Source: a virus (lineage: Duplodnaviria; Heunggongvirae; Uroviricota; Caudoviricetes). From it: a DNA stretch of 64,000 nucleotides. The stretch is taken from the IMG/VR virus record IMGVR_UViG_3300035394_000193; one strand, written 5' to 3'. Below the pieces are notes generated by a model. The model saw only the letters and a list, made by a program, of their open reading frames with translations. It had not been told where the DNA came from and made no database searches. This document shows positions 1 to 64,000 of this stretch, piece after piece (the stretch's first letter is position 1; each line of letters opens with the position of its first letter). The position numbers were made by a program, and so were the translations under genes.

Positions 1-594
1 ATCTCTCGATGTAATTTGTGGTTTATAGTCAGAACCAGGTTTCAATTTATCAAGGTTTGGATCAATAAGGATTTGTTGTTCCTTTACAGTAGTCTTGTTG
101 ATTTGTTCAACTAAAGGTTTCTGTACAATTGCCCGGTTTTTGTATTCTTCGGCTGTATTTGGTTCCCAGATATCCGTTTCAGTACGAACGGGAATACTTT
201 GAATCATTTGGATCAACTCTCCTTTTTCAAGGATTGACTTGAGGCAAAGCAATTCGTTTGAGGTAAATTCACCCCATGAAGTTCCACCAACTACCAGATC
301 TGCTGTGGCAACGCCCATACCATTGGTACGTTCTTTTGTCAAAACATTCTGAATGTAAGTTTCGGCTGACTTAATGAAGTAATCAAGTTTTTCAGGTACG
401 GTTGTGACTACTTTTACATAACCACGTTTGGTTGGGTCATCAATCATCACATCATTTTGTTGATATGTGTTTTTGAATCCCGTGAATGCTCCTTGAGATT
501 TATCAAAGAACTTTGCATAATCTTTCACAATTGCTACATACCTTGCAGCAGCGTCTTGTGTCAGTGCTAATACTAATTTAAGTTTTCTTGACAT
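1..594 (-). CDS. hypothetical protein, partial (C-terminal part lies beyond window start)
   Basis: Minus-strand frame open from ATG (revcomp of cat at 592-594) to window edge with no stops; sits immediately downstream of the PurA-like gene in the same operon; no recognisable motif. Confidence 0.5.
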   Translation of the reverse strand, partial: MSRKLKLVLALTQDAAARYVAIVKDYAKFFDKSQGAFTGFKNTYQQNDVMIDDPTKRGYVKVVTTVPEKLDYFIKSAETYIQNVLTKERTNGMGVATADLVVGGTSWGEFTSNELLCLKSILEKGELIQMIQSIPVRTETDIWEPNTAEEYKNRAIVQKPLVEQINKTTVKEQQILIDPNLDKLKPGSDYKPQITSRD

Positions 595-608
595 TTTGTT
601 TTTGTTTA

Positions 609-1691
609 TTAAAATGATTTAAGGTTTTCGGATTTATCGCTATGACTAAGTAATACTTCAGAAAATCCTAAAGTAGTATTAATCATATCAATAAAATCAT
701 ATTCGCTTAGGGCTTGTATTAATTGCCCATTAATAGTCAATTGCCAATCGTGTTCTACGTGATCAAGACAAGTAATGACTAATACATCACGATGTTTGTT
801 TAGGTATTCGTCTTTACTAACAGCATATTGTAACAAATCTAAATCCAGAATGGATATTCTAAACTCACCTTGCCATTTGTTATACACATTTGTTTCAAGA
901 GGATTAGGTTTGATATTATGAATAAACTGTTCATTAGTCATTGGACCATTACCATGACGAGTTTGGTATGCTCTAGTTACTGCATAGCATTTAGGAGTAT
1001 ATCCCATTTCTAAGATATTTGTTGTTCCTACATTCGAGCGAGTAACATGTGGGAAGAATCCATAATGTTGGTCAAGAAGTAACCCTTGTGAACCTTCAAA
1101 GATATGTGATGGAACTGATGGCAAAACAGTGTACATTTTAATTCGAGCATGTGTAGTGATAAAGTCTATTGCTTTACGAAACTCAATATTATTAGCTGTA
1201 CAAAGATAAAATTCTTCCATTAAACCATATTTGATATCAAATACAGTTTTATTGAATAAATCTTCAAATAACAATGAATGATACGCTTCTTCTCTGCGTT
1301 TAGTGGAGCCTACACCTGTGCCACATGTTCCATTTTTTGCATCCATACTTTGATTATACTGCTTATCCAATGGAGTAGTTACTGGACATTTTGCATGGAT
1401 ATGCAAAATAGGACGAATTCCTTTCTGTTCCAATACTTTCAATTCATTATAGATACCAACAGGATCAACTGTACAATATTGTGACCAATAAGTCGGGGCT
1501 CCATTTAAAGAACCTGATCCAAAATTGGAAAAAATATGTCGAAGTTCATCTTTTACAACGGTATGACCTGCTTGTTGACCTCCTGAATATCGGATTATTG
1601 CAGCATTTGGATTTTGAAGAGAAAGGTAGTTTGTTACTAATCCTTTCCCTTCATCTCCAAATTCTATGCCTATTACAGCTTTTGCATTCAT
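609..1691 (-). CDS. adenylosuccinate synthetase family protein, short form (PurA/PurZ-like)
   Basis: 360 aa ORF carrying PurA signature motifs: GDEGKG P-loop near the N-terminus, GGQQAGHT (GGxNAGHT), GTCGTGVGS (GTTxxGIGP-like), FEGSQG (FEGAQG). It is about 70 aa shorter than bacterial PurA, as in the archaeal/viral PurZ-like clade. Confidence 0.8.
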   Translation of the reverse strand: MNAKAVIGIEFGDEGKGLVTNYLSLQNPNAAIIRYSGGQQAGHTVVKDELRHIFSNFGSGSLNGAPTYWSQYCTVDPVGIYNELKVLEQKGIRPILHIHAKCPVTTPLDKQYNQSMDAKNGTCGTGVGSTKRREEAYHSLLFEDLFNKTVFDIKYGLMEEFYLCTANNIEFRKAIDFITTHARIKMYTVLPSVPSHIFEGSQGLLLDQHYGFFPHVTRSNVGTTNILEMGYTPKCYAVTRAYQTRHGNGPMTNEQFIHNIKPNPLETNVYNKWQGEFRISILDLDLLQYAVSKDEYLNKHRDVLVITCLDHVEHDWQLTINGQLIQALSEYDFIDMINTTLGFSEVLLSHSDKSENLKSF

Positions 1692-1811
1692 TTATTCAGC
1701 TGCAGTTTCTTCTACAACTTCTTCGACTTGAACCTCAGCAGTTTCTTCAACTGGAGTTTCAGTTTGGCCCAGTTCTTCAAGACTGGTTGATTGATATTGA
1801 ATATTTCCCAT
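1692..1811 (-). CDS. small acidic ORF (39 aa), stop codon abuts the PurA-like start
   Basis: ATG at 1811 (revcomp of cat 1809-1811); translates MGNIQYQSTSLEELGQTETPVEETAEVQVEEVVEETAAE with stop tta at 1692-1694; too short to support firmly. Confidence 0.3.
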   Translation of the reverse strand: MGNIQYQSTSLEELGQTETPVEETAEVQVEEVVEETAAE

Positions 1812-1838
1812 GGTTTTTATTAATTTATTGATTGTGAA

Positions 1839-2732
1839 TTACAACATTTGGAATGATGGAGGATTATCCTTGGATGGACCAAGTATTGGATTCTCCGGGG
1901 TTGAACCATATGGATGCGGCTCAGTAATAACTGTTGATTTTTCAACAGTTTTAGTATTTTCAAATACAATCCTGGCAATCGTTTTAGGAATATCAGTTAT
2001 ATTTGCAATTTTGATACAGTTTTCACCAAGTACTTCTGCCCAACCGTGATATACATCACTTGAATATCCAATAAATAAATGGTAGACATTATACGTTTCT
2101 TTTGCCTTGGCTATTAATTCAGCCGAAGTAAACGTTGATGCTTCGGAACTACCCATGATTTCTTTGATGGCTGAAGCTGGATAGGATTTGTGATTGTTTT
2201 CATCACCAATGGTAAAGAGAAATCCTTTTTGGCCACGTTTCTCAAAACTGTCAAGTACAGTATGATAAGCAGCAAAATAATGAGCCAAACCATATGATTC
2301 GCCTCCATTACCACCGCCGCCACCTTCAGGCCATACACTTGTTAACCAATGATCAAGTAATGCATCACTTGATTCAAATTGAGCAACTTGTAAAGGAGAA
2401 GCATCACATTTGTGATCACCTACTGCTAAGAATAATAATTGAGGGTCTGGAATTCCAGCCTCAATAATAGTACCCATAATAGTAGGAAGCCCCTCTTTAA
2501 TTAATTGATGGGGTATAACACCCATTGAACCGGTAACGTCAAGTGCAAGTACAATTGACACTGTGTTTGGATGATCTGCAGAATCTCTTGATTCACGAAT
2601 TTTCACATCTCTTGGATTCATATCAGGATGAATCTGACGTTGGGTAAAAACTTGTTCAAAAGATTTTGTAGCATAACCTAAGTCTATACTACGACTTGCA
2701 CGATCTACTGTTGAATATTGGCCGTATCCCAT
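1839..2732 (-). CDS. von Willebrand factor A (vWA) domain protein
   Basis: 297 aa; MIDAS-like motif ALDVTGSMG (DxTGS); stop/start overlap (ATGA) with the upstream gene 2732-3100, so it is operonic. Confidence 0.7.
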   Translation of the reverse strand: MGYGQYSTVDRASRSIDLGYATKSFEQVFTQRQIHPDMNPRDVKIRESRDSADHPNTVSIVLALDVTGSMGVIPHQLIKEGLPTIMGTIIEAGIPDPQLLFLAVGDHKCDASPLQVAQFESSDALLDHWLTSVWPEGGGGGNGGESYGLAHYFAAYHTVLDSFEKRGQKGFLFTIGDENNHKSYPASAIKEIMGSSEASTFTSAELIAKAKETYNVYHLFIGYSSDVYHGWAEVLGENCIKIANITDIPKTIARIVFENTKTVEKSTVITEPHPYGSTPENPILGPSKDNPPSFQML

Positions 2733-3100
2733 TAGACCAACTCAATTTCATAAGTATGTCCAAAAAGACTATTGTAACGTTTTTTACATTCATTTAATTG
2801 AATGGTAGTGTTACGAATTTCGTATGCGGCTTTCGCATCAGCTTCAATAAAAGCTTCAGGATCGAAATCAACCATTTTTAATGTGGTTACATTTTCCGGC
2901 GACATATCAAGGGATGCTTCAACATTACGATTTAATCGTTTTAATGTTTGAGCCATATCCTCAATTTTACGTTTGTAAGAAAGTTCAGCATCTTCTAAAA
3001 TAGAAAGAGCACGCCCTTCTTTAATTTGTTTAATGTTTCTGGATAGGGATGCCCATAGGGTTCCATTTTTACCAGCAACTTCTTCAGTAATTTCTGACAT
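2732..3100 (-). CDS. hypothetical protein (helical, coiled-coil-like)
   Basis: 122 aa ORF, charged and helix-favouring composition; first gene downstream of the small-RNA array on the minus strand. Confidence 0.5.
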   Translation of the reverse strand: MSEITEEVAGKNGTLWASLSRNIKQIKEGRALSILEDAELSYKRKIEDMAQTLKRLNRNVEASLDMSPENVTTLKMVDFDPEAFIEADAKAAYEIRNTTIQLNECKKRYNSLFGHTYEIELV

Positions 3101-3884
3101 TGTTTTGATTTTGTTGTTAATAAATAATAATGAATTAAAAATGGAAATTAAACATGTAATTTTGGCGAGCCGTTAACGGGCTCGAGTTTTAGAAGTAACA
3201 TGTTTATAGCCAAGTATATGGACATAGAAAGCAGACAGGTGTGCGGATTTGAACCGTTATCATCCGGTCGAAACCAGAAGAATTGAACCTAGAAGTAACC
3301 TATCTATAGCCATGAAAATGCAAAAGAAATTGGGAATTAAATTAGTAATTTTTACGATTACGAATGTAGAATTAGAAGTAACTAATTTGTAGCCAATTTG
3401 TGTTTTAAAAGAAAATGAAATTGTGTCAGTGGAGTTCAAATTAAGAGTTTGATGCCTTTCGGCGGAAGTAACTAGACACATAGCATTTTAAAAATGCACT
3501 ATCTTTCTAACTTAATTAGGTTGGGGTATGCCCAAAGATAATACACTGTATTGAAAAAATAAACAACTAATGGGAATCGGCACCCAAAATATCTAGACAC
3601 TAAAGTAACGAAATGCTCCAACCAAGTTAAGATTATTAATCTTACCATCGAATCTTCGCGCCGTCACACTATAACGGTTTATGTCTAATATGTCTGCTAG
3701 TACAGTTGTTTATTTTAAGATTGTTGGTTTTTACTTTAAAAACCTAAAGTCAGCCATAAAAAGATTAAGGTTCATGATTTGAAAACCCTGTAAATAACCA
3801 AATCATCTTTAAATAAAGTTCAGGCCGGAACTTTTTCAAGATTTACAGAGTTTATATTGTTGTAGTAATTATGTAAGTAAAATG

Positions 3885-3959
3885 AAGTGTAGGAGCGGGC
3901 TCGAACCGCTGACCTTTCTTACTTTCGTAAGACTGCTCTAACCTCCTGAGCTACCTATA
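3885..3959 (-). ncRNA. tRNA-like RNA with canonical acceptor, D- and T-arms but a GAAA-tetraloop hairpin in place of the anticodon arm
   Basis: Minus-strand sequence GTATAGG-TA-GCTCAGGAGGTTAGAGC-A-G-TCTTAC-GAAA-GTAAGA-AAGGTC-AGCGG-TTCGAGC-CCGCT-CCTACAC. The 7-bp acceptor has one mismatch, the D-loop AGGAGGTTA and the T-loop TTCGAGC are canonical, but the anticodon position is a 6-bp stem closed by a GAAA tetraloop (4- or 6-nt loop, no 7-nt anticodon loop). It lies directly 3' of motif copy 3965-3987. Confidence 0.5.
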
Positions 3960-4120
3960 CGGTCAAGAAGTAACTTACATATAGCCACTAAGTATTTGTT
4001 AAAAGAAAAGGAAATTTCGCACGTAAAGCTTAAACCCAAGATAAGTGCCCTAAGGGCGGAAGTAACGATACGAATAGCCTATTGTAAAATAAAGGAAATT
4101 GTACATCTAATTTTTACGAG

Positions 4121-4176
4121 ACAGCTACTCTAACCAACTGAGCTACAAGCTGGGACTCGAACCCAGGACCCGCTGT
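4121..4176 (-). ncRNA. tRNA elbow-like element: T-arm hairpin and D-arm-like hairpin enclosed by a 5-bp closing stem, with no acceptor or anticodon arm
   Basis: Minus strand ACAGC-GGGTC-CTGGG-TTCGAGT-CCCAG-C-TTGTAGCTCAGTTGGTTAGAGTAGCTGT-CTCG. A canonical T-arm (CTGGG/CCCAG, loop TTCGAGT) precedes a canonical D-arm sequence (TAGCTCAGTTGGTTAGAGTA), and the outer ACAGC/GCTGT can pair. The arm order is inverted relative to a tRNA, so it cannot be a normal tRNA gene. Confidence 0.35.
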
Positions 4177-4415
4177 TTTAGAAGTAAGATATACATAGCC
4201 TTATGTATTTTTATTCAGGTAGTGGACACATACTAATAATAGTAATATGTCGAGGATGAGCCCAACTATTTCTGTTAGCTAAACATTCTTTGATTGATTG
4301 AACAATGTTTGGATTCGGCAATGTTATTGAAACTTCATCATTTTGAAAATTTTGTGCCGTAAAAGTTTCTACAGCATAATCAGGAACTAGTAAAAAGCAA
4401 ACAAAGTAGTTCATT

Positions 4416-5354
4416 TTATTTAGGTTTAGGTATTGCAAAGGACACTCCAATAGAACCTAACAACAATACAAGAACAACTAGTAGAGATGCAATTGTAGGC
4501 ACCTCAATAAGCCAATTTGTATTGATATATTGAGCAGCAGGTAATAACATCTTTACTCCTATAAATAAGAGAACGATTGTAATACCATATTTTAGTGCCC
4601 ATAATTTATCAACGGCACTTGCAAGAACAAAATACAAAGCCCTTAATCCTAACACTGCAAAGATATTCGAGGTATATAGAACAAAGACATTAGTAGTAAC
4701 ACCAAATGCTGCTGGAATGCTATCCACGGCAAACATTATGTCAGTAGTTTCAATCATTAAGACGGTAATGAATAAAGCTGTTGCATATCGTACAATTTTA
4801 GCTCCATCATGTTTCTTAATAAAGAATTTTTTACCATGATATTCAGCAACTACAGGAAAGTGTTTACGAAAGAATAGAACAATTTTATTCTCATGTATGT
4901 CTGGATCTCCGCTATCTTTTGAAAACATTAATTTAAGTGCAGACCAAATTAAGATTAGTGCAAATACATATAGTATTGGATGAAACAAACTAATAAGTGT
5001 TGCTCCTCCAATTATGAATAATGCTCTAAAAATGATTGCACCAAGAATGCCCCAAAATAATGCTATGTGTTGATACTTGGCTGGTGTCGCAAAATATCCG
5101 AAGATCAGATAAATGACAAACAAATTATCTACACTTAATGACTTTTCAATCACATACGCAGTGAACCATAAATTACCAATATCATGCCCATATTCCCAAT
5201 AAACCCAGCCCCCAAACATGCAAGATATGGCTATCCATACTGCACTCCAACCAAGGGCTTCTTTAAACGAAAATGCGTGTTCTTTTTTGTTAACGACCAA
5301 AAGGTCAATTAGCAACAATACAATTACTATTGCTAAGAAAATAATCCACCTCAT
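4416..5354 (-). CDS. terC: TerC family integral membrane protein
   Basis: 312 aa, many predicted TM helices, N-terminus MRWIIFLAIVIVLLLIDLLVV and overall pattern typical of the TerC/Alx family; sits within the Ter-type gene neighbourhood. Confidence 0.75.
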   Translation of the reverse strand: MRWIIFLAIVIVLLLIDLLVVNKKEHAFSFKEALGWSAVWIAISCMFGGWVYWEYGHDIGNLWFTAYVIEKSLSVDNLFVIYLIFGYFATPAKYQHIALFWGILGAIIFRALFIIGGATLISLFHPILYVFALILIWSALKLMFSKDSGDPDIHENKIVLFFRKHFPVVAEYHGKKFFIKKHDGAKIVRYATALFITVLMIETTDIMFAVDSIPAAFGVTTNVFVLYTSNIFAVLGLRALYFVLASAVDKLWALKYGITIVLLFIGVKMLLPAAQYINTNWLIEVPTIASLLVVLVLLLGSIGVSFAIPKPK

Positions 5355-5426
5355 ACTTATCTATTGTTTTTAAAAGTTAAAATAAAAGGATGTATTGCTA
5401 CATCCTTTTACAAATTGATTGTGTAA

Positions 5427-6050
5427 TTAATCCGTTAAACTCGCGATTAGCACTTCAGCAATCGTCATGCCGGAACTTTCAATTTCATCGAAAGTTTTTG
5501 TATCGACAATGTCAAATTTCGCACCATATTTGCTTACGAGATCATCGTCAAGCATGGTTAAAAACCGGGTTGCATTGCGATCATTCCCTACCTGGAGGAA
5601 GCTGATTCCAATTTCATCATCGCGTTCAATTACGCGGGTGGCTTCCACAATTGCTTTTACAACTTCTTCTTGGCTGTCCGGCTCACCGTCAGTTACAACA
5701 ATCAGAATGATTGGCTTTACACCTTTACGGGTGCGATTGGCTGTATAGTTGGTCAATACTTTTTTCAGCATTAAAGCTGTATCAGTACCTCCCATTGGCT
5801 CACTTTCACGGAATATACGGGCAACTTGGCTTGTACCATCTGTTACATTCTCATGCATTACTACTGCACGATTGAATAGGACAACAGTAATACCATCGTC
5901 ATCAGATTCGGCACATTTATTGGCTACGGCAACGGTTGCTTCTTCTGCTTCCTGCCATCTGGTTTTACCATGTGATCCTGGATTTGCCATACTACCACTG
6001 CGGTCTATTGCAACGATAAAGTCATACTTTTTTAAATCTTCACTTGTCAT
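5427..6050 (-). CDS. vWA domain protein (TerY-like)
   Basis: 207 aa; MIDAS motif IVAIDRSGSM (DxSxS) and VVTDGEP (TDG) typical of vWA domains; GC-richer than the surrounding phage genes. Confidence 0.75.
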   Translation of the reverse strand: MTSEDLKKYDFIVAIDRSGSMANPGSHGKTRWQEAEEATVAVANKCAESDDDGITVVLFNRAVVMHENVTDGTSQVARIFRESEPMGGTDTALMLKKVLTNYTANRTRKGVKPIILIVVTDGEPDSQEEVVKAIVEATRVIERDDEIGISFLQVGNDRNATRFLTMLDDDLVSKYGAKFDIVDTKTFDEIESSGMTIAEVLIASLTD

Positions 6051-6068
6051 TTTGTTTTGTTTTAATGA

Positions 6069-6938
6069 TTATTTAAGGAGATAATCTTCTTTAATAAGAA
6101 GGTCTTTGATGAATTGTAAGTTCTTTTGGTAATCGGGAATTAAGTGATAACCATTACCTATTGCTAAATGATATAGATTGGCTAAAACTTTTCTTGCTTG
6201 ATACATTACGAACACAGTAAATGCAAGTTCGTCTTTATGATTTAGAATATACTTGACAACACGTGTGTTTGGTAAAAAGTTTTCATTCTTGATAATTTTA
6301 TCTAAGAACAAAAGATTCTTAACAAAAGCATAGTTTAAGTAATTCTCAACTTTTGGGTCAATGGTAGGATCAGATAATTCAGCAAAGTAAAGGAAAACGT
6401 GATCATTGGTGATGTTATTTTCTTTAAAAGTGCGCTCAATAATTCGTTCATGTGAACCGGTGATTTTGATATCATCCATCATGATTAAAAACTTTCTTTC
6501 TAAGAATGCTTTATCAATTTGGAATCCATCTTTGGAGATTAAGGCAAGGCGTTGTTCAGCGCTTAATTCTCCATAGTCTTCTTTATATGTATTGGTACGA
6601 TGAATTTTACTTAATTCTACGACTGGATAACCTATATCAACAAGATGTTGGTTAAGAAATTGTACGAAGTAATTACTCAACGACCAAGTAGCGGTTGGAA
6701 TGAAACAGTAGGGACTTGACATCACAACAAACTCACGATGATTCTGCTGCAAAATGTTTAAAAATACTTTACTATTAATGAACTTTCTGGCAAGTTCGTA
6801 GCCATATTTCCTGGCAATGTCTTTATCGCCAAACTTAAACTTGGAGTATTCTACAGGTAGAAATCCATACTTTAGTTGATCAAATTCAGTACTGTCAGTT
6901 TTCTTAATGATTTTATGCAGAGCAAATGTATATCTCAT
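6069..6938 (-). CDS. phosphoribosyltransferase (PRTase)-like protein of a Ter-associated biosynthetic module
   Basis: 289 aa; PRPP-binding-type motif FLIMMDDIKITGS (four hydrophobics, DD, x(I/V)TTG-like); overlaps the HAD gene start by 4 nt, so operonic. Confidence 0.6.
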   Translation of the reverse strand: MRYTFALHKIIKKTDSTEFDQLKYGFLPVEYSKFKFGDKDIARKYGYELARKFINSKVFLNILQQNHREFVVMSSPYCFIPTATWSLSNYFVQFLNQHLVDIGYPVVELSKIHRTNTYKEDYGELSAEQRLALISKDGFQIDKAFLERKFLIMMDDIKITGSHERIIERTFKENNITNDHVFLYFAELSDPTIDPKVENYLNYAFVKNLLFLDKIIKNENFLPNTRVVKYILNHKDELAFTVFVMYQARKVLANLYHLAIGNGYHLIPDYQKNLQFIKDLLIKEDYLLK

Positions 6939-7627
6939 TTGTAAACCTCCTTCACATAAGCAACAACATCCATAATTGTTTTATCATTAGAGTTGATGAT
7001 CATAGATTGCATCCCAATTTGAGTAGGACCAAAACCATCAGCTATTGGATTATCTCCAACATGTAGTATCTCTTTAGTTACAAATCGAGAGCGAGTTGTA
7101 ATGTATCCAAAAAATGCGGGGTTTGGTTTTGCTAATTCAATTTCATCAGAGAAGTATTCATCTACAAACATGAAATAAACCTTTTGTTTACGAAGTACTT
7201 CTCGAATGGTTTCACCTAGAATAAAACCTGTATTGGAACCAATAGTTAATACTGGAACTATATCAGATAATATATCAAGAGCCCGAAAAGTATTATCATC
7301 GTATAGACTTGGAGGATTTTCCAAGAATAAAGTTTGAAATTCATCAGAGATACTACTAAGAGTAGAATAATCAATCGGAGTTAATTCTTCATAACCCATC
7401 TCTAATAATAGAAAGGCAATCATTTGAAGGCTGTCAAAATGTAGTCCTTGTATTTCAACCAGACGCGTACATTGAATGTCTATCTTTCTCATCATTTTTG
7501 CTATTTCATATTCAGTTAACTTTTTAGGGTTATACTTTTGAAATAGCATGGCCGCTTTTGCTTTTTTGAAATCAGGATTTGATTTCAGCAACGTAAGCCA
7601 CACGTCAAAGGAAAGGTGGTTAATCAT
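6935..7627 (-). CDS. HAD-superfamily phosphatase-like protein
   Basis: 230 aa; N-terminal LSFDVWLTL resembling HAD motif I (hhhDxDxT, imperfect) and C-terminal HVGDNPIAD matching motif IV (GDxxxD). Confidence 0.55.
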   Translation of the reverse strand: MINHLSFDVWLTLLKSNPDFKKAKAAMLFQKYNPKKLTEYEIAKMMRKIDIQCTRLVEIQGLHFDSLQMIAFLLLEMGYEELTPIDYSTLSSISDEFQTLFLENPPSLYDDNTFRALDILSDIVPVLTIGSNTGFILGETIREVLRKQKVYFMFVDEYFSDEIELAKPNPAFFGYITTRSRFVTKEILHVGDNPIADGFGPTQIGMQSMIINSNDKTIMDVVAYVKEVYK

Positions 7628-7693
7628 GTCTTTTTTAGGATTTAAAAAGGAGTGCCATTACAGCACCCCTTTTGATTTAATTGGTAAAGAGTC

Positions 7694-8269
7694 CTACAAG
7701 AGGGTTTTGATTGTTTCGGCAATCTGGTTAATGTCACCATTGGCACCATTACCCATTGCTTCAAATTTCCACTCGCCGTTGTGACGGTAGAGTTGACCCA
7801 TAATCATACCGGTTTTTCCGGAATAGTCTTCAGACAGATCAAATTTGGCAAGTTCAGCAGCATTCGCAGGATTGAATACCCTCACAAAGGCATTACGAAC
7901 CTGACCAAAATGCTGTCTCCTGGCTTCGGCTTCATAAATGTTTACAATAACAACAATGCGATGTACGCCTGCGGGGACGGCAGTTAAATCAACATTGATT
8001 ACTTCATCGTCGCCATCACCGGCACCGGTAAGATTATCACCCTGATGGGTAACACCAAATTCTTTCAAATGACGGAAGTAAATAACACCCTTATTGCCTT
8101 CGTAAATTGACTTGTCTTCCTTTAAAAGGATAACAGTACTGTCAAGGTCAACAGCGGGTCCATCGGTTTTTACATCCCATCCACAGCCAATGGCTACTTG
8201 GGTAAGTCCTGGGTTTTCTTTGGTAATGTTTACTCTTTCTCCTTTTTCAAGGTTCAATGGATTGTTCAT
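7694..8269 (-). CDS. terD: TerD domain protein (tellurite resistance / stress protein family)
   Basis: 191 aa; the GDNLTGAGDGDDEVINVDL calcium-binding DGDD-type segment and overall pattern are characteristic of TerD/TerE/TerZ. Confidence 0.85.
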   Translation of the reverse strand: MNNPLNLEKGERVNITKENPGLTQVAIGCGWDVKTDGPAVDLDSTVILLKEDKSIYEGNKGVIYFRHLKEFGVTHQGDNLTGAGDGDDEVINVDLTAVPAGVHRIVVIVNIYEAEARRQHFGQVRNAFVRVFNPANAAELAKFDLSEDYSGKTGMIMGQLYRHNGEWKFEAMGNGANGDINQIAETIKTLL

Positions 8270-8328
8270 TTTGTTCTGTTGTTAATGTTTACTTTTTCTC
8301 CTTTTTCAAGAGCCAATGGATTTTCCAT
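8266..8328 (-). CDS. 20-codon upstream ORF created by tandem duplication of the terD 5' end; its stop overlaps the terD ATG
   Basis: 8287-8328 is a near copy of 8228-8269 (GTTTACT(C/T)TTTCTCCTTTTTCAAG...CAATGGATT...CAT). It reads MENPLALEKGEKVNINNRTK, against the TerD start MNNPLNLEKGERVNI; the uORF TGA (8266-8268) overlaps the TerD ATG (8267-8269) as ATGA. Confidence 0.4.
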   Translation of the reverse strand: MENPLALEKGEKVNINNRTK

Positions 8329-8375
8329 TTGTTTTGTTTTTAATTGTTAATTGATTTTATTGGGTAAGCGTGATT

Positions 8376-8690
8376 CTAAATTAAATTTTCCAATGGATAA
8401 GCATTTCGGATTGACTCCATATCAATTTCATACATGAAATCATCTGTGTTATCATTACATTGCATAACATGTGTTACATCAATATCCTGCGGCAATCGAA
8501 AATTGTGTACAGGTGAGCCTATCATTCGAACTTTTTCAATTATTGCCTCAACAGCTGCTTCAACATGAAGTTTAGCAAATGCTATGGCGACTTGTCCAGT
8601 ATCAGGAGGAATATTCTCTCCATAAGGATCAAATTCTAAACTTCCTCGACACTGAGTAATAAATTCTGATATTGTAGGTACTGTTTCCAT
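8376..8690 (-). CDS. hypothetical protein
   Basis: ORF track gives 8376-8723 from an alternative TTG start that lies inside a terminator hairpin; the first ATG is at 8690 (METVPTISEF...), giving about 104 aa. Confidence 0.45.
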   Translation of the reverse strand: METVPTISEFITQCRGSLEFDPYGENIPPDTGQVAIAFAKLHVEAAVEAIIEKVRMIGSPVHNFRLPQDIDVTHVMQCNDNTDDFMYEIDMESIRNAYPLENLI

Positions 8691-8711
8691 TGTTTCTAAG
8701 ATTAAATTAAA

Positions 8712-8748
8712 AACCTCCGCCAACTATTATTGTCAAGCGGCGGAGGTT
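8712..8748 (-). terminator. rho-independent terminator / attenuator hairpin
   Basis: AACCTCCGCC-N17-GGCGGAGGTT, a 10-bp GC-rich stem followed on the minus strand by TTTTTAATTT; it lies between the 703-aa gene and the ATG at 8690. Confidence 0.55.
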
Positions 8749-8756
8749 TAATTGAA

Positions 8757-8886
8757 GGGGGTTTAACACCCCGCGGTTTGGCGAAGGGATCGCCTTCTGG
8801 TACAAAGTAATAAGGAATTGATTCAGTGGCTTTTTCAGCGACACCCCTTCTATTTTATGTACATAGAAGTAACTCAATCATAGCCT
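8757..8886 (-). promoter_or_regulatory. motif copy plus two further GC hairpins forming a structured leader upstream of gene 8376-8690
   Basis: Motif copy at 8865-8886 (AGGCTATGATTGAGTTACTTCT on the minus strand), then hairpins GGCGAAGGGATCGCC (8780-8794) and GGGGGTTTAACACCCC (8757-8772), and then the terminator hairpin. Confidence 0.35.
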
Positions 8887-8911
8887 TGTTATTATCACTT
8901 TGCCCAATCTT

Positions 8912-11023
8912 TTATATACCCATATATTCCATGGTCTTTACATACGAAGATGCAAAGTCATCGAATAGGAAGTGAGTTTCTGCAGTTTCTTTCGATACAA
9001 CACGACCACGTGCCTCGACATGCCATTGTAGCAAGTCATATACACTGACCTTTGGTAAAGATATGTACGGTTTCAACGCATCGAAAAATTCCGACGATTG
9101 ACCGTAAACAAAACTTGAAAATCCATCATAATCCAGGTCCAAATAAATTGATTCGCGAGCAACTAAATCGTATGCTGCAACCAATACCATATTTCCAGCA
9201 CTTTTTAGGAGCATAGAGTTTTGAATGGTATCTGGTTTCCAGGTTTTGTTCGATTCAGGAAATTGTCGTTCCATTACACCAGCAACACATTCTTTCAAAT
9301 CAGAAAGTTTTCCTCCTTGAAAGTTATGTATTACCATAATGAAATAATTGTACCCGCGTCTTACAGCTTCGTCAACCACAATATCAACATATTCTGCACA
9401 AGCGCCTTGACGATGACGAACATCACCAGAGTAACATCCAAGTCCAGGTACATTTTGATTTCCATTGTATCCAAATGACATACTGCCTTTTGGACCAATT
9501 AAAAATCCGTGTAAATCCAAATCTTGGTCACCATGTTGATCATACCAATGAATAAAAGGTCTAATAACCTTTTTACCTTCACCAAATGGTGTTCTTTGTC
9601 CACGTATTACGGGAACTAAACTATCATTCAAGCTACGCATGTTTGTTGGTAATGGAATCTTTTTCAATTCTTCATCAATCCAACAATCGCCGAGTGCAGG
9701 CAAATCAGCAAACTTACCTTTAATGATATCAAAGATAGTAGACTGTATAGCATCAATCTTTTCAGCTGCAATTGCAGGTAGTGAGGGAAGATTAGTATGT
9801 TTCCTTGCACCTTTAATCATAACCTTGCGATTATTTGAAGGTAGTCTTCTATCTTCAAAATGACTAAATACCTCAAACAATACTTTATTTGAAGCTTTGG
9901 CTCCAATTTTAGCAAGAAGATTGAGAATCAATTGCAAACTACTTTTATTCGCAGTACGAACAAGAAAGTCTAACCTACGTAGAAATTCACCAGGACGTTC
10001 AGCAAGCTTTGTAATCCCAGTGTTAGCGGAAATACTAAAAGCTTTAGTTACTTCGCCGTACCATGATACAACTTTCTCATTTCTAATTTGGTCAAATGCT
10101 TTATAAGCACGAGGAAACAATGCTTTATATTCACCAGGATGTAAGATTTCTCCAATCCTAACCCAACGTTGGTCTTTTAATTTCATTTCACGAACATCCA
10201 AACTAGATTTCTCCAAGAGTTCTAAAATGAATTTACGTTCAGCTCGTTTGAATTTCTTGAACTTGAATTTCTCTCTTTCAGGATTTGCTACAGTAACATA
10301 ACTTCTACGATAGCCACTTTGTTGTCTTACTGTTTTACGAGGTACGGCAGGAAGAGATACATCTCCGCCTGATAGATATACGATGATTCTCAATACATCG
10401 GTCGATGTAAGAGATGGCAATTGAACTGTACCAAGACCACGGCCGGTAGTAATCAATTTGCCAATCATTGTACATAAGTTTTCTTTAAAAGGGATACTTT
10501 CGGGGAAAGTTAGGAATGGATATTCTGCAACAAACCACTCAAGAACTTTTAAATCAGCAGGAGTCAATGATGTACCTGCTTTTGCAAGACTTGTAAAGAT
10601 ATTAGCAAAATCCTGTTCAGTGCCAAGGGTAATAGGTCGGTATTTTACTTGCTCGAATGCTGTACTTTTCGTACGAGTCCATTCGTTAGCAGTGAAAGAT
10701 CCTCCAGACCAATAACCAAGAAGTTGATTAAACCATAATTGTTGTTCCGACATTTCAATTACTTGTGTCGGAAATCCTTTGTATATGGGTTGATAGTCAC
10801 GTTGACCACCGGTCATTTCTTTTAAGTAGTCGAGAACTTCATTATAGAAGTCTTTAATGTTTGCGGCATCAGTATATCCCAATGCTTCTAAAGCATCTGA
10901 ATCTAACATATAGCCAAACCTCATTAGTTCAGCTTGGCACATCATAGCCAAATTGCGGTTATCAATTCCGTTATTCGGAACAACCACAAGACCTTTTTGG
11001 AAAGCGATTACATTTTTATTCAT
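8912..11023 (-). CDS. large hypothetical protein (703 aa), first gene of the Ter-type operon
   Basis: Long uninterrupted ORF with no Walker A motif and no domain I can name from sequence; followed by the motif and hairpin leader. Confidence 0.6.
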   Translation of the reverse strand: MNKNVIAFQKGLVVVPNNGIDNRNLAMMCQAELMRFGYMLDSDALEALGYTDAANIKDFYNEVLDYLKEMTGGQRDYQPIYKGFPTQVIEMSEQQLWFNQLLGYWSGGSFTANEWTRTKSTAFEQVKYRPITLGTEQDFANIFTSLAKAGTSLTPADLKVLEWFVAEYPFLTFPESIPFKENLCTMIGKLITTGRGLGTVQLPSLTSTDVLRIIVYLSGGDVSLPAVPRKTVRQQSGYRRSYVTVANPEREKFKFKKFKRAERKFILELLEKSSLDVREMKLKDQRWVRIGEILHPGEYKALFPRAYKAFDQIRNEKVVSWYGEVTKAFSISANTGITKLAERPGEFLRRLDFLVRTANKSSLQLILNLLAKIGAKASNKVLFEVFSHFEDRRLPSNNRKVMIKGARKHTNLPSLPAIAAEKIDAIQSTIFDIIKGKFADLPALGDCWIDEELKKIPLPTNMRSLNDSLVPVIRGQRTPFGEGKKVIRPFIHWYDQHGDQDLDLHGFLIGPKGSMSFGYNGNQNVPGLGCYSGDVRHRQGACAEYVDIVVDEAVRRGYNYFIMVIHNFQGGKLSDLKECVAGVMERQFPESNKTWKPDTIQNSMLLKSAGNMVLVAAYDLVARESIYLDLDYDGFSSFVYGQSSEFFDALKPYISLPKVSVYDLLQWHVEARGRVVSKETAETHFLFDDFASSYVKTMEYMGI

Positions 11024-11052
11024 GTTTTAATTTATTTAGGGTTTAAAAGTTT

Positions 11053-11409
11053 TTATTGTATTAGAGTTTTAGACTTATAAGGAGTTACTTTAGCTAGATA
11101 AATTTTTTGTTTAGTGTAAAAATCTTTTTGTTTTTGCATTTCAATTGTATGGAATGCACGAATAGCTTCTATTGTAGGAAATTGTTTTTTAATACTTTCC
11201 TCGTCAATTATTTTGACAAGCTTTGGTGTGAATTGTTCTAATCCTGAAGTATAACCATTTTCATACCACCAAAATATGTTATACCAAATAGGAATAAACC
11301 AATAGTAAGCATATTCAATGATGTAAGATTCCTCACAATAATGGGTTAATCGTAATTTAAATTTCTTTTTCATTAGGGATGAGTTTAGATAAAGAAAAAT
11401 GAAAGCCAA
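11053..11409 (-). CDS. hypothetical protein
   Basis: 118 aa ORF, aromatic-rich. Confidence 0.45.
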   Translation of the reverse strand: MAFIFLYLNSSLMKKKFKLRLTHYCEESYIIEYAYYWFIPIWYNIFWWYENGYTSGLEQFTPKLVKIIDEESIKKQFPTIEAIRAFHTIEMQKQKDFYTKQKIYLAKVTPYKSKTLIQ

Positions 11410-11446
11410 ACCATAAGCCTGGCTTTCATGTATTTTGTTATATTGT

Positions 11447-11836
11447 TTACATTGGTTTGTTCCACCAAGAAAGCCATTTAGGCACTCCTTTTGGAAATAC
11501 TTCAGTCATGGTAAGACCTTCTTCACCAGCATATATTAATGTAACAATTATTGCACCAATTGCTGCAATTATATTTAGTATCGGAGTAAGTGATACTAAC
11601 ATTAGCAATGCAAAGGACCATACTTTTAAGCCTATTGGCTTATAGGTATAAGTAGGGTGACGTGTTACTTCAATAAAGCATGGCACAGTAGCCATCCACT
11701 TTAAGAAGAAGAATGTAATAATGGCGATGATTATCCAGAAAATCATGTTATTGTTTTTTAAAAAATTCGTAATTAAAGAAATTGTCGATCTTTGTTCCTT
11801 TACAGCTAGGAAAAACACTGCCAGGTCCATCAGCAA
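11447..11836 (-). CDS. small membrane protein
   Basis: 129 aa, 2-3 predicted TM helices. An internal Met at about 11746 would give ATGA coupling with the upstream gene's stop, so the true start may be there. Confidence 0.45.
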   Translation of the reverse strand: MLMDLAVFFLAVKEQRSTISLITNFLKNNNMIFWIIIAIITFFFLKWMATVPCFIEVTRHPTYTYKPIGLKVWSFALLMLVSLTPILNIIAAIGAIIVTLIYAGEEGLTMTEVFPKGVPKWLSWWNKPM

Positions 11837-12035
11837 TAATACTTACAACAACCCAAATAAATGTAATTATTACTGCAACAGCATTTACTCCAGGAATAAA
11901 AGCTAAAAGAATTACAACAATTATATTTCTTACCTTCAATCCTAATGGGTCTCCTGAATCAGCACAAGGAAAGTAAAGAAACCACAGTCCCCACAACAAT
12001 GTTGCAAGGACTGTGAGTATGTATATACCTAACAT
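11748..12035 (-). CDS. small membrane protein
   Basis: 95 aa, three hydrophobic helices (LTVLATLLWGLWFLYF..., IIVVILLAFIPGV..., VIITFIWVVVSII). Confidence 0.45.
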   Translation of the reverse strand: MLGIYILTVLATLLWGLWFLYFPCADSGDPLGLKVRNIIVVILLAFIPGVNAVAVIITFIWVVVSIIADGPGSVFPSCKGTKIDNFFNYEFFKKQ

Positions 12036-12150
12036 TAGGTTTTAGGTTTTTTGTGATTGCGAAGCCATTCGTTCGTCATCCAATAAATCCATACCACAGC
12101 GGCTACGATTACAAGCGCACCTAGGCCTTCATAAAATGCTCCCATCTTGC

Positions 12151-12930
12151 TTACCTGTTTAAAAGTATGCCGGAAGTTGCTCCGAACACATTGTTAGTAC
12201 CGTATTTTGATACTCCTTTCTGCGCCCAAGTCATTTCAATTTCCAGTTCCTTAAGTTTCAACATAGCCGGTTGTGATAGCACATCCTTAGTCTTCGCATC
12301 CCATTCGGCAGCTTTATAATTATTCTCGGCTTCCTGACCTTTTGACAACGCCAACTTATTCAATTCAGCTTGTTTAGCTGTTGCTTCAGCAGCATCGGCA
12401 ATTCCTTGTGGAATATCAACATCGGTTATCCTAACACGGCTACAAGAAACAAAGAAAGCAGGAAACTCCTTGACTAATATTGCAAGAATTTGTGTTTCAG
12501 CTGAATCCCTTTTGCTTAGGTTTAATTCAGAGGCACTATATTGAGGTATCACTTGTTTAGCTGCAGAGGACAAAGTAGTCATAATCTTAGCATCAAGTTG
12601 TTCTTTACCGATTGAACTATGAATTACATTTGCTTTTAAGCCATCAAGTTTATAGTCAATAGAAACGGCAACCGGAGTCTTCATATTATTGCGATCATTG
12701 AACTCGAACTTTTCAGTAATAGTCTTTTCACGAACGTCGTACTCGACTAGATCGTCCCACAACCAATGGATTCCCATATTCAATCCTTCCGGATGAACGA
12801 CTTGCATGTTTGTTTCACCACCCCACGAGATCTCTACCCCTTTGTGGCCTGATTGTACACTTTCACATCCTGTCAGGAGCATAACTGCTACAACCGACAA
12901 TAAAAATAAGAAATTTCGCATTTTTTTCAT
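12151..12930 (-). CDS. lipoprotein, possibly SPFH/band-7-like
   Basis: 259 aa; signal peptide plus lipobox MKKMRNFLFLLSVVAVMLLTGC. The middle region (VVHPEGLNMGIHWLWDDLVEYDVREKTITEKFEFNDRNNMKTPVAVSIDYKLDG) loosely resembles the SPFH fold; the alanine-rich C-terminus looks coiled-coil. Confidence 0.55.
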   Translation of the reverse strand: MKKMRNFLFLLSVVAVMLLTGCESVQSGHKGVEISWGGETNMQVVHPEGLNMGIHWLWDDLVEYDVREKTITEKFEFNDRNNMKTPVAVSIDYKLDGLKANVIHSSIGKEQLDAKIMTTLSSAAKQVIPQYSASELNLSKRDSAETQILAILVKEFPAFFVSCSRVRITDVDIPQGIADAAEATAKQAELNKLALSKGQEAENNYKAAEWDAKTKDVLSQPAMLKLKELEIEMTWAQKGVSKYGTNNVFGATSGILLNR

Positions 12931-12982
12931 TGTTTTTTGTTTTTAGTAATTGATGATTGTTGTTTTAATTGGTATTGATTTG

Positions 12983-13207
12983 TTATTTAGAAAAGTTTTT
13001 GAGAATGTATTGCATGGTATAAAATCCGCCTATTATGGTTACCAAAAGGAAAACTGCGCCGCCATAAAATTCAATACCCATCCAATATACACTTATATGT
13101 ACACAGATTGTAACTGTCATAAATAACAAGAGGATTCGAAACAAAAGGATCAAGTATCTCTTCATTGTTTTAATGATTAAAAAATTTTTGAAGTAATTGA
13201 AGTACAA
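12983..13207 (-). CDS. small membrane protein
   Basis: 74 aa, two TM helices. Confidence 0.4.
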   Translation of the reverse strand: MYFNYFKNFLIIKTMKRYLILLFRILLLFMTVTICVHISVYWMGIEFYGGAVFLLVTIIGGFYTMQYILKNFSK

Positions 13208-13376
13208 ATGGAGTCAATGCAATTGACAACATTAAAGACCAGGCACACACAATTAAGGTAGCTTGTACACCAGTATAATTATATATGGCATCTGGAATTG
13301 TTTTCCACATGCCCCATATAATCAAACAGATAGACATTAACCTCATGGTAATTTTGATATCGTCCATGATTAACAC
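13170..13376 (-). CDS. small membrane protein
   Basis: 68 aa, two TM helices; overlaps its neighbours by a few codons. Confidence 0.4.
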   Translation of the reverse strand: MLIMDDIKITMRLMSICLIIWGMWKTIPDAIYNYTGVQATLIVCAWSLMLSIALTPFVLQLLQKFFNH

Positions 13377-13747
13377 TCTACAAATTCAGGACGAAGAACT
13401 CGATATCCTTTGTTTTTAAGAAACATAATCATGCTCTCTTCTTCTGAAACAATAGGTTTCATTTTAGCAGCAACATTCAAAACTTGCTTTGCATTTGATA
13501 TTTTATGCATTGCGTCTTGAATTTGCCTGAAATAAATTGGCTCAGTTGATGGAAAAGTGTACGTTTTGCCATTTTTTTCCAACAGCTTCAAATTTAATAG
13601 AAGCTGTGGAACTCGAGCAGGATAGGGACAATCCGCATTATGAAGATCGGAAATTAACTCCTTAATGTGAAAAGAGCTTTTGTTTTGACGAACCATGTTG
13701 ATTGCCAAGACAGCTCTTTTGGCTCGTTGTTCTGGTGTTATTCGCAT
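13370..13747 (-). CDS. hypothetical protein
   Basis: 125 aa ORF. Confidence 0.5.
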   Translation of the reverse strand: MRITPEQRAKRAVLAINMVRQNKSSFHIKELISDLHNADCPYPARVPQLLLNLKLLEKNGKTYTFPSTEPIYFRQIQDAMHKISNAKQVLNVAAKMKPIVSEEESMIMFLKNKGYRVLRPEFVEC

Positions 13748-13841
13748 TTTTATTTTGTTTTAGGATTTATTGATTGATTGAATTGTAAACAATTAAAGAT
13801 CCCCGCACTGTATCACTACAGATTGGGGACCTAAAAACAAA

Positions 13842-14177
13842 TTAATGTCGAGAGAAAATGATGTCAAATAATGTCAGATTCAACTCAACAATGGCTTCTT
13901 CAAGAATAATTATCCTTGAATTGTGATCACATGGATGGAACCAAAATACAAATTTTAATTTTAATTTTGGTTTTCTATTCATTAGTTCGGGAAAATCTTC
14001 TATATCGAATCTTGAATCAATTCCTTCAAGAAGGAGACAAAAATTTACCCATTTGTAACGAGGTTGAAACCAGTTTTCGTCAGTCAGAGGTTCATGTAAA
14101 GGAGGTATTGATTGGATTATCTCTAACAGTTCATGATAGATTCTCCACCGTTTAAATTTCGAGTATGGACTTTTCAT
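13842..14177 (-). CDS. hypothetical protein
   Basis: 111 aa ORF. Confidence 0.45.
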   Translation of the reverse strand: MKSPYSKFKRWRIYHELLEIIQSIPPLHEPLTDENWFQPRYKWVNFCLLLEGIDSRFDIEDFPELMNRKPKLKLKFVFWFHPCDHNSRIIILEEAIVELNLTLFDIIFSRH

Positions 14178-14179
14178 CG

Positions 14180-14515
14180 CTATTCAGAATAAGGGTATGA
14201 TGCAATACCGGAAATAGGAATTTCAACCCAATAAGTTTCAGCTCCATTAAGTGTACCTAATTGATCTGAAAATTGATCATCAAATAACCTTTGAGCACCA
14301 TATACATCTCGTGCCAAAACATAGAATTTCTGCGAAATAAAACGAGAAGTGTCTTGATAAGTAGGTTCTTTTAATAACACAACTGTACATTCAAATAGAC
14401 CTGATTGAGCAAGATACTGATTAACAATCTCTGATTTTTGATCATCAGTTGGGGCAATACATGAAACCATAGAAAAGGTTACTATGGTGAGGATGAGAAT
14501 TAGTAGTTTTTTCAT
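14180..14515 (-). CDS. putative lipoprotein
   Basis: 111 aa; N-terminus MKKLLILILTIVTFSMVSC (signal peptide plus lipobox Cys). Confidence 0.5.
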   Translation of the reverse strand: MKKLLILILTIVTFSMVSCIAPTDDQKSEIVNQYLAQSGLFECTVVLLKEPTYQDTSRFISQKFYVLARDVYGAQRLFDDQFSDQLGTLNGAETYWVEIPISGIASYPYSE

Positions 14516-14544
14516 TTGTTTTTGTTTTTAGGATTTGATTGTAA

Positions 14545-15030
14545 TTATTTTTGTTTCTTAAACTTTGCACTCCAAGTTCCAGATTCGGATATTTCAAATC
14601 CATCACTGGCATTTCTTTTGTAATACACAATACCTGACTCAACAAGAGAATCATCACTGTAATAATGTCCATGTCCACAGAAAACTAATTCCTGTTTAAT
14701 ATGAACACCATTACACCATGTTTCTGATGGAATAGTTATGTTGTCAATGTTATATTCTCCATTTAGCATAAATGTGTAACCATCTACAAAGGGGGAATCA
14801 GCCCAGATTACATGAAGGTAATCAACCTCATGTACAGAAAATTTACGAACGGCATCAGGACTTCCATAGATACCACTAATATGATATTCAATAGTTCCTT
14901 GCCATCTACCTATTAACTTTTGGTTCTCATTCTGTTCTTTTTGACAGCTTGTTCCCAAGATTAAGAACATTGCTAACATAAGACTAATAATTACCCAAAA
15001 TAAAACTTTGTTTTCAGATTTGTATTTCAT
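14545..15030 (-). CDS. putative lipoprotein
   Basis: 161 aa; N-terminus with a hydrophobic segment then LGTSC lipobox-like. Confidence 0.5.
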   Translation of the reverse strand: MKYKSENKVLFWVIISLMLAMFLILGTSCQKEQNENQKLIGRWQGTIEYHISGIYGSPDAVRKFSVHEVDYLHVIWADSPFVDGYTFMLNGEYNIDNITIPSETWCNGVHIKQELVFCGHGHYYSDDSLVESGIVYYKRNASDGFEISESGTWSAKFKKQK

Positions 15031-15254
15031 TTTGTTTTTGTTTTGAATTTACGTTCTAAAATTATGGATCTTTCACGGGTTATTACTTCAACAAATTCTT
15101 TACTCCAATCAATAGGATGATAACTACCATCTAAGGAAAAGTAAATACTACTTGCACCTGCTATTAAGTCGCAGTATTCATCAAAGTTTCGCTGGTCTGT
15201 AAATGTTGTTATTGTTTGCATACTACAGGTATTTAGCTGGTAATAATCCTGCAA
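15027..15254 (-). CDS. hypothetical protein
   Basis: 75 aa ORF, ATGA overlap with the upstream gene. Confidence 0.4.
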   Translation of the reverse strand: MQDYYQLNTCSMQTITTFTDQRNFDEYCDLIAGASSIYFSLDGSYHPIDWSKEFVEVITRERSIILERKFKTKTK

Positions 15255-15483
15255 CTGCCAAAGAAAGGAAAAGAGTTAAATCAATCTCGAAAAGATTTAC
15301 ACCCCATGTCATATCAAAGTCTTCAATTGAATACTCTCGCACACGTTCGACTCCATCAATACACATTAATTGTACCATGATAGATATCTCTCCTGTGGTT
15401 GTATCTTGTACAAATTCAAAATTTGACATCCATCCAATATCGGATTTTTGTGTAGTGTAATACCGCTGTAATACCTTTTTCAT
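15223..15483 (-). CDS. hypothetical protein
   Basis: 86 aa ORF. Confidence 0.4.
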   Translation of the reverse strand: MKKVLQRYYTTQKSDIGWMSNFEFVQDTTTGEISIMVQLMCIDGVERVREYSIEDFDMTWGVNLFEIDLTLFLSLAVAGLLPAKYL

Positions 15484-16259
15484 TGTTTTCTTTTGTTTTA
15501 GATTTTAGCACCCGTTTCTTATTTCTCAAGAATTATATGATAATTCTCTACCATTATTATCTTTGCGCAAGAGGTTTTTCACCTACATGGTATTAGAGAT
15601 TATATGTTATAATAAGAAACTTAGGGTCGCAATGATTAATACCAATTTGGAACCAGATTCGACTTGGTAGGTACTAATATTAATCATCTTGCTTGAGACT
15701 CATTGTGTTGTAGAGACTACATATTACTATGCTGTGGTGTTACTCCTTTACAGGTAACAGATTATATCTCTATTTCTTTTCCAGCATTCCTTTCTCAAGG
15801 GAACAACACATCTACTATTACAATAGATTTTTATGAATTGTAAACAGTTTATTATGTCTTCACTGTTTTGCGATATCTATTACAATTCAAAGGACTTCGT
15901 TAACCTCATTGATAGATATGAATAACCTTTCTAAAGTGAATAATCGAGCAATTCAAATTCTCGATATCTTTAGGTTTGTCTCATCTCATTACCAACTACA
16001 TACAGTTTATGTATTATCCTATATGGTTTTATTTTAAATATTTTAACTTCCTCCTTTAGATATGTTATAACAGCTCTCCTTCTGTTATAACTTCTTGGAG
16101 CCAACTAACCCGTACTATGTAGCATACTAATGGTAATCGAAGTATGAGGAACGTTGCGTAGTTCCCTTGGTTCAATTTGAAGTTATGTTCCGTTTACCCA
16201 AGTCTTTACGGGTTTACCTACTAAACGGACAAATATAGGATTTTTTGCCTCACTAATCC

Positions 16260-16622
16260 TCACCCCTGAGAAATTCTTATTTGTTTTTCCATCATAACAA
16301 CACGTTTTCTTAATAAATTTGCTAACTGATGTGTTGACATACAACTATAGATTTCAGAATAGTTGTTTGTAACACAAGGTGCAATGGCTTCTCCAGAATT
16401 AATGTCCCACATGCAGTATTTGCAGTAGCGAATACACTTAGTTTTGCGTTGAAATATTTCTGCAGCAACACATAAAGTACACGATTGAGTAGATCCAAAT
16501 CCTGTCCTTTTTTTTAAAAAAGAAAGAGCACCAATAAATAGGTCATATTGTGATTCAAGTTCCTCTGCTATGATTTCATAGTCTTGCTTTAATTTTACAA
16601 AAGCTTCTAAATTATTTTCCAT
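16260..16622 (-). CDS. hypothetical Cys-rich protein (stop codon is TGA)
   Basis: ORF track 16260-16757; the likely start is the ATG at 16622 (MENNLEAF...) immediately after the stop of the upstream gene. The Cys cluster CTLC...CIRYCKYC...C suggests metal binding. Confidence 0.45.
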   Translation of the reverse strand: MENNLEAFVKLKQDYEIIAEELESQYDLFIGALSFLKKRTGFGSTQSCTLCVAAEIFQRKTKCIRYCKYCMWDINSGEAIAPCVTNNYSEIYSCMSTHQLANLLRKRVVMMEKQIRISQG

Positions 16623-17034
16623 GACATTTTTTAAATTTAAGATTTGAACCACAATGACATAATTCGTTACGTCCAACTTTCGGAGCATCAAGTTCTGCTT
16701 GAGTTGCCACTCTTGCATACTTTGATTGCTTACTCGTTGGGTTAGGTAGATAATCACTTAAGATTGGAAGTTCACTTAATTCCTTTGATATTGATAGATA
16801 AGGATTAAGACTGTATGGTAATGTTACAGCAGGTGGATTTGGATTAAAACCTTCTGCATAAGCAAAAGATTTACCATCTTCTCCAACTTCACGCACAATA
16901 ATTTCAATGTCATGAGCTTTTGCAAGTGCCACAACATTAGCCATTATTTCTTCAGATGGTTTACCAACAACGATAATACGTTTATCTTTAGTTGTTGTTG
17001 GCAATTGTTCTTCAGTCGCTGTATATTTATCCAT
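16612..17034 (-). CDS. SEC-C motif domain protein
   Basis: 140 aa; C-terminus ELCHCGSNLKFKKCHGK matches the SEC-C metal-binding motif (CxCxSxxKxKxCH). Confidence 0.55.
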   Translation of the reverse strand: MDKYTATEEQLPTTTKDKRIIVVGKPSEEIMANVVALAKAHDIEIIVREVGEDGKSFAYAEGFNPNPPAVTLPYSLNPYLSISKELSELPILSDYLPNPTSKQSKYARVATQAELDAPKVGRNELCHCGSNLKFKKCHGK

Positions 17035-17404
17035 ACAACTCCTTTCTTACTTGAGCAATTACTGCATTAATGATTATTTGACGTCGATTATTTCCCTCTT
17101 CATTGAGAGCATACCAAAATACACCACCTGGAGTACCATAACTGGTAACAAACCGTGCAGGACGATATGCTTTAAGCTCTGGAAAATCAATCAAATCCCA
17201 TTGATCTAACTGCCTTTGTATCCCAACTGCTTCCATTGCAGCGAATTTAACTTGGGCATTAGCCAATAAACGACAAAATCCAATGTATCCATTCTGATCT
17301 ACAGCCATACTATCTAATTGTTTTTTAATCATTTTGTAGATAATCAATCTATCTGTTAATGAATAAGGAACAAAAGTAGTTGTTTCATACAAATGTTTAA
17401 TCAT
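17027..17404 (-). CDS. hypothetical protein
   Basis: 125 aa ORF. Confidence 0.5.
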   Translation of the reverse strand: MIKHLYETTTFVPYSLTDRLIIYKMIKKQLDSMAVDQNGYIGFCRLLANAQVKFAAMEAVGIQRQLDQWDLIDFPELKAYRPARFVTSYGTPGGVFWYALNEEGNNRRQIIINAVIAQVRKELYG

Positions 17405-17564
17405 ACATAGAGGTTGGTTTATTCAACAATCTGTGAACTTCAGCGTATTTCTTTTCTTTTTGCTTAACCTTAAACTGCTTATAATAAGCAATTATAAAAG
17501 GTAAACAAGCAAGGAATAAAAGAACTATTGCTAGTATTATTCCAACAATTGAGCAATCTTTCAT
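17397..17564 (-). CDS. small membrane protein (55 aa)
   Basis: ATG at 17564; translates MKDCSIVGIILAIVLLFLACLPFIIAYYKQFKVKQKEKKYAEVHRLLNKPTSMYD; its stop overlaps the start of gene 17027-17404; below the ORF-track size cut-off. Confidence 0.35.
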   Translation of the reverse strand: MKDCSIVGIILAIVLLFLACLPFIIAYYKQFKVKQKEKKYAEVHRLLNKPTSMYD

Positions 17565-17587
17565 ATAACTAGGTTTAATTGGTTACA

Positions 17588-17632
17588 AAGTAAAAAAGCA
17601 CAAGAGAAAAAAGACTTCGAATCTCTTGTGCT
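17588..17632 (-). terminator. rho-independent terminator
   Basis: AGCACAAGAGA-N14-TCTCTTGTGCT, an 11-bp perfect stem, followed on the minus strand by TTTTTACTTTG. Confidence 0.6.
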
Positions 17633-17944
17633 TTAAATAGCTTCCTTAATAGTTTTTCCTCGTCTAGCAAGTTACCTTATGCTTCCGATTCTTCAGTAGG
17701 CTATTTTAGGGACATTGTTTACCACCGACACTTTGGTCCAGTAGCCCCTCTGGCTTTAGCCGTTAACCGGCAGATTCAATAAATTTATTACTTTTATTGA
17801 ATCATTTTCCTGGCATCACCTATCTATCGCTAGCATAGAAATGGCGGCTTTCACAGCCTACAGAAAATACGAAAAATCATCACATAATTAGTCTCTACCT
17901 AACCTTGTTAACGTTATTCAAAGAAGAACACTGATGATTTAATG

Positions 17945-18019
17945 GAGTTCCTACGGGACTCGAACCCGTGCCTCGACCCGCTGAATGGGTCCGCTCTACC
18001 AACTGAGACGTAAAGAACT
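17945..18019 (-). tRNA. suppressor tRNA, anticodon UCA (reads UGA)
   Basis: Minus strand AGTTCTT-TA-CGTCTCAGTTGGTAGAGCG-GACCC-ATTCAGC-GGGTC-GAGGC-ACGGG-TTCGAGT-CCCGT-AGGAACT-C. Anticodon stem GACCC/GGGTC closes the 7-nt loop A-T-TCA-G-C, so positions 34-36 are TCA. T-arm and D-loop are canonical; the D-stem has one mismatch; the variable loop is short (not Sec-like). Confidence 0.7.
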
Positions 18020-18052
18020 CTTTTTCCGGTAGCAAAGAATTATCGGAAATTT

Positions 18053-18412
18053 TTATTTGGCAATCTTTCGCCAAAATCGATCCTTTCGGATGTATTTAAA
18101 AAATAACGTGTCTCCTGGTTGTTTAGACCAGTATAATGCACTGCCATTGTTTTCTGCGAGTGCGTTATAATTATATCCTGTTAACTCTGTATACAATGTT
18201 GTATCAGCTACACTTTGAACAAGAAAATATTTTCCGTTATTAGAAAACTTTCCATCACGTTCAGAGTAGCCACCTTTTTCAATAAGTACAACTTTGTAAT
18301 TAAAGTATTGTGAATCTTTATTTTTATTACAAGAACCCACATAACCTAATATAATAAGAGTTAACACTATAACAGCAATACCCAAGGTGACAGTTCTATC
18401 AATGTTATCCAT
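18053..18412 (-). CDS. membrane-anchored hypothetical protein
   Basis: 119 aa; N-terminal TM segment TVTLGIAVIVLTLIILGYVGSC. Confidence 0.5.
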   Translation of the reverse strand: MDNIDRTVTLGIAVIVLTLIILGYVGSCNKNKDSQYFNYKVVLIEKGGYSERDGKFSNNGKYFLVQSVADTTLYTELTGYNYNALAENNGSALYWSKQPGDTLFFKYIRKDRFWRKIAK

Positions 18413-18417
18413 AATTA

Positions 18418-18837
18418 TTAAGAATTAGGATAAATCCGTTTAACAATTATTGCGCCTTCGTTGTACAAATCAAACACGCTGTCAAAATGTGAGATTTCTT
18501 CTTCACAACTTGAATGCCTAGTCCAACCCATTAATTGAGCTATTGCAGATGCACCTTGTTGTATTCTTAAGGCATCACTGAACGAATCAGTTGTAAATGT
18601 AGTTTCACTGTTTTTATAAACATGAATGTCTACAGTGAACTTTTTAAGCTCTATTACCGTCTTTGTAAAGACAATGAAGTCATATTGTTCTTCAATCTCA
18701 CGTACTGTTAAAGCAACTTGAAACGGAATCACAATACTTGATGTTCCGTTTATGAACTCAACCACGAAGGGAGTTAAACTAAGGACACGATGTGATGTTG
18801 CACTCATTTTATTTGTTTTTAGGGATTGGTTTAACAT
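18418..18837 (-). CDS. hypothetical protein
   Basis: 139 aa ORF. Confidence 0.5.
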   Translation of the reverse strand: MLNQSLKTNKMSATSHRVLSLTPFVVEFINGTSSIVIPFQVALTVREIEEQYDFIVFTKTVIELKKFTVDIHVYKNSETTFTTDSFSDALRIQQGASAIAQLMGWTRHSSCEEEISHFDSVFDLYNEGAIIVKRIYPNS

Positions 18838-18883
18838 TTAAGGAATCTCCCTTTGCTTACACATTAGGAGAAACCTAGATTCT

Positions 18884-19081
18884 TTAATCACATGAATCCC
18901 CACATGACCATTGGGTTAAGAGAGGAGTAGATTTAAAGCCATAAAAGCCATATCCAGCAGGATGATACCCTAACTGCATTTGTATTTCGCAGGCTTCTTG
19001 TTCTGTCAGTGGTCCAGGATAAGTGAACTCAAACATTCTACTTTTCCTTTCTTTTGTTACTAATTTGAGATCGTGTGCCAT
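18884..19081 (-). CDS. hypothetical protein
   Basis: 65 aa ORF. Confidence 0.4.
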   Translation of the reverse strand: MAHDLKLVTKERKSRMFEFTYPGPLTEQEACEIQMQLGYHPAGYGFYGFKSTPLLTQWSCGDSCD

Positions 19082-19083
19082 TA

Positions 19084-19323
19084 CTAATTCATTTGAGGAT
19101 TAATTATCACTGTTGTGATTGTGAACTGATTACACAATCCAACTAAATAGTCCAACGTAAGAGAATATCCATCTCTTTCGATGATTTCACACAGTTCTTC
19201 ACGCAGCTCTTCAGCTGGTAAGTTGAAATCGGATATTTCTGCAACCTGTTCTTCAGTTAAGTCAGGCTTTACTTGTTCAAATCGAGTATTAAAATACTCT
19301 TGAAATTTTTTATGCTTGCACAT
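19084..19323 (-). CDS. hypothetical protein
   Basis: 79 aa acidic ORF. Confidence 0.45.
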   Translation of the reverse strand: MCKHKKFQEYFNTRFEQVKPDLTEEQVAEISDFNLPAEELREELCEIIERDGYSLTLDYLVGLCNQFTITTVIINPQMN

Positions 19324-19344
19324 TGTTTCTAGGTTTTTGAAGGT

Positions 19345-19632
19345 TTAAATCTTTTGTAAAATAATTTGACGATCTGAAAATTGTTCATCAATAATTTTCA
19401 TAAGTTGAACAAAATCATTTGTATTGTTGGCTTTTTTAATACCATCAATGAGATCTTTACCTTCTTGAAACCATTTTGGATTAGTTTCTTGTAATGCTTT
19501 CATTGCACTTGGCAATTCATGAGTAAAAAGATTAACACCAAAAATGTAACTCAACATGGAATATACATCATCCATATCTGTAGTCAATCTACCATCTAAG
19601 ATAGAAAAAGCTTGTTTTAATGTAACGTTCAT
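19345..19632 (-). CDS. hypothetical protein
   Basis: 95 aa ORF. Confidence 0.45.
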   Translation of the reverse strand: MNVTLKQAFSILDGRLTTDMDDVYSMLSYIFGVNLFTHELPSAMKALQETNPKWFQEGKDLIDGIKKANNTNDFVQLMKIIDEQFSDRQIILQKI

Positions 19633-20356
19633 TATTTCTAGGTTTTTATAGGTTTGACCTGATATTATTATATCAACGCACTAGACTTAACAATGTTTAT
19701 ACTCTTCTAGTAGAGTCGAACAAATAAGGCAATCAAAGGATTACTCCCTTGACTGCCTATTCATTCATTTCATAAAGCCTGAGTTTGGTACAACTTTACA
19801 ATAACAGTGTTGCTTCTTTGAAGCGGCTCCATAGTGTCCCACCATTACCGATTGATTTTTTGACAAACCAATAAACTTTCCTCGTAATATACTCTTTGAG
19901 ACGGCTAACCTCATACCCTTTATTACGTCTTCATTGCATCACGATATTATGCAACTAAATCTGCTATGCTGATTAGTATTCGGAAAATCTTTTCACACTT
20001 TTGCCATATAGGATTTAGACAATCAAACATGTGTATTTTTAAAGTCTTAGACTTACAGACTCAATCATAAAAATAAGCCACGCATCCGAAGCTTTGGTGC
20101 TCCGGAAATCCCAATCGCCAATATCATTAATTTGTAACAATGATTCAAACCCTACAGACTTAACCTGCTCAATCCTGGGCTGTGACAGTTATTTTTGAAT
20201 CATTATTACATTTTAAATAACCCAATAAATCCGTATATCCTTCTCAACGGACTCCACCTCATTCGGATAAGCTCTAGCTTAGAGGAATAGAATGGGTTTT
20301 AATAAAAGATTCACCCTCACCACTATTACTAGTGTATATTGGGTGAACCTAGATCA

Positions 20357-20635
20357 TTAATTAATTTCGTTGGCAATATGCCACAATGGATCAAGATGAT
20401 TATCAGCATACTCCTGAATAGGATCTTCCTTAGCCAGTTGTTGGCTTTTAGCATCACCCAGAGCAATAACCTGCTCTAATCCTTTTCCTAATTGTTCCGG
20501 AGTCATTACCGGCAATACTTGATTGATGAAGTTTTTCATTGGTTTTGTTTTTTGGAGATTAATACTTTGATGGTGCTGTTGATAGTCTTTCTTCAGAGTC
20601 ATAATTCCAAAGGTTATCGGCAATTGGTGATTCAA
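20357..20635 (-). CDS. hypothetical protein (overlaps 20559-20873 by 77 nt; possibly frameshifted or a pseudogene)
   Basis: 92 aa ORF flanked by long ORF-free DNA. Confidence 0.35.
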   Translation of the reverse strand: MNHQLPITFGIMTLKKDYQQHHQSINLQKTKPMKNFINQVLPVMTPEQLGKGLEQVIALGDAKSQQLAKEDPIQEYADNHLDPLWHIANEIN

Positions 20636-20873
20636 AATCTTGCTGAACTACAAAATCCAAGAAAGCCAATGTTTTTTGCATTGGTATTGTAGCAGTTGTA
20701 AGATCTGCTTCTGATTTCAGATAAGCTAATACTTCATCGCGAAGCATTGCAAGGTTTTGCAAATGAACCAATTGTAATTCTAAGCTCAAGCCTGTGATAC
20801 CATGACCACGACGAGCTAACCTGTTTGCACTTGAGTTTTTAATTTCGGATGTAATAGGCATTGTTGTATACAC
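20559..20873 (-). CDS. hypothetical protein
   Basis: 104 aa ORF. Confidence 0.4.
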   Translation of the reverse strand: MYTTMPITSEIKNSSANRLARRGHGITGLSLELQLVHLQNLAMLRDEVLAYLKSEADLTTATIPMQKTLAFLDFVVQQDFESPIADNLWNYDSEERLSTAPSKY

Positions 20874-21265
20874 ATTTTGATAGCTTGTTGTGTATCAAGC
20901 TTTAGGTTTGTTCATATTTTGCATCGAAAGCACACTCTTACAAATACTTACGTATTGTAAAGTGATATGTTGGATGAGTCATTTAGCCACTAACTCAAGT
21001 GGTAAGCTATTAGGTGTTGTTATCTCAAAAAATATACATTAATGTTCTCAGATATATAATGTATTTTTAGAGATGTGATTTGAAAAGATGAAAAGTGTGA
21101 TATTTTGCGGAGTGTGTGTTGATGGGTTCCTCTGATTATCTCACCATTACACTTCAATAATTTTTTAATAACCAGCAATGAAAATCATCTCCTAATAACA
21201 AATGGAGCAGAAACTACAAAGGAGTGCAATACTCAATCTTAATATACTTTTCTTTCATTGTAATT

Positions 21266-21490
21266 CTACTCCATTAATACACATTGAAAAATTACCCAAT
21301 CATTAATACCACAATAAATATACTGTATGTTGATAGCTGATAATTTCTTGTTCATATAAAATCTATGATGCCTATATGCTAAGCAATCAATAATTTTATC
21401 ATCATCTGTTATGAAACTATTTTCATCTGTAAATCTTCCTACAAATGTATAAATTAAGTCTCGATTCAATTCCTTGGTTATATTTTGCAT
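21266..21490 (-). CDS. hypothetical protein
   Basis: 74 aa ORF. Confidence 0.35.
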   Translation of the reverse strand: MQNITKELNRDLIYTFVGRFTDENSFITDDDKIIDCLAYRHHRFYMNKKLSAINIQYIYCGINDWVIFQCVLME

Positions 21491-21560
21491 AGTACTTATG
21501 AATATACTATTTGGTTTGAAAAAGAAAAGGAAGATATTGCTATCTTCCCTTTCAATTCAA

Positions 21561-22157
21561 TTATTTGGCAGGTGGTGTTACCAATGTGAAAACGTGGTAA
21601 GTTTTCGGTTCGGTATTAGCCAATAGCTTTTCCTTTGCTTCTGCAATGGTTAATTCGGCAGGTGCAAACATTTTATCGGCTTCGTACTTTTTCAATGCTT
21701 TGCCAGGAAATTTAACTGTTTTGAATGATTTTCCTTTAAGGGCAAATAAACGCTTGTCTTGGCTGTTTTCAGAGTACAACGACTCACTTATTCTTGTTTG
21801 TTTCAGCATATATTTGCCAGCGTTCTTTACTGATTTAACCTTTACAGGTTCGTCGGTAACGGTTTGTGCGAATATTGTATTTTCGCTAACGTGCAAAGCT
21901 GTTTTTTCGTCCTTGCCTAAATAATAACCAATAGAATAACGAGTAATTTCTATCCCGTTTTCATCTTTTAGTTTGTATTCCTTTTCCCCGATATGGTCAA
22001 AAGTGCCCTCTTCAGGAACAGAATTAAATTCGGTTGCGGCGTTTGCTACCTTTTCAGCGATTTTATCTTCGCTGAGCCCATTGGCTTCGCCTACCTTTGC
22101 GCGTAATGCGCTCAAATCTTCGATTTTGTTAACTTTAATTTTGTCAGATGTTGCCAT
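21561..22157 (-). CDS. hypothetical protein, first gene of the minus-strand block
   Basis: 198 aa ORF starting next to the divergent control region. Confidence 0.55.
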   Translation of the reverse strand: MATSDKIKVNKIEDLSALRAKVGEANGLSEDKIAEKVANAATEFNSVPEEGTFDHIGEKEYKLKDENGIEITRYSIGYYLGKDEKTALHVSENTIFAQTVTDEPVKVKSVKNAGKYMLKQTRISESLYSENSQDKRLFALKGKSFKTVKFPGKALKKYEADKMFAPAELTIAEAKEKLLANTEPKTYHVFTLVTPPAK

Positions 22158-22263
22158 TTTTTTTGTTTTTTATTGGTTTGAAGTCTGAAAAACTTTGTGC
22201 CTTTCTCGCCCCTTAAGGCTGGAGGGAACAAAGGAAACAGGACTCACATTTATAACATAAAAA

Positions 22264-22310
22264 CAAAAATTTTTCCCAAAAAATTTTTCAAAAATTTTTA
22301 AAATTTTTTT
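22264..22310. repeat. phased A5-6/T5-6 tracts (AAAAATTTTT x4)
   Basis: caaaaatttttcccaaaaaatttttcaaaaatttttaaaattttttt: alternating oligo-A and oligo-T runs with roughly 10-11 bp phasing, predicted to bend DNA. Confidence 0.6.
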
Positions 22311-22428
22311 CAGAAACACCTTTGTAATACCTTATTTTATAAATTGGATATTATGAAAGTCGCGCTAGCCCATTGACAGCATTATGTATAGTAAAAGATT
22401 AAGTATATATTAAGTATAGTATGTCACT

Positions 22429-22501
22429 AAATTTGACGAAAATCATACTAAATCTGACTTGGGCTTCCACTAATTTTGACAAAAATCATACTAAATTTGA
22501 C
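22429..22501. repeat. two 29-nt direct repeats (iteron-like) upstream of the Rep-like gene
   Basis: AATTTGACGAAAATCATACTAAATCTGAC (22429-22457) and AATTTTGACAAAAATCATACTAAATTTGAC (22472-22501), about 43 bp apart; each contains a TTGAC-N17-TGAC sub-repeat. Confidence 0.55.
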
Positions 22502-22560
22502 GTAGATACACCTCAGTCTCGAATTTTATAATTTAACATTTTTTAACATATCATATACAA

Positions 22561-22588
22561 TTTGTTTGAACAATTTTGTGTATCTTTG
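22561..22588 (+). promoter_or_regulatory. Bacteroidetes-type promoter (-33 TTTG, -7 TATCTTTG)
   Basis: tttgtttgaacaattttgtgTATCTTTGtt immediately upstream of ATG 22607; matches the TTTG / TAnnTTTG consensus of Bacteroidetes sigma-AB promoters. Confidence 0.45.
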
Positions 22589-22606
22589 TTATTCAAATTT
22601 TATCAA

Positions 22607-23353
22607 ATGGAACATAGTAGCAAACAACATATACAAGTACCAAATTCTGTTAGTACTCCAAATTTTAAACAAGATGGAAGAACAACAAGAAAAGAATATA
22701 ATGATTTGAATGTCTATGCTCAAATCAAGAAATTTATGAACAGTCAAACTAAAATGGCAATAGTGAGTATTGCTAGATTAGCAAAAGATTGTGAAATGTC
22801 AAATCAAGGAGTTGTAAATGCCATTAAAAGATTAGAGGATTGTGGAGATATAAATAAAACTAAAGTCGGAAAATGTAATGCTTATAAATTCAATACTAAA
22901 TCAGAGAAATTTGAAATGTATGATTATGAATTTTTAAAGAATAAAGATTTAACAACACAGCAAAAAGCATTTATGATAGCAGTTCAAAAACATTTATTTG
23001 TAGATAAAGATACAGGAGTTGCTAAAACAACTTATTCAGATAAAGAGTTATCCGAAAAAACAGGAATATCCGAATCTACTATTTATAGACGAGTATCCGA
23101 GTTGATTGATAGTAACTTTATAAGTAAAAGACTTACATCAGATAATGATGGTAATCCTACTGAAGCTTTAGAATTTAATTTACCAAAATTCGGACAGTTT
23201 GTATTATGCAAAATAGAACAACATGATATCATAATTGCTCAACAGCAAATGGAAATTAATAAGATGAAATATGAATTAGAGATGGTAAAGAAATATTTAA
23301 AAGCAACTTCTATTGATTTAGCAACAATGGATGATGAAGAAATTGAATTATAA
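22607..23353 (+). CDS. Rep-like DNA-binding protein with two winged-helix (wHTH) domains
   Basis: The ORF track starts at 22562; the first ATG is 22607. wHTH-like segments MAIVSIARLAKDCEMSNQGVVNAIKRLEDCGDI and LSEKTGISESTIYRRVSELIDSNFI, with a C-terminal coiled coil. The two-wHTH architecture plus upstream iterons fits a replication initiator. Confidence 0.5.
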   Translation: MEHSSKQHIQVPNSVSTPNFKQDGRTTRKEYNDLNVYAQIKKFMNSQTKMAIVSIARLAKDCEMSNQGVVNAIKRLEDCGDINKTKVGKCNAYKFNTKSEKFEMYDYEFLKNKDLTTQQKAFMIAVQKHLFVDKDTGVAKTTYSDKELSEKTGISESTIYRRVSELIDSNFISKRLTSDNDGNPTEALEFNLPKFGQFVLCKIEQHDIIIAQQQMEINKMKYELEMVKKYLKATSIDLATMDDEEIEL

Positions 23354-23690
23354 AACAATTAAACAAATGACAGAATTAGAAACATTAGTACATGAGAAAG
23401 GTGCTTTAACAGCAGTCTTAGATAGAATCAATAAAGAGATTATTAGCAAACAAATCTTGAAGGAACAGGTTATGAATGCCTTTGGATTTATAAAAGCTGT
23501 AGAGAAAACTGCTATTGTAGTTTACACAAAAACATTTGAAGATGAATTTGAAATGAATTATGATGTTATGTTAGACTTGACTAAACCAAATTTAGTTCAA
23601 ATTAAACGAGAAGGACAAGAAAAAGCATATGCTTTTGAAATTGATTCAGTAGAAGATTTTAAAGATTTATTAATATTTGCAAACATTTAA
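23331..23690 (+). CDS. hypothetical protein
   Basis: 119 aa ORF. Confidence 0.5.
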   Translation: MMKKLNYKTIKQMTELETLVHEKGALTAVLDRINKEIISKQILKEQVMNAFGFIKAVEKTAIVVYTKTFEDEFEMNYDVMLDLTKPNLVQIKREGQEKAYAFEIDSVEDFKDLLIFANI

Positions 23691-23693
23691 TTC

Positions 23694-23960
23694 ATGATTA
23701 AAGTAGTTGATTTCTATGCTGATTGGTGTAGACCCTGTAAACAGTTGGCTCCAATCTTAGAAGAAATAGATATGGAGAATAGTCATATTTCTATTGAAAA
23801 AATAGATATAGAAGATGACAAGAATGAAGAGTTAGTAGCTCAACATACTATTTATAGTATTCCAACTCTTATTATATTTAAAGATGATATACAAGTAGAT
23901 AAAATTGTTGGAGGAGTATCCAAGAATCGAATTATGGAAATTTTAAATAAGTATAAATAA
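23694..23960 (+). CDS. trx: thioredoxin
   Basis: 88 aa; active site WCRPC (WCxxC) in DFYADWCRPCKQLAPILEEI, plus a cis-Pro context IPTLIIFKD typical of the thioredoxin fold. Confidence 0.85.
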   Translation: MIKVVDFYADWCRPCKQLAPILEEIDMENSHISIEKIDIEDDKNEELVAQHTIYSIPTLIIFKDDIQVDKIVGGVSKNRIMEILNKYK

Positions 23961-24220
23961 TGACACTAACAATAGATACTGAAAAGAAAGTAGTTACATT
24001 ACATGAGGAAGTAAATGTACAGAAATTAAAAGATACTTTAGAAATATTAGGAATTGATGAAACTTGGACTATAGTTCCAAAAGTAGAAATCCAAACAGTT
24101 AGTATTCCTTGTCTTAGAAAACATTATGATACGAACAATCCGTGGAGTAATCCTTGGAATACACCTATAAGTGAACCTTTAACAAATCCTTATACACAAC
24201 CTTGGAGAATAACTTTTTAG
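23960..24220 (+). CDS. hypothetical protein
   Basis: 86 aa ORF, ATGA overlap with thioredoxin. Confidence 0.5.
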   Translation: MTLTIDTEKKVVTLHEEVNVQKLKDTLEILGIDETWTIVPKVEIQTVSIPCLRKHYDTNNPWSNPWNTPISEPLTNPYTQPWRITF

Positions 24221-24226
24221 AAAAAA

Positions 24227-24268
24227 ATAGCCCCGAAATTCAATTAAGAATCGGGGCTATTTTCATTT
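24227..24268. terminator. bidirectional rho-independent terminator
   Basis: ATAGCCCCGA-N14-TCGGGGCTAT, a 10-bp perfect stem, with a T-run on the + side (TTTTCATTT) and an A-run read from the minus side; lies between convergent genes. Confidence 0.65.
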
Positions 24269-24319
24269 AATTACTTTCCTTTTTTAACAGGTTTCTGATA
24301 TTTTAAAATATATCTCATA

Positions 24320-25135
24320 TTACCAAGAATTTCCTCCTCCTGACGGTTTCTTTTTAATAGTCTTTTTAGCAGTTATGATAGGTCCTTTTAATACTACTGG
24401 ATTTTTTGGATTAATAACTGAAGGACGTTTACCATAAATAGTTGGTCCTTCAGTAATAACAGGGTTATTAGGATTAACTACTGATTTTTTTGGAGTTATA
24501 GTTGGACCTTCTATTACGATAGGATTTTTTGGATTAATCACTTTATTAGAATTATTTTTAGCAACTATCGTTGGGCCTGATATTACAAATGGATTATTTG
24601 GATTTACAGAATCTTCTTTATAATTAGATAAATATAATCCTGCATTTTTATCGCCTAAAAATGGCGTAAAATTTGGAAGAGTTTGTGGGGCAGATTTGAA
24701 TTTAAATTGTTCTGGAGACATATTATTAGAAGTAGTTTTATTACTTTCTTTTTTAATTATAGGTTGCTTTTTTGAAACGGATTTTTTAGTTTCTATATTA
24801 TTTGCATTTCCCGGAAGAATCAATTGTTTACCTGTAACAATATGATTAATTTGATCTCCACTCAATCCATTAGCTTTTGCTAATTCAGCAACAGTAGTTT
24901 TATGTTTAGCAGCAATTGCACTTAAAGTATCTCCTTTATTAATTGTATATTTTGTTGAAGTTTGTACAGGTGTATTTTGTGCTATTAATTCTCCAGCTTT
25001 TTTTCCATAATCTATTGGAATATAAGTATCTGGAATATCCTCTATAATGTTTCTTACCATTTGTTGTGGAGGTATTAAAGCATTTATTCTACTTAATAAT
25101 GATCCATCAACTGCTTTCTTAATTTTGTATTTCAT
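24320..25135 (-). CDS. LysM domain protein with Pro-rich tandem repeats
   Basis: 271 aa; LysM motif YTINKGDTLSAIAAKHKTTVAELAKANGLSGDQINHIVTGKQLILP; C-terminal repeats NPNNPxVIxGPTI about 5 times. Confidence 0.65.
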   Translation of the reverse strand: MKYKIKKAVDGSLLSRINALIPPQQMVRNIIEDIPDTYIPIDYGKKAGELIAQNTPVQTSTKYTINKGDTLSAIAAKHKTTVAELAKANGLSGDQINHIVTGKQLILPGNANNIETKKSVSKKQPIIKKESNKTTSNNMSPEQFKFKSAPQTLPNFTPFLGDKNAGLYLSNYKEDSVNPNNPFVISGPTIVAKNNSNKVINPKNPIVIEGPTITPKKSVVNPNNPVITEGPTIYGKRPSVINPKNPVVLKGPIITAKKTIKKKPSGGGNSW

Positions 25136-25342
25136 AATTCTTTTTAATTGTTACTATTTATAATTAGATACAAAGGTATAATAAGTTTTTAGAAAAAATT
25201 ATATATCTACATTAAAAATTAAATTACTTTATTAAATAATATATAAAGTAGAAATATTAAATAATTTTTATTTTAAAACTAAGATTTTAATATTAAAAGT
25301 TATTAGAAAATTAAAATCAATGTATTTTTATAAAGTATAATT

Positions 25343-25369
25343 TTTGTACAAAAAATCTTCTTATCTTTG
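25343..25369 (+). promoter_or_regulatory. Bacteroidetes-type promoter (-33 TTTG, -7 TATCTTTG)
   Basis: ttTTTGtacaaaaaatcttctTATCTTTGtaacatcaaaatataaATG; the same -7 octamer as at 22581. Confidence 0.5.
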
Positions 25370-25392
25370 TAACATCAAAATATAAATGAATT

Positions 25393-25605
25393 ATGGAAAA
25401 AATATTAGAGAAATTCGGATATAAAACCGGAGAATTTGACAATGAATGGATTAAAGATATATGGACTATTAGATTTTTTACAGACGGAGTCGAGATTTTT
25501 AATACTCCAAGAATAAATACACCTGGAGAGTATTACAAGACTGCATTTATGGATAAAGAACTGTTAGAAATAGTTTTATTAGAAATAGAAAATAAAATAA
25601 AATAA
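25393..25605 (+). CDS. hypothetical protein
   Basis: 70 aa ORF whose 3' end runs into the (AAAAT)n repeat. Confidence 0.45.
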   Translation: MEKILEKFGYKTGEFDNEWIKDIWTIRFFTDGVEIFNTPRINTPGEYYKTAFMDKELLEIVLLEIENKIK

Positions 25606-25627
25606 AATAAAATAAAATAAAATAAAT
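25589..25627. repeat. (AAAAT)x7 pentanucleotide tandem repeat
   Basis: aaaataaaataaaataaaataaaataaaataaaataaat immediately 5' of the suppressor tRNA. Confidence 0.85.
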
Positions 25628-25631
25628 ACCA

Positions 25632-25703
25632 CGGTTCTTAGTGTAATGGCAGCACATTAGTCTTCAAAACTAATAGGTGAGGGTTCGAGTCCTTCAGAGC
25701 CGG
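25632..25703 (+). tRNA. suppressor tRNA, anticodon UCA, tRNA-Trp-like
   Basis: CGGTTCT-TA-GTGT-AATGGCA-GCAC-A-TTAGT-CTTCAAA-ACTAA-TAGGT-GAGGG-TTCGAGT-CCTTC-AGAGCCG-G. The 7-bp acceptor has one G-U pair; the anticodon loop C-T-TCA-A-A puts TCA at 34-36 with A37, i.e. the tRNA-Trp loop CUCCAAA with C35 changed to U; T-loop TTCGAGT. Confidence 0.75.
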
Positions 25704-25707
25704 CAAA

Positions 25708-25935
25708 GTGAAAATGAAAATGAAAATAAAAATGAAAATGAAAATGAAGAAAACAATTAGGGAAATAGAAGGTGAGATATTGGAATTATCTCATGAATTA
25801 AATGGAATACTTTTAAATTATGTAAACCATAACGATTTTATTATGGATGGCAGAGATTATTATAAAATAACTCGCATTTCACATCGTCTTATAACATTAA
25901 TTGATTTAATGGATTATAAAAAAATATTTGAGTAA
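25708..25935 (+). CDS. hypothetical protein (real start probably downstream of the repeat-encoded MKMK tract)
   Basis: 75 aa ORF. Confidence 0.35.
   Translation: MKMKMKIKMKMKMKKTIREIEGEILELSHELNGILLNYVNHNDFIMDGRDYYKITRISHRLITLIDLMDYKKIFE
25710..25745. repeat. (GAAAAT)x6 hexanucleotide tandem repeat
   Basis: gaaaatgaaaatgaaaataaaaatgaaaatgaaaat immediately 3' of the suppressor tRNA; it encodes the MKMKMKIKMKMK N-terminus of ORF 25708. Confidence 0.85.
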
Positions 25936-26114
25936 TGACAGAATTACAACAAAAAATAGTAGACTTTAGAAAAGATGGATTAACTTATAGAGGAATTCAA
26001 TTACAATTAGGCAATCCTTCAAAACAATTTATTAAAGATACTTTAAAAGAATTTGCACCAGATCTAGCGGGTGATGTCGTCAAAAACACAAAAAGACTAG
26101 AGCCAAAATGGTAA
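25935..26114 (+). CDS. small HTH protein (59 aa)
   Basis: MTELQQKIVDFRKDGLTYRGIQLQLGNPSKQFIKDTLKEFAPDLAGDVVKNTKRLEPKW; a helix-turn-helix-like core (LTYRGIQLQLG); followed by a terminator. Confidence 0.4.
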   Translation: MTELQQKIVDFRKDGLTYRGIQLQLGNPSKQFIKDTLKEFAPDLAGDVVKNTKRLEPKW

Positions 26115-26191
26115 CTTATTGTACGCGGCATGTGACAACAAGGATATTATCTTATTTATATCGAGGCACAATCTCACATTAGCCAACTATG

Positions 26192-26225
26192 AAACCCACG
26201 CAGTATTGTAGTGGGTTTTTCCATT
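26192..26225 (+). terminator. rho-independent terminator
   Basis: AAACCCAC-N11-GTGGGTTTTTCCATTT. Confidence 0.65.
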
Positions 26226-26275
26226 TGATTAAAGGTATTAATTATAATACCAAAACATAATGTTAATAATAATTT

Positions 26276-26962
26276 ATGGGAAACAAGAAAGACAGACCAA
26301 GATTACCAGAGCAGCACTCAAGACTAGTTTACAACTTTAGAGCTAAGAGTGCGAAACAACAAGAGTTAATAGATATGATTGAAGAACAAGAGATAGTGGT
26401 TGCAACAGGACCAGCAGGTACAGGTAAAACATATGTAACTTTAGCTACAGCGCTGTCTTTATTAGGACAAGTGTATAGAAAAGTAATATTAGTAAAATCT
26501 GTAACTCCTATTCCTGGTGAAGAGATAGGATTTCTTAAAGGAGGAATGGAACAAAAAATGGAACCGTTCGTAATGTCCTACATGTGGAATATAGATAAAA
26601 TCTGCGGACCAGATTCATCAAAAGATTTGCTTAATAAGAAAATGATAGAGATATTACCGTTAGCTTTTATAAGAGGATTATCTATTGATAATTCAATAGT
26701 AATTATTGACGAAGCACAAAATATAGATAACCATACGTTTAAAACAATAATGACAAGAATCGGAGAAAACTCCAAATATATTTTCTTAGGTGATACTGAG
26801 CAAATAGATAGGAAACATAAAACCGAATCATGTTTAGCAACTGTTTTAGAAATATTTTCAGATTCAGACTTAATTGGAACTATAGAATTTACAGACGAAG
26901 ACTGTGTAAGAAATCCTATTATTCCAAAGATATTAGCAAAATTAAGAAGTAATAACATTTAG
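26276..26962 (+). CDS. phoH: PhoH-like ATPase
   Basis: 228 aa; Walker A VVATGPAGTGKTYVTLA, Walker B IIDEAQN; typical PhoH size and order of motifs; stop TAG. Confidence 0.85.
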   Translation: MGNKKDRPRLPEQHSRLVYNFRAKSAKQQELIDMIEEQEIVVATGPAGTGKTYVTLATALSLLGQVYRKVILVKSVTPIPGEEIGFLKGGMEQKMEPFVMSYMWNIDKICGPDSSKDLLNKKMIEILPLAFIRGLSIDNSIVIIDEAQNIDNHTFKTIMTRIGENSKYIFLGDTEQIDRKHKTESCLATVLEIFSDSDLIGTIEFTDEDCVRNPIIPKILAKLRSNNI

Positions 26963-27364
26963 TTATAAAGAATTGGTATTTTACTTCCCAATTCAAATGT
27001 ATAATAATTTAGCAAATATAATTAATAATGAATTTAAAAATTAAGATATTTTATAAAAATTGTGTTTTATTCCAAAATTTATAAATACCTTTGTAAAAAT
27101 TTAAAACAAACCTAAAATTAAAAAGTTTAAATCAGTATGGCAGATGTATTAAAATTAATAACTTATATTATTGTTAATCATGGATATTGAGCGGCATTTG
27201 CCTTTGTATCAGTTAGTTCGATCCCACTTCTGGCTGGGGCTTACTTATTATCTTCTAAGAATGTATTAAGTAAAATTATTGATAGAAAGTTTTCTGAAAA
27301 AGAAGAAGAAGAAAAAGCTAATCATAAACATGGTAACAGACTTAGAAAACAATTTACTGAAGAA

Positions 27365-27865
27365 GTGCAGGAAATACTTAGTAATTTAGCTGAAGAAACA
27401 AAAGCTAATAGAGCAATTATTTTTGAGTTTTCTAACGGAACTACAAATCTCGTAGGACTTCCATTTTTGTTTATGACTGCAACTAATGAAGTTGCAACTC
27501 CAGGATTACCTTTAATGAGTCAAAGACATGAACGTTTAAATACTGCAATGGTGGCTCCATTTTTAACAAGGTTAGAAAGAGATGGATTCATTTTTATTGA
27601 CCGCACTGGGCCAATACCCCCAGATTGCAGAGTATTGGAACAAGTAATGGAACGAGCAGATATTGAAAGTGTTTTATTCTATTCAATTCAGGGTGTTGAC
27701 GAAGCCATTGGATTTTTAGCTATTGTAACAACCCGATCATCCTATAATATTTTAGAATATCCAGCAATTTTACCATTAGTAAGTAGGGCAGCACAAAGAA
27801 TTGGTTCAATGATCAATTATGATGAGATAGATGAAAGAGAAAAAGAAAAGAAAAAATTTAAATGA
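27365..27865 (+). CDS. hypothetical protein (GTG start in the ORF track; real start uncertain)
   Basis: 166 aa ORF; an in-frame TGA 69 nt upstream (27296) could extend it if read through. Confidence 0.45.
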   Translation: MQEILSNLAEETKANRAIIFEFSNGTTNLVGLPFLFMTATNEVATPGLPLMSQRHERLNTAMVAPFLTRLERDGFIFIDRTGPIPPDCRVLEQVMERADIESVLFYSIQGVDEAIGFLAIVTTRSSYNILEYPAILPLVSRAAQRIGSMINYDEIDEREKEKKKFK

Positions 27866-28788
27866 TGGTGACAAATGTAATTGATTATGATCAACTCCTA
27901 GTAGATAAAGAAAATGAAGTAGTTAAATATAATGATGAACTCCATAAATACTGGGTTAAAGAATCTAATCAATCCTGCATTTCGGTTACAACTCTTATTC
28001 ATCAGTTTACTGTATTTGATGAAGATTTTTGGTCTTCCTATAAAGCATTAGAAAGTTTAATAGGTGAAGATAATTTTAAAAGTGTAAAACCCGATTTGTT
28101 AAATTTTAAACAATTCAACCAAACTTACCTTGATAGAACAGGCGTTGCTTTAGACGCCTTTTCTACAAGGAAGCAGGAAATCCTTGAGGACTGACGAGAA
28201 AAGCGAGAAGCTTCTTGTATTAGAGGAACTGCAATTCATAGACAGCATGAGTTAGAACATCTTGCTGGTAAAACAAAAGAATTACAACATTTAGGTTTAG
28301 GTGGTTCATTTTCTACCAAGACTTCAAATAAAATAGAACCAGGACGTGGAATATATCCTGAATTACTTTTATCTAGAATATCACCTGATGGAAAACTTAG
28401 ATTGGCAGGACAAGCTGATTTAGTTATCATAGATGGATTTGATGTATACATTCTAGACTATAAAACTAATAAAAAGATTGATATGAAAGCATATTTCGAT
28501 AGAAAAACTAAAAAACATTCTATGATGAAGTATCCTCTTAACAATATACAAGATACTAATTTTTGGCATTATAGCATACAGTTATCTACTTACGCATGGA
28601 TGATTCAAAAGATTGATCCTAGATTCAATATTAAAGCGCTTATTTTATTACATTATGATCATGATGGAAATAATGCAACTTATGAATGTGAGTATTTAAA
28701 AACTGAAGTAGAAAGAATGCTAACTTTTCATAAACAACAAATTGAACACAATGAATTTAAGCAATCAAGAGAAAAAATTATTTTTTAG
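27862..28788 (+). CDS. PD-(D/E)XK family nuclease; first gene containing an in-frame TGA (28192-28194)
   Basis: ORF-track fragments 27862-28194 and 28402-28788 are in the same frame with no TAA/TAG between them. The merged protein has the motifs GTAIHRQHE ... LVIIDGFDVYILDYKTNKK (D ... D-x-x-x-D-Y-K) typical of Cas4/RecB-like PD-(D/E)XK nucleases. Confidence 0.6.
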
Positions 28789-28891
28789 AGTAGGAATTGC
28801 TATTACTAGTTTGATAGTAGTGGCAGCATTTTATTGAATGGCTATTAAATGAGTAAATGATTATAAACATAGTAATATTGTAGAACACCAA

Positions 28892-29464
28892 ATGATAGCT
28901 GCTAAGTATGAAGCAAAAGTTGATTCTATTAATATAGTAAATACAATTTTATTATCACAAGTAGATAGTCTTGAGAAAGAAATAAAAGAAGTTAAAGGCA
29001 CAAAAGAAATTGTTTATATTGAAACAACTAAAAAAGATAATATAATTAAGGATGCTAGTGCAGCAGACCACGCAAAAGCAATTGACTCTTTAACAGAACA
29101 AATGCCAACATGGGCAATTATTAAAGATACTCAAAATGACACACTTATTAAATATCAATTTACTAAAGAAGGAGTAATTAAATTAAGACTTAAAGTAAAT
29201 AGTCTATATAAATATAAAGACCTTTATAAAATTGATGAAGTAATTATACATAAACAACAGTTAGAAATTGATATTTTTAAAGAAGTATCCGAAAACTGTA
29301 AAGATATTGTAAAACTAAATGAAGATGCTATAACGATATATAAACAATCCAATGAGAAATTAATACAACAATTAAACAAATCTCAAAAACGAGCAGGTCG
29401 TTGGCCTTATTGGTTAGGAGGAGGAATATTAGGAGGAGTTATATTATGTCTATCAGTCAAATAA
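28892..29464 (+). CDS. coiled-coil protein with a C-terminal TM anchor
   Basis: 190 aa; C-terminus RWPYWLGGGILGGVILCLSVK; might start at ATG 28838 if the TGA at 28850 is sense. Confidence 0.5.
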   Translation: MIAAKYEAKVDSINIVNTILLSQVDSLEKEIKEVKGTKEIVYIETTKKDNIIKDASAADHAKAIDSLTEQMPTWAIIKDTQNDTLIKYQFTKEGVIKLRLKVNSLYKYKDLYKIDEVIIHKQQLEIDIFKEVSENCKDIVKLNEDAITIYKQSNEKLIQQLNKSQKRAGRWPYWLGGGILGGVILCLSVK

Positions 29465-29718
29465 TTAATGGCACATACAAAAATCTTTTAAATAAAGACG
29501 AAGAATTGTATAAAGAAAGAATAGCCATTTGTCATAAATGTAAATTGTTAAAAAAAGATAAAATATTTGGAGAAGTATGTAATTCAACATTATATCTAAA
29601 TCCAGCAACAAATGAAATCTCAAAAACAGCTAAACCAGGTTTTAGACATGGATGTGGCTGCGTGTTAGGATCAAAAACAAGAGTAGAAGATACAGAATGT
29701 CCACTAGGAAAGTGGTAA
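29446..29718 (+). CDS. Cys-rich zinc-ribbon protein
   Basis: ATG at 29446 (MSISQIING...); CHKC ... C ... GCGC ... C pattern. Confidence 0.45.
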   Translation: MSISQIINGTYKNLLNKDEELYKERIAICHKCKLLKKDKIFGEVCNSTLYLNPATNEISKTAKPGFRHGCGCVLGSKTRVEDTECPLGKW

Positions 29719-29745
29719 ATATTAATTAAAAAATGATAATGAATT

Positions 29746-30285
29746 ATGAGTTTAAAAGAAGAACAAACAGGGAAATTTTATATGGCTAATAGAATAGGAG
29801 CCAACGAGGATATTTTTCTACCAGAGAATCAAATACTAAGAGATGCTCAAAAATTAAGAGAGCAGAAAGAACTTGAAGAAGCTAATAAATTATTTTTATT
29901 AGCACAAGAGAAGAAACAAAAAGAACTTGATGAAAAACTAGAACGCTTGGAACTAATTCCAATGGGAGGAAAGATAATTATTTTACCTTATGCTTTAAAT
30001 CCTTACAGAAAAGTAATGGAGGGAAAAATTATAGTAGAATATACAGGAGATTTTAATAATCCTGATTCAGGTGAAAAAGATAAATTGGATGTCTTTGTTG
30101 GATGTGCACAAGTTATAGAAGTTGGACCTGAAGTAAAATATATAAAAAATGGCGACGATGTATTCTATGATACACGTACAGTATATCCTCTTCCATTTAT
30201 GCAGCAAGGATATAAAGTTACAGTAGAGCCATCTATAATAGCAGTAATTAATGAAGGATTAAAAGCACGTTTTAAAATGGAATAA
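29746..30285 (+). CDS. possible GroES/Gp31-like co-chaperonin
   Basis: 179 aa; C-terminal half GGKIIILPYALNPYRKVMEGKIIVEYTGD ... VFVGCAQVIEVGPEVKYIKNGDDVFYD resembles the GroES beta-barrel pattern (GGIILP ... G.V.AVG.G ... V..GD.V.Y); weak. Confidence 0.35.
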   Translation: MSLKEEQTGKFYMANRIGANEDIFLPENQILRDAQKLREQKELEEANKLFLLAQEKKQKELDEKLERLELIPMGGKIIILPYALNPYRKVMEGKIIVEYTGDFNNPDSGEKDKLDVFVGCAQVIEVGPEVKYIKNGDDVFYDTRTVYPLPFMQQGYKVTVEPSIIAVINEGLKARFKME

Positions 30286-30286
30286 T

Positions 30287-30511
30287 ATGGAAAATGAATT
30301 AAAACAATTTTTTCTTCCTGGTGATGTAGTAACCATTAGACAAGATATACCAAATAAACCTATAATGATTGTAGTTAAAAAAGTAACTAAATCAATTAAG
30401 ACAGAATCATTACGAGGAGATTTTTTTCAAGGAATTTTATGTCGATGATTTACAACACAAGGACAACTACAGGAAGCTTTATATAATACTAAAGATTTAC
30501 AGAAATTATAA
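30287..30511 (+). CDS. hypothetical protein, recoded (1 in-frame TGA at 30446)
   Basis: ATG 30287 through TAA 30509-30511; 74 aa if TGA is sense (…GILCRWFTTQGQLQEALYNTKDLQKL). Confidence 0.4.
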
Positions 30512-30513
30512 TT

Positions 30514-31095
30514 ATGATACAAGAATTAAATAAACTTAAAAATCCTTATGGATATGATAAATTAAAATCATTCCAAATAGGTGGAAGTATTACAGAAGAT
30601 AAAAAGAAAGAATTACTTCCTTTCTTTGTCTTCTTAGTATCGCAAGAAATAAATCCTGAAAAGTATGGTAAATTTAAAGATACCATACCAGGAGAAGAAT
30701 GAAGTTCTACAATTTCAGTAGATGACGACACTGTTAATAAAGCTGTTGAACAATATAAACAATTATCTGAAGAAAATTTAGCTCAATTAGAAGCTTATCA
30801 AACTCAATACATTGCAGATCATAAAACTAATTCTTTAGATAGTGCGCAATTTGCAGCTAAAGGTGCTAAACTTAAGAAATTAAATTTAGTTAAGAAAGCA
30901 GCACCAATTACAAAGAAAGAAACAGTTGCAGAGTCTGCATCAAATCCAGTTATCACTAAAGCTAAAGGTGGAACTACTAAAAAGAAAAAGAAATGTTCTT
31001 GTGGATGCGATATGATTCTTACTAAAGCCGCAGGAGGAAAAGTTATGGAAACTTGTTCTTGTAAATGTGGCGGTAAATTAAAGAAAAAGAAATAA
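30514..31095 (+). CDS. Lys-rich protein with a C-terminal Cys cluster, recoded (TGA at 30700)
   Basis: ORF 30514-30702 continues in frame to TAA 31093-31095; C-terminus CSCGCDMILTKAAGGKVMETCSCKCGGKLKKKK. Confidence 0.5.
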
Positions 31096-31097
31096 AT

Positions 31098-31673
31098 ATG
31101 AAATGATTTGTATATGATAATGTTAATGGTAATATATCTTTAGATGAAGAAGGACTTTTATTAGTTGAAGAATTTGATGCATTATTAAGTTTAGATAGAA
31201 ATAAAACTTCTACTGATAAAACTGGAAAACAAAAACTTAGAGCTTTTAGAGAATTAAAATATATATATTTATTCTTTGATTGAGCTAGTCCTTATTTCCA
31301 ATTTTCGGAACAAGATAAACATAATGAAGCATTAAAAGATTCTCGTTTAACACAAGCAGAATTTGATGACCCATTATTTCGTGCAGCTTGTAAAAAATAT
31401 GATTCACTACAAAACTCGTCCCTTGATTTAAGATTATTAAAATCTGCAATGGGAGCAGTTGAGAAACAAATATTTTATTTGGACCATGTAGATTTACAAG
31501 AAAGAGATCCCATTAGTGGCAAACCTATTTTTAAAAGCAAAGATTTAATTGCAGAAATTAAAGGTTGTAGAGATTTAATCTCAACTCTTAAAGAGTTAGA
31601 ATATCAAGTTAAAAAAGGAATGCAAACTGAAAGTACGCTTAGAGGAAATACTGAACTTGGAATATTTGATTAA
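31098..31673 (+). CDS. hypothetical protein, recoded (TGA at 31104 and 31290); candidate small terminase by position
   Basis: ATG 31098 is in frame with ORF 31449-31673; 191 aa; lies immediately upstream of the TerL-like gene. Confidence 0.45.
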
Positions 31674-31675
31674 TT

Positions 31676-33874
31676 ATGGCTAATACTTTTACTTGAGATG
31701 TTCCTTTGGGACAACCTATTGAGTATTTTGATATTGAACAATCTTTTGAATTAACTGGGTTTAGACCAATAAATGATACTCAAGGATTAGATTTTAATCC
31801 AAATTGATTTAGAGAAGACGCTCTTAATAAATTAAAAACAGGCCGATATAGTCCATCGTCTATTCCTATAGGTTCAAAGACTCATGTAGATTGATGAAGA
31901 GAAAGAATTGATAGATGTAATAATGGATATACTGTAAATGGATATAGAATAACAGGAGATAATTATTTCTTTCTTAATTTCTATAATCTTAAATCTTCGG
32001 ATTTTGAGACTATAAATCAAACTTATGGATTTCCAGAATTTTTAGTTTTTCAATATGAATATTTTCATTATTTGGAAATGTGTGAAAAATTAAAGAAAGA
32101 TACATCTGTATTAAAATCTCGTGGTATTGGATTTTCTGAAATGGCTTCTTCATTTATAGTAAGACCATATACAACTATTCCAAACTTTAGATCTGTTGTT
32201 TCTGCTTTTTCAAAAAACCATTTAACTCCAACTCTTAGTAAGATTTGGTTACAAATGGATTGATTAAATGAAAACACAGAAGGAGCTTTGCGAAGAGTTC
32301 GCATGAATATAAATACGGCTACACATAAAAGAGCATCTAAAAAAGATAAAGATGGAAGTGAATCAGGACATCGTTCAGAAGTTGAAGGACTTGTTTGCGA
32401 TGAAGTTGATAAACTTAGGGGAGATAGAACTCAAATTTTAATCTACGAAGAAGCAGGTGCGGATACAGTTTTATTAAAGAAATGAGTTAAAGGCGAAGCT
32501 TTAATTTCTGTACTTGGAGGTAAAAGAGTTGGACGACGTATTGCTTTTGGAACTGGAGGTTCCTCTAAAGCAAGTTCAATGCAAGGATTAAAGAAAATGA
32601 CCTTAAATCCACAAGCATATAATATTTTACCTGTTAGACATAATTTTACTCAAGATGGAAAATATATTATCTCTGGATTATTTATTCCTGCTTATAGAAT
32701 TGTTTATGAGCTTATTGATAGTCGAGGATGATGTAATGTTGGAAAAGCTAAAGAATATTATTTAAAAGAACGATCAAAATTAATTGATGAACCAAAAGAT
32801 TTATTAGAATATAAATCTGAATATTGTTTTACAATTGAAGAGGCTTTAATTCAACATTCAGACAATTTATTTCCGGTCGAGGAAATAGCAGAACAATTAG
32901 CACATATTGATATTTATAAAGATATTCCATTACCTAAAGCTGGATTTTTAACATGAGCAATTGATGAAAATACTAAAATGAGGAATGGAAAAGTAAAATG
33001 ACGTGAAGATCCTGATGGAAATATATTAATAGCAGAACATCCTATAATGTCTGAAGAAGGCACGGATTATAACAATTTATATGTTGGAGGAATTGACTCA
33101 ATTGATATTGGAGCAACAGACTCTGCACAATCTAAAAAAGCAAATGAAACTGTATCTTCAGAATTTTGTATTGTTATTAAGAAAAGAATTTTAGGATTAC
33201 AAGATCCAAAATATGTTGCAATGTATAAAGACAGACCTAGAGACCCTAGAGAAGCTTATGAAAATGCAGCAAAACTACTTACTTATTATTATGCGAAAGC
33301 TGTCTTAGAATCTACAAGAACTACTATTACTACTTATTTTAGAGATCATAAATATTTATCTTTATTAATGAAACGTCCAAGAGCAACTATGCCTGATATT
33401 TCAAAAGGTAATTCAAATATGTATGGTACTCCTGCTACTGTTAAAGTAATTGAACATTATAGAGAATTAATCTATGATTTTTGTTTAGATTATTGTTATA
33501 CAATATCGTTTAGAGAAATATTAGATCAATTACTAAACTACTCTGATGAAGACAAAAAGAAATTTGATATTGTTGCAGCTATGGGAATGTGTGAATTAGC
33601 AGATGAGGAATTATCAGTTAAAAAACCAGAAGCAAGAGAACCACAAGGTAAAAAATTCCAAGATATTGGATGATGAACTGATAATAAGGGATACAAACAT
33701 TATGGAGTAATTCCGCAAACAAGAGAAGAGAAAAATGATATGACTAGAAAAAATAGGGATGAAACATGAATTAATAATGAACCTAAATCTGAATTTTGGG
33801 AAAATACACCTCATTATAGAAAATTTTCACAAGAAGAATGAGCAACTTATAACGCATTAAAAGAACCTAAATAA
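31676..33874 (+). CDS. terL: terminase large subunit-like protein, recoded (about 10 in-frame TGA)
   Basis: 732 aa after merging ORF fragments 32072, 32288, 33047 (all in the same frame mod 3). LVCDEVDKL Walker-B-like segment; C-terminal RNase-H-like nuclease pattern YVGGIDSIDIGATDSAQ; size and position typical of TerL. Confidence 0.65.
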
Positions 33875-34221
33875 TGACAGAAACAGAATTAGAGCAAGCG
33901 ATACGTGATTACATAATGAGCTTATATAAAGCTTGCTATAATGGTTGATTACAAGTCGAAAAATTAAATCCAGGATATAAATTAACAATAGGGATTCCAA
34001 GTTATATGTTTCCAACTACAACAGCTGGAGATTGAGAAACGGATGATGAATTTTTAAATTATATCTATGAAGATTTAAGAATAAGAAATTATATGAGAGT
34101 TTATTTCTACAAAGTAGTAAGAACTCCAAGCGTTAATGAAGAAGGACCAACAAGTGATCAAGTATCTACTGATACAGTAACATGTGATCCAAACTATACA
34201 GATTACAATGGATTTTTATAA
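33874..34221 (+). CDS. hypothetical protein, recoded
   Basis: ATG 33874 overlaps the TerL stop (taATG); 115 aa to TAA 34219-34221, with 2 TGA. Confidence 0.45.
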
Positions 34222-34236
34222 TATTAAATAAATAAC

Positions 34237-34515
34237 ATGTCAAGAAGAACTGATAATGACGCATTAAATTATATACAATGCGCTGGAGGCTCATATCCAG
34301 TAACAACAGGAGCAGGAGTAAAAGTTGTAAATTGCTATGCTTTTGAAGCATGAGAAGATACAGTAATTGCTTCATTTAGAGATAATTATGGGGCAACAAT
34401 AGTTACCGGTTGGGAAACTATTACAATAAAAGAAGGAAAGACTATATTCTTTTCAACAAATATCAAAGATTTTACTGTAACATCAGGAGGTCTTGGTCAA
34501 ATATTTAGATTGTAA
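34237..34515 (+). CDS. hypothetical protein, recoded
   Basis: ATG 34237 to TAA 34513-34515 (92 aa, 2 TGA); its stop overlaps the ATG of the next gene. Confidence 0.45.
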
Positions 34516-36296
34516 TGCCAGGACTAGGAATAGGAATCTCTCCAATATTAAAACAAAGTAAACGTATTCCTGGTAGATTTATTTCGTCTAATATTTTTAA
34601 TGCTGCAGAGAATCAAAATGTTGTTGGAACTGCATTAGCATTACCATTAGGAGGTGCATATTCAATAAAAGCAGGTGGTGATGGTGCTTTATTTACTATT
34701 AATGGTAGTACTGGAGCATTAACTGGAAATAGTAACTTCAATTATGAAGTTAAAAGTTCTTATTCACTCACTATTATTTATACAGTACTAGCTAAGGACT
34801 TTGAACAATCTATTAGTGTTAATATAACTAATGTTAATGAAGTTCCAACTGATATAACTTTATCTGCTTCATCAGTAGGAGAAAACAATATTATTGGTAC
34901 AGTTGTAGGTGCTTTATCAACAACCGATGTTGATGTAGGTGATACATTCACTTATTCATTGGTCAGTGGCACAGGTTCAACAGATAACGCTTCATTTGCT
35001 ATATCTGGAAGTAATTTAGTTACTAATGCAGTGTTTGATTATGAAACAAAATCAAGTTATTCAGTAAGGATTAGGACTACTGATGCTGGTGGATTATATT
35101 TTGAAAAAGCTTTTACAATAACTGTTACGGAAGGGTTTATATTACCCCTTACTACTACTGGAACAGGTGCAGGTGTATCTACTCTTGGATTAACAGTTAG
35201 TGCTGATAGTATAATTACTTTGACTGGTAATGCTTATTTTTACGATGATGCAGCAGGTACAACAAATGCTAATCAATCTCGTACAATAACAAGTGGTGCA
35301 ACAAGTACATTTTATTTGAAAGTACTTTCTGGAAGTAGTAATTTAACTACTGAAAAGTTAAAGGTTACACAACTAAACACATGGGATAGCAGCACAAATG
35401 CAGCAAGCATAAATGCTTTTGATATTGCTAATATTCCTGCTAATATGACTGTGTTTTTTGATAACTATATTATTGGGGTGTCTGTATATGTTATTGGTAA
35501 TAATACTATTACAGGCAATCTAAGTAGTTTGCGCTCAAACCTTACATCATTTAATGTTGGGGTAGGAACAAACAGTATTACAGGTAATTTGAGTAGTTTA
35601 CCTACTGGTCTCACTTCCTTTAATTGTGGTACAGGTAATACAATCACTGGTAATCTAAGTAGTTTACCATCTGGTTTAACATTTATAAGGGTATCAGGTT
35701 CAAATACAATTTCAGGTGATTTAAGCAGTATTGCAAGTTTACCATTAACGGTACTAAATTTTCAAGGAAGCAATACCATTGCAGGTAATTTGAGTAGTTT
35801 GCCATCAAGTTTACTTCTTATACTTGTGCTTGGTAGTAATACCATTACAGGTAATTTGAGTAGTTTGTCGAGTATGAATTTATTGGCATTTCAAATAGTT
35901 GGTAATAATACCATTACAGGTAATTTGAATGGATTACCATTAACACTTAATCAGTTACAAATCGGTGGAAGTAATACAGTTTCAGGTAATTTAAGTAGTT
36001 TGTCATCATTACTTATCTATATTCATTTTTATGGTAACAATACAATAAGTGACTATACGTCTGGTAAAACGTGGAACAATAATATTAATTTCTTTAGAAT
36101 TACACCTGTTGCTGGAGGTGGACTTTCCTCAACAGAAGTTGATAATCTTATTATTGACTTAAATGGTAGTGCATGGGCAGGTACTTCAAGAACATTATCA
36201 TTAATAGGCACTAATGCAGCAAGGACAGCAGCAAGCAATGCAGCAGTAACTTCCCTTACAACAAACAAATCTGTAACAGTAACAACAACTGCATAA
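34515..36296 (+). CDS. virion-associated protein with cadherin-like domains and C-terminal leucine-rich repeats
   Basis: 593 aa with no TGA; two cadherin-like modules (VNITNVNEVPTDITLSASSVGENNIIGTVVGALSTTDVDVGDTFTYSLVSG ... FDYETKSSYSVRIRTTDAGG) then at least 8 tandem repeats of about 23 aa (NTITGNLSSLPSGLT ...) with the LRR pattern. Confidence 0.6.
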   Translation: MPGLGIGISPILKQSKRIPGRFISSNIFNAAENQNVVGTALALPLGGAYSIKAGGDGALFTINGSTGALTGNSNFNYEVKSSYSLTIIYTVLAKDFEQSISVNITNVNEVPTDITLSASSVGENNIIGTVVGALSTTDVDVGDTFTYSLVSGTGSTDNASFAISGSNLVTNAVFDYETKSSYSVRIRTTDAGGLYFEKAFTITVTEGFILPLTTTGTGAGVSTLGLTVSADSIITLTGNAYFYDDAAGTTNANQSRTITSGATSTFYLKVLSGSSNLTTEKLKVTQLNTWDSSTNAASINAFDIANIPANMTVFFDNYIIGVSVYVIGNNTITGNLSSLRSNLTSFNVGVGTNSITGNLSSLPTGLTSFNCGTGNTITGNLSSLPSGLTFIRVSGSNTISGDLSSIASLPLTVLNFQGSNTIAGNLSSLPSSLLLILVLGSNTITGNLSSLSSMNLLAFQIVGNNTITGNLNGLPLTLNQLQIGGSNTVSGNLSSLSSLLIYIHFYGNNTISDYTSGKTWNNNINFFRITPVAGGGLSSTEVDNLIIDLNGSAWAGTSRTLSLIGTNAARTAASNAAVTSLTTNKSVTVTTTA

Positions 36297-36297
36297 T

Positions 36298-36921
36298 ATG
36301 AGCGATATAACTTATAATAATGAATTTTGTATAGTACGTGAAAACAGTACCAATGCAATAATAATAGATGAACTTCTTACAGCAAGGGTTGAAACAATGC
36401 AACAGATTGAAAAGCATACAACCCTTAACACTGTTCCGCCTGCATATTTTCCAGCACTTCCTAATAGTGGTTGGATTGAAAAGAAAATGTACAATTATAA
36501 CAATAAAACAGTTTGCTGTATTCAACCACATAACCGTACTATTTACCCACCTGAGCAAACACCTGCATTGTTTTCATTTTACCGTGAAGATACAGGAAAT
36601 CTTCAATGGATAGAAGGGGAAGCAGTTGCAATAGGAGCTAAGCGTATTTATAACGGTGTTAAATACAATGTTATACAACCACATCAAACACAATTAACTT
36701 GGAACCCTTCATTAACAGTTGGTGTTCTTTGGGAAGTAGTTGTTACACCACCTGCAAACCCTCCACAATGGGTTAGTGCTAATTGGGGGCAGTATGTGTT
36801 GAATTACGAAGTGTTGGATAGTGGTAAGATTTGAAAGGTAAAAACCGTTACACATACTTGGATTCAACCATCGCTTACAGGAAATGGTGCAATAAGTTGA
36901 ACTTTTGTTAGAAATGCTTAA
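36298..36921 (+). CDS. hypothetical protein, recoded (TGA at 36832 and 36898)
   Basis: ORF 36298-36834 continues in frame to TAA 36919-36921. Confidence 0.5.
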
Positions 36922-36964
36922 TCATCTATATTATGATAATTAATTAACATTTTAAGAATTTTAA

Positions 36965-39184
36965 ATGAATCAAAGAAATAGTGAAAAAGAACAAGATATA
37001 ATTAATAATATAAATAGAGCTATTAATGAGTTGGTGTATGAAAAGACCCAACTCATTAAAGCCTATAATTATTATCATGGAAAAAGAGATCCAGAGCAAT
37101 TTAGGCATTTAGAAGAAAACTATGGAATTGGAACTCCTACTTCTGTTGAATTTGTACCTTTGGTTCGTAAGCACGTTGATGTATTAATTGGAGAATACTT
37201 ATCAATTCCATTACTTCCGAAAATATCTTGCAAGGATAAATCAACTTTATCTAATATACATAGAGATAAACAACTCCAAATAAATAATGAAATAGCTACT
37301 GAGTTAAAAAAGCATTTAAATAATTCTATTTATAATGCAATTTATAAAACAGAAGGACAAGAACCTCAAAAACCTTTACAAGATAAAGAAATCGAGTTAT
37401 CATTACAAAATCTACAAGAATCAATTGAAAGAAATTTTATTTCAGATTATGAAATAGCAGCACAAAATATTGTAGATTATGCAACACAAGCTAGACATAT
37501 TGATTTTTTAAATCAAAGAAAAACTCTTGCAATTGATTTATTAGCAACCGGTACATGTTATTATAAAGTATTACCTTCTCAATCAAAAGAGAATATATCT
37601 TTAAAAATTCTTAATCCTGTAAATACTTTTATTGATCGAAATCCTGAAAGTGTTTATTTAAATAAATCTATGCGAAGTGTATGTAGAGAATATTTAACTA
37701 AAGATCAAATTCTTGCTAGATATGGTGAAGTTTTAACTAAAGATGATTTAGACGAATTAGAAAGTTTAGAAGATTTTAGTATTGATAGTTCAACTACAAC
37801 ATATCTTAGAAGTTATGATACAGTAACAGGTAATACAATGTCAGATGGTATTCTTGGAGGATTTGAAGTAACACCACTTCTTCCATTTGAAAGAAATACT
37901 TCAAAATATTTTAGAGTATATCCTGTTTATGAAGTTGAGTGACTTAAAACAGAAAAGGAAGATGGCACATTTGTTACAAACAGATACTCAGGAATAAGAA
38001 TTGGAACACATATTTATATACCAACAGGTAAAGTAGAAGATGTTCCTCGAAATCATGATTCTCCAAATGAATGTACATTATCAGTTAATGGTATATTCTA
38101 TGGCGATAGAAATGGAGATCCTTATTCTTTAATGCTTGCAACTGCAAATTTACAGGATAAATATGATATGCTTTGTTTCTATAGAGATAATGTAATCTCT
38201 GAATCAGGTACAGTTGGAGATTGAATTGATATAGCGTATCTTCCTAAAGTATTAGGTTCCGATTTAACAGAAAGATTAATGAAATGAAAAGCCTATAAAA
38301 AACAAGGATTAGCTATCATTGATTCTTCACAAGAAGGTTTATCACCAATGAATACAACATTTGGAGGTTTTGATGATACTATTAAATTGCAGACTATTCA
38401 AGCAATTGATTTAGCTATTCAAAGAGTAGAAGAAGCTTGTTCAACAATAACTGGTGTATTCAGAGAAAAGCTTGGAGGCATAGAACAAAGAGATGCAGTA
38501 AGTAATGTACAAGTTGGAGTTAGGCAATCATCTTATATTACTAAACAATTTTATCAAACCCTTGATTTAATGACAAGAGAAATGTTATTAGATATTCTTA
38601 ATCTTACTAAAACCATATATAAAAAAGGTATTACAGGAACATTGATTCTTGGAGAAAGATTAAATAAAGTATTTACCGCTCTCCCTGAACATTATACTGC
38701 AACTGATTATGATATTCATATTACAGATAGTGCAGATATAATTAAAGAACAAGAAACCATTAAACAAATTACAATGGAATTTATTAAAGGTGGAATTGTT
38801 GATCCTGAAGTTATATTAGAAGCTATTACAGCAACTGGTCTCACAAAAATGAAAGCTGATGTTGGGATTGCAATGACTAAGAAAAGAGCAGAAAATAATC
38901 AAGTTGGACAATTAAATCAACAATTACAAGAGCTTGATAAACAATTAAAACAAGCTCAATCAGAAGCTCAGAAATTACAGAAAGAAGTTGAGAGATTAAA
39001 CTCTGAAAAAATACAAATTGAGGCTGGAAGATTAGCATTTGACAAAGAACTTGGTTGGTACACAGCTAAAAATAAGGTTATGTTTGATGAAGCTAAAATA
39101 GAATGAGAAAAGAAAAGGGTACAGTTAGAAGCTGCACAACTTTTAGATGATAATCATAATAACGACGAAATAAAAAATAATTAA
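36965..39184 (+). CDS. portal protein candidate, recoded
   Basis: 739 aa formed by ORF fragments 36965-37942 and 38348-39106 in the same frame with several TGA; size, position downstream of TerL, and a C-terminal coiled coil are typical of portal proteins; no named motif. Confidence 0.5.
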
Positions 39185-39735
39185 TGATACAAATAAACTT
39201 ATTAAGAGTATCTCCAGATAGTCAATATTTGGAATTTAGTGTAGAATGTCCAACAGGTTACAGGTTTAATACATTAAATGTTATTAGATATGAACCTGTT
39301 ACAGGAACAGTTGATGCTTCCTTAGATTTAAGCGGACTTTTACAAGGAACTACCACTAAAGAAATTATGAGAATTGCTACTTCTGCAATCGATCCTGATG
39401 TTACAATGTATGAAGTAGAATTTGGAGTCGCACCAATTAACGGAGAAGATCCGCCGATTGAAAATGCTACAGGAGTATGTTCAAACATTAATTTTGTATA
39501 TGCTAATCTATTAGACTTAATTATGAGTTTTACAAATTGTTGTATTTCTGATACTCAATATGATAACTTAGATAGAAATTATATGATTTTATATGCACAC
39601 CAAGAAGCAATGAGATTAGAAAGATATAATGATGCTAAATATTTTTATAGTATTATCTGAAATCTATTTGTAAGTTGTGGACCGACAGTAAGACAAAGTA
39701 ATATAATTAATAAACCTTGTAATTGTAGTAACTAA
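39184..39735 (+). CDS. hypothetical structural protein, recoded (TGA at 39658)
   Basis: ORF 39184-39660 continues to TAA 39733-39735. Confidence 0.45.
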
Positions 39736-40076
39736 TGGACGAAAAATATACAAATAGTGTAATAGATTCAACAATTAATTATTTGTATGCACTTCAATAT
39801 TTAGGTAGTGATAATAAGAAAACTCTTAGAGATATACATACGCTAGGAATAATAAGTAATGTTTATAATTGGGCAGATTGATTTGAAATTGCAGAAACAT
39901 ACAAAAATAAATTAAAAAAGTTTATGGATTGTATCATAATGAGAAACTCAGATTTAGTTCTTCCTTCTATTATACCAGGAACTTATTATTCTAATGTAAG
40001 TAGTCCACAAACTATCTGAACATGACAAAGAGTATATGATAATTTAAACGTTAGAACACATGAAACTTTACCATAA
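39735..40076 (+). CDS. hypothetical protein, recoded (4 TGA)
   Basis: ATG 39735 to TAA 40074-40076, checked codon by codon; 113 aa. Confidence 0.45.
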
Positions 40077-41323
40077 TGAATAATGAATTATTAAGATTAT
40101 ATCAAACAGAAGTCCCAACAAATAATGGACTTTGAACAGTAAGAAGTTTAAGTACTTCTTCTCCAAGTAATAATGATTTATTAGAAACTTATAATTTAGA
40201 TACAATTGAGACTCTTCCTCCGCCTTTTTATATTAAAGGAACCTGTTTTGAAGAAATGGGAGATGAAGTACTTATCACTACAAAAGATGAATTATTTCTC
40301 TATTTATGTGAGGTATTAATCCGATTTGATGCTGACCCAAAACATTATCAAAAAGAAGATTATGCATTTTTAATTAAAATGTTGATTAAATCTTTAATTT
40401 TTCTTTATGATCAAATAGAAAATCATACGCAAGAAATATCAGATTTATGAACAATTATTACAAATATAACTGTAGAAGGAGGAATATCTACTGCAGAAGA
40501 TATTACATCTATGCTTCCAGTTGGGGCAATTTCAGCACAAGAAGTAATTCCTAGAGGTAGTACATTAGATGATTTTATTAAACAATTAGTTCTTACTACT
40601 TTTTATCCAACATTTACTCCATTAACATATTCTTTAACTTCTAATAGTGCAAATATAGTAGAATCTGGAACTACTTCAGACTTATTATTAACTGTGAATT
40701 TTAATAGAGGAAGTATTAATGGAAATCTTAATAATGGAATCTGAAATCCTTCCTTATTTCAAAATTATAGAAGTGGGGAAGTTACAAATATTATTATAGA
40801 TGAAATAGATAAAAATACAAATACTACGCATACAATTTATGCCAATCAAATAGTTGATGGTAGTAATACTTATACGTCAACAATTACATATGCAACAGGT
40901 CCACAACCATTAGATAGTGCTGGAAATCATTATTCTACACGTGAACCTGCAGCAATTGTTGCTCCAACACTTACGATTCAAGGTAAAAGAAAAGCATTTT
41001 ACGGTGTTTCTAGTTTAACACCTACTAATACTACTATTAGAAATTTACCTTTGTCTTATTTAAATCCAAATCAAGGAACAGTTTTAACTATTAATGTTCC
41101 AATAGGTGCAACTAATATTAATATTGCTATTCCAACAAGTATAGGTCTTATATCTTCTATAATTTATGTAGAGGCAATGAATACCGAAATAATAGATATA
41201 TTTCAAGTAACTATGGTATATGTCGCAGGAGCTAATGACTATGAACCCGCTCAATATTATCTTTATAATTTCCAACCAGTTAACCCAATAACACAATTTC
41301 AAACATTTTTAATAACGATATAA
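40076..41323 (+). CDS. tail fibre-like protein X1, recoded
   Basis: 415 aa from ORF fragments 40256, 40511, 41051 (same frame, TGA at 40448 and 40742); its C-terminal 110 aa are paralogous to the C-terminus of X2. Confidence 0.5.
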
Positions 41324-41324
41324 A

Positions 41325-43409
41325 ATGGACAATCCTCCTTACATAGAATTTTATAAACAATTTAAAAGAAACTTTCGAGGCCCTTTAGAAGCTAATACAA
41401 CATTTTTAAATTTAGCTGAAATGGAAGCTTTTTTATCAAATGATATTAGATACGCAGGTCAAATAGTTACCTGTGAACAATTTGATGGGCAAATATTTGT
41501 ACTTAATAATGCAAGAACTGCATGGATTAATGTAACTGGAGTACCAATAGATCCTGCAGATTTTGGCAACCTTAAATCTGATGGTTCTATTCCAATGGAT
41601 ACACATATTCCTACTGAATTATCTGCAAGATTTAATTACGTGATCAGTAATCTAGTTGAACCTAATCCTAATATTATTATTGACGGACTACATACTGATA
41701 TATTTACTCCAGGACAATTAATTAAATTAACTGACCAAACTGGTATTGAATATTTTAGGACAGTAGAGAGTTCATCTGTTTATACAGTAACTAAAACAAA
41801 AATAAATTATTCAGGTGCTGCAATAAATTGATTGCTATATCCTGGATACATAGCCACGGTTGATACACTTCCTTCTTATTATATTCCATTAAATGATCAA
41901 GATATTTCAACGAAGAGGTATGTGGATGAAAATACACATGAAAAACTTCATGCAATTGATGATGTACTAAGTCATTCACCTGCAGCAATTGCAGACTATG
42001 GAAAAATTGTTGCAGCAAACCCAACAACAGGAAATATTGAATTTATTGAACAACTGGATCCAACAAATTTTGGAAATCTTAGATCAGATGGTTCCATTCC
42101 GATGGATTATGGTACAGCAACCCCTCTTTCAGCAAGTTTTAACATAACAACATTTGATACTCATGAAAATTTATTTGGAATTTTAGGTGATCAAAGTTTA
42201 ATTTTTTTAAACGGAGATAGTATACAGATTATAGATGCAAATGGACTAACACATTATAGATTAATTACTTCAACTGAATATGCATCTGGCACGAATACTT
42301 TTACAATTTATTACAATGGTGATATTCTTACTAATTTATTTAGTCCATCTACAGTTGTAAAAATAGAATCAATACCAGAAGATTATACTCCAGTTCTTGA
42401 TTTAGACATAGCAACTAAGAGATATGTAGATACTGCAGTGCATCCTAGACAACATTATATAACTAGTTCACAAGACCATACTCCTGCACGTGTTGAAGAT
42501 TATGGAAAAATTGTTGCAGCTAATCCAGTTACTGGAGTTATTGAATTTATTGATTCACCAGCAGCGGAATTAATCAGTGAAGTAATAGCTGAAGTAGCAG
42601 CTGGTAATATTGAAATTGCTGATACTCTTCCTATAGGATTATCCTTTCAGGGATTTGTAGAAAAACTTCTATTAACTACTTATAATCCTACTTTTATTGT
42701 TCCAACATTTAGTCTTACTCATAATCAAGCTTCTTCTTTTGAGAGTGGAAGTATTATTAATGTAATATTAACTGCTAATTTTAATAAAGGTGCTATAAGA
42801 CTTTCTCAAATAGTTGGAGGTATATGAACTGAAAATTATTTTGTAGATTATAGAGCAGGTTCTATAATTAAATATATTATTAATAGTGTAGATACAGGTA
42901 TAGTAAATACAGGTACAGTTGAAAATACTCAGATTATAGATGGAACTAATTTGTTTACAGGAAGTATTCAACACGCAATTGGTCCTCAACCTTTAAATAG
43001 TGAAGGTGTAAATTATGATGTGCCTTATCCAGCTGCAACAGTAACTGTAACAACTTCAATTCAAGGAAAACGTAAAACTTTTTATGGCTCAAATTCAGTA
43101 ATGCCAACAACAAGTGCTATTATTAGAGCATTATCAGGAAGTTCTCTTGGATTGGCTAATGGAAGCACATTTACAATTACTATCGGTATAGGAAGTTTAA
43201 ATGCAATATTTGCCTATCCAAGTAATCTTCGTGCAGTAACTTCAGTTATTTATGTTGAAGGTATGAATACTCCAATTACTGATTTATTTACTGAAACAGT
43301 AGTAGCTGTTGAAGGAATTAATGGTTTTATTAGTACTAATTATAGAGTTTATACATATTCTCCAATCAATCCTTTTTCACAAGCAGTTACCTTTATTGTA
43401 ACTATTTAA
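41325..43409 (+). CDS. tail fibre-like protein X2, recoded
   Basis: 694 aa from ORF fragments 41325, 41832, 42951 (TGA at 41829 and 42825); internal repeats (DPADFGNLKSDGSIPMD / DPTNFGNLRSDGSIPMD; STKRYVDENTH ... DYGKIVAANPTTGNIEFIE / ATKRYVDTAVH ... DYGKIVAANPVTGVIEFID). Confidence 0.5.
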
Positions 43410-43412
43410 TCT

Positions 43413-45434
43413 ATGGCAGAATATATAGAATTTTATAAACAATTTCAAAGACAGTTTGCTGATAGTCTAGATAATTCTTCATCTTTTGAAACATATGACG
43501 CGATGAATGCTTATCTTTCTAATAATGCTAGATATTCAGGTCAAATTGCTACTTGTAAAGATAGAGAAGGTATTATTTATATTCTTAATGAAACAAAAGA
43601 TGAATGGTTAGCTAATGGAGTATCTGATTATTGGACTATTCAATCTGGAGAAGACAGTAGTAATATAACTAAATTTAAAAAGTTACAAATTGATACTACT
43701 AATATTTTAGCTATAGTTAGTGAAGATGAAGTTACAGGTGTAACCACTTTGTATTTAGAAGCAGGTTATCACAATAGACAACATGAAATGACTTCTGCTC
43801 TTGACCATAGTCCAGGCACTAATACTAACCCTTATTATTCTATAGCAACTAAAATAAATACTTCGGGTACAGTATTAGGTCTTGAATGGAAATTACAAGA
43901 AGTAGAAACATCTGCCCAAATTATGCAACGTAGGGTAATTAATTATCCTACAAGATTTACTGCTGGTCAAAAGTTTGTTTATGATGGTACATTATATATA
44001 CTTAATAGTGATAAAAGTAAATGGATACCTTCTGATTTTCAAAAACTTATAATCGGTGATTTCAAAGAAGCATCTGAAACATCAACAGAAATAGTAACTG
44101 TCGCACACGCTGATTCTTATGCTTTTTATGCTGCACATGGTACTTGTCAAATAGGAGATAAGTTTTATATAGGAGAAAGACAATATCCCACATCTCTTAC
44201 AGTATTTAATGACCCTAAAGATTTAACTAATTATACAAAAGTTGTTATTCCATTTACAGAATTTAGTCCAACTGGTATAGGACTGGATAACTTGATTGAT
44301 AGTATGTGTTATGATGATGTGAATAATATTATATATGCAACTATGTATTATAATGCATCTTATACAGTAACTAATGGTAGTGTACAAGCATTAAAAATAA
44401 TATCTATAAACCCTGATGATATTTCAGATTATAATGTAGCTTATAGTGACCCTTTTACTATGGTTGGGGTTAGTCCTACAATAAGTACTGATGGAGAACA
44501 TTATTATATTGGTACTTATTTGGATGCAAATTGTAAAATTATTAAAATAAATATAGCAAGTAGTACAGAAGTTAGTAGAGTTACTATACCTAATATTGGA
44601 TTTATTCATGCTTCTATGCTTCAAAAATATTCTGATAGAAATGAATTATATGTAACTGCTCGTAAAAAAGTAGGAACTGCATATCCTAGTGATGATACAA
44701 AATTTATTAAATTAAATTGTGCAGATTTATCTTATTCTGTTTTAGATATACCTGAACTAAAAACACCATCTGATGATTTTGAATTTATTTATACAAATGA
44801 TTTAGGAGGTAAAGCGTATTTAATAAGTGAAGGTAGCTTGCTATTGTCTGTTGTGAATACAGAAACTATGACATATATTAATTATCCTTCTGTAACTGGT
44901 TTCTTTTGTAAACGTGTTGGTGATTATATATATGCAGGTAAAACAAGTATTGCTCGTCATAATATAGCAGACCCTAGCATAGTAACTATTAAAACTACTC
45001 CTAATAATGAACGTGCAAATGAATTATTTGTATCATCCGAAGGTGAAACTTATTATACTTGCTGGAGAAATTCGTATGGTGGAGAAGATACACAATTTAG
45101 AAGTTTAGTGCATTTTAGATTTTGTGAAAATACTGGTGGGTTCACAGTTAGAAACAATGAAGCGATGTTTTTCAAAGGAGAAGATGGAATAACAATTGAT
45201 TATAATACTGCAAAAACAGTTACTATTAGGGGAAGTGGTGCTCCTAAACTACAAAAGTTTACAGCAATAACAGATCAAGCAACATATACAATTACTAGCT
45301 TTATACCACATGAAGATTGTTTAGTATATGTAAATAATGTATTACAAGATGTAACTGTTAGTGGTCAAGATATAACATTAGGGTTTGGACCTGATGGTGG
45401 TGAAATAATTAAAGTACTTAACGTAACAACTTAA
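43413..45434 (+). CDS. tail fibre-like protein X3
   Basis: 673 aa with no TGA; its N-terminus (MAEYIEFYKQFQRQF ... RYSGQIATC) is paralogous to the X2 N-terminus (MDNPPYIEFYKQFKRNF ... RYAGQIVTC). Confidence 0.5.
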   Translation: MAEYIEFYKQFQRQFADSLDNSSSFETYDAMNAYLSNNARYSGQIATCKDREGIIYILNETKDEWLANGVSDYWTIQSGEDSSNITKFKKLQIDTTNILAIVSEDEVTGVTTLYLEAGYHNRQHEMTSALDHSPGTNTNPYYSIATKINTSGTVLGLEWKLQEVETSAQIMQRRVINYPTRFTAGQKFVYDGTLYILNSDKSKWIPSDFQKLIIGDFKEASETSTEIVTVAHADSYAFYAAHGTCQIGDKFYIGERQYPTSLTVFNDPKDLTNYTKVVIPFTEFSPTGIGLDNLIDSMCYDDVNNIIYATMYYNASYTVTNGSVQALKIISINPDDISDYNVAYSDPFTMVGVSPTISTDGEHYYIGTYLDANCKIIKINIASSTEVSRVTIPNIGFIHASMLQKYSDRNELYVTARKKVGTAYPSDDTKFIKLNCADLSYSVLDIPELKTPSDDFEFIYTNDLGGKAYLISEGSLLLSVVNTETMTYINYPSVTGFFCKRVGDYIYAGKTSIARHNIADPSIVTIKTTPNNERANELFVSSEGETYYTCWRNSYGGEDTQFRSLVHFRFCENTGGFTVRNNEAMFFKGEDGITIDYNTAKTVTIRGSGAPKLQKFTAITDQATYTITSFIPHEDCLVYVNNVLQDVTVSGQDITLGFGPDGGEIIKVLNVTT

Positions 45435-45438
45435 CAAA

Positions 45439-48210
45439 ATGAAAAACATGAAAAAATTATTGATTATATTGTTTGTGGTGATTTCAATCATAACACAAGC
45501 ACAAGTAAATAAACAAATACTACAAGTAACTGATACTAGTAAGTATTTTGGAACTAATAAACAAGCAGGCGACTTTATTGATGTAAAGACTTATCCTACT
45601 TATATATTTAAACTTAATCATAGTGTTACTGCTATGAAAACAGTTGGTTATGCTTTAAGAAATGGTTGGTGTGATACAGTTGGATATTTTTCAGGTAGTT
45701 CTGGTATTAATACATACAGTGCTGGTTTTGGATTAGGTCTAAATGGTACAACTTTTTATAATAGTAGACCTTGGAGTACACAAGATACTTTAAAAACAAC
45801 TCTTAGTGGTATTGCTAAATTAGTTAACGGTGTAATTACTACTATTACTGATAATTCAGCAATATGGAATTTACAATTAGATACTATATCTGCTACTGGT
45901 ATAAATGATGTCGGTAATGTTATTATACAAAGAGGTAAGAAACAATATAGTTTTAGAGAAGCAACTAATAGTAATTCTGCTAGAGGTACTGCATTACTTA
46001 ATGCTTTCAATTCTTCATTGGCTGGTGATTGTATTATAATAGGTAGTGGTAATTATACTATTTCTTCTACTCTATCGTTAAAGGCATCACAAACTATTAT
46101 CCTTCAAGGTGCTAATATAACTTCATCTACTAATACTATTAGTATATTTACTGTTAATGGTATTAATAATTGGGAGATTACAGGTAATGGTATATTAACA
46201 GGTGCTGGTGCTGCATCAGGTGGTGTATATACTGATGAAAAAGGTATTTACATTACAGGTAATTGTCAAAATTGGAATATTTCAGGATTAAACATTACCA
46301 ATTTTAAAGGATGCGCTATTTTTTCTAATGCTCAATCAGGCAGCTATCCTTATGATAAAGGTGGTATAATTAGTAATTGTAATATTTATACTAATAATTT
46401 TGGTATATACTTTGATAGTCCTTCTGCTGCTTATGCTGCTCATTATAATATAATTTCAAATAATCATATATACTCTAATAATTCATTTGCAGTATATATA
46501 ATGGGAGGTAATTGTATAGTATCTAAAAATATTATAACAATGAATCAAACAGGTGGTATATATATCGGTAATGGTTATAATAGTGCGCATGGTATTATAT
46601 CAGACAATGAAATAAATCATAATAAGGTTATAGGTGTAAAAATATTAGCAACTCCTTATGGCATGACTGTAGCTAATAATCATATTATTGCTAACGATGC
46701 CAATGTAGAATTGGATGGATGCAAAGGCGTTAACATATATGGAGGTATGATATATGCTCCTATTGTTACATCAGATATTATTCTAACTGGGACACTACTA
46801 GGTAAAAATTATATATCGAAAGTAAATTCTAGTAACTATTATCTTACTATAAGTGGTACATCTACACAAAAAGATAGTGTTTATATTACAGATTGTTTTA
46901 ATTCTTATACTAATAATCCTACTATTAATGATACTCTTACATCTGTTAAATCACAAGAAGTAATAACTAATAAGTTAATACTTAAAAAAGTACAAACGGG
47001 TACAATTTCAAATATATCACCTGATAAAATGTTATTACAAGATACTATAACTGGTATAGTAAAACGGGTTACAACACCACCTGTACTTTGGATACAGGTT
47101 GGCGATATGATTAAAGCAGCAGACCCAAATGCAAGAATTAGTATTGGTACACCTGATACAACACTTACAAGCCTGTATGTTGATGGTGATTATTACATAA
47201 AAGGCGGTAATGGTGATGTAAATGGAAATGGGGCTTATAGTGCAGTAGATGCTTTATACGCTAAACTTGCTATTAGTGGTACATTAACACCTGCGCAATA
47301 TGCAAGAGCCGATGTTTTTGCCACTGGTAGAATTACTCCATTTGAACCTTGGTTTATACAACAAATGGTACTTCATCCACCATCACTTACTACGATTAAT
47401 TTGAATAGAAGTAAGGTTAAGGGTATATTAGGTAATGCTGCATATATAATGCCTATTACTACTAATTTTACTTATTCGGGAGATACAATAACCAATTTAT
47501 CATCTTTAGGATATGGTTATGGTTTAATGTCTTATGCAACAGGAGTTCCAGTAGCAGCCATGCAAATAACAAATACTGGTAATGTTGGCATAAACAATGG
47601 AAACCCAACTACTAAACTTGACGTTATAGGTACAATAAAAACCGGAACAATAGCCAAACTTTCATTAGATACAGTTAGTGCTATAAGACTTACAGGTAAT
47701 ACAACAGTTTGGAAGGATATTGAAGGTGCTTTTAGTACAGGTTTAAGTGGTGGTAGTTCATATCCTACTTATGTAGTTGATAGTGGTTACTATACATTTA
47801 CAGTTGATACTACTGCTCCTACTATTTGTAAACAATATTTTCCTGCTATTCAAATTAACCACGAGTTTAAACTTGGAGCAACTCTTTATCCTCATGTTCA
47901 TTATAAACATACAACTACTAATGGCACCCCCACATTTATAGTTAAATATAGATGGAAGAATATAGGTAGTGCTCCTAGTGCATGGAATTGGTGTAAGATG
48001 AATAATACCACAGGTACAACTGATGGTACTTTACAACTTAATTATAGTACGATTGGAATACCTGCTACTGGTAATGGAGTAAGTGCAATACTTCAAGCTC
48101 AAGTATATTTATATTCACAAACAGGTACAGGTGGAGTAAACGCTTATAGTTTTGATTTACATGGTGAAGTAGATAGTATGGGTTCTAACAGTGAAGTTGA
48201 TAAAGACTAA
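45439..48210 (+). CDS. tailspike-like protein with a right-handed parallel beta-helix domain (putative polysaccharide depolymerase)
   Basis: 923 aa; repeated about-22 aa units rich in N/G/I (NISGLNITNFKGCAIFSNAQSG, GGIISNCNIYTNNFGIYFDS, HYNIISNNHIYSNNSFAVYIMGGNCIVSKNII) typical of PbH1 repeats; N-terminus MKNMKKLLIILFVVISIITQAQ looks like a signal peptide. Confidence 0.6.
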   Translation: MKNMKKLLIILFVVISIITQAQVNKQILQVTDTSKYFGTNKQAGDFIDVKTYPTYIFKLNHSVTAMKTVGYALRNGWCDTVGYFSGSSGINTYSAGFGLGLNGTTFYNSRPWSTQDTLKTTLSGIAKLVNGVITTITDNSAIWNLQLDTISATGINDVGNVIIQRGKKQYSFREATNSNSARGTALLNAFNSSLAGDCIIIGSGNYTISSTLSLKASQTIILQGANITSSTNTISIFTVNGINNWEITGNGILTGAGAASGGVYTDEKGIYITGNCQNWNISGLNITNFKGCAIFSNAQSGSYPYDKGGIISNCNIYTNNFGIYFDSPSAAYAAHYNIISNNHIYSNNSFAVYIMGGNCIVSKNIITMNQTGGIYIGNGYNSAHGIISDNEINHNKVIGVKILATPYGMTVANNHIIANDANVELDGCKGVNIYGGMIYAPIVTSDIILTGTLLGKNYISKVNSSNYYLTISGTSTQKDSVYITDCFNSYTNNPTINDTLTSVKSQEVITNKLILKKVQTGTISNISPDKMLLQDTITGIVKRVTTPPVLWIQVGDMIKAADPNARISIGTPDTTLTSLYVDGDYYIKGGNGDVNGNGAYSAVDALYAKLAISGTLTPAQYARADVFATGRITPFEPWFIQQMVLHPPSLTTINLNRSKVKGILGNAAYIMPITTNFTYSGDTITNLSSLGYGYGLMSYATGVPVAAMQITNTGNVGINNGNPTTKLDVIGTIKTGTIAKLSLDTVSAIRLTGNTTVWKDIEGAFSTGLSGGSSYPTYVVDSGYYTFTVDTTAPTICKQYFPAIQINHEFKLGATLYPHVHYKHTTTNGTPTFIVKYRWKNIGSAPSAWNWCKMNNTTGTTDGTLQLNYSTIGIPATGNGVSAILQAQVYLYSQTGTGGVNAYSFDLHGEVDSMGSNSEVDKD

Positions 48211-48211
48211 T

Positions 48212-48436
48212 ATGAAAGTAAAAGAAATATATATGTATGTGTTGGGAGCACTTATAACTCTCGCGTATTTTACTACATTAGCAATTTTAATAATTCAAAA
48301 AGGAGATAGTAATACGATTTCCTTAATGGTTGGAGCATTAATAGCAGCTTTTTCTGCTGTTTATGGTTATTTCTATGGAAGTAGTAAAGGTAGTGCAGAT
48401 AAAAATGAAATTATTAAATCACAAATAGAAAAATAA
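48212..48436 (+). CDS. holin-like small membrane protein
   Basis: 74 aa from ATG 48212; two TM helices (IYMYVLGALITLAYFTTLAILII and LMVGALIAAFSAVYGYFYG) with a charged C-terminus; lies next to a cell-wall-enzyme-like gene. Confidence 0.5.
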   Translation: MKVKEIYMYVLGALITLAYFTTLAILIIQKGDSNTISLMVGALIAAFSAVYGYFYGSSKGSADKNEIIKSQIEK

Positions 48437-48819
48437 TGAAATTATTACTTAAACGAATCTTTAAAGGAGAAACATATACAATAGGAAAACTATATGTAGA
48501 TGGAGTTTATGTTTGTGATACTCTAGAAGATAAAGTTAGAGAAGTTAAAATCAAACATGAAACTGCGATTCCTGCAGGTACTTATGATGTAATTTTAAAT
48601 TTATCTACAAGATTTAAACGAATATTGCCAAGATTACTAAATGTTCCTGGATTTGATGGAATATTAATTCATCCGGGGAACGACAAAGATGATACAAGTG
48701 GTTGTATTTTAGTAGGAGAAAATAAAGAAAAAGGAAGAGTTATTAATAGTAAAATTACCTTTGATAAATTATTTTCAATGTTAAAATTAGATGATCATAT
48801 TACAATAGAAATCGTATAA
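48436..48819 (+). CDS. YkuD (L,D-transpeptidase)-fold protein, candidate lysis enzyme
   Basis: 127 aa; ILIHPGNDKDDTSGCILVG matches the YkuD catalytic H ... (S/T)xGC(I/V) motif. Confidence 0.45.
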   Translation: MKLLLKRIFKGETYTIGKLYVDGVYVCDTLEDKVREVKIKHETAIPAGTYDVILNLSTRFKRILPRLLNVPGFDGILIHPGNDKDDTSGCILVGENKEKGRVINSKITFDKLFSMLKLDDHITIEIV

Positions 48820-48830
48820 TTAATATATAA

Positions 48831-48927
48831 GTAGAAAATATTTCTAATAGAAAGATTAGAATATTTTAAATTATTAAACTTAATAAAAAGAGTAATGTGT
48901 AATTTTTATATCAGAAATATTTTCTAC
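48831..48927. repeat. perfect 15-bp inverted repeat separated by 67 bp
   Basis: GTAGAAAATATTTCT (48831-48845) and AGAAATATTTTCTAC (48913-48927), in the intergenic region before the capsid module. Confidence 0.7.
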
Positions 48928-48982
48928 TTTTGTATGATATTAATAGATAGTAAATAAATAAACAATGTAAATGATTATGTAA

Positions 48983-49951
48983 ATGGACGAATTAGAAGAC
49001 ATTTTCGATAATGAAGTAGTATTGGAGACTCCTGTATTTGAGGATACAAGACCTCTTGATCAAACTGAATCACCAGATTCTTTTTTTGATGAACCTAGTA
49101 ATGACAATAAAAAAGAATTATCTCTTTTAGATACTTTTTTAGAAGCTAAAGGTATTAAAGATGCAAAAATAACAATACTAGATGAAAACGAAGAAGCAAA
49201 AGAACTTAATTTTTATGATTTAAGTAGAGAAGAACAATTAGAAATATTAAATTCAGTGGAAACTCCAGAGTCAAATGATTTGGAAGATACCGAAATTGAT
49301 TTAATAAATCATTTGAGAACAAATAACTTAAGTGTTGAAGATTTTTTAACTCAATATAAAGAGGCAATTTTAGCTGAAGTTCAGCAACAAGTAGAACCAT
49401 CTTATGATATTGACGCATACGGAGATGAAGAATTGTATATTTTAGATTTAAAACAAAAATATGATTTGACAGATGAGGAACTACAGAAAGAATTAGAAAA
49501 AGAACTAGAAAACCAGGAATTGTTTAATAAGAAAGTAACAAAATTACGTTCTGAATATAAACAATTAGAAGATCAATACAAAGCCAGTCAACAAGCTGAA
49601 TTTGAAAATAAACGCCAAGAAGAATATACAAATTTTGTAAATACTATGAGTGGCGTTGCAGAAAAAATTGAAGATTTTCATGGGGTATTTTTAGATGGTA
49701 ATGAAAAAACAGAAACATTATCTTACTTATTAGATTTAGATGCTACTGGAGTTAGCCAATTTTCGAAAGATTTGAATAATCCTCAAAAACTTTATGAAGC
49801 CGCTTGGTACTTACGTTATGGAGCAGAAGCTTTTAAAGCTTTGGAAAACGCCTATGAGGCAGAGATAGCGAAATTAAAAAAAATAGATAAGCCACGTGTA
49901 GTTGTGCAAAACTCCAAACCTAAATCAAATAGTATTTACGACTTACAATAG
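48983..49951 (+). CDS. acidic coiled-coil protein (scaffold-like)
   Basis: 322 aa, very D/E-rich with heptad-like segments; lies immediately upstream of the capsid-module gene. Confidence 0.4.
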   Translation: MDELEDIFDNEVVLETPVFEDTRPLDQTESPDSFFDEPSNDNKKELSLLDTFLEAKGIKDAKITILDENEEAKELNFYDLSREEQLEILNSVETPESNDLEDTEIDLINHLRTNNLSVEDFLTQYKEAILAEVQQQVEPSYDIDAYGDEELYILDLKQKYDLTDEELQKELEKELENQELFNKKVTKLRSEYKQLEDQYKASQQAEFENKRQEEYTNFVNTMSGVAEKIEDFHGVFLDGNEKTETLSYLLDLDATGVSQFSKDLNNPQKLYEAAWYLRYGAEAFKALENAYEAEIAKLKKIDKPRVVVQNSKPKSNSIYDLQ

Positions 49952-49969
49952 TCAAATAAACAACTAACA

Positions 49970-51400
49970 ATGATAGTAGCAAGTTACGTCAACGTAAAGC
50001 CAGAAATGGCACACAGTAGAACATATGAAGATTTCTATAAATTTTTGGGAACAAGACCAAAAATGATGGGAGTTATGGCAAGAATGAACACTCAGAACAC
50101 TGCCACCTTCTTAACAGAAGCTTTAATGAACATCTATTACAATTCTAAAACAGCCAACAAATTTCAACCTATCAATTCTTTAATGATTGAATGAGAAATT
50201 GACGTTGAGTTCGTTAAAAAAGTAGAATTTGCCGCAGCACCAGTAGGAACTGGAGCAATCGGTTCAGATATTATTGTATATTTCAAAGAAAGATATTATG
50301 AAAAATACGATACAATTAAAATTGATGCTTCGCGTCAGCAATTAATTGTAAAAACAACACCACAAAGAAAAGCAGATAATTTTTGGGAATATACAGTTCA
50401 ATTAATTGATGCTGATTATTCTTCAGTATTAGATTCTTCAGCATGTCAGTTAGGAATGACAACTCGTTTCTTAGCTAACATTATGCCAGAATACCACGAA
50501 GAAGGATTCACCAAATATCAATCAAACATTGAGAAACATCGTCAATGGATTACTGAACACAGAAATGACATCAGCTATTCTGCACGTTATGCTCAAATGG
50601 AAGATCAATTCATTAAAATCGCACAAGGCGAAGGCACTGGTGAATTAAAAGAAAAAATCTTCAAATTAAACAAAATGGAAAAAGATCTTTTAGATGCTTT
50701 CCAAACTGTTAAAAACAATGCTCTTCTATGGCAAAAAACCACTATGGATGTTAACGGAAAATCAACTGTTCTTACAGAAGATGGTCGTCCATTAGTAGCT
50801 GGTGATGGTCTTATCCCACAAATTGAAAGATTTGCTTCTAAATTTAAATATGCTAAATTAAATGTTAACTTGATTAACACTGTAATGGAGCAAATGAATC
50901 AAAAAGCAATCAATGCAACTGGTAATCATTACACATTTGTTGTTAATGATAGACTATGGAGCCAAATTAATACCACTCTTGGTGACTGGTTAAAATTATG
51001 GGGTTCAACTCCAACAATGCTTTATTCAAAAGCTTCACAAAGTTTAGTTAAAGCTGACAATCCAATGAAAGTTGGTGGAACTTTTGTTAGTTATGAAATT
51101 TCTGGTAACACAGTATCTTTCATGGTAGACCGTGCTTTATCAAAAGAGTATGGAAACAAAGGTTATGGTATTTGTTTAGACATGACTCCTGATATGTCAA
51201 CTAATCAGCCTGCTATTGCTGCATTCACACTTCAAGGTGCTGAATTCGTAACTAGCAAATATCCTGGTGTTGGTGGTGTAGATGGTGTTACTAGCGGTAT
51301 CGTTAGCTCACCTGTAGCTGGATCAAAATTAATCGTTGCAGGTTACAGTGGAATCGCTGCATTTGCTCCGTATAAATCATTTATCGTTGAAGAGATATAA
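49970..51400 (+). CDS. major capsid protein candidate, recoded (TGA at 50192)
   Basis: 476 aa from ORF fragments 49970 and 50456 in the same frame; codon usage of a highly expressed gene; follows the scaffold-like gene and is followed by a strong terminator; no named motif. Confidence 0.5.
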
Positions 51401-51421
51401 TCTCAACAACGTCTCAAAGAT

Positions 51422-51452
51422 AAGGAAGATGAAATACTCTTCCTTTTCTTTT
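51422..51452 (+). terminator. rho-independent terminator
   Basis: AAGGAAGA-tgaaatac-TCTTCCTT followed by TTCTTTT. Confidence 0.6.
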
Positions 51453-51496
51453 AGATATTTTACTAAAGAGATAATATAACAAAAATATAAAAAATA

Positions 51497-52390
51497 ATGA
51501 ATATGAGTAATGAAATAATTCTTAGAAGTGTATATGGAAAAGTAAATCAAATCTATTTTATCCAACCTTGTCCAAATCCAAAAACAGGAAAATTGCCATC
51601 ATGTGTTAAAACAGTTGATTCACATGACGATATGATACTTTCAGAAGATGAAATAAAAAGAATGAATACTGGAGTGGTACATTTTGTACCTGCTAACAAA
51701 GTATTTGAAATTGTAGATGGTACAACATTTGATTTAAATGATGTTGTAGATAAAGCTAATTGAGAAGCTATTGAACATTGTAATTGGATAGCCAAAGATC
51801 GTTATCAACGCAATGAACAAGGAGAACTTATTATAGATGGTGGAGCAAAACGTTATGGTGTTGCCGATCTTTATGTAGAACGTCCTGGAGAGGTCACCAA
51901 AGCAAGAGTTGATAAGAAACAATATGTTTATCGTGCTTTATCATATATCTATGAAGATTCTGAATCTGAAAGAATTAAAAAATGTAGAGTATTAGGTCGA
52001 AACCTAAATACAGCTATTCCTGCTGACATTCTTGATTACCTAGTCGAGATTGCAGAAAAAACCCCAAAGAAAATTATTGACCTATACGAAGGAGAAGATT
52101 GGAAAATGCATTTATTCATATTAGACGCTGTTGATAGAGGAGTAATCCGTAAATCAGAAGGTATCTATAAATATGATGATAAAATGCTTGGAGGTTCGAT
52201 TGAAGCTACCATTACATTTTTACGAGATATTCGTTTTAAAAAATTAGTTGACTCTATAAAAAGAGAAACATATCCTAATTTATTAACAAAAACTGAAATT
52301 GCTGAAATAGAAGCAGATATTACAACAGGTATTCCTCATTACGATGAACCCACTGTAGTTGAACCTAAAACTAAAGCAACTAAAAAATAA
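51497..52390 (+). CDS. hypothetical structural protein, recoded (TGA at 51761)
   Basis: 297 aa from ORF fragments 51497 and 52106 in the same frame. Confidence 0.5.
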
Positions 52391-52396
52391 TAACAC

Positions 52397-53527
52397 ATGA
52401 CATCAAGACAGTTGTATGAATACTTATTAATAGAATTAAATAAGGTTAAGGCTCCTAGTCTACTTTTAGAAGATTTTATTTATTTTGGAAACAAAACAGT
52501 TGGACAATATTTTAATAAATTATATAATTTATATGATACTAACCAACAAAAATCAGATGATCTTAGGGTTCTAAAATCGACAGCTGTCTTAACGCCAATA
52601 TTAACTACTGATTTTGGAACTTCTAATCTATATGGAAATGTATATGAAGTAAATTTACCAGACGATTATGTACATATACGCAATTGTATTGTAGAATATA
52701 CACTTAAAGCAAAATATAAATGTTATAATGTAGGAAGTAAGTTAAATTATGGAACAAAAAGGTTAACAGCTGATATGTTTCCCCATTTAATTACAAATTA
52801 TTATATGAGACCCTCATATAAAAATCCATATTTCTATATTAATAATGTAAATACTGATAATTCCTATCCGATTACTGAAGAATGAACTTCTGTAATTCCT
52901 GAATATCCAACATTTTCAATCTTATTTGGAACTCCGGGCAGCTCAACTTTAATTGTTATTAAAAATGGAATAACAACTACTTTTACTTATGCTGCGGTTC
53001 CATCAATTTGATCGGAATTTAAGGATTTAACAACACTTAGAGCAGGATTAACTCATTTAGGTATTTCTACTGAAATTATAACAAATGATGAAACTAGTTA
53101 TAGTTATTTAGCTACAACTAATGCTTATGTAGAAGGAGTAAGTTCAATTACAGAAACAGGAAGTTTCGTAACTGTAACCTCTACTTCAACACAAGATATG
53201 TCTACTTTAATAACTAAAGTACCCAAATATAGATATGGAAATATTACTAAACCTCGAATGGAAATAAGATATGGGACAGATGATAGATATTTTACTTTAT
53301 CAAAAGTATATATAGATTATTTTAAGGCGCCACAATATATTATTTTAACTCAAGAAGAATTAGATTCAGTAGAAGATATATCACAATTATTAGAATTTCC
53401 TGATTATATTTGTCAAGAAATAGTTAATGAATTAGTAAAATACTTAATGGAAAACGGAAGTGACCCAAGATTACAAACAAATATTCCAGTTAATCAGTCC
53501 ATTGGATTGCAACAACAAACTAGATAA
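52397..53527 (+). CDS. hypothetical structural protein, recoded (TGA at 52883 and 53009)
   Basis: 376 aa from ORF fragments 52397 and 53198 in the same frame. Confidence 0.5.
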
Positions 53528-53557
53528 CCCTTTATAAAAAAATAAATTTATTATAAC

Positions 53558-54727
53558 ATGTATCAATTCACGACAACAAATGTTATTAATTCGGCGTATG
53601 TCCTAGATTACGATGGAAATCAAATGTTAGATAGTGCAGGTTCAGCAATTGCAAAATATGTAGGATCTACAGCCGGTTTAGATGTAAGAAAAGTTGGAAA
53701 TTTCAAAAAAGCCAACATTGTAAGTATTTACAAACGTCCATATGCTGCTGGCGTTAAAGAAGTAGCACAAGTTACCATTCCACAAATTGCAGCTGGATTA
53801 GTAGCAAGATTAGATATCGTATTGAAACTTTCTCAATCAACCCAATCAGAATATACTAACTATACGTTAGATTTTTTGAAACCAATTTCAGTAGAAGTTA
53901 TTGCAACTAATACTGCAGCAACTGATGCAACTGCTTTAGTTGCTCAATTAAATTCTCTGAAAAATAGATTTGGACAAAGTTATATAACTGCCGCAGCTAG
54001 TGGAGCAGACGTTGTTATTACTTGTAAAGATAATTTCCAAAGAGTTCAATCAATGGTTATCTCTAAAGAAGTTGCTTCACCTAACAGTCTTATTCAACCT
54101 GAATATGAAAATGTATCTTCAACTACTTTCAGTGTAACAACTGCTGGTAAAGTTGGATTCGGAGACGATGCTTGGATGCAAAGAAGTGTTATGCTTCAAA
54201 CTCTTGATAACGCTAGACCATTTGGTATTTCTAAAGAAGAAAGACCTATTCTTGGTGGAAATTATTCAGAGTATGTCCTTCGTTACAATGTAACTAAAGA
54301 TGGAACTGATGGTATTGTTTCAGGTGGAACATCTGTTACTACTCATGTATTCTATGTTAAATCTGACTTAGTTTCAGGATTTGAAGCTGCTATAACAGCT
54401 GCAAGTATTGCAGTTGACACAGTTGCTTTAGTAGCAACCAATGTAACTATTGCAACTGCTTCAGTAACTACAGCAGCTGGCGCAAATGGAGTACAATTAG
54501 TAGCTACGACTACTCCGAGTGGTCTAACGAATGTGGTTTATGCACTACGTTCTGCAGGTAATGTTGATGCAAGTGGAAGTGGAGCTGATTTTACAAAAGT
54601 AACAATTACACCTGGTGGAATATTAACTTTTGCCTCTGGTCACGGTATTGTAGCAACTGATACAATTGGTTTAACAGTAAGTGTTGACGGATTAGTAAAA
54701 GATACTACTGTTGTAATGACAGCTTAA
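53558..54727 (+). CDS. abundant structural protein candidate (Ala/Thr/Val-rich, no TGA)
   Basis: 389 aa; high-expression codon usage; followed by a strong terminator. Confidence 0.5.
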   Translation: MYQFTTTNVINSAYVLDYDGNQMLDSAGSAIAKYVGSTAGLDVRKVGNFKKANIVSIYKRPYAAGVKEVAQVTIPQIAAGLVARLDIVLKLSQSTQSEYTNYTLDFLKPISVEVIATNTAATDATALVAQLNSLKNRFGQSYITAAASGADVVITCKDNFQRVQSMVISKEVASPNSLIQPEYENVSSTTFSVTTAGKVGFGDDAWMQRSVMLQTLDNARPFGISKEERPILGGNYSEYVLRYNVTKDGTDGIVSGGTSVTTHVFYVKSDLVSGFEAAITAASIAVDTVALVATNVTIATASVTTAAGANGVQLVATTTPSGLTNVVYALRSAGNVDASGSGADFTKVTITPGGILTFASGHGIVATDTIGLTVSVDGLVKDTTVVMTA

Positions 54728-54747
54728 TTTAAATTAATCAAAACCTA

Positions 54748-54786
54748 AAGGGGGCGGCATTCACTGCCTTCCCCTTTTTTATTTTA
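54748..54786 (+). terminator. rho-independent terminator
   Basis: AAAGGGGGCGGCA-ttcac-TGCCTTCCCCTTTTTTATTTT. Confidence 0.7.
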
Positions 54787-54791
54787 CCTAT

Positions 54792-55460
54792 ATGATAGAA
54801 AAATTAGCCTCAGCAATATATAATGATATAGTTAGCGGATTAGTTGGATTTACAAGTACTCCCACTATATCAATAGAGCAACTTATAGATGATGTCCTGG
54901 ATGAAAGACTTCAGATTATAAAAGAATACTCTATGAAGAATTTAGTACCTAGAAATGATTTATTAATGGGAATACATTGTATTGATGTTGATTGTAAATC
55001 ATTAGATAAATGTCCTTGTAGTGGTATAATTTATTCTCCTCCAATAGCTCATTTTGAACTTCCTCAAATTGTAAATGATTTAGCTCAAGAATCTGTAGAA
55101 TTTTGTGGAAGTATTGATCGAAATGTGCAATTTAAAGTATATACAAATACAGCATGACAGTATCATAAATATTTAAGAAGAGGGAGTGAGAAACCATTTG
55201 TTTATATTGAGCCTACTCCGAATGAAAATAATATGTATGATGCATGAATTTATAATGCACCATTACTTAAAAAAATATCCGTAATTGCTATTTTTAAAGA
55301 TCCAAGACAATTATTACAATATGATTGTTGTGCTGGAGATGAAATAGATAATTATTCATTTTTATCTGCTGAAATCAAGAAAAGACTTACAGAGAAGAAA
55401 ATTAGATATTACAGACAACTTTTACAACCACCTCAACCTAATACTCAAGCTCCACGATAA
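54792..55460 (+). CDS. hypothetical protein, recoded (TGA at 55155 and 55245)
   Basis: ORF 54792-55157 continues in frame (checked codon by codon) to TAA 55458-55460; 222 aa. Confidence 0.5.
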
Positions 55461-56164
55461 TGGCACAATACTCTTTTCACACTGCATACACACAAGCCCG
55501 TGAATTATATGGCTTGGAGCTTAATCCTGATGAATTTGAAACATTAGGAGTAATAGCATGAGATAAAATTGGAAACAAACAATATAAATTATATAAATAT
55601 CAAGTAGAACCTACCCAAAATGATTTAAATGAATGGTATGTTGACCTTCCTTGTAATGTAGATATTATTGAGGCAGTTACTGCAGATTATGAAGATTATC
55701 AAAAAACTTCTAATCAACATTTAGCCGGACATACACAAAATGGATGGATTGAAGGTTATATTGAATCAAGAAAATATAATACAGGAACATTGTATTCAGG
55801 TGGTAAATTTATTAAATATAGACAAGAAGGAAATCAATTAAAACTTTCAGACAAATTTAATAAAGTTAATATACTATATAAAGGTTTTGTTGCTGATGAA
55901 GATGGATTACCTTACTTATCTGCAAAAGAAGTAGATGCAATAGCAGCTTTCTGTGCATATGTAAGTGATTTTAAAGCAGCTAGATTAACTAGAGATGCTA
56001 ATACATTTCAAATGTCTCAAGTTATGGAACAAAAATGAAAAAGTTTATGTACACAAGCAAGAGTTCCTGAATATATTAATCAAAATGAAATGGATGAAAT
56101 CTTAAATGTATCTGTATCTTGAGATAGAAAAAGATTTGGTAAATCATTTAAACCAATTCGCTAA
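55460..56164 (+). CDS. hypothetical protein, recoded
   Basis: ATG 55460 overlaps the previous stop; in frame with ORF 55790-56038; TAA 56162-56164; 234 aa. Confidence 0.5.
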
Positions 56165-56176
56165 GAAACATTATAC

Positions 56177-57208
56177 ATGAGAATGTTATTTAATCATGGA
56201 CTAACGACTGAGGAGTTGTTTACGAACACTCCTAAGTCGGTAGTTGATAGAAAATGAAGATGATTTATTACTAGGTATGGAAGTACTAACAGTTATGAAG
56301 ATGCAATTTCCGATCCTTTTAAATATGCAATAGGATTAATATTACATTATGTTCTTGACAATAGAACTCGATTTGTAATTCCTTGTGTTTCAGAATCTTA
56401 CATTGATTTTGAAATTGTTACAGGAGATATGTTTGAGGAACAAAGACAGAATGGACGATTCGGAGAGATTGATTTTATAGAATCAGATTTTACAGGATAT
56501 GCACTAAGATATTATTTTAAGACTAAGGCATATCAAAAGGCTTATCCAATCTATATGGGCGGTGAATTAAAGCAAAAATTTTTAACAGGGATTAATTCTG
56601 GAGTCAAATATTACAGTATTAAAGATGTAACAATTAATGATTTTTTGCCAAAAATTCATGAAAAATTTTCAGAATTATCCAAGATTGAAGTCAAAAAATT
56701 AGTGCTACACGGATTTAGACGCATGCACAGCGCAATAAAATATGGATGTGCAATATCTATCCAAACGAAAAAAAAAATTAACTGCGTGGCTCATATTGGA
56801 GCAATATATTTAAAACCTGATAAGCAGATTAAAGAGTATAGTATTCGTCGTGATAAAAAATTACGAAAGATAGAAGGATGAAAACGACCACCATTTGATG
56901 GTTATTATTATATCGGATTAAATGATGTTGCATTTGAAAGATGGGCAGAAGCTAATAAAAAAGCAAGAACTATTTTACATTTTACCAACATAATACCAAG
57001 AAGAATTAAAGAAGAAATATATTATAAAGCAAAGCATTTATATGTATTTAGATTTAAAAGAAAAGATTTTAAAGGATGATCTTATTGAGCTGAGCAGCTT
57101 AAATTAAGAGATGTAGAATATATTGGAGAGGCTTTAGACAGACAATTTACTGCTTCTACTATCACATGAAAACAATTAATAAAAGAATATGAGACAAGAA
57201 GCAGTTAA
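56177..57208 (+). CDS. hypothetical protein, recoded
   Basis: ATG 56177 is in frame with ORF 56429-56881; stop TAA 57206-57208; about 343 aa with several TGA. Confidence 0.5.
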
Positions 57209-59432
57209 TACTTTTGAAGGTGGGGTTAATTACGACCTTAATCCTTTAACAACTCCGGCTAATATACTTACAGATGCTATAAATAGTGGATTTATCACTT
57301 TTAATGGAGATGAACTAGCTTTACAAACAGATGCAGGTAATACTACAATAAAATATTTAGAAACTGATGTACATTTAACACAAGGATTTTATCCTTTAGG
57401 AATTAAAGAATATGGCGGAGTATTGTATATTATATCAGGAAAACACCCTACTAATACAACCTCTTTATATGATACAGAAGTACCTTATGCAGTAGGAGAT
57501 ATTGTTTATAATACAATTTTAGATGTTGATTATTATTTTGAATGTTTAACTGCAGGAGGAAATAATCTTCCAACTTCTACAATAAGTGATGAAAATTGGT
57601 TATATATAGGAATTGAAAAAGATTTTATTAATAAATATGGAAGTGTAGAATTTGGAAGTTATCCAAGTCCTGAAATAATTAATGCTGATATATTTGATAC
57701 CTCAGTAGATTTTGATTTAGTAAACGAAATTGCTACTCCTGGAGAAGAATTTAAATTAGAATTATACAAACCTAAAATAATAAATAGATCTATATTTAGA
57801 GCCGGTGTTTATGTTAATTTTCATAAAGTTATAGGAAGTACATTAGTTACTGATAATATTTCTTATGATGCGTTTACATACGATGTCACAAATAAAGTAG
57901 CTACTAAGAATCCAGCAAGTTATAAAAATATTTATAAAGTTAAATTATATCATCAATTAACAAATGGATATATAGATTTAACAGACAATGTTTGGGAACA
58001 ATATGCTAAATATGTTGGTCAAAATGATGCAGAAGATTTAAACATGACTGGACCTCCACGATTTTGATTTAATGATAATAATTTTAATTACCATTGTCCT
58101 CATAATTTTAAAGGTAAATTAGTTACGTCTGTTGAATTAGAAGAATTAGATGTATTTAAATTATCTTCAATAAGAGTTGATTATACCGATCCTAATTATG
58201 AAGTTAATTTTGGTTTAACATATACAGAAACTGCACAATGAAATCAAGGAATTTCTCCGAATACTTGTACAATTTATTATACTTCTGACGGCAGTGAACC
58301 TAATACACAAGAAGTTGTTTTAACTACAACAGTATTAACTAATCAAGATGTAACATCATTTATAATAAGTTTTGATGATACTATTCCTGGAACTTACAAT
58401 GGAAAAACTATGAGATATAAAATTATTCCTGATTTTTATTTTGATGGAGTAGAAATTGATAAAGTTGATATTCCACAACAATTTCTTGATTTACATACAA
58501 TTGTAGGAAGTCAATTAATTACAAGTGAAATGGCAGGAGTTAAATTTATTACTCAACCTGCTACTAATTTATGTGAAGTAGGAAATACAGGATATAGAAT
58601 TGCTGATTATCTTGATTTAGTTAATAACAATGATGAAAATCTTGATAGTAATTTAGATCCTGCAGGAACTGACGTTTATCAATTTTATAATGATAATATT
58701 ACTCCTAATGTAGGAGGAAATTATTTAGGAAGTTATACAATAGGATTAACTGGTTTGGCTGAATTAGCCTCTGAAGGTCCAATAATGTTAAACTCTAATA
58801 TTCGAGATTATGTTATTAGCTTATTAGAAGCAACTCTTGTTAAAGTTTATGATGTTACTTGTACAACTGTAATTTTAACTGTAAATGTTAATGCTACTTA
58901 TGGAGCAACAATACCAATTACTGTAATGCAAGGAGCTACTTCAATAGTAGGAACTGCAACAGGACCTACTACCTTTACATTCCCTATACTTCCAGGAGTA
59001 AATTACACTATTAGTCCTAGTTCGTCTATGAATGGAATAATTGATGCTTATGATTATATAGGTAATACTTTAGTTGATGAAGAAATTACTTATGGATTTG
59101 TAATTGATTTACATATGATTGGAAATCCTATAGTACCTGGTGGTACAGATTATGAAGATTTCTTTACTGTAAATGTTCCAATAGGTTCTTTAAATATTAG
59201 TTTTACTAATTTTACAAATGAACAAACTAATGTAACATTTTCCCCAACTACAGAAAATGTTAATATAGTTGGAGGAGAAAGTGATGTTGTATTTAGTTAT
59301 GATTCAACTTTAGGAGATCCAACTTATTTAGTAACGTTTTCATCTGCTGCAGTTCAAACAACTTATATTAATATAGCAGATTCTGTAGTACTTATAGGTG
59401 ATGCAATACTCTTAGAAACTTATACACTTTAA
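57189..59432 (+). CDS. large structural protein, recoded (TGA at 58065 and 58239)
   Basis: 747 aa from ORF fragments 57189 and 58410 in the same frame; Thr/Asn/Val-rich beta-type composition. Confidence 0.5.
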
Positions 59433-59443
59433 TAATTATACTG

Positions 59444-62400
59444 ATGCCTTTACCCTTAATAACAATACATTTGGATAATGCAATGTACGGATTCCCTCTT
59501 GAAGGGAATCTCGTATATCAGTATAATCCATTCCAAAACTTACAAAATCCTAATCCAAGTGAAGATAATTCATCAGGATTAGTTGCATTAAGTATAAATA
59601 GTCAAAAAGCAGGAATTAATATTACTGAACCAGTTACAATAGAAACTGAAGTATCTTATGATGATTCTATAAATTTGATTATAACAGATCAAGTAAATCC
59701 TCCTAAAATAGTTAATTCAAGATTTTACCAAACTAATACTATGACTTATTCAGTTGCAGATAGAAAAGGTAATCTTGATACTAATATTTATTCAGAAGAG
59801 AATTTTAAAATAGAAGCTGGATTAGTAAAATCAATTAGAACTATTTCTACAATAGACTTCTTAGGAATAAAAGATGGAGGTCTTATGAAAATAGGAAACT
59901 ATACATTCTATTTTAGATTAGCAGATTCTGATGGAAATGAATCAGATTTTATTGCTGAATCAGGAAAAGTAGTTTGTCATATAGGTTCAATTAATACTCC
60001 AAGAGCTATTCGTGGTGGACAACAAGATGAAATTAGTTATAAACTTATTAAATTTAAAATTAATAATTTAGACTTAGCTTATGATTATGTAAATGTTTAT
60101 TATACAAGATCAACAGGTGATGGAGATCAAGAAATAGTAAAAGCTTATAAAATCAATGATAAGTTTAAAATAACTAATAGAGATATTGATTTAACTATTA
60201 CAGGATACGAAAACCACGAAGAAATATCAATAGATGATATTAATGTTCAATATGCTAATTTTGATTCAGTTAAAACTTTACCTAATTGTCAAAATATTAC
60301 TTTTGCAGGTAATGTTACAAATGATTATGAACTATTTAAAACTCTTGAAAAATATAGTTTACATATTACTCCAAAAGTAGTATACGATACAGAAGGAATT
60401 GGCAATCTTGATAACTTATATAATGAAGCTTATTTAAATAATGGATATGAATATTTTAATGCTAAAAATATTTATTATAAATTAGGATATTGAGATGAAG
60501 AAATATATAGAGTTGGAGTAGTTTATATTCTTAATAATTATACTTTATCTCCTGTATTTAATATTAGAGGTATTAAATCTCTTGATACTGCTACTATGTT
60601 TACTTCATTTGCATTAAATGCTCCAATTAATTATGGAGAAGATTATATCTTTGAAACAACTGATGATCCATTAAATCCGGAAAATGCTAAAGGAGTATTC
60701 AAGATTGATTGTAACACATATAATATGTTCAATCGAACAGATACTATAAAACCTTTAGGATTACAATTCTTATTTAATGATAATGTAATTCCTGGAGATG
60801 GAAAGTTTATAGATGGATTACAAGATTTAACTAAAGGATTTTTCTTTGTTAGACAGAAACGTATTCCTACAATATTAGCTCAAGGAGTTGGTATAGGAAC
60901 AAGTAAGAAAGCTAACATCCCTTTACTTAAAGGTACTAAATCTAGTAAGTCTTTAAGTTATAATTATTTTGCAGAATCATTTATAAAACCAAGTGGAGCA
61001 AGTCAAATATTAGGTGGCGATTTATTTAAAGTAGAAAATGCAGATGTATGGCAAAATGCTTTACTATGTCCTGAGGCCTGTGTTAAAACTACAACTTTTA
61101 ATACATTCTTTAATTCTTCTGAATATTTCCTAAAACAATTTAAATATAGACCTACATCTGATGTTTTTAATAACTATGAATCGGATAGAGATAGTTTTGC
61201 ACTTAAAAATTTACAGTCAAATGTAACTAATTTACAATCATTTAATTCGGAATTAACTTTAGTTGAACCAGGAATTGAATTAATTAGAAATAATACCTAT
61301 GATTTCTGTTCTAAAGCAGGTGATGCAATCATTGCTTATAAGCATGTTGATCCAAATCTTGGTAATTATGAAGATTTAACTACTTCAAGTACAACTGATT
61401 GAAATGGAACTACTTCTAAAGTAAGAGGTGAATTTAATACCTTTATAGGATGTAGTACTAACAATATTACTGCAGGATTATATTATAATATATTTCAAAA
61501 AGATTATAATTTTGAAAATTATTGAAAAGAATATTTCTTATTAAGATATAATGATGCAAGTCCTTTCTTACCTATAAGTGATAGAACAAGCTGAACTGAT
61601 ATAAATATTGATGGAACAGAATATTCTTCGGATTACATATTCAGAGGAGACTGTTATATAAATACTTATACACATAGAATGCATTGGAATTTCATAGATA
61701 CTGAACTTCCTACTAATAAAAGAATTGTTGACCCTTATACATGGGCAAAACATTTCAAAATTAAAAGTAAAGCATCGGTTCAAGTAATTGATAATAATGG
61801 AAATCCACAAGAGTTAGCTACTGCAGTTGCCTTAACTTACCATAAACTTCTACTTTTATTTACATATAAAAATGTATTTGAGCCTGAGTGAAAAGACGAT
61901 CTTGGTACTGGAACAGATACAGCTTCATATACAGGTATATTAGAATCCGATCAAAAGAAGTTTAAAAAATATTCAGAAAGAAATGGATTATTTGGAGCTG
62001 AAAAAATTAACAAACCTGATATAAATGCAGTAGGTTTAGGACATTGGGCAACATTTAAAATTTGCAGTAATGTAAATTTAGCAATGAGAGATTTAGATTT
62101 CTCACGACCAATGGAAGAAGCTCTACATAGACAAAAAAGAGGATTCTATCCTTTACAATCTATGGATAAAAACAATCACTTACCTGAATCAAATGTAATT
62201 AACAATGGAATAAGTAAAACATTAGGAGATAAATACTATTTTGAAATTCCTGATGTACCATTCATTAAAACAAATTTTGCCACACGTATTTTCTATTCTA
62301 ATGTATTACAAAACTCTATATTTACTAATGGAAATAGAGTGTTTGAATCTAAAAATTATTTAGATTATACAAGAGAATATGGAAGTTTAGTAAAATTAGT

Positions 62401-63727
62401 AGAATGATATGGAAAACTAATTGCTGTTATGGAACATGGAGTTTTACTAATTCCTGTTAATGAAAGAGCAATGATGACTAATGCACAAGGTGAGAATGTT
62501 TACATTAATACTGCAACTGTACTTCCTCAAAATCCGAAAGTACTATCTAATACATTTGGAAGTTTATGACCAGAATCCATTACTAAAACATCAAGATTTA
62601 TTTATGGAATTGATTCTGTTGGTAAAAAAATATGAAGAACTGACGGAGAAACTTTTGAAAATATATCTGATTTAAAAGTTCAAAAGTTTTTAAATGATAA
62701 TATTAATTTACGAGAATCTGATAAAGATAGAAGTGTTAATGTTAATTTTATAAAAACACATTATAATGCTTTTAAACATGATATTATGTTTGTGTTTAGA
62801 TATAATGATAAAGTATGAAATTTATGTTGAAATGAGCTTTTACAAAAGTGAACAACTCAGTATACATGAATTCCGGAGTTTTCAGAAAATATTAATAATC
62901 TTTTTTATACCTTTGCAAATCAAACTAAACATACTTCCGCAAGTAATAAATTGTATAAGCATGGGTTCGCTGGAGTAGTAGAAGAAGCCGGAAATATTCT
63001 TCCTGCTTACTGATATGATGAACAACATCCATTTGAATATGAATTTGTTGTAGCTACTATTCCAGGAGTACAAAAAATCTTTAATAATTTAAAGATTATA
63101 TCTAACTTAGTTGAACCCGATTCATTCTATTACGAAATAGTTGGTGAAGGATTTGATTGATTCAGTTACAAAGACTTAATTGTTAAATTAAATGATGTAA
63201 CTTTAGCAACAATTGATGGGGTAACATTAACAACTTACACAACAGTAGCTACTGAAGACAATGTTAAGTTAAGATATAAAGAATATTTAACTGATAAAAC
63301 TGATGTTAAAAAACTTCCTTATATTTTCTTACAATCATTTGATGTTAATAATCCATTATCATTCTTTAAAACAAGAACTAAACCAACTCCAGGAACAGCT
63401 TATAATATGTCTACTTTAAGAGATTTAACTATTAGAGAACATAACAAAACTAAAGAAAAATTAGTAGATAGTTATCAAATGGGTATGGACATAAAGAAGT
63501 ATGGAAGAATGAAAGGTAATATGCAATATTTAGAAGATGCGTGAGATGTACAAATACAGCCAATAAGTTTCCCTTATTGTTATATTAGTGCTTCTACATT
63601 AATGTTTCTTCCTAATAAGGAAATGAGAATAAGGGACAAATATATTAAAATAAGAGTCAAATATGATGGTAGCAAATACGCAATAGTAAATGCTATTCGT
63701 TCTAATTTTGCGGTAAGTTTTGCATAA
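59444..63727 (+). CDS. very large structural/tail protein (1427 aa) with about 20 in-frame TGA codons
   Basis: ORF fragments 59444, 60596, 61679 and 62084 share one frame; 62402-63727 was checked codon by codon with no TAA/TAG and TGA at 62405, 62567, 62633, 62816, 62828, 62849, 62867, 63011, 63158, 63542; stop TAA 63725-63727. Confidence 0.55.
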
Positions 63728-63728
63728 T

Positions 63729-64000
63729 ATGAAGAAAAAATTAATTAAAAAACATCAACGAGGAGATAATATATGAGCTCCTCAACAAAACCTTTTAACA
63801 GGAATAGAAGATATAACAAATTTCTTTAATAAGAATGTTACATCTTCTGTTCCTCAACAGAGGAGTACAGTATCATTAATGCAACCAAAATCTACCAATC
63901 CTGTTGTTTCTTCAATGTTTCCTAAACAATTAAGTGATACAGCTAAAATGTTTCAACCTGGAGGTGGAAATCTTTCAGGAAAAGGAACTGGATTTTTAGA
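63729..64000 (+). CDS. hypothetical protein, partial (continues beyond the window), recoded
   Basis: ATG 63729; MKKKLIKKHQRGDNIW(TGA)APQQ ...; open to the window end. Confidence 0.4.

Follow-up and report, generated by a model that had tools for sequence, protein, structure and literature searches.

The window analysed here, a stretch of phage DNA of 64,000 nucleotides with 31% G+C, is best explained as part of a crAss-like phage genome of about 169 kb that uses two genetic codes, and we hold this explanation, taken as a whole, with high confidence. Comparison with related loci shows that TGA would be read as tryptophan from position 27137 rightward, namely, in the genes of a GAF-membrane protein, a nuclease, and the terminase, portal, capsid and tail proteins. 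TGA is never a sense codon in the leftward block or in the operon that extends from the RepO-like gene to the PhoH gene. The single in-frame TGA of the nuclease gene, which a sequence-only reading of this DNA had taken for the first sense TGA and for a translational switch, is predicted to be an ordinary tryptophan codon, neither the first sense TGA nor a conserved switch. The features concerned are collected in Table 1.

Table 1. Positions of the features discussed in the text, in window coordinates
Feature	Position	Strand	Remarks
Second, atypical tRNA(UCA), leftward block	17944..18019	-	ARAGORN; Rfam tRNA 37.9 bits
Putative suppressor tRNA(UCA), Trp-like	25632..25704	+	ARAGORN; Rfam tRNA 63.3 bits; 73-nt cloverleaf, A37, G73
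PhoH-like ATPase gene	26276..26962	+	PHROG_170, E 1e-68; 0 TGA, 1 TGG, TAG stop
Promoter-like motif TACCTTTG	27086..27093	+	Matches TAnnTTTG; 51 nt upstream of ATG 27137
Membrane-anchored GAF-fold protein gene	27137..27880	+	247 aa; three predicted sense TGAs; overlaps nuclease start
Predicted true first sense TGA on the + strand	27188..27190	+	Codon 18 of the GAF gene, Trp in membrane helix
Cas4/RecB-type PD-(D/E)XK exonuclease gene (predicted)	27862..28788	+	308 codons; one TGA, four TGG, TAG end
Predicted sense TGA, Trp111 of the nuclease	28192..28194	+	Middle of helix 96-133; W invariant in 56 aligned homologs
Membrane protein gene, directly after the nuclease gene	28751..29464	+	Two sense TGAs (28835, 28850)
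Large terminase gene	31676..33874	+	PHROG_6681, E 6e-63; 13 TGA, 2 TGG

Distribution and decoding of TGA

The leftward genes (1-22157), among which are those of TerD, TerC, vWA, ComF-like PRTase and adenylosuccinate synthetase, are followed by rightward genes that run from the gene of a replication-initiator-like protein (RepO-like, 22607) to that of PhoH, the final gene in the standard code, and then to the GAF and nuclease genes, with the genes of the large terminase, portal (36965) and major capsid protein (49970) further to the right. In the 45 main-strand ORFs of the standard-code region (1 to ~27000) there is no sense TGA versus 87 TGG, while the 32 genes from the nuclease rightward contain 71 TGA versus 59 TGG (Fisher P 2.7e-21). 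When the corrected upstream GAF gene is added (27137 onward), the recoded set comprises 74 TGA and 60 TGG (Fisher P 1e-21). At least one sense TGA is present in 23 of the 32 genes, as well as in the GAF gene, and the conserved late genes are among the carriers (four in the portal gene, one in the major capsid protein gene). The presence of 13 TGAs in the terminase gene shows that the recoded block is the late packaging and structural module. The earlier statement that the upstream replication and regulatory genes are free of TGA holds for those from the RepO-like gene to PhoH and for the leftward block (0 TGA, 87 TGG); the GAF gene has three.

The frequency of tryptophan is 1.26% in the standard-code set, and in the recoded set it is 1.09% with TGA counted as tryptophan and 0.50% from TGG only, so that the two blocks match only if TGA is counted as tryptophan. 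Among the 716 codons of 41 related loci that align opposite the TGAs of the window, 297 are TGA and 199 TGG, followed by phenylalanine (72), tyrosine (48) and glycine (5) codons; the TGAs of the terminase gene, likewise, have TGG, TGA, F or Y as their counterparts in relatives. This pattern of TGG, TGA and aromatic residues argues for tryptophan as the meaning of TGA.

That TGA has another meaning in these genes, namely glycine as in code 25 or selenocysteine, or that the host itself uses code 4 and there is consequently no switch of code at all, we regard as extremely unlikely. Phages of code 25 do exist (Borges et al. 2021), ARAGORN labels the tRNAs of the window as 'SeC', and some relatives encode tRNA(UCA) with a long variable arm, one of them scoring above the Rfam threshold for tRNA-Sec. 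However, the ARAGORN label derives from the anticodon alone, the tRNA at 25632 is a standard cloverleaf of 73 nt with G73 and not of the selenocysteine type, and glycine accounts for just five of the 716 aligned codons, most of which are TGG or aromatic. A host of code 4, in turn, fails to explain why none of 87 tryptophan codons over ~27 kb is TGA, or the probable TGA stops in this region. The selenocysteine and glycine readings were therefore rejected on the basis of the TGA-Trp alignments and the tRNA type.

These probable stops concern four leftward genes, each of which has a TAA or TAG 1-21 codons beyond its TGA. Initially, five TGA-ended genes had been counted in the standard-code region, and the number was cut to four once the alignment of a tryptophan-rich tail, described below, removed TGA 27863. 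The host would use the standard code, to judge by these four probable stops, by the blocks that lack sense TGA and by the type of promoter; the relatives of the terminase that come from Bacteroidota phages also point in this direction. Among the window proteins scanned, no phage RF1 or TrpRS was seen. The bases that follow the sense TGAs have the same distribution as those after TGG and after codons overall, with no bias.

The most plausible decoder of these TGAs is encoded by the phage itself. Its gene, that of a Trp-like tRNA(UCA) on the + strand, is located within the standard-code operon and precedes the recoded unit by 1.4 kb and the nuclease gene by 2.2 kb. Of the 44 related loci scanned, 28 have a + strand tRNA(UCA) gene ahead of the nuclease gene, at a distance of 1.5-6.4 kb; several of the 44 do not extend far enough to include this region. 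We infer that this tRNA, charged with tryptophan, decodes the nuclease TGA. The second tRNA(UCA) of the window departs from the usual form in having G37, an extended D region and a C after the acceptor stem; its presence, together with the long-variable-arm tRNA(UCA) genes of relatives, leaves some doubt as to which tRNA does the decoding. The tRNA gene at 25632-25704 is flanked by (AAAAT)n and (AAAATG)n repeats.

The GAF gene and the junction between the codes

The sequence-only reading had set the recoding boundary at 27862, the start of the nuclease gene, and had begun the upstream gene at 27365 or later, as any ORF list made with code 11 does. Results of our analysis move this boundary to about 27100. 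Upstream of 27365, the reading frame of the GAF gene continues as MADVLKLITYIIVNHGY-TGA-AAFAF..., which corresponds to an N-terminal membrane helix conserved family-wide, and the N-terminus of the protein, MADVLKLITYII.NHGYW, is conserved in homologs. Full-length homologs are of 240-251 aa and have tryptophan at residue 18, whereas a second class of homologs, of 206-220 aa, consists of code-11 calls truncated just past codon 18. At the other end of the gene, the homologs share a C-terminal tail K-W-K-W-x-W-Q-K, the counterpart of which in the window is KFK-TGA-TGG-TGA-CAA-ATG-TAA (27863-27880); the assignment of TGA 27863 as the stop codon of the GAF gene is ruled out by this tail. The conservation of both the N-terminal helix and the tryptophan-rich tail indicates that the GAF gene spans 27137-27880 and contains three sense TGAs (27188-27190, 27863-27865 and 27869-27871). 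The nuclease TGA is thus the fourth sense TGA, and not the first, on the + strand, and the nuclease gene is the second gene of the recoded block.

Codon 18 of the GAF gene is TGA also in relatives L068, L034, L070, L069, L002, L003 and L006, and TGG in L008; in most full-length homologs residue 18 is tryptophan. The AlphaFold2 model of the GAF protein (pLDDT 79) combines a GAF fold with two helices, one of them long and the other a membrane helix, and Foldseek matches it to GAF domains (E 3e-8, TM-score of at most 0.82).

In front of the GAF gene lies a promoter-like motif that fits TAnnTTTG, the -7 promoter consensus of the Bacteroidetes sigma-ABfr (PMC7366714). In 15 of 16 genomes the motif is located 49-53 nt upstream of the ATG of the orthologous GAF gene (binomial P 2e-21), and it is kept also in distant genomes whose flanking DNA is otherwise unalignable. 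This conservation suggests that the motif at 27086 is a functional promoter of host (Bacteroidetes) type and that the recoded block may form one transcription unit, in which case the code boundary would coincide with a transcription-unit boundary. In distant relatives, PhoH is followed by a G+C-rich hairpin with a T-run behind it, and a terminator scan of the window detected nothing at the code boundary. A scan for sigma-70 promoters was uninformative (60 sites vs. 61 expected), and an extended promoter consensus was dropped as a promoter class, as it occurs once in the window. Motifs of the TAnnTTTG type precede the standard-code operon too; the kind of promoter is therefore not enough to tell which of the two units comes first in time.

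The nuclease and its tryptophan 111

The nuclease gene is predicted to encode one intact exonuclease of Cas4/RecB type that is read through the TGA. With tryptophan at position 111, the protein matches Pfam PF12705 (PDDEXK_1) at residues 101-264 (25.1 bits vs. a cut-off of 22) and the PHROG_298 exonuclease family at residues 16-301 (E 6e-18). These matches and those found by Foldseek all run across codon 111, in agreement with the relation to Cas4/RecB/lambda-exonuclease-like nucleases to which the sequence-only reading had pointed. A protein search (E<=0.001) yielded 2429 homologs. Among the best 120 of these, 119 are undivided proteins with a length of 300-323 aa, and the exception has 243 aa and extends over 79% of the query. 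This excludes the possibility that the N-terminal and C-terminal parts of the nuclease are separate genes. The start codon of the gene may be the second ATG, at 27865.

The AlphaFold2 model of the nuclease (pLDDT 91) is a single compact domain, in which codon 111 falls in the middle of a helix of 38 residues. Among the structures matched by Foldseek are Cas4 SSO0001, MGME1, Exo5, RecE, the nuclease domains of AddAB/RecB and lambda exonuclease; the probability is 1.0 for 4ic1 (Cas4), MGME1, Exo5 and RecE. The TM-scores of the matches, 0.26-0.39 on the query, are modest, and no PDB sequence was matched at E<=1 by a profile made from the nuclease alignment. The fold and the residues D185 and D198-x-K200 are common to the nuclease and the Cas4/RecB family (PF12705, PHROG_298), while about 90 N-terminal residues of the nuclease have no counterpart in the matched structures of Cas4/RecB type. 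Only two cysteines, C118 and C275, are invariant, with C38 nearly so, and the four-cysteine Fe-S pattern of Cas4 is absent and its C-terminal cysteine triad is missing. The protein has therefore been assigned as a Cas4/RecB-type PD-(D/E)XK exonuclease and not as Cas4.

Several observations of the sequence-only reading on this gene are borne out. The TGA at codon 111 is the only one in the ORF, and the catalytic D...D-Y-K motif (GQADLV...LDYK), with D185, D198 and K200 invariant in 56 aligned homologs, lies wholly beyond it. Without decoding of UGA, the product would be an N-terminal fragment of 110 aa devoid of catalytic residues. As had been stated, the 69 codons past the TGA contain neither a stop nor an ATG; there is no in-frame ATG, GTG or TTG among them, the first being TTG 28402, and the first in-frame ATG comes 96 codons past the TGA. 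The whole stop-free run amounts to 197 codons, which at the base composition of the window has a chance of 6e-8.

A single stop in an otherwise conserved gene, in which the closest relatives have TGG, could also point to a pseudogene or to an assembly or sequencing error. The same TGA is, however, present in an independent assembly (L001, from SRR10915313), which is 99.99% identical to the window across 13 kb, and the identical nuclease protein is recorded on six contigs, which argues that the TGA is real. The same block contains about 74 sense TGAs, those of the terminase, portal and capsid genes included, and the frame past the TGA is intact, with all invariant residues present. We attach a practically negligible probability to this explanation, and both of its forms were rejected in view of the independent assembly and the intact ORF.

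The tryptophan at position 111 is conserved as a residue, but its codon is not. Among the relatives, it is encoded by TGG in 37 of 41 and by TGA in the remaining four. In the five closest relatives (L034 and L067-L070; 86-90% amino acid identity), the codon is TGG and the nuclease gene contains no TGA at all. These close relatives were gathered by exact-protein look-ups, while a metagenome scan gave one close relative. More generally, the nuclease genes of most relatives have no TGA, and those of a few heavily recoded lineages have five to eight. When the nuclease is compared with those of the close relatives, dN/dS amounts to 0.04-0.14 both before and after codon 111; as dS is near saturation, this value is no direct measure of purifying selection since the TGA arose. 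The simplest reading of these data is that the nuclease TGA represents a young, lineage-specific substitution of TGA for TGG. Such a change would be tolerated because translation of the nuclease gene presumably takes place in the presence of the suppressor; the A+T-rich mutational background may have favoured it.

The proposal that the nuclease is poised as a switch or sensor of suppressor availability, its TGA having been selected to withhold the catalytic domain until the suppressor tRNA builds up, has to be weighed against this distribution. The position of the TGA ahead of all catalytic residues, the lack of a restart codon in the 69 codons past it, the location of the gene next to the code boundary with one of its five tryptophan codons recoded, and the tRNA(UCA) gene 2.2 kb upstream are all in line with such a role. 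Yet the codon is TGG in most relatives, including all the closest ones, and the following base shows no bias. The three sense TGAs of the preceding, overlapping GAF gene already impose the same dependence on the suppressor. Moreover, the presence of five to eight TGAs in the nuclease genes of some relatives and of none in most looks like drift and not like a fixed device. We consider a dedicated switch at this codon very unlikely, and favour the ordinary tryptophan codon.

Timing of the recoded genes and comparison with known phages

The location of the tRNA(UCA) gene in the preceding, standard-code operon suggests that the tRNA would be made before, or together with, the recoded messages. Synthesis of the nuclease would then depend on the suppressor exactly as that of every downstream gene product does. 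That the nuclease should depend on the phage tRNA(UCA) is a logical consequence and corresponds to the model published for the whole late block. A gating role, if there is any, would belong to the block as a whole, and if a single codon were to be considered for it, this would be codon 18 of the GAF gene, with its conserved TGA, and not the nuclease codon.

A gene-by-genome matrix indicates that the order of genes (PhoH, GAF gene, nuclease, membrane protein ... terminase) is kept among relatives, while the position of the first sense TGA shifts along it: it is found in PhoH in several lineages, in the GAF gene in many, and in the nuclease or later genes in other relatives. It is tentatively possible, although we regard it as unlikely, that the TGA at 27188 acts as a gate at the level of the operon. 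If so, ribosomes would stop 54 nt into the message when the suppressor tRNA is lacking, the untranslated transcript could be shortened by Rho (classical nonsense polarity), and the whole tightly packed run of downstream genes would be silenced until tRNA(UCA) accumulates.

Block-wise use of code 4 or code 15 has been described in crAss-like and other gut phages (Yutin 2021, PMC7886860; Borges 2021; Pfennig 2022, the Mgcod study, bioRxiv 10.1101/2022.06.29.495998; and the study of the Zeta crAss-like phage 'Lera', PMC12386605). Also known from these four papers are replication genes in the standard code next to structural and lysis genes that are recoded, the placement of suppressor tRNAs 5' on the recoded strand, and rapid changes of code between close relatives, as well as the idea that late translation is gated by recoding. 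A model in which recoding forms a translational gate for late and lytic genes is that of Borges et al. 2021 (bioRxiv 10.1101/2021.08.26.457843); according to Yutin 2021 and Pfennig 2022, the idea was first proposed by Ivanova et al. 2014.

The phage studied here resembles the code-4 crAss-like phages in its standard-code replication block, in its recoded terminase, portal and capsid genes with TGA opposite tryptophan, and in a tRNA(UCA) of its own, encoded 5' of the recoded genes on their strand. Relatives have genomes of 163-213 kb, a length that contigs with the nuclease or its homologs reach. The terminase of the phage is related to those of crAss-like phages, and the putative assignment to this group is by terminase similarity: in the phage collection, tblastn gave as best matches two fecal 'Bacteriophage sp.' records without annotation (41-45% identity), followed by crAss-like phages with 26-31% identity, from Bacteroides, Flavobacterium and Azobacteroides. 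Apart from this low identity, the differences concern the nucleotide level, at which the phage collection contained no megablast match to 26000-31000, and the position of the code switch, which is located 4.7 kb past the strand switch, at an internal promoter.

With the gate model of Borges et al., the locus shares early genes and a suppressor tRNA in the standard code, structural genes that would need the suppressor, an extent of recoding that differs among close relatives, and the depletion of TGA in the non-recoded part. While that work describes a genome-wide pattern with stress on lysis genes, in the present case the boundary has been placed exactly, at a conserved promoter-like site, and the first sense TGA is assigned to codon 18 of a GAF-membrane protein gene. 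The locus is thus a further case of a published phenomenon (Yutin 2021; Borges 2021; Pfennig 2022). No new mechanism is revealed, the nuclease is not special, and the arrangement is ordinary for this class of phages.

What is added here is the placement of the switch at the level of bases at a conserved promoter-like site, the corrected first gene of the recoded block, and a recoding front that moves among relatives. The correction is also of value for annotation, as gene callers that use code 11 truncate the GAF gene and split that of the nuclease. The locus provides a clean case of a phage that changes its genetic code in mid-genome, with the switch mapped to one junction bounded by a probable promoter. 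The shifting first sense TGA and the TGA/TGG pair of the nuclease constitute a natural allelic series for testing the timing model, and the published hypothesis that the recoding of stop codons times the synthesis of late proteins could be put to a natural test at this locus.

Recoding front and TGA-free island

The first recoded gene of the window adjoins the PD-(D/E)XK nuclease gene throughout the family, as part of a conserved neighbourhood, and its product matched no Pfam or PHROG family. PhoH is the last standard-code gene in the window. Among the related phages, the PhoH orthologs of L004, L012-L016, L027, L028, L035, L038, and L068 contain sense TGA (one codon each, except for two in L038), and TGG is absent from the aligned PhoH region in these TGA-bearing relatives. 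In the public gene call of L068, PhoH is split in two because of its sense TGA. The occurrence of such codons in PhoH of relatives thus indicates that the recoding front crosses the promoter in some lineages.

Within the recoded block, the products of the TGA-free island include proteins of 673 aa and 923 aa, neither of which gave a PHROG match; their size and position suggest that they are tail fibres. The G+C content of the island is not distinctive.

Features of the window and their coordinates
Feature	Position	Strand	Remarks
Tellurite-resistance-type cluster	609-12930	-	leftward block
tRNA-shaped element	3886-3960	-	acceptor, D and T arms good
Second, atypical tRNA(UCA)	17944-18019	-	37.9 bits; within the TGA-free leftward block
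Match to Pistol self-cleaving ribozyme (RF02679)	19653-19716	-	38.8 bits vs. gathering score of 34.5
Tandem array (AAAAT)x7.6	25589-25626		flanks the putative suppressor tRNA gene
Tandem array (AAAATG)x7.3	25705-25748		flanks the same gene on its other side
First recoded gene	27137-27880	+	product with a membrane helix, a long helix and a GAF fold
TGA-free island	43413-49951	+	five genes in succession; 0 TGA, 17 TGG

Suppressor tRNA gene and its counterparts in relatives

The gene of the putative suppressor, a 73-nt Trp-like tRNA(UCA), lies between two tandem arrays, of which (AAAATG)x7.3 supplies the opening codons of the next ORF (MKMKMK...). In nine relatives (L004, L007, L009, L010, L021, L022, L027, L037, and L070) the same place is occupied by a tRNA(UCA) of 93-100 nt with a long variable arm and, as judged by eye, an apparently 6-bp D stem. 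That of L007 barely exceeds the Rfam tRNA-Sec threshold (47.2 vs. 47), and the TGAs of the relatives with this long tRNA are still at Trp positions. The long type is present in L070 despite the closeness of this phage to the window phage (86% identity of the nuclease).

tRNA-like elements and probable TGA stops of the leftward block

The anticodon arm of the tRNA-shaped element ends in CGAAAG (a GAAA tetraloop), and since this cap replaces the 7-nt loop, the element has no anticodon; its score is below the Rfam tRNA threshold. The second tRNA(UCA) has G37 and two additional bases preceding the D stem. Its acceptor stem is possibly of 8 bp, by means of a G-1:C73 pair, a pairing that also occurs in tRNA-His. 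The Pistol ribozyme match is intergenic and also belongs to the leftward block.

The tellurite-resistance-type cluster encodes adenylosuccinate synthetase, TerC, a vWA-TerF-like protein, a ComF-like PRTase, and TerD, and an SPFH protein is encoded in the same region; no gene of the cluster, nor the SPFH gene, contains a sense TGA. Probably, TGA serves as the stop codon of four leftward genes, at 3260, 6935, 15027, and 16260 (all on the - strand). Two of these ends (6935 and 15027) overlap the start of the next gene as ATGA, and 1-21 codons beyond each of the four lies TAA or TAG as a back-up stop. If the suppressor is active, the four leftward proteins ending at TGA would gain a slight extension.

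Follow-up and report, generated by a model that had tools for sequence, protein, structure and literature searches.

Reassignment of the stop codon TGA to tryptophan in late genes, together with suppressor tRNAs, has been published both for crAss-like phages and for others (PMC7886860; bioRxiv 10.1101/2021.08.26.457843; PMC12386605), and among the crAss-like phages it was described for groups Beta, Delta and Zeta (Yutin et al. 2021, PMC7886860) and for phage Lera (PMC12386605). Recoding of TAG to glutamine (code 15) in crAss-like and Lak phages was, moreover, validated by metaproteomics (Ivanova 2014; Peters 2022, PMC9523058). The window analyzed here, a stretch of 64,000 nucleotides from the IMG/VR record IMGVR_UViG_3300035394_000193, is a new example of this published phage trick and not a new phenomenon. 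With a probability of about 0.9, it belongs to a large crAss-like phage with two codes, the standard one in positions 1–26962 and, from 27137 onward, one in which UGA means tryptophan and would be read by a phage tRNA. The complete genome may be about 169 kb long, of which the evidence covers 64 kb; genes are called early or late below by their content and orientation only.

Two blocks and the boundary between them

The window divides into two blocks, a standard-code one and a TGA-recoded one (Table 1). The standard-code block harbors Ter-type genes and genes for SPFH, HTH, LysM and PhoH proteins, and its stop codons are TAA (28), TAG (8) and TGA (3), the last being found in the HAD-family gene and in the genes at 15027–15221 and 16260–16718. 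The ratio of in-frame TGA to TGG was 0/84 in the 40 early genes versus 66/58 in the 27 main late genes (Fisher p = 8e-20). A comparison of coding densities, suggested in the preliminary description, bore out this division: with TGA taken as sense instead of read by code 11, the density of the late block rose from 0.708 to 0.986, whereas that of the early block remained nearly unchanged (0.736 and 0.753, respectively).

From about 27.1 kb on, the stop-to-stop reading frames of the plus strand are broken into fragments under the standard code and merge into long ones when TGA is sense. The late block includes exonuclease, terminase, portal, head, tail and muzzle genes and carries 73 in-frame TGA codons but no in-frame TAA or TAG. 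The 27 main genes account for 66 of them, again with no TAA or TAG in frame, while five more small genes in the apparent gaps of the block contribute the other seven. TGA makes up 29% of the stop trinucleotides on this strand, and the chance that 66 out of 66 interruptions are TGA is about 2e-36. Nine of the 32 late genes are free of TGA, with tail-fibre-like and cadherin-domain genes among them, and the recoding is thus not uniform across the block. The two genes at 43413–48210 together have 16 TGG and no TGA, and the tail-fibre-like N-terminus found there is also present in 41325–43409. The segment with the cadherin-domain gene is missing or different in relatives. Recoding of TAG was considered and rejected because no TAG codon occurs in frame (count 0); TAG stays a stop in the 64-kb window, where 10 genes terminate at it.

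The earliest in-frame TGA of the window lies at 27188, and since this codon is conserved as TGA in the ortholog from a relative (L038), the code boundary can be placed between 26962 and 27137. It is a clean one, with PhoH and the suppressor tRNA free of TGA and the next gene recoded. The same boundary is conserved in one relative, again L038. A scan for sigma-70 promoters and terminators at the boundary performed no better than on shuffled sequence.

The preliminary description had the recoding start at 28192, with nothing of the kind in 1–28190, and confined it to the late/structural genes. The pattern is real, and the genes upstream of the block are TGA-free within the window; the block, however, already begins at 27137, its first gene being recoded, and it includes the PD-(D/E)XK exonuclease. 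In the same description nearly every gene from 28192 contained TGA and the merged genes ended at TAA. Merging indeed yields full-length genes, but TGA occurs in 23 of 32 and the stops are TAA in 30 and TAG in two. The estimates of about 10 TGA codons in the gene for the terminase large subunit (TerL) and about 20 in the 1427-aa gene have to be corrected to 13 and 15, although ten of the latter do fall within 62405–63542.

Table 1. Features of the window, in order of position
Feature	Coordinates	Strand	Characteristics
Standard-code block	1..26962		40 genes; 84 TGG; no in-frame TGA
HAD-family gene, early	6935..7627	-	TGA stop inside an ATGA overlap with the next gene
Second tRNA(UCA), aberrant	17944..18019	-	Rfam tRNA 37.9 bits, above threshold
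Opal suppressor tRNA(UCA), Trp-type (predicted)	25632..25704	+	ARAGORN; Rfam tRNA 63.3 bits
Recoded gene block	27137..63727	+	32 co-oriented genes; in-frame TGA in 23; stops TAA/TAG
First recoded gene, membrane protein	27137..27880	+	TGA at codon 18 (27188); 2 more TGA near the C-terminus
PD-(D/E)XK exonuclease	27862..28788	+	1 in-frame TGA (28192); TAG stop; phrog_298
Terminase large subunit (TerL), 732 aa	31676..33874	+	13 in-frame TGA, 2 TGG; phrog_6681
Cadherin-domain protein, TGA-free	34515..36296	+	3 TGG; segment between TerL and portal
Portal protein, 739 aa	36965..39184	+	4 in-frame TGA; phrog_6547
Two TGA-free genes	43413..48210	+	tail-fibre-like N-terminus in one, beta-helix domain in the other
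Major head protein candidate, 476 aa	49970..51400	+	1 TGA, 6 TGG; phrog_11589, E = 2.5e-8 (weak)
Crassvirus muzzle protein, 1427 aa	59444..63727	+	15 in-frame TGA, 4 TGG; PF25731 crAss_MUZ, E = 1e-23

Amino acid identity of TGA

For homolog searches, X or W was placed at the TGA positions of the late proteins. TerL matched phrog_6681 in a single stretch (aa 66–664) running across the TGA junctions, and the portal protein matched gp20 of crAss001 (7QOG, E = 2.7e-10), also in a single stretch across merged fragments. The profile match of the head protein candidate to phrog_11589 likewise spans merged fragments, and no sequence match to this candidate was found in the PDB. The muzzle protein was found on six contigs. 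A TerL peptide spanning a UGA position reads IWLQMDWLNENTEGALR.

That TGA stands for tryptophan in the late genes is supported by the residues aligned with it. Among 119 TerL homologs, W was present in 90–117 sequences at 8 of the 13 TGA columns, the remaining five being mixed aromatic (W with Y or F), with the last of them mostly gaps; in the muzzle alignment, also of 119 homologs, W occurred in at least 90 sequences at 13 of the 15 columns. In 27 related IMG/VR contigs (465 aligned codons), the window's TGA codons were most often matched by TGA (133), TGG (104), Tyr (80) and Phe (44), with Gly and His essentially absent. TGA and TGG are swapped at the same codon positions in these contigs, and the TerL genes of three relatives (L017, L021 and L023) use TGG only, with no TGA. 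The TGA at codon 441 of the portal gene aligned with a Trp of the solved crAss001 portal. Moreover, Trp codons have a frequency of 1.25% in early genes and, in late genes, of 0.50% for TGG alone and 1.07% for TGG plus TGA, i.e., the early-gene level is reached only when TGA is counted. In public gene calls, W already stands in the translations of these late proteins. The preliminary description had proposed tryptophan on the basis of local contexts (LQMD-TGA-LNENTEG, PAY-TGA-YDEQHP and GFD-TGA-FSYKDL), all of which are present, and its proposal agrees with the W columns of TerL and muzzle protein, which are not domain boundaries, with the TGA/TGG interchange and with the portal structure.

Two tRNA genes with a UCA anticodon and the rival readings

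The preliminary description had pointed to a Trp-like suppressor tRNA in the window. Two tRNA(UCA) genes exist there, one of which is Trp-like and conserved, namely that at 25632–25704. It folds into a normal 7/5 cloverleaf with a CUUCAAA anticodon loop and a G73 discriminator, and it lies upstream of the first recoded gene, at a distance of about 1.4 kb and in surroundings free of TGA. Its orthologs in two relatives (L032 and L038) occupy the same, syntenic position upstream of PhoH, and the tRNA covaries with orthologs at this place: 99% of the cells were paired, with double changes in 11 pairs. The nearest bacterial tRNAs were all tRNA-Trp(CCA), including that of Chryseobacterium. Judged by its sequence, it is a conserved Trp-like suppressor, whose charging is predicted. 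Of the 27 loci related by TerL, 26 have no tRNA less than 10 kb away from it.

Under code 11 the late block gives many short fragments in the same frame, a picture that would also arise if the TGA codons were real stops in split or decayed genes, products of sequencing or assembly error, sites of selenocysteine insertion or points of occasional programmed read-through, and ARAGORN called both tRNAs SeC, a label due to their anticodon. Such readings are scarcely credible, however, given that every one of the 73 interruptions is TGA, that the profile matches of TerL, portal, head and muzzle proteins cross the fragment junctions, that TGA falls in conserved Trp columns rather than at domain boundaries and that it interchanges with TGG among relatives. 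The sequence is also the same in independent assemblies: over 13.5–28.8 kb, three of them (ENA, JGI and Logan) are 99.95–100% identical, by which an assembly artefact was ruled out. As to selenocysteine, tRNA-Sec has an 8/5 acceptor/T arrangement, a 6-bp D stem and a long variable arm, whereas both tRNAs of the window have 5-nt variable loops without a long arm; 15 such residues in one protein would be implausible, and the TGA columns are Trp or aromatic. The latter observation bears equally on glycine (code 25), known from phages of Absconditabacteria and Gracilibacteria (bioRxiv 10.1101/2021.08.26.457843): Gly is outside the 12 commonest residues aligned in the 465 codons and absent from the TGA columns of TerL and the muzzle protein, and the tRNA(UCA) at 25632–25704 is Trp-like, not Gly-like, which leaves this assignment with next to no probability. 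It is very improbable, too, that the host itself uses genetic code 4 in the style of Mycoplasmatales and Entomoplasmatales and that the phage follows its host. A GC content as low as 31% and the Trp identity of TGA fit code 4 organisms, but in a code 4 genome TGA would be used everywhere, and the 40 upstream genes have 84 TGG, no TGA in frame and three TGA stops. Furthermore, the closest relatives of the phage's own tRNA(UCA) are the tRNA-Trp(CCA) found in standard-code bacteria, Flavobacteriales included, and portal and muzzle protein belong to the Crassvirales type. To our knowledge, the hosts known for Crassvirales are standard-code Bacteroidota.

The second tRNA(UCA), at 17944–18019, is located among standard-code genes. 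Two nucleotides are inserted after its position 9, and it has a U10–C25 mismatch, G37 and a C73 discriminator, the latter in a possible G-1:C73 pair that might extend the acceptor helix to 8 bp. C73 with G-1:C73 is a hallmark of bacterial tRNA-His, while G73 is a determinant for TrpRS. Weak nearest neighbours were tRNA-His (alignment score 19) and tRNA-Asp (18), not tRNA-Trp, and by its nucleotides this tRNA is not Trp-like. A case could be made for two phage UGA-reading tRNAs of differing identity, the Trp-type one serving the late genes and the other inserting another amino acid or acting outside decoding or against the host, for example as a decoy or by read-through at the UGA stops of host genes. 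The above-threshold Rfam score, the possible 8-bp helix, the distance from tRNA-Trp, the identical sequence in three assemblies and the retention, on inspection, of all universal tertiary nucleotides (U8, A14, G18 G19, U33, T54 T55 C56 and A58) speak in its favor. Nevertheless, it is unlikely: His occurs at 4 of the 465 aligned codons, which is below its background frequency, no TGA column favors it, and the likeness to tRNA-His is weak, with a score of 19 against 18 for Asp. Because of the insertion and the D-stem mismatch, the tRNA may be a decaying gene, and the viral, metagenome and genome scans gave no homolog. In detail, its exact anticodon arm had three matches in viral contigs, all in GC-rich coding sequence and none in a tRNA; a degenerate D-arm plus loop pattern had no match in viral or metagenome contigs, nor had the T-arm plus acceptor sequence in genome contigs, and no relatives of the early gene 18421–18837, sought for both tRNAs together, were found in viral or metagenome contigs. 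It is similarly doubtful whether this tRNA, with its C73 and possible G-1, adds a second UGA identity or has a separate role, including read-through of UGA in early genes. Were it functional, infected cells would decode UGA with two tRNAs that differ in identity, or the tRNA would have a role of its own; we know of no description of either for recoded phages.

Proposed decoding and comparison with known systems

In the two-code crAss-like phage favored here, the tRNA at 25632–25704, presumably derived from a tRNA-Trp, would decode UGA through its UCA anticodon. Charging by the host TrpRS is expected because the tRNA retains G73 and C35–A36. The host probably uses the standard code, and the suppressor would have to compete with host release factor 2 at UGA and win, possibly aided by the autoregulation of prfB, which is known to depend on a frameshift at UGA. 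Once the tRNA has accumulated, near-complete suppression would be needed, because genes with 13–15 UGA codons must be read through. According to a published hypothesis, such an arrangement may delay or gate the translation of late genes, and it might do so here. No release factor or TrpRS was detected among the scanned proteins of the 64-kb window.

Membership in a Crassvirales-like group is indicated by the matches of TerL, portal and muzzle proteins, with the major head protein giving a weak PHROG match. TerL shares 26–31% identity with crAss-like phages and 44.5% with the nearest GenBank record, and when 21 kb of the late block were compared with GenBank phages by megablast, no match was returned, i.e., the relatives are found at the protein level only. 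Current views are unchanged, since the literature already contains the phenomenon, the assignment to Trp and the bias toward late genes, and code 4 is what public gene calls use here. For annotation, the region needs translation table 4; with table 11 the genes for terminase, portal and muzzle protein become fragmented, and the phage may be misclassified or missed. What the window adds is a divergent, probably large crAss-like lineage to the phages whose late genes would be unreadable by the host before the phage tRNA is made.

The preliminary description was right to compare the case with crAss-like phages. As in the TGA-recoded members of this group (PMC7886860, PMC12386605), TerL, the muzzle gene and other structural genes contain in-frame TGA, which aligns with Trp, a phage tRNA-Sup(UCA) is encoded, the recoding affects mostly the late part of the genome, and Crassvirales-type portal and muzzle proteins are present. 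Unlike the named ones, the window phage is a distant lineage, with TerL at about 30% identity and no nucleotide match; it also differs in having a second, aberrant tRNA(UCA) gene, a Ter-type gene cluster in the standard-code part and a genome of possibly about 169 kb. With the Agate and Jade phages (Borges et al., bioRxiv 10.1101/2021.08.26.457843) it shares a code 4-like recoding, combined with a host that is predicted to read the standard code, and a suppressor tRNA located upstream of the recoded block, within standard-code sequence. In contrast, those phages belong to other clades, Jade being predicted to infect Firmicutes and encoding RF1 and TrpRS, neither of which is in this 64-kb window, and the putative holin and DUF5675 gene of the window are without TGA. 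The TAG-to-Gln crAss-like and Lak phages likewise have one stop codon of late genes reassigned via a phage suppressor tRNA, but codon and amino acid differ, and TAG is still a stop in the window. Finally, UGA is read as Trp via a tRNA-Trp(UCA) in the code 4 of Mycoplasma and Spiroplasma as well, where the reassignment is genome-wide and RF2 was lost; in the window phage, by contrast, only one block is recoded, and genes elsewhere in its genome stop at TGA.

Extent of the recoded block

At a GC content of 31%, the plus strand of the window from about 27.1 kb to its end consists, under the standard code, of many short ORFs sharing reading frames. With TGA as a sense codon, the fragments fuse into stop-to-stop ORFs of, for example, 743, 739, 697, 749 and 1451 codons. 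When the first ATG of each merged ORF was taken as its start, the 27 main genes between positions 27137 and 63727 contained 66 in-frame TGA, 58 TGG and not a single in-frame TAA or TAG, which bears out the preliminary description of TGA as a sense codon in the late genes. Termination at TAA, as described there, holds for 25 of these genes; the other two stop at TAG. Five small genes in apparent gaps added seven TGA, so that the block totals 73 in-frame TGA codons, spread over 23 of its 32 genes. TGA makes up 29% of all stop trinucleotides on this strand (p of about 2e-36 for TGA-only interruptions), and interruptions that are exclusively TGA cannot be explained by decay or error. TerL has 13 TGA codons rather than the initially estimated 10 or so, and the 1427-aa gene 15 rather than about 20, although the ten reported between 62405 and 63542 are indeed there.

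The proposed comparison of translation tables was run: the block had a coding density of 0.708 under code 11 and of 0.986 once TGA was read as sense, and that of region 1-27136 was barely altered (0.736 to 0.753). As had been claimed, the upstream genes are free of in-frame TGA (none in 40 genes, with 84 TGG; Fisher p = 8e-20), and three of them stop at TGA. Trp-equivalent codons amount to 1.25% upstream and, in the late block, to 0.50% for TGG alone and 1.07% for TGG plus TGA. The segment 13.5-28.8 kb was recovered at 99.95-100% identity from ENA, JGI and Logan assemblies of different samples, i.e., the same phage in three independent datasets, and the muzzle protein sequence was found again on six contigs; this agreement shows that the TGA codons are real.

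The block does not begin at 28192, as first described; that position lies within the exonuclease gene. The first recoded gene is 27137-27880, with TGA at codon 18 in a conserved motif (HGY-TGA-A) that also has TGA in a relative's ortholog. Since the preceding phoH gene (26276-26962) is TGA-free and stops at TAG, the code boundary lies between it and 27137. The recoded block includes the exonuclease gene; the putative lysis genes lack TGA.

Nine late genes are TGA-free, so the early impression that nearly every late gene carries TGA holds for 23 of 32. The segment with the cadherin gene between TerL and portal (34200-36960) is absent or replaced in relatives, which fits a recent acquisition of this gene from standard-code DNA; both this segment and 43413-48210 look like recently imported standard-code modules. 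The scaffold-like gene ends with TAG (49949-49951) in the frame of the major head protein gene 18 nt downstream (48983-51400, plus strand). This is probably a coincidence, as the window has no TAG suppressor tRNA.

Locations of tRNA genes, TGA-free and gap-filling late genes, and related contigs
Feature	Location	Strand	Remarks
tRNA(UCA), Trp type	25632-25704	+	canonical 73-nt cloverleaf; Rfam 63.3 bits
Second tRNA(UCA)	17944-18019	-	Rfam 37.9 bits
Small gene	29446-29718		TGA-free
Small gene	29746-30285		TGA-free
Cadherin-domain protein	34515-36296		TGA-free
Two genes (tail-fibre-like N-terminus; beta-helix domain)	43413-48210		together 16 TGG, 0 TGA
DUF5675 gene	48436-48819		TGA-free
Scaffold-like acidic protein	48983-49951	+	TGA-free
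Further gene	53558-54727		TGA-free
Gap-filling small gene	30287-30511		
Gap-filling small gene	33874-34221		
Gap-filling small gene	34237-34515		
Gap-filling small gene	39735-40076		
Gap-filling small gene, holin-like	48212-48436		TGA-free
Hairpin-bearing tRNA(UCA), phage contigs	L162-L180, L182, L183, L186, L187		e.g., L169:290-385
Hairpin-bearing tRNA(UCA), bacterial contigs	L102:410-506; L106:1554-1647		
Same-phage contigs	L039; L040; L041		ENA ERZ27248459 k141_157500; JGI 3300033518; Logan SRR21758066

Amino acid read at TGA

In an alignment of TerL with 119 homologs, eight of the TGA columns had W in 90-117 sequences, against a background W frequency of 1.8%; four others had W mixed with Y or F, and the last was a mostly gapped column. 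The muzzle protein, also with 119 homologs, had W in at least 90 sequences at 13 of its 15 TGA columns, including the PAY-TGA-YDEQ (118/119) and GFD-TGA-FSY (116/119) sites previously quoted as Trp contexts. Because database homologs might themselves be code 4 translations (the top match, P0001, is the same TerL with W at every TGA), the comparison was moved to the codon level. Among 27 IMG/VR contigs with TerL relatives, the same positions alternate freely between TGA and TGG, or TTY/TAY, and in three of the relatives (L017, L021 and L023) the TerL gene has TGG alone. Pooled over all late proteins with relatives in those loci, the 465 codons aligned with TGA of the window comprised 133 TGA, 104 TGG, 80 Tyr and 44 Phe, with His at four and Gly outside the 12 commonest residues. 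Conversely, TGG codons of the window stood opposite TGA in relatives 27 times. Moreover, TGA codon 441 of the portal gene is opposite a Trp of the crAss001 structure. Comparative data could not support the assignment of TGA to Trp, already suggested in the preliminary description, any more firmly.

tRNA(UCA) genes and other unusual RNAs

ARAGORN detected two tRNA(UCA) genes in the window. The gene at 25632 fits the tRNA-Trp-like suppressor noticed earlier: its anticodon loop, CUUCAAA, differs from that of tRNA-Trp by a U in place of C34, and the discriminator is G73. It sits in TGA-free surroundings, with the first recoded gene 1.4 kb further downstream, and its orthologs in the contigs L032 and L038 are found at the corresponding place ahead of phoH. 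L038 has a TerL 85% identical to that of the window and likewise changes from a TGA-free phoH to recoded genes. An unbiased D-arm scan with any anticodon across 185,579 bacterial and archaeal genomes gave at least 120 matches; those listed consisted chiefly of tRNA-Gln (79) and tRNA-Trp (25), yet the ones closest to the phage gene and its orthologs were without exception tRNA-Trp(CCA) with G73, the best match of the L032 tRNA being from Chryseobacterium. In a covariation analysis of five phage orthologs and the Chryseobacterium tRNA-Trp, 99% of cells were paired and 11 pairs had compensatory double changes. Judged by its sequence, this tRNA is a functional suppressor derived from tRNA-Trp. The retention of G73, C35 and A36, together with the published tryptophanylation of UGA suppressors (cited in bioRxiv 10.1101/2021.08.26.457843), suggests charging by the host TrpRS; neither a release factor nor a TrpRS was encoded among the window proteins scanned. 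In L038, the minus strand ahead of the suppressor tRNA holds two genes (1-2550), one for a lytic transglycosylase, that contain 10 TGA and no TGG, so recoding there spans more than one strand; a GIY-YIG gene with four TGA (9177-10022, plus strand) directly precedes TerL.

The second tRNA(UCA) is aberrant: two extra nucleotides follow position 9, U10 and C25 are mismatched, position 37 is G, and the discriminator is C73. Pairing of C73 with the preceding G (G-1) would give an acceptor helix of 8 bp with a His-like end; bacterial tRNA-His is identified by such a G-1:C73 pair. Against 272 collected bacterial tRNAs its best matches were weak, to His and Asp and not Trp, and His was favoured at no TGA column. 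The gene is identical in three assemblies, and no homologs were found in viral, metagenome or genome contigs. Three other RNA candidates were found on the minus strand. A tRNA-like gene at 3886-3960 (Rfam 37.4 bits; two-base anticodon in ARAGORN) has normal acceptor, D and T arms and a 6-bp stem with a GAAA tetraloop in place of the anticodon arm, hence no usable anticodon. Adjoining it in a 1-kb non-coding gap is a weak YrlA (Y RNA-like) match with a tRNA-like T-arm/D-arm module (4097-4195; 35.5 bits, gathering score 69; E = 9e-6 in a search of 1.2 kb). An intergenic stretch of the standard-code block (19653-19716) matches the Pistol self-cleaving ribozyme (38.8 bits, gathering score 34.5).

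Scanning viral contigs for the suppressor's D-arm and UCA loop gave 27 matches. About 20 of them, and two bacterial contigs, hold tRNA(UCA) genes of 92-98 nt with a Trp-type body (A1-U72 in 19/21, invariant G73, 3' CCA encoded in most) and a variable region forming a 5-6 bp hairpin, whose loop reads U-CCA-AA, as does the anticodon loop of native tRNA-Trp. This additional stem shows covariation (94% of cells paired, double changes in four of five pairs), and the CCA in its loop never varies. Several of these loci have a much higher coding density under code 4, and one such tRNA (L174) is on the 170-kb contig of the TerL relative L012. The hairpin may mimic an anticodon arm, keeping recognition by TrpRS or a modification enzyme while the real anticodon reads UGA. 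No description of such an arm was found in the literature searched. The window's own suppressor lacks it.

Mechanism, lineage and known recoded phages

The published recoding model is best supported here. Early genes would be readable in the host's standard code, after which the Trp-charged phage tRNA(UCA) would let ribosomes translate the block despite its UGA codons. Genes with 13-15 UGA would require nearly complete suppression. Suppression might be aided by Trp insertion at the in-frame UGA within the frameshift site of host prfB, lowering RF2 synthesis. That recoding times late translation is a hypothesis. A host itself using code 4 is unlikely in view of the TGA-free upstream genes, three of which stop at TGA. 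Reading TGA as Gly (code 25) or selenocysteine is contradicted by the alignments and the tRNA structure, and split genes or sequence errors by the exclusivity of TGA, the continuity of profile matches and the reproducibility across assemblies.

Matches of the merged late proteins to PHROG profiles were single stretches spanning several TGA positions: terminase large subunit (E = 4e-60, aa 66-664), portal (2e-41), major head protein (2.5e-8) and PD-(D/E)XK exonuclease (27862-28788; 1e-16). The portal also matched the solved crAss001 portal gp20 (7QOG, E = 2.7e-10), and the 1427-aa protein is a Crassvirus muzzle protein (PF25731, E = 1e-23). Named crAss-like phages share 26-31% identity with this TerL, and the closest GenBank record, a 117-kb gut phage contig that carries no annotation, reaches 44.5%; among GenBank phages, no nucleotide-level match to 21 kb of the late block was found. 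One TerL homolog (P0042, 1045 aa) contains intein and LAGLIDADG domains. Typical crAss-like genomes are about 100 kb long; the near-identical ENA contig has 168,911 nt, which makes a much larger genome probable here, and several TerL relatives are on 160-177 kb contigs. Overall, the phage appears to belong to a large and divergent lineage of the crAss-like group. The standard-code part of the window encodes TerD, TerC, a vWA protein, a ComF-like PRTase, a HAD hydrolase, an adenylosuccinate-synthetase-like protein, SPFH (SPFH/Band 7, 12151-12930), HTH and LysM proteins, and PhoH. The Ter-type stress-response set occupies 1-8269 on the minus strand (DUF7873, adenylosuccinate-synthetase-like, TerC, TerF-like vWA, ComF-like PRTase, HAD hydrolase and TerD).

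The recoding pointed out in the preliminary description is correct, but the phenomenon was already known, and public gene calls for this very sequence have W at TGA. Its remark that recoding confined to late genes is known in some crAss-like phages can be set beside a survey reporting 243 crAss-like genomes in which TAG stands for Gln or TGA for Trp, mostly in late genes, along with suppressor tRNAs (Yutin et al., 2021; PMC7886860). In the TGA-recoded Agate and Jade phages, the code-change machinery is in standard code upstream of the recoded genes (Borges et al., bioRxiv 10.1101/2021.08.26.457843), and in the Zeta-group phage Lera, TGA occurs in the genes for TerL, muzzle and ring proteins, accompanied by a tRNA-Sup(UCA) (PMC12386605).
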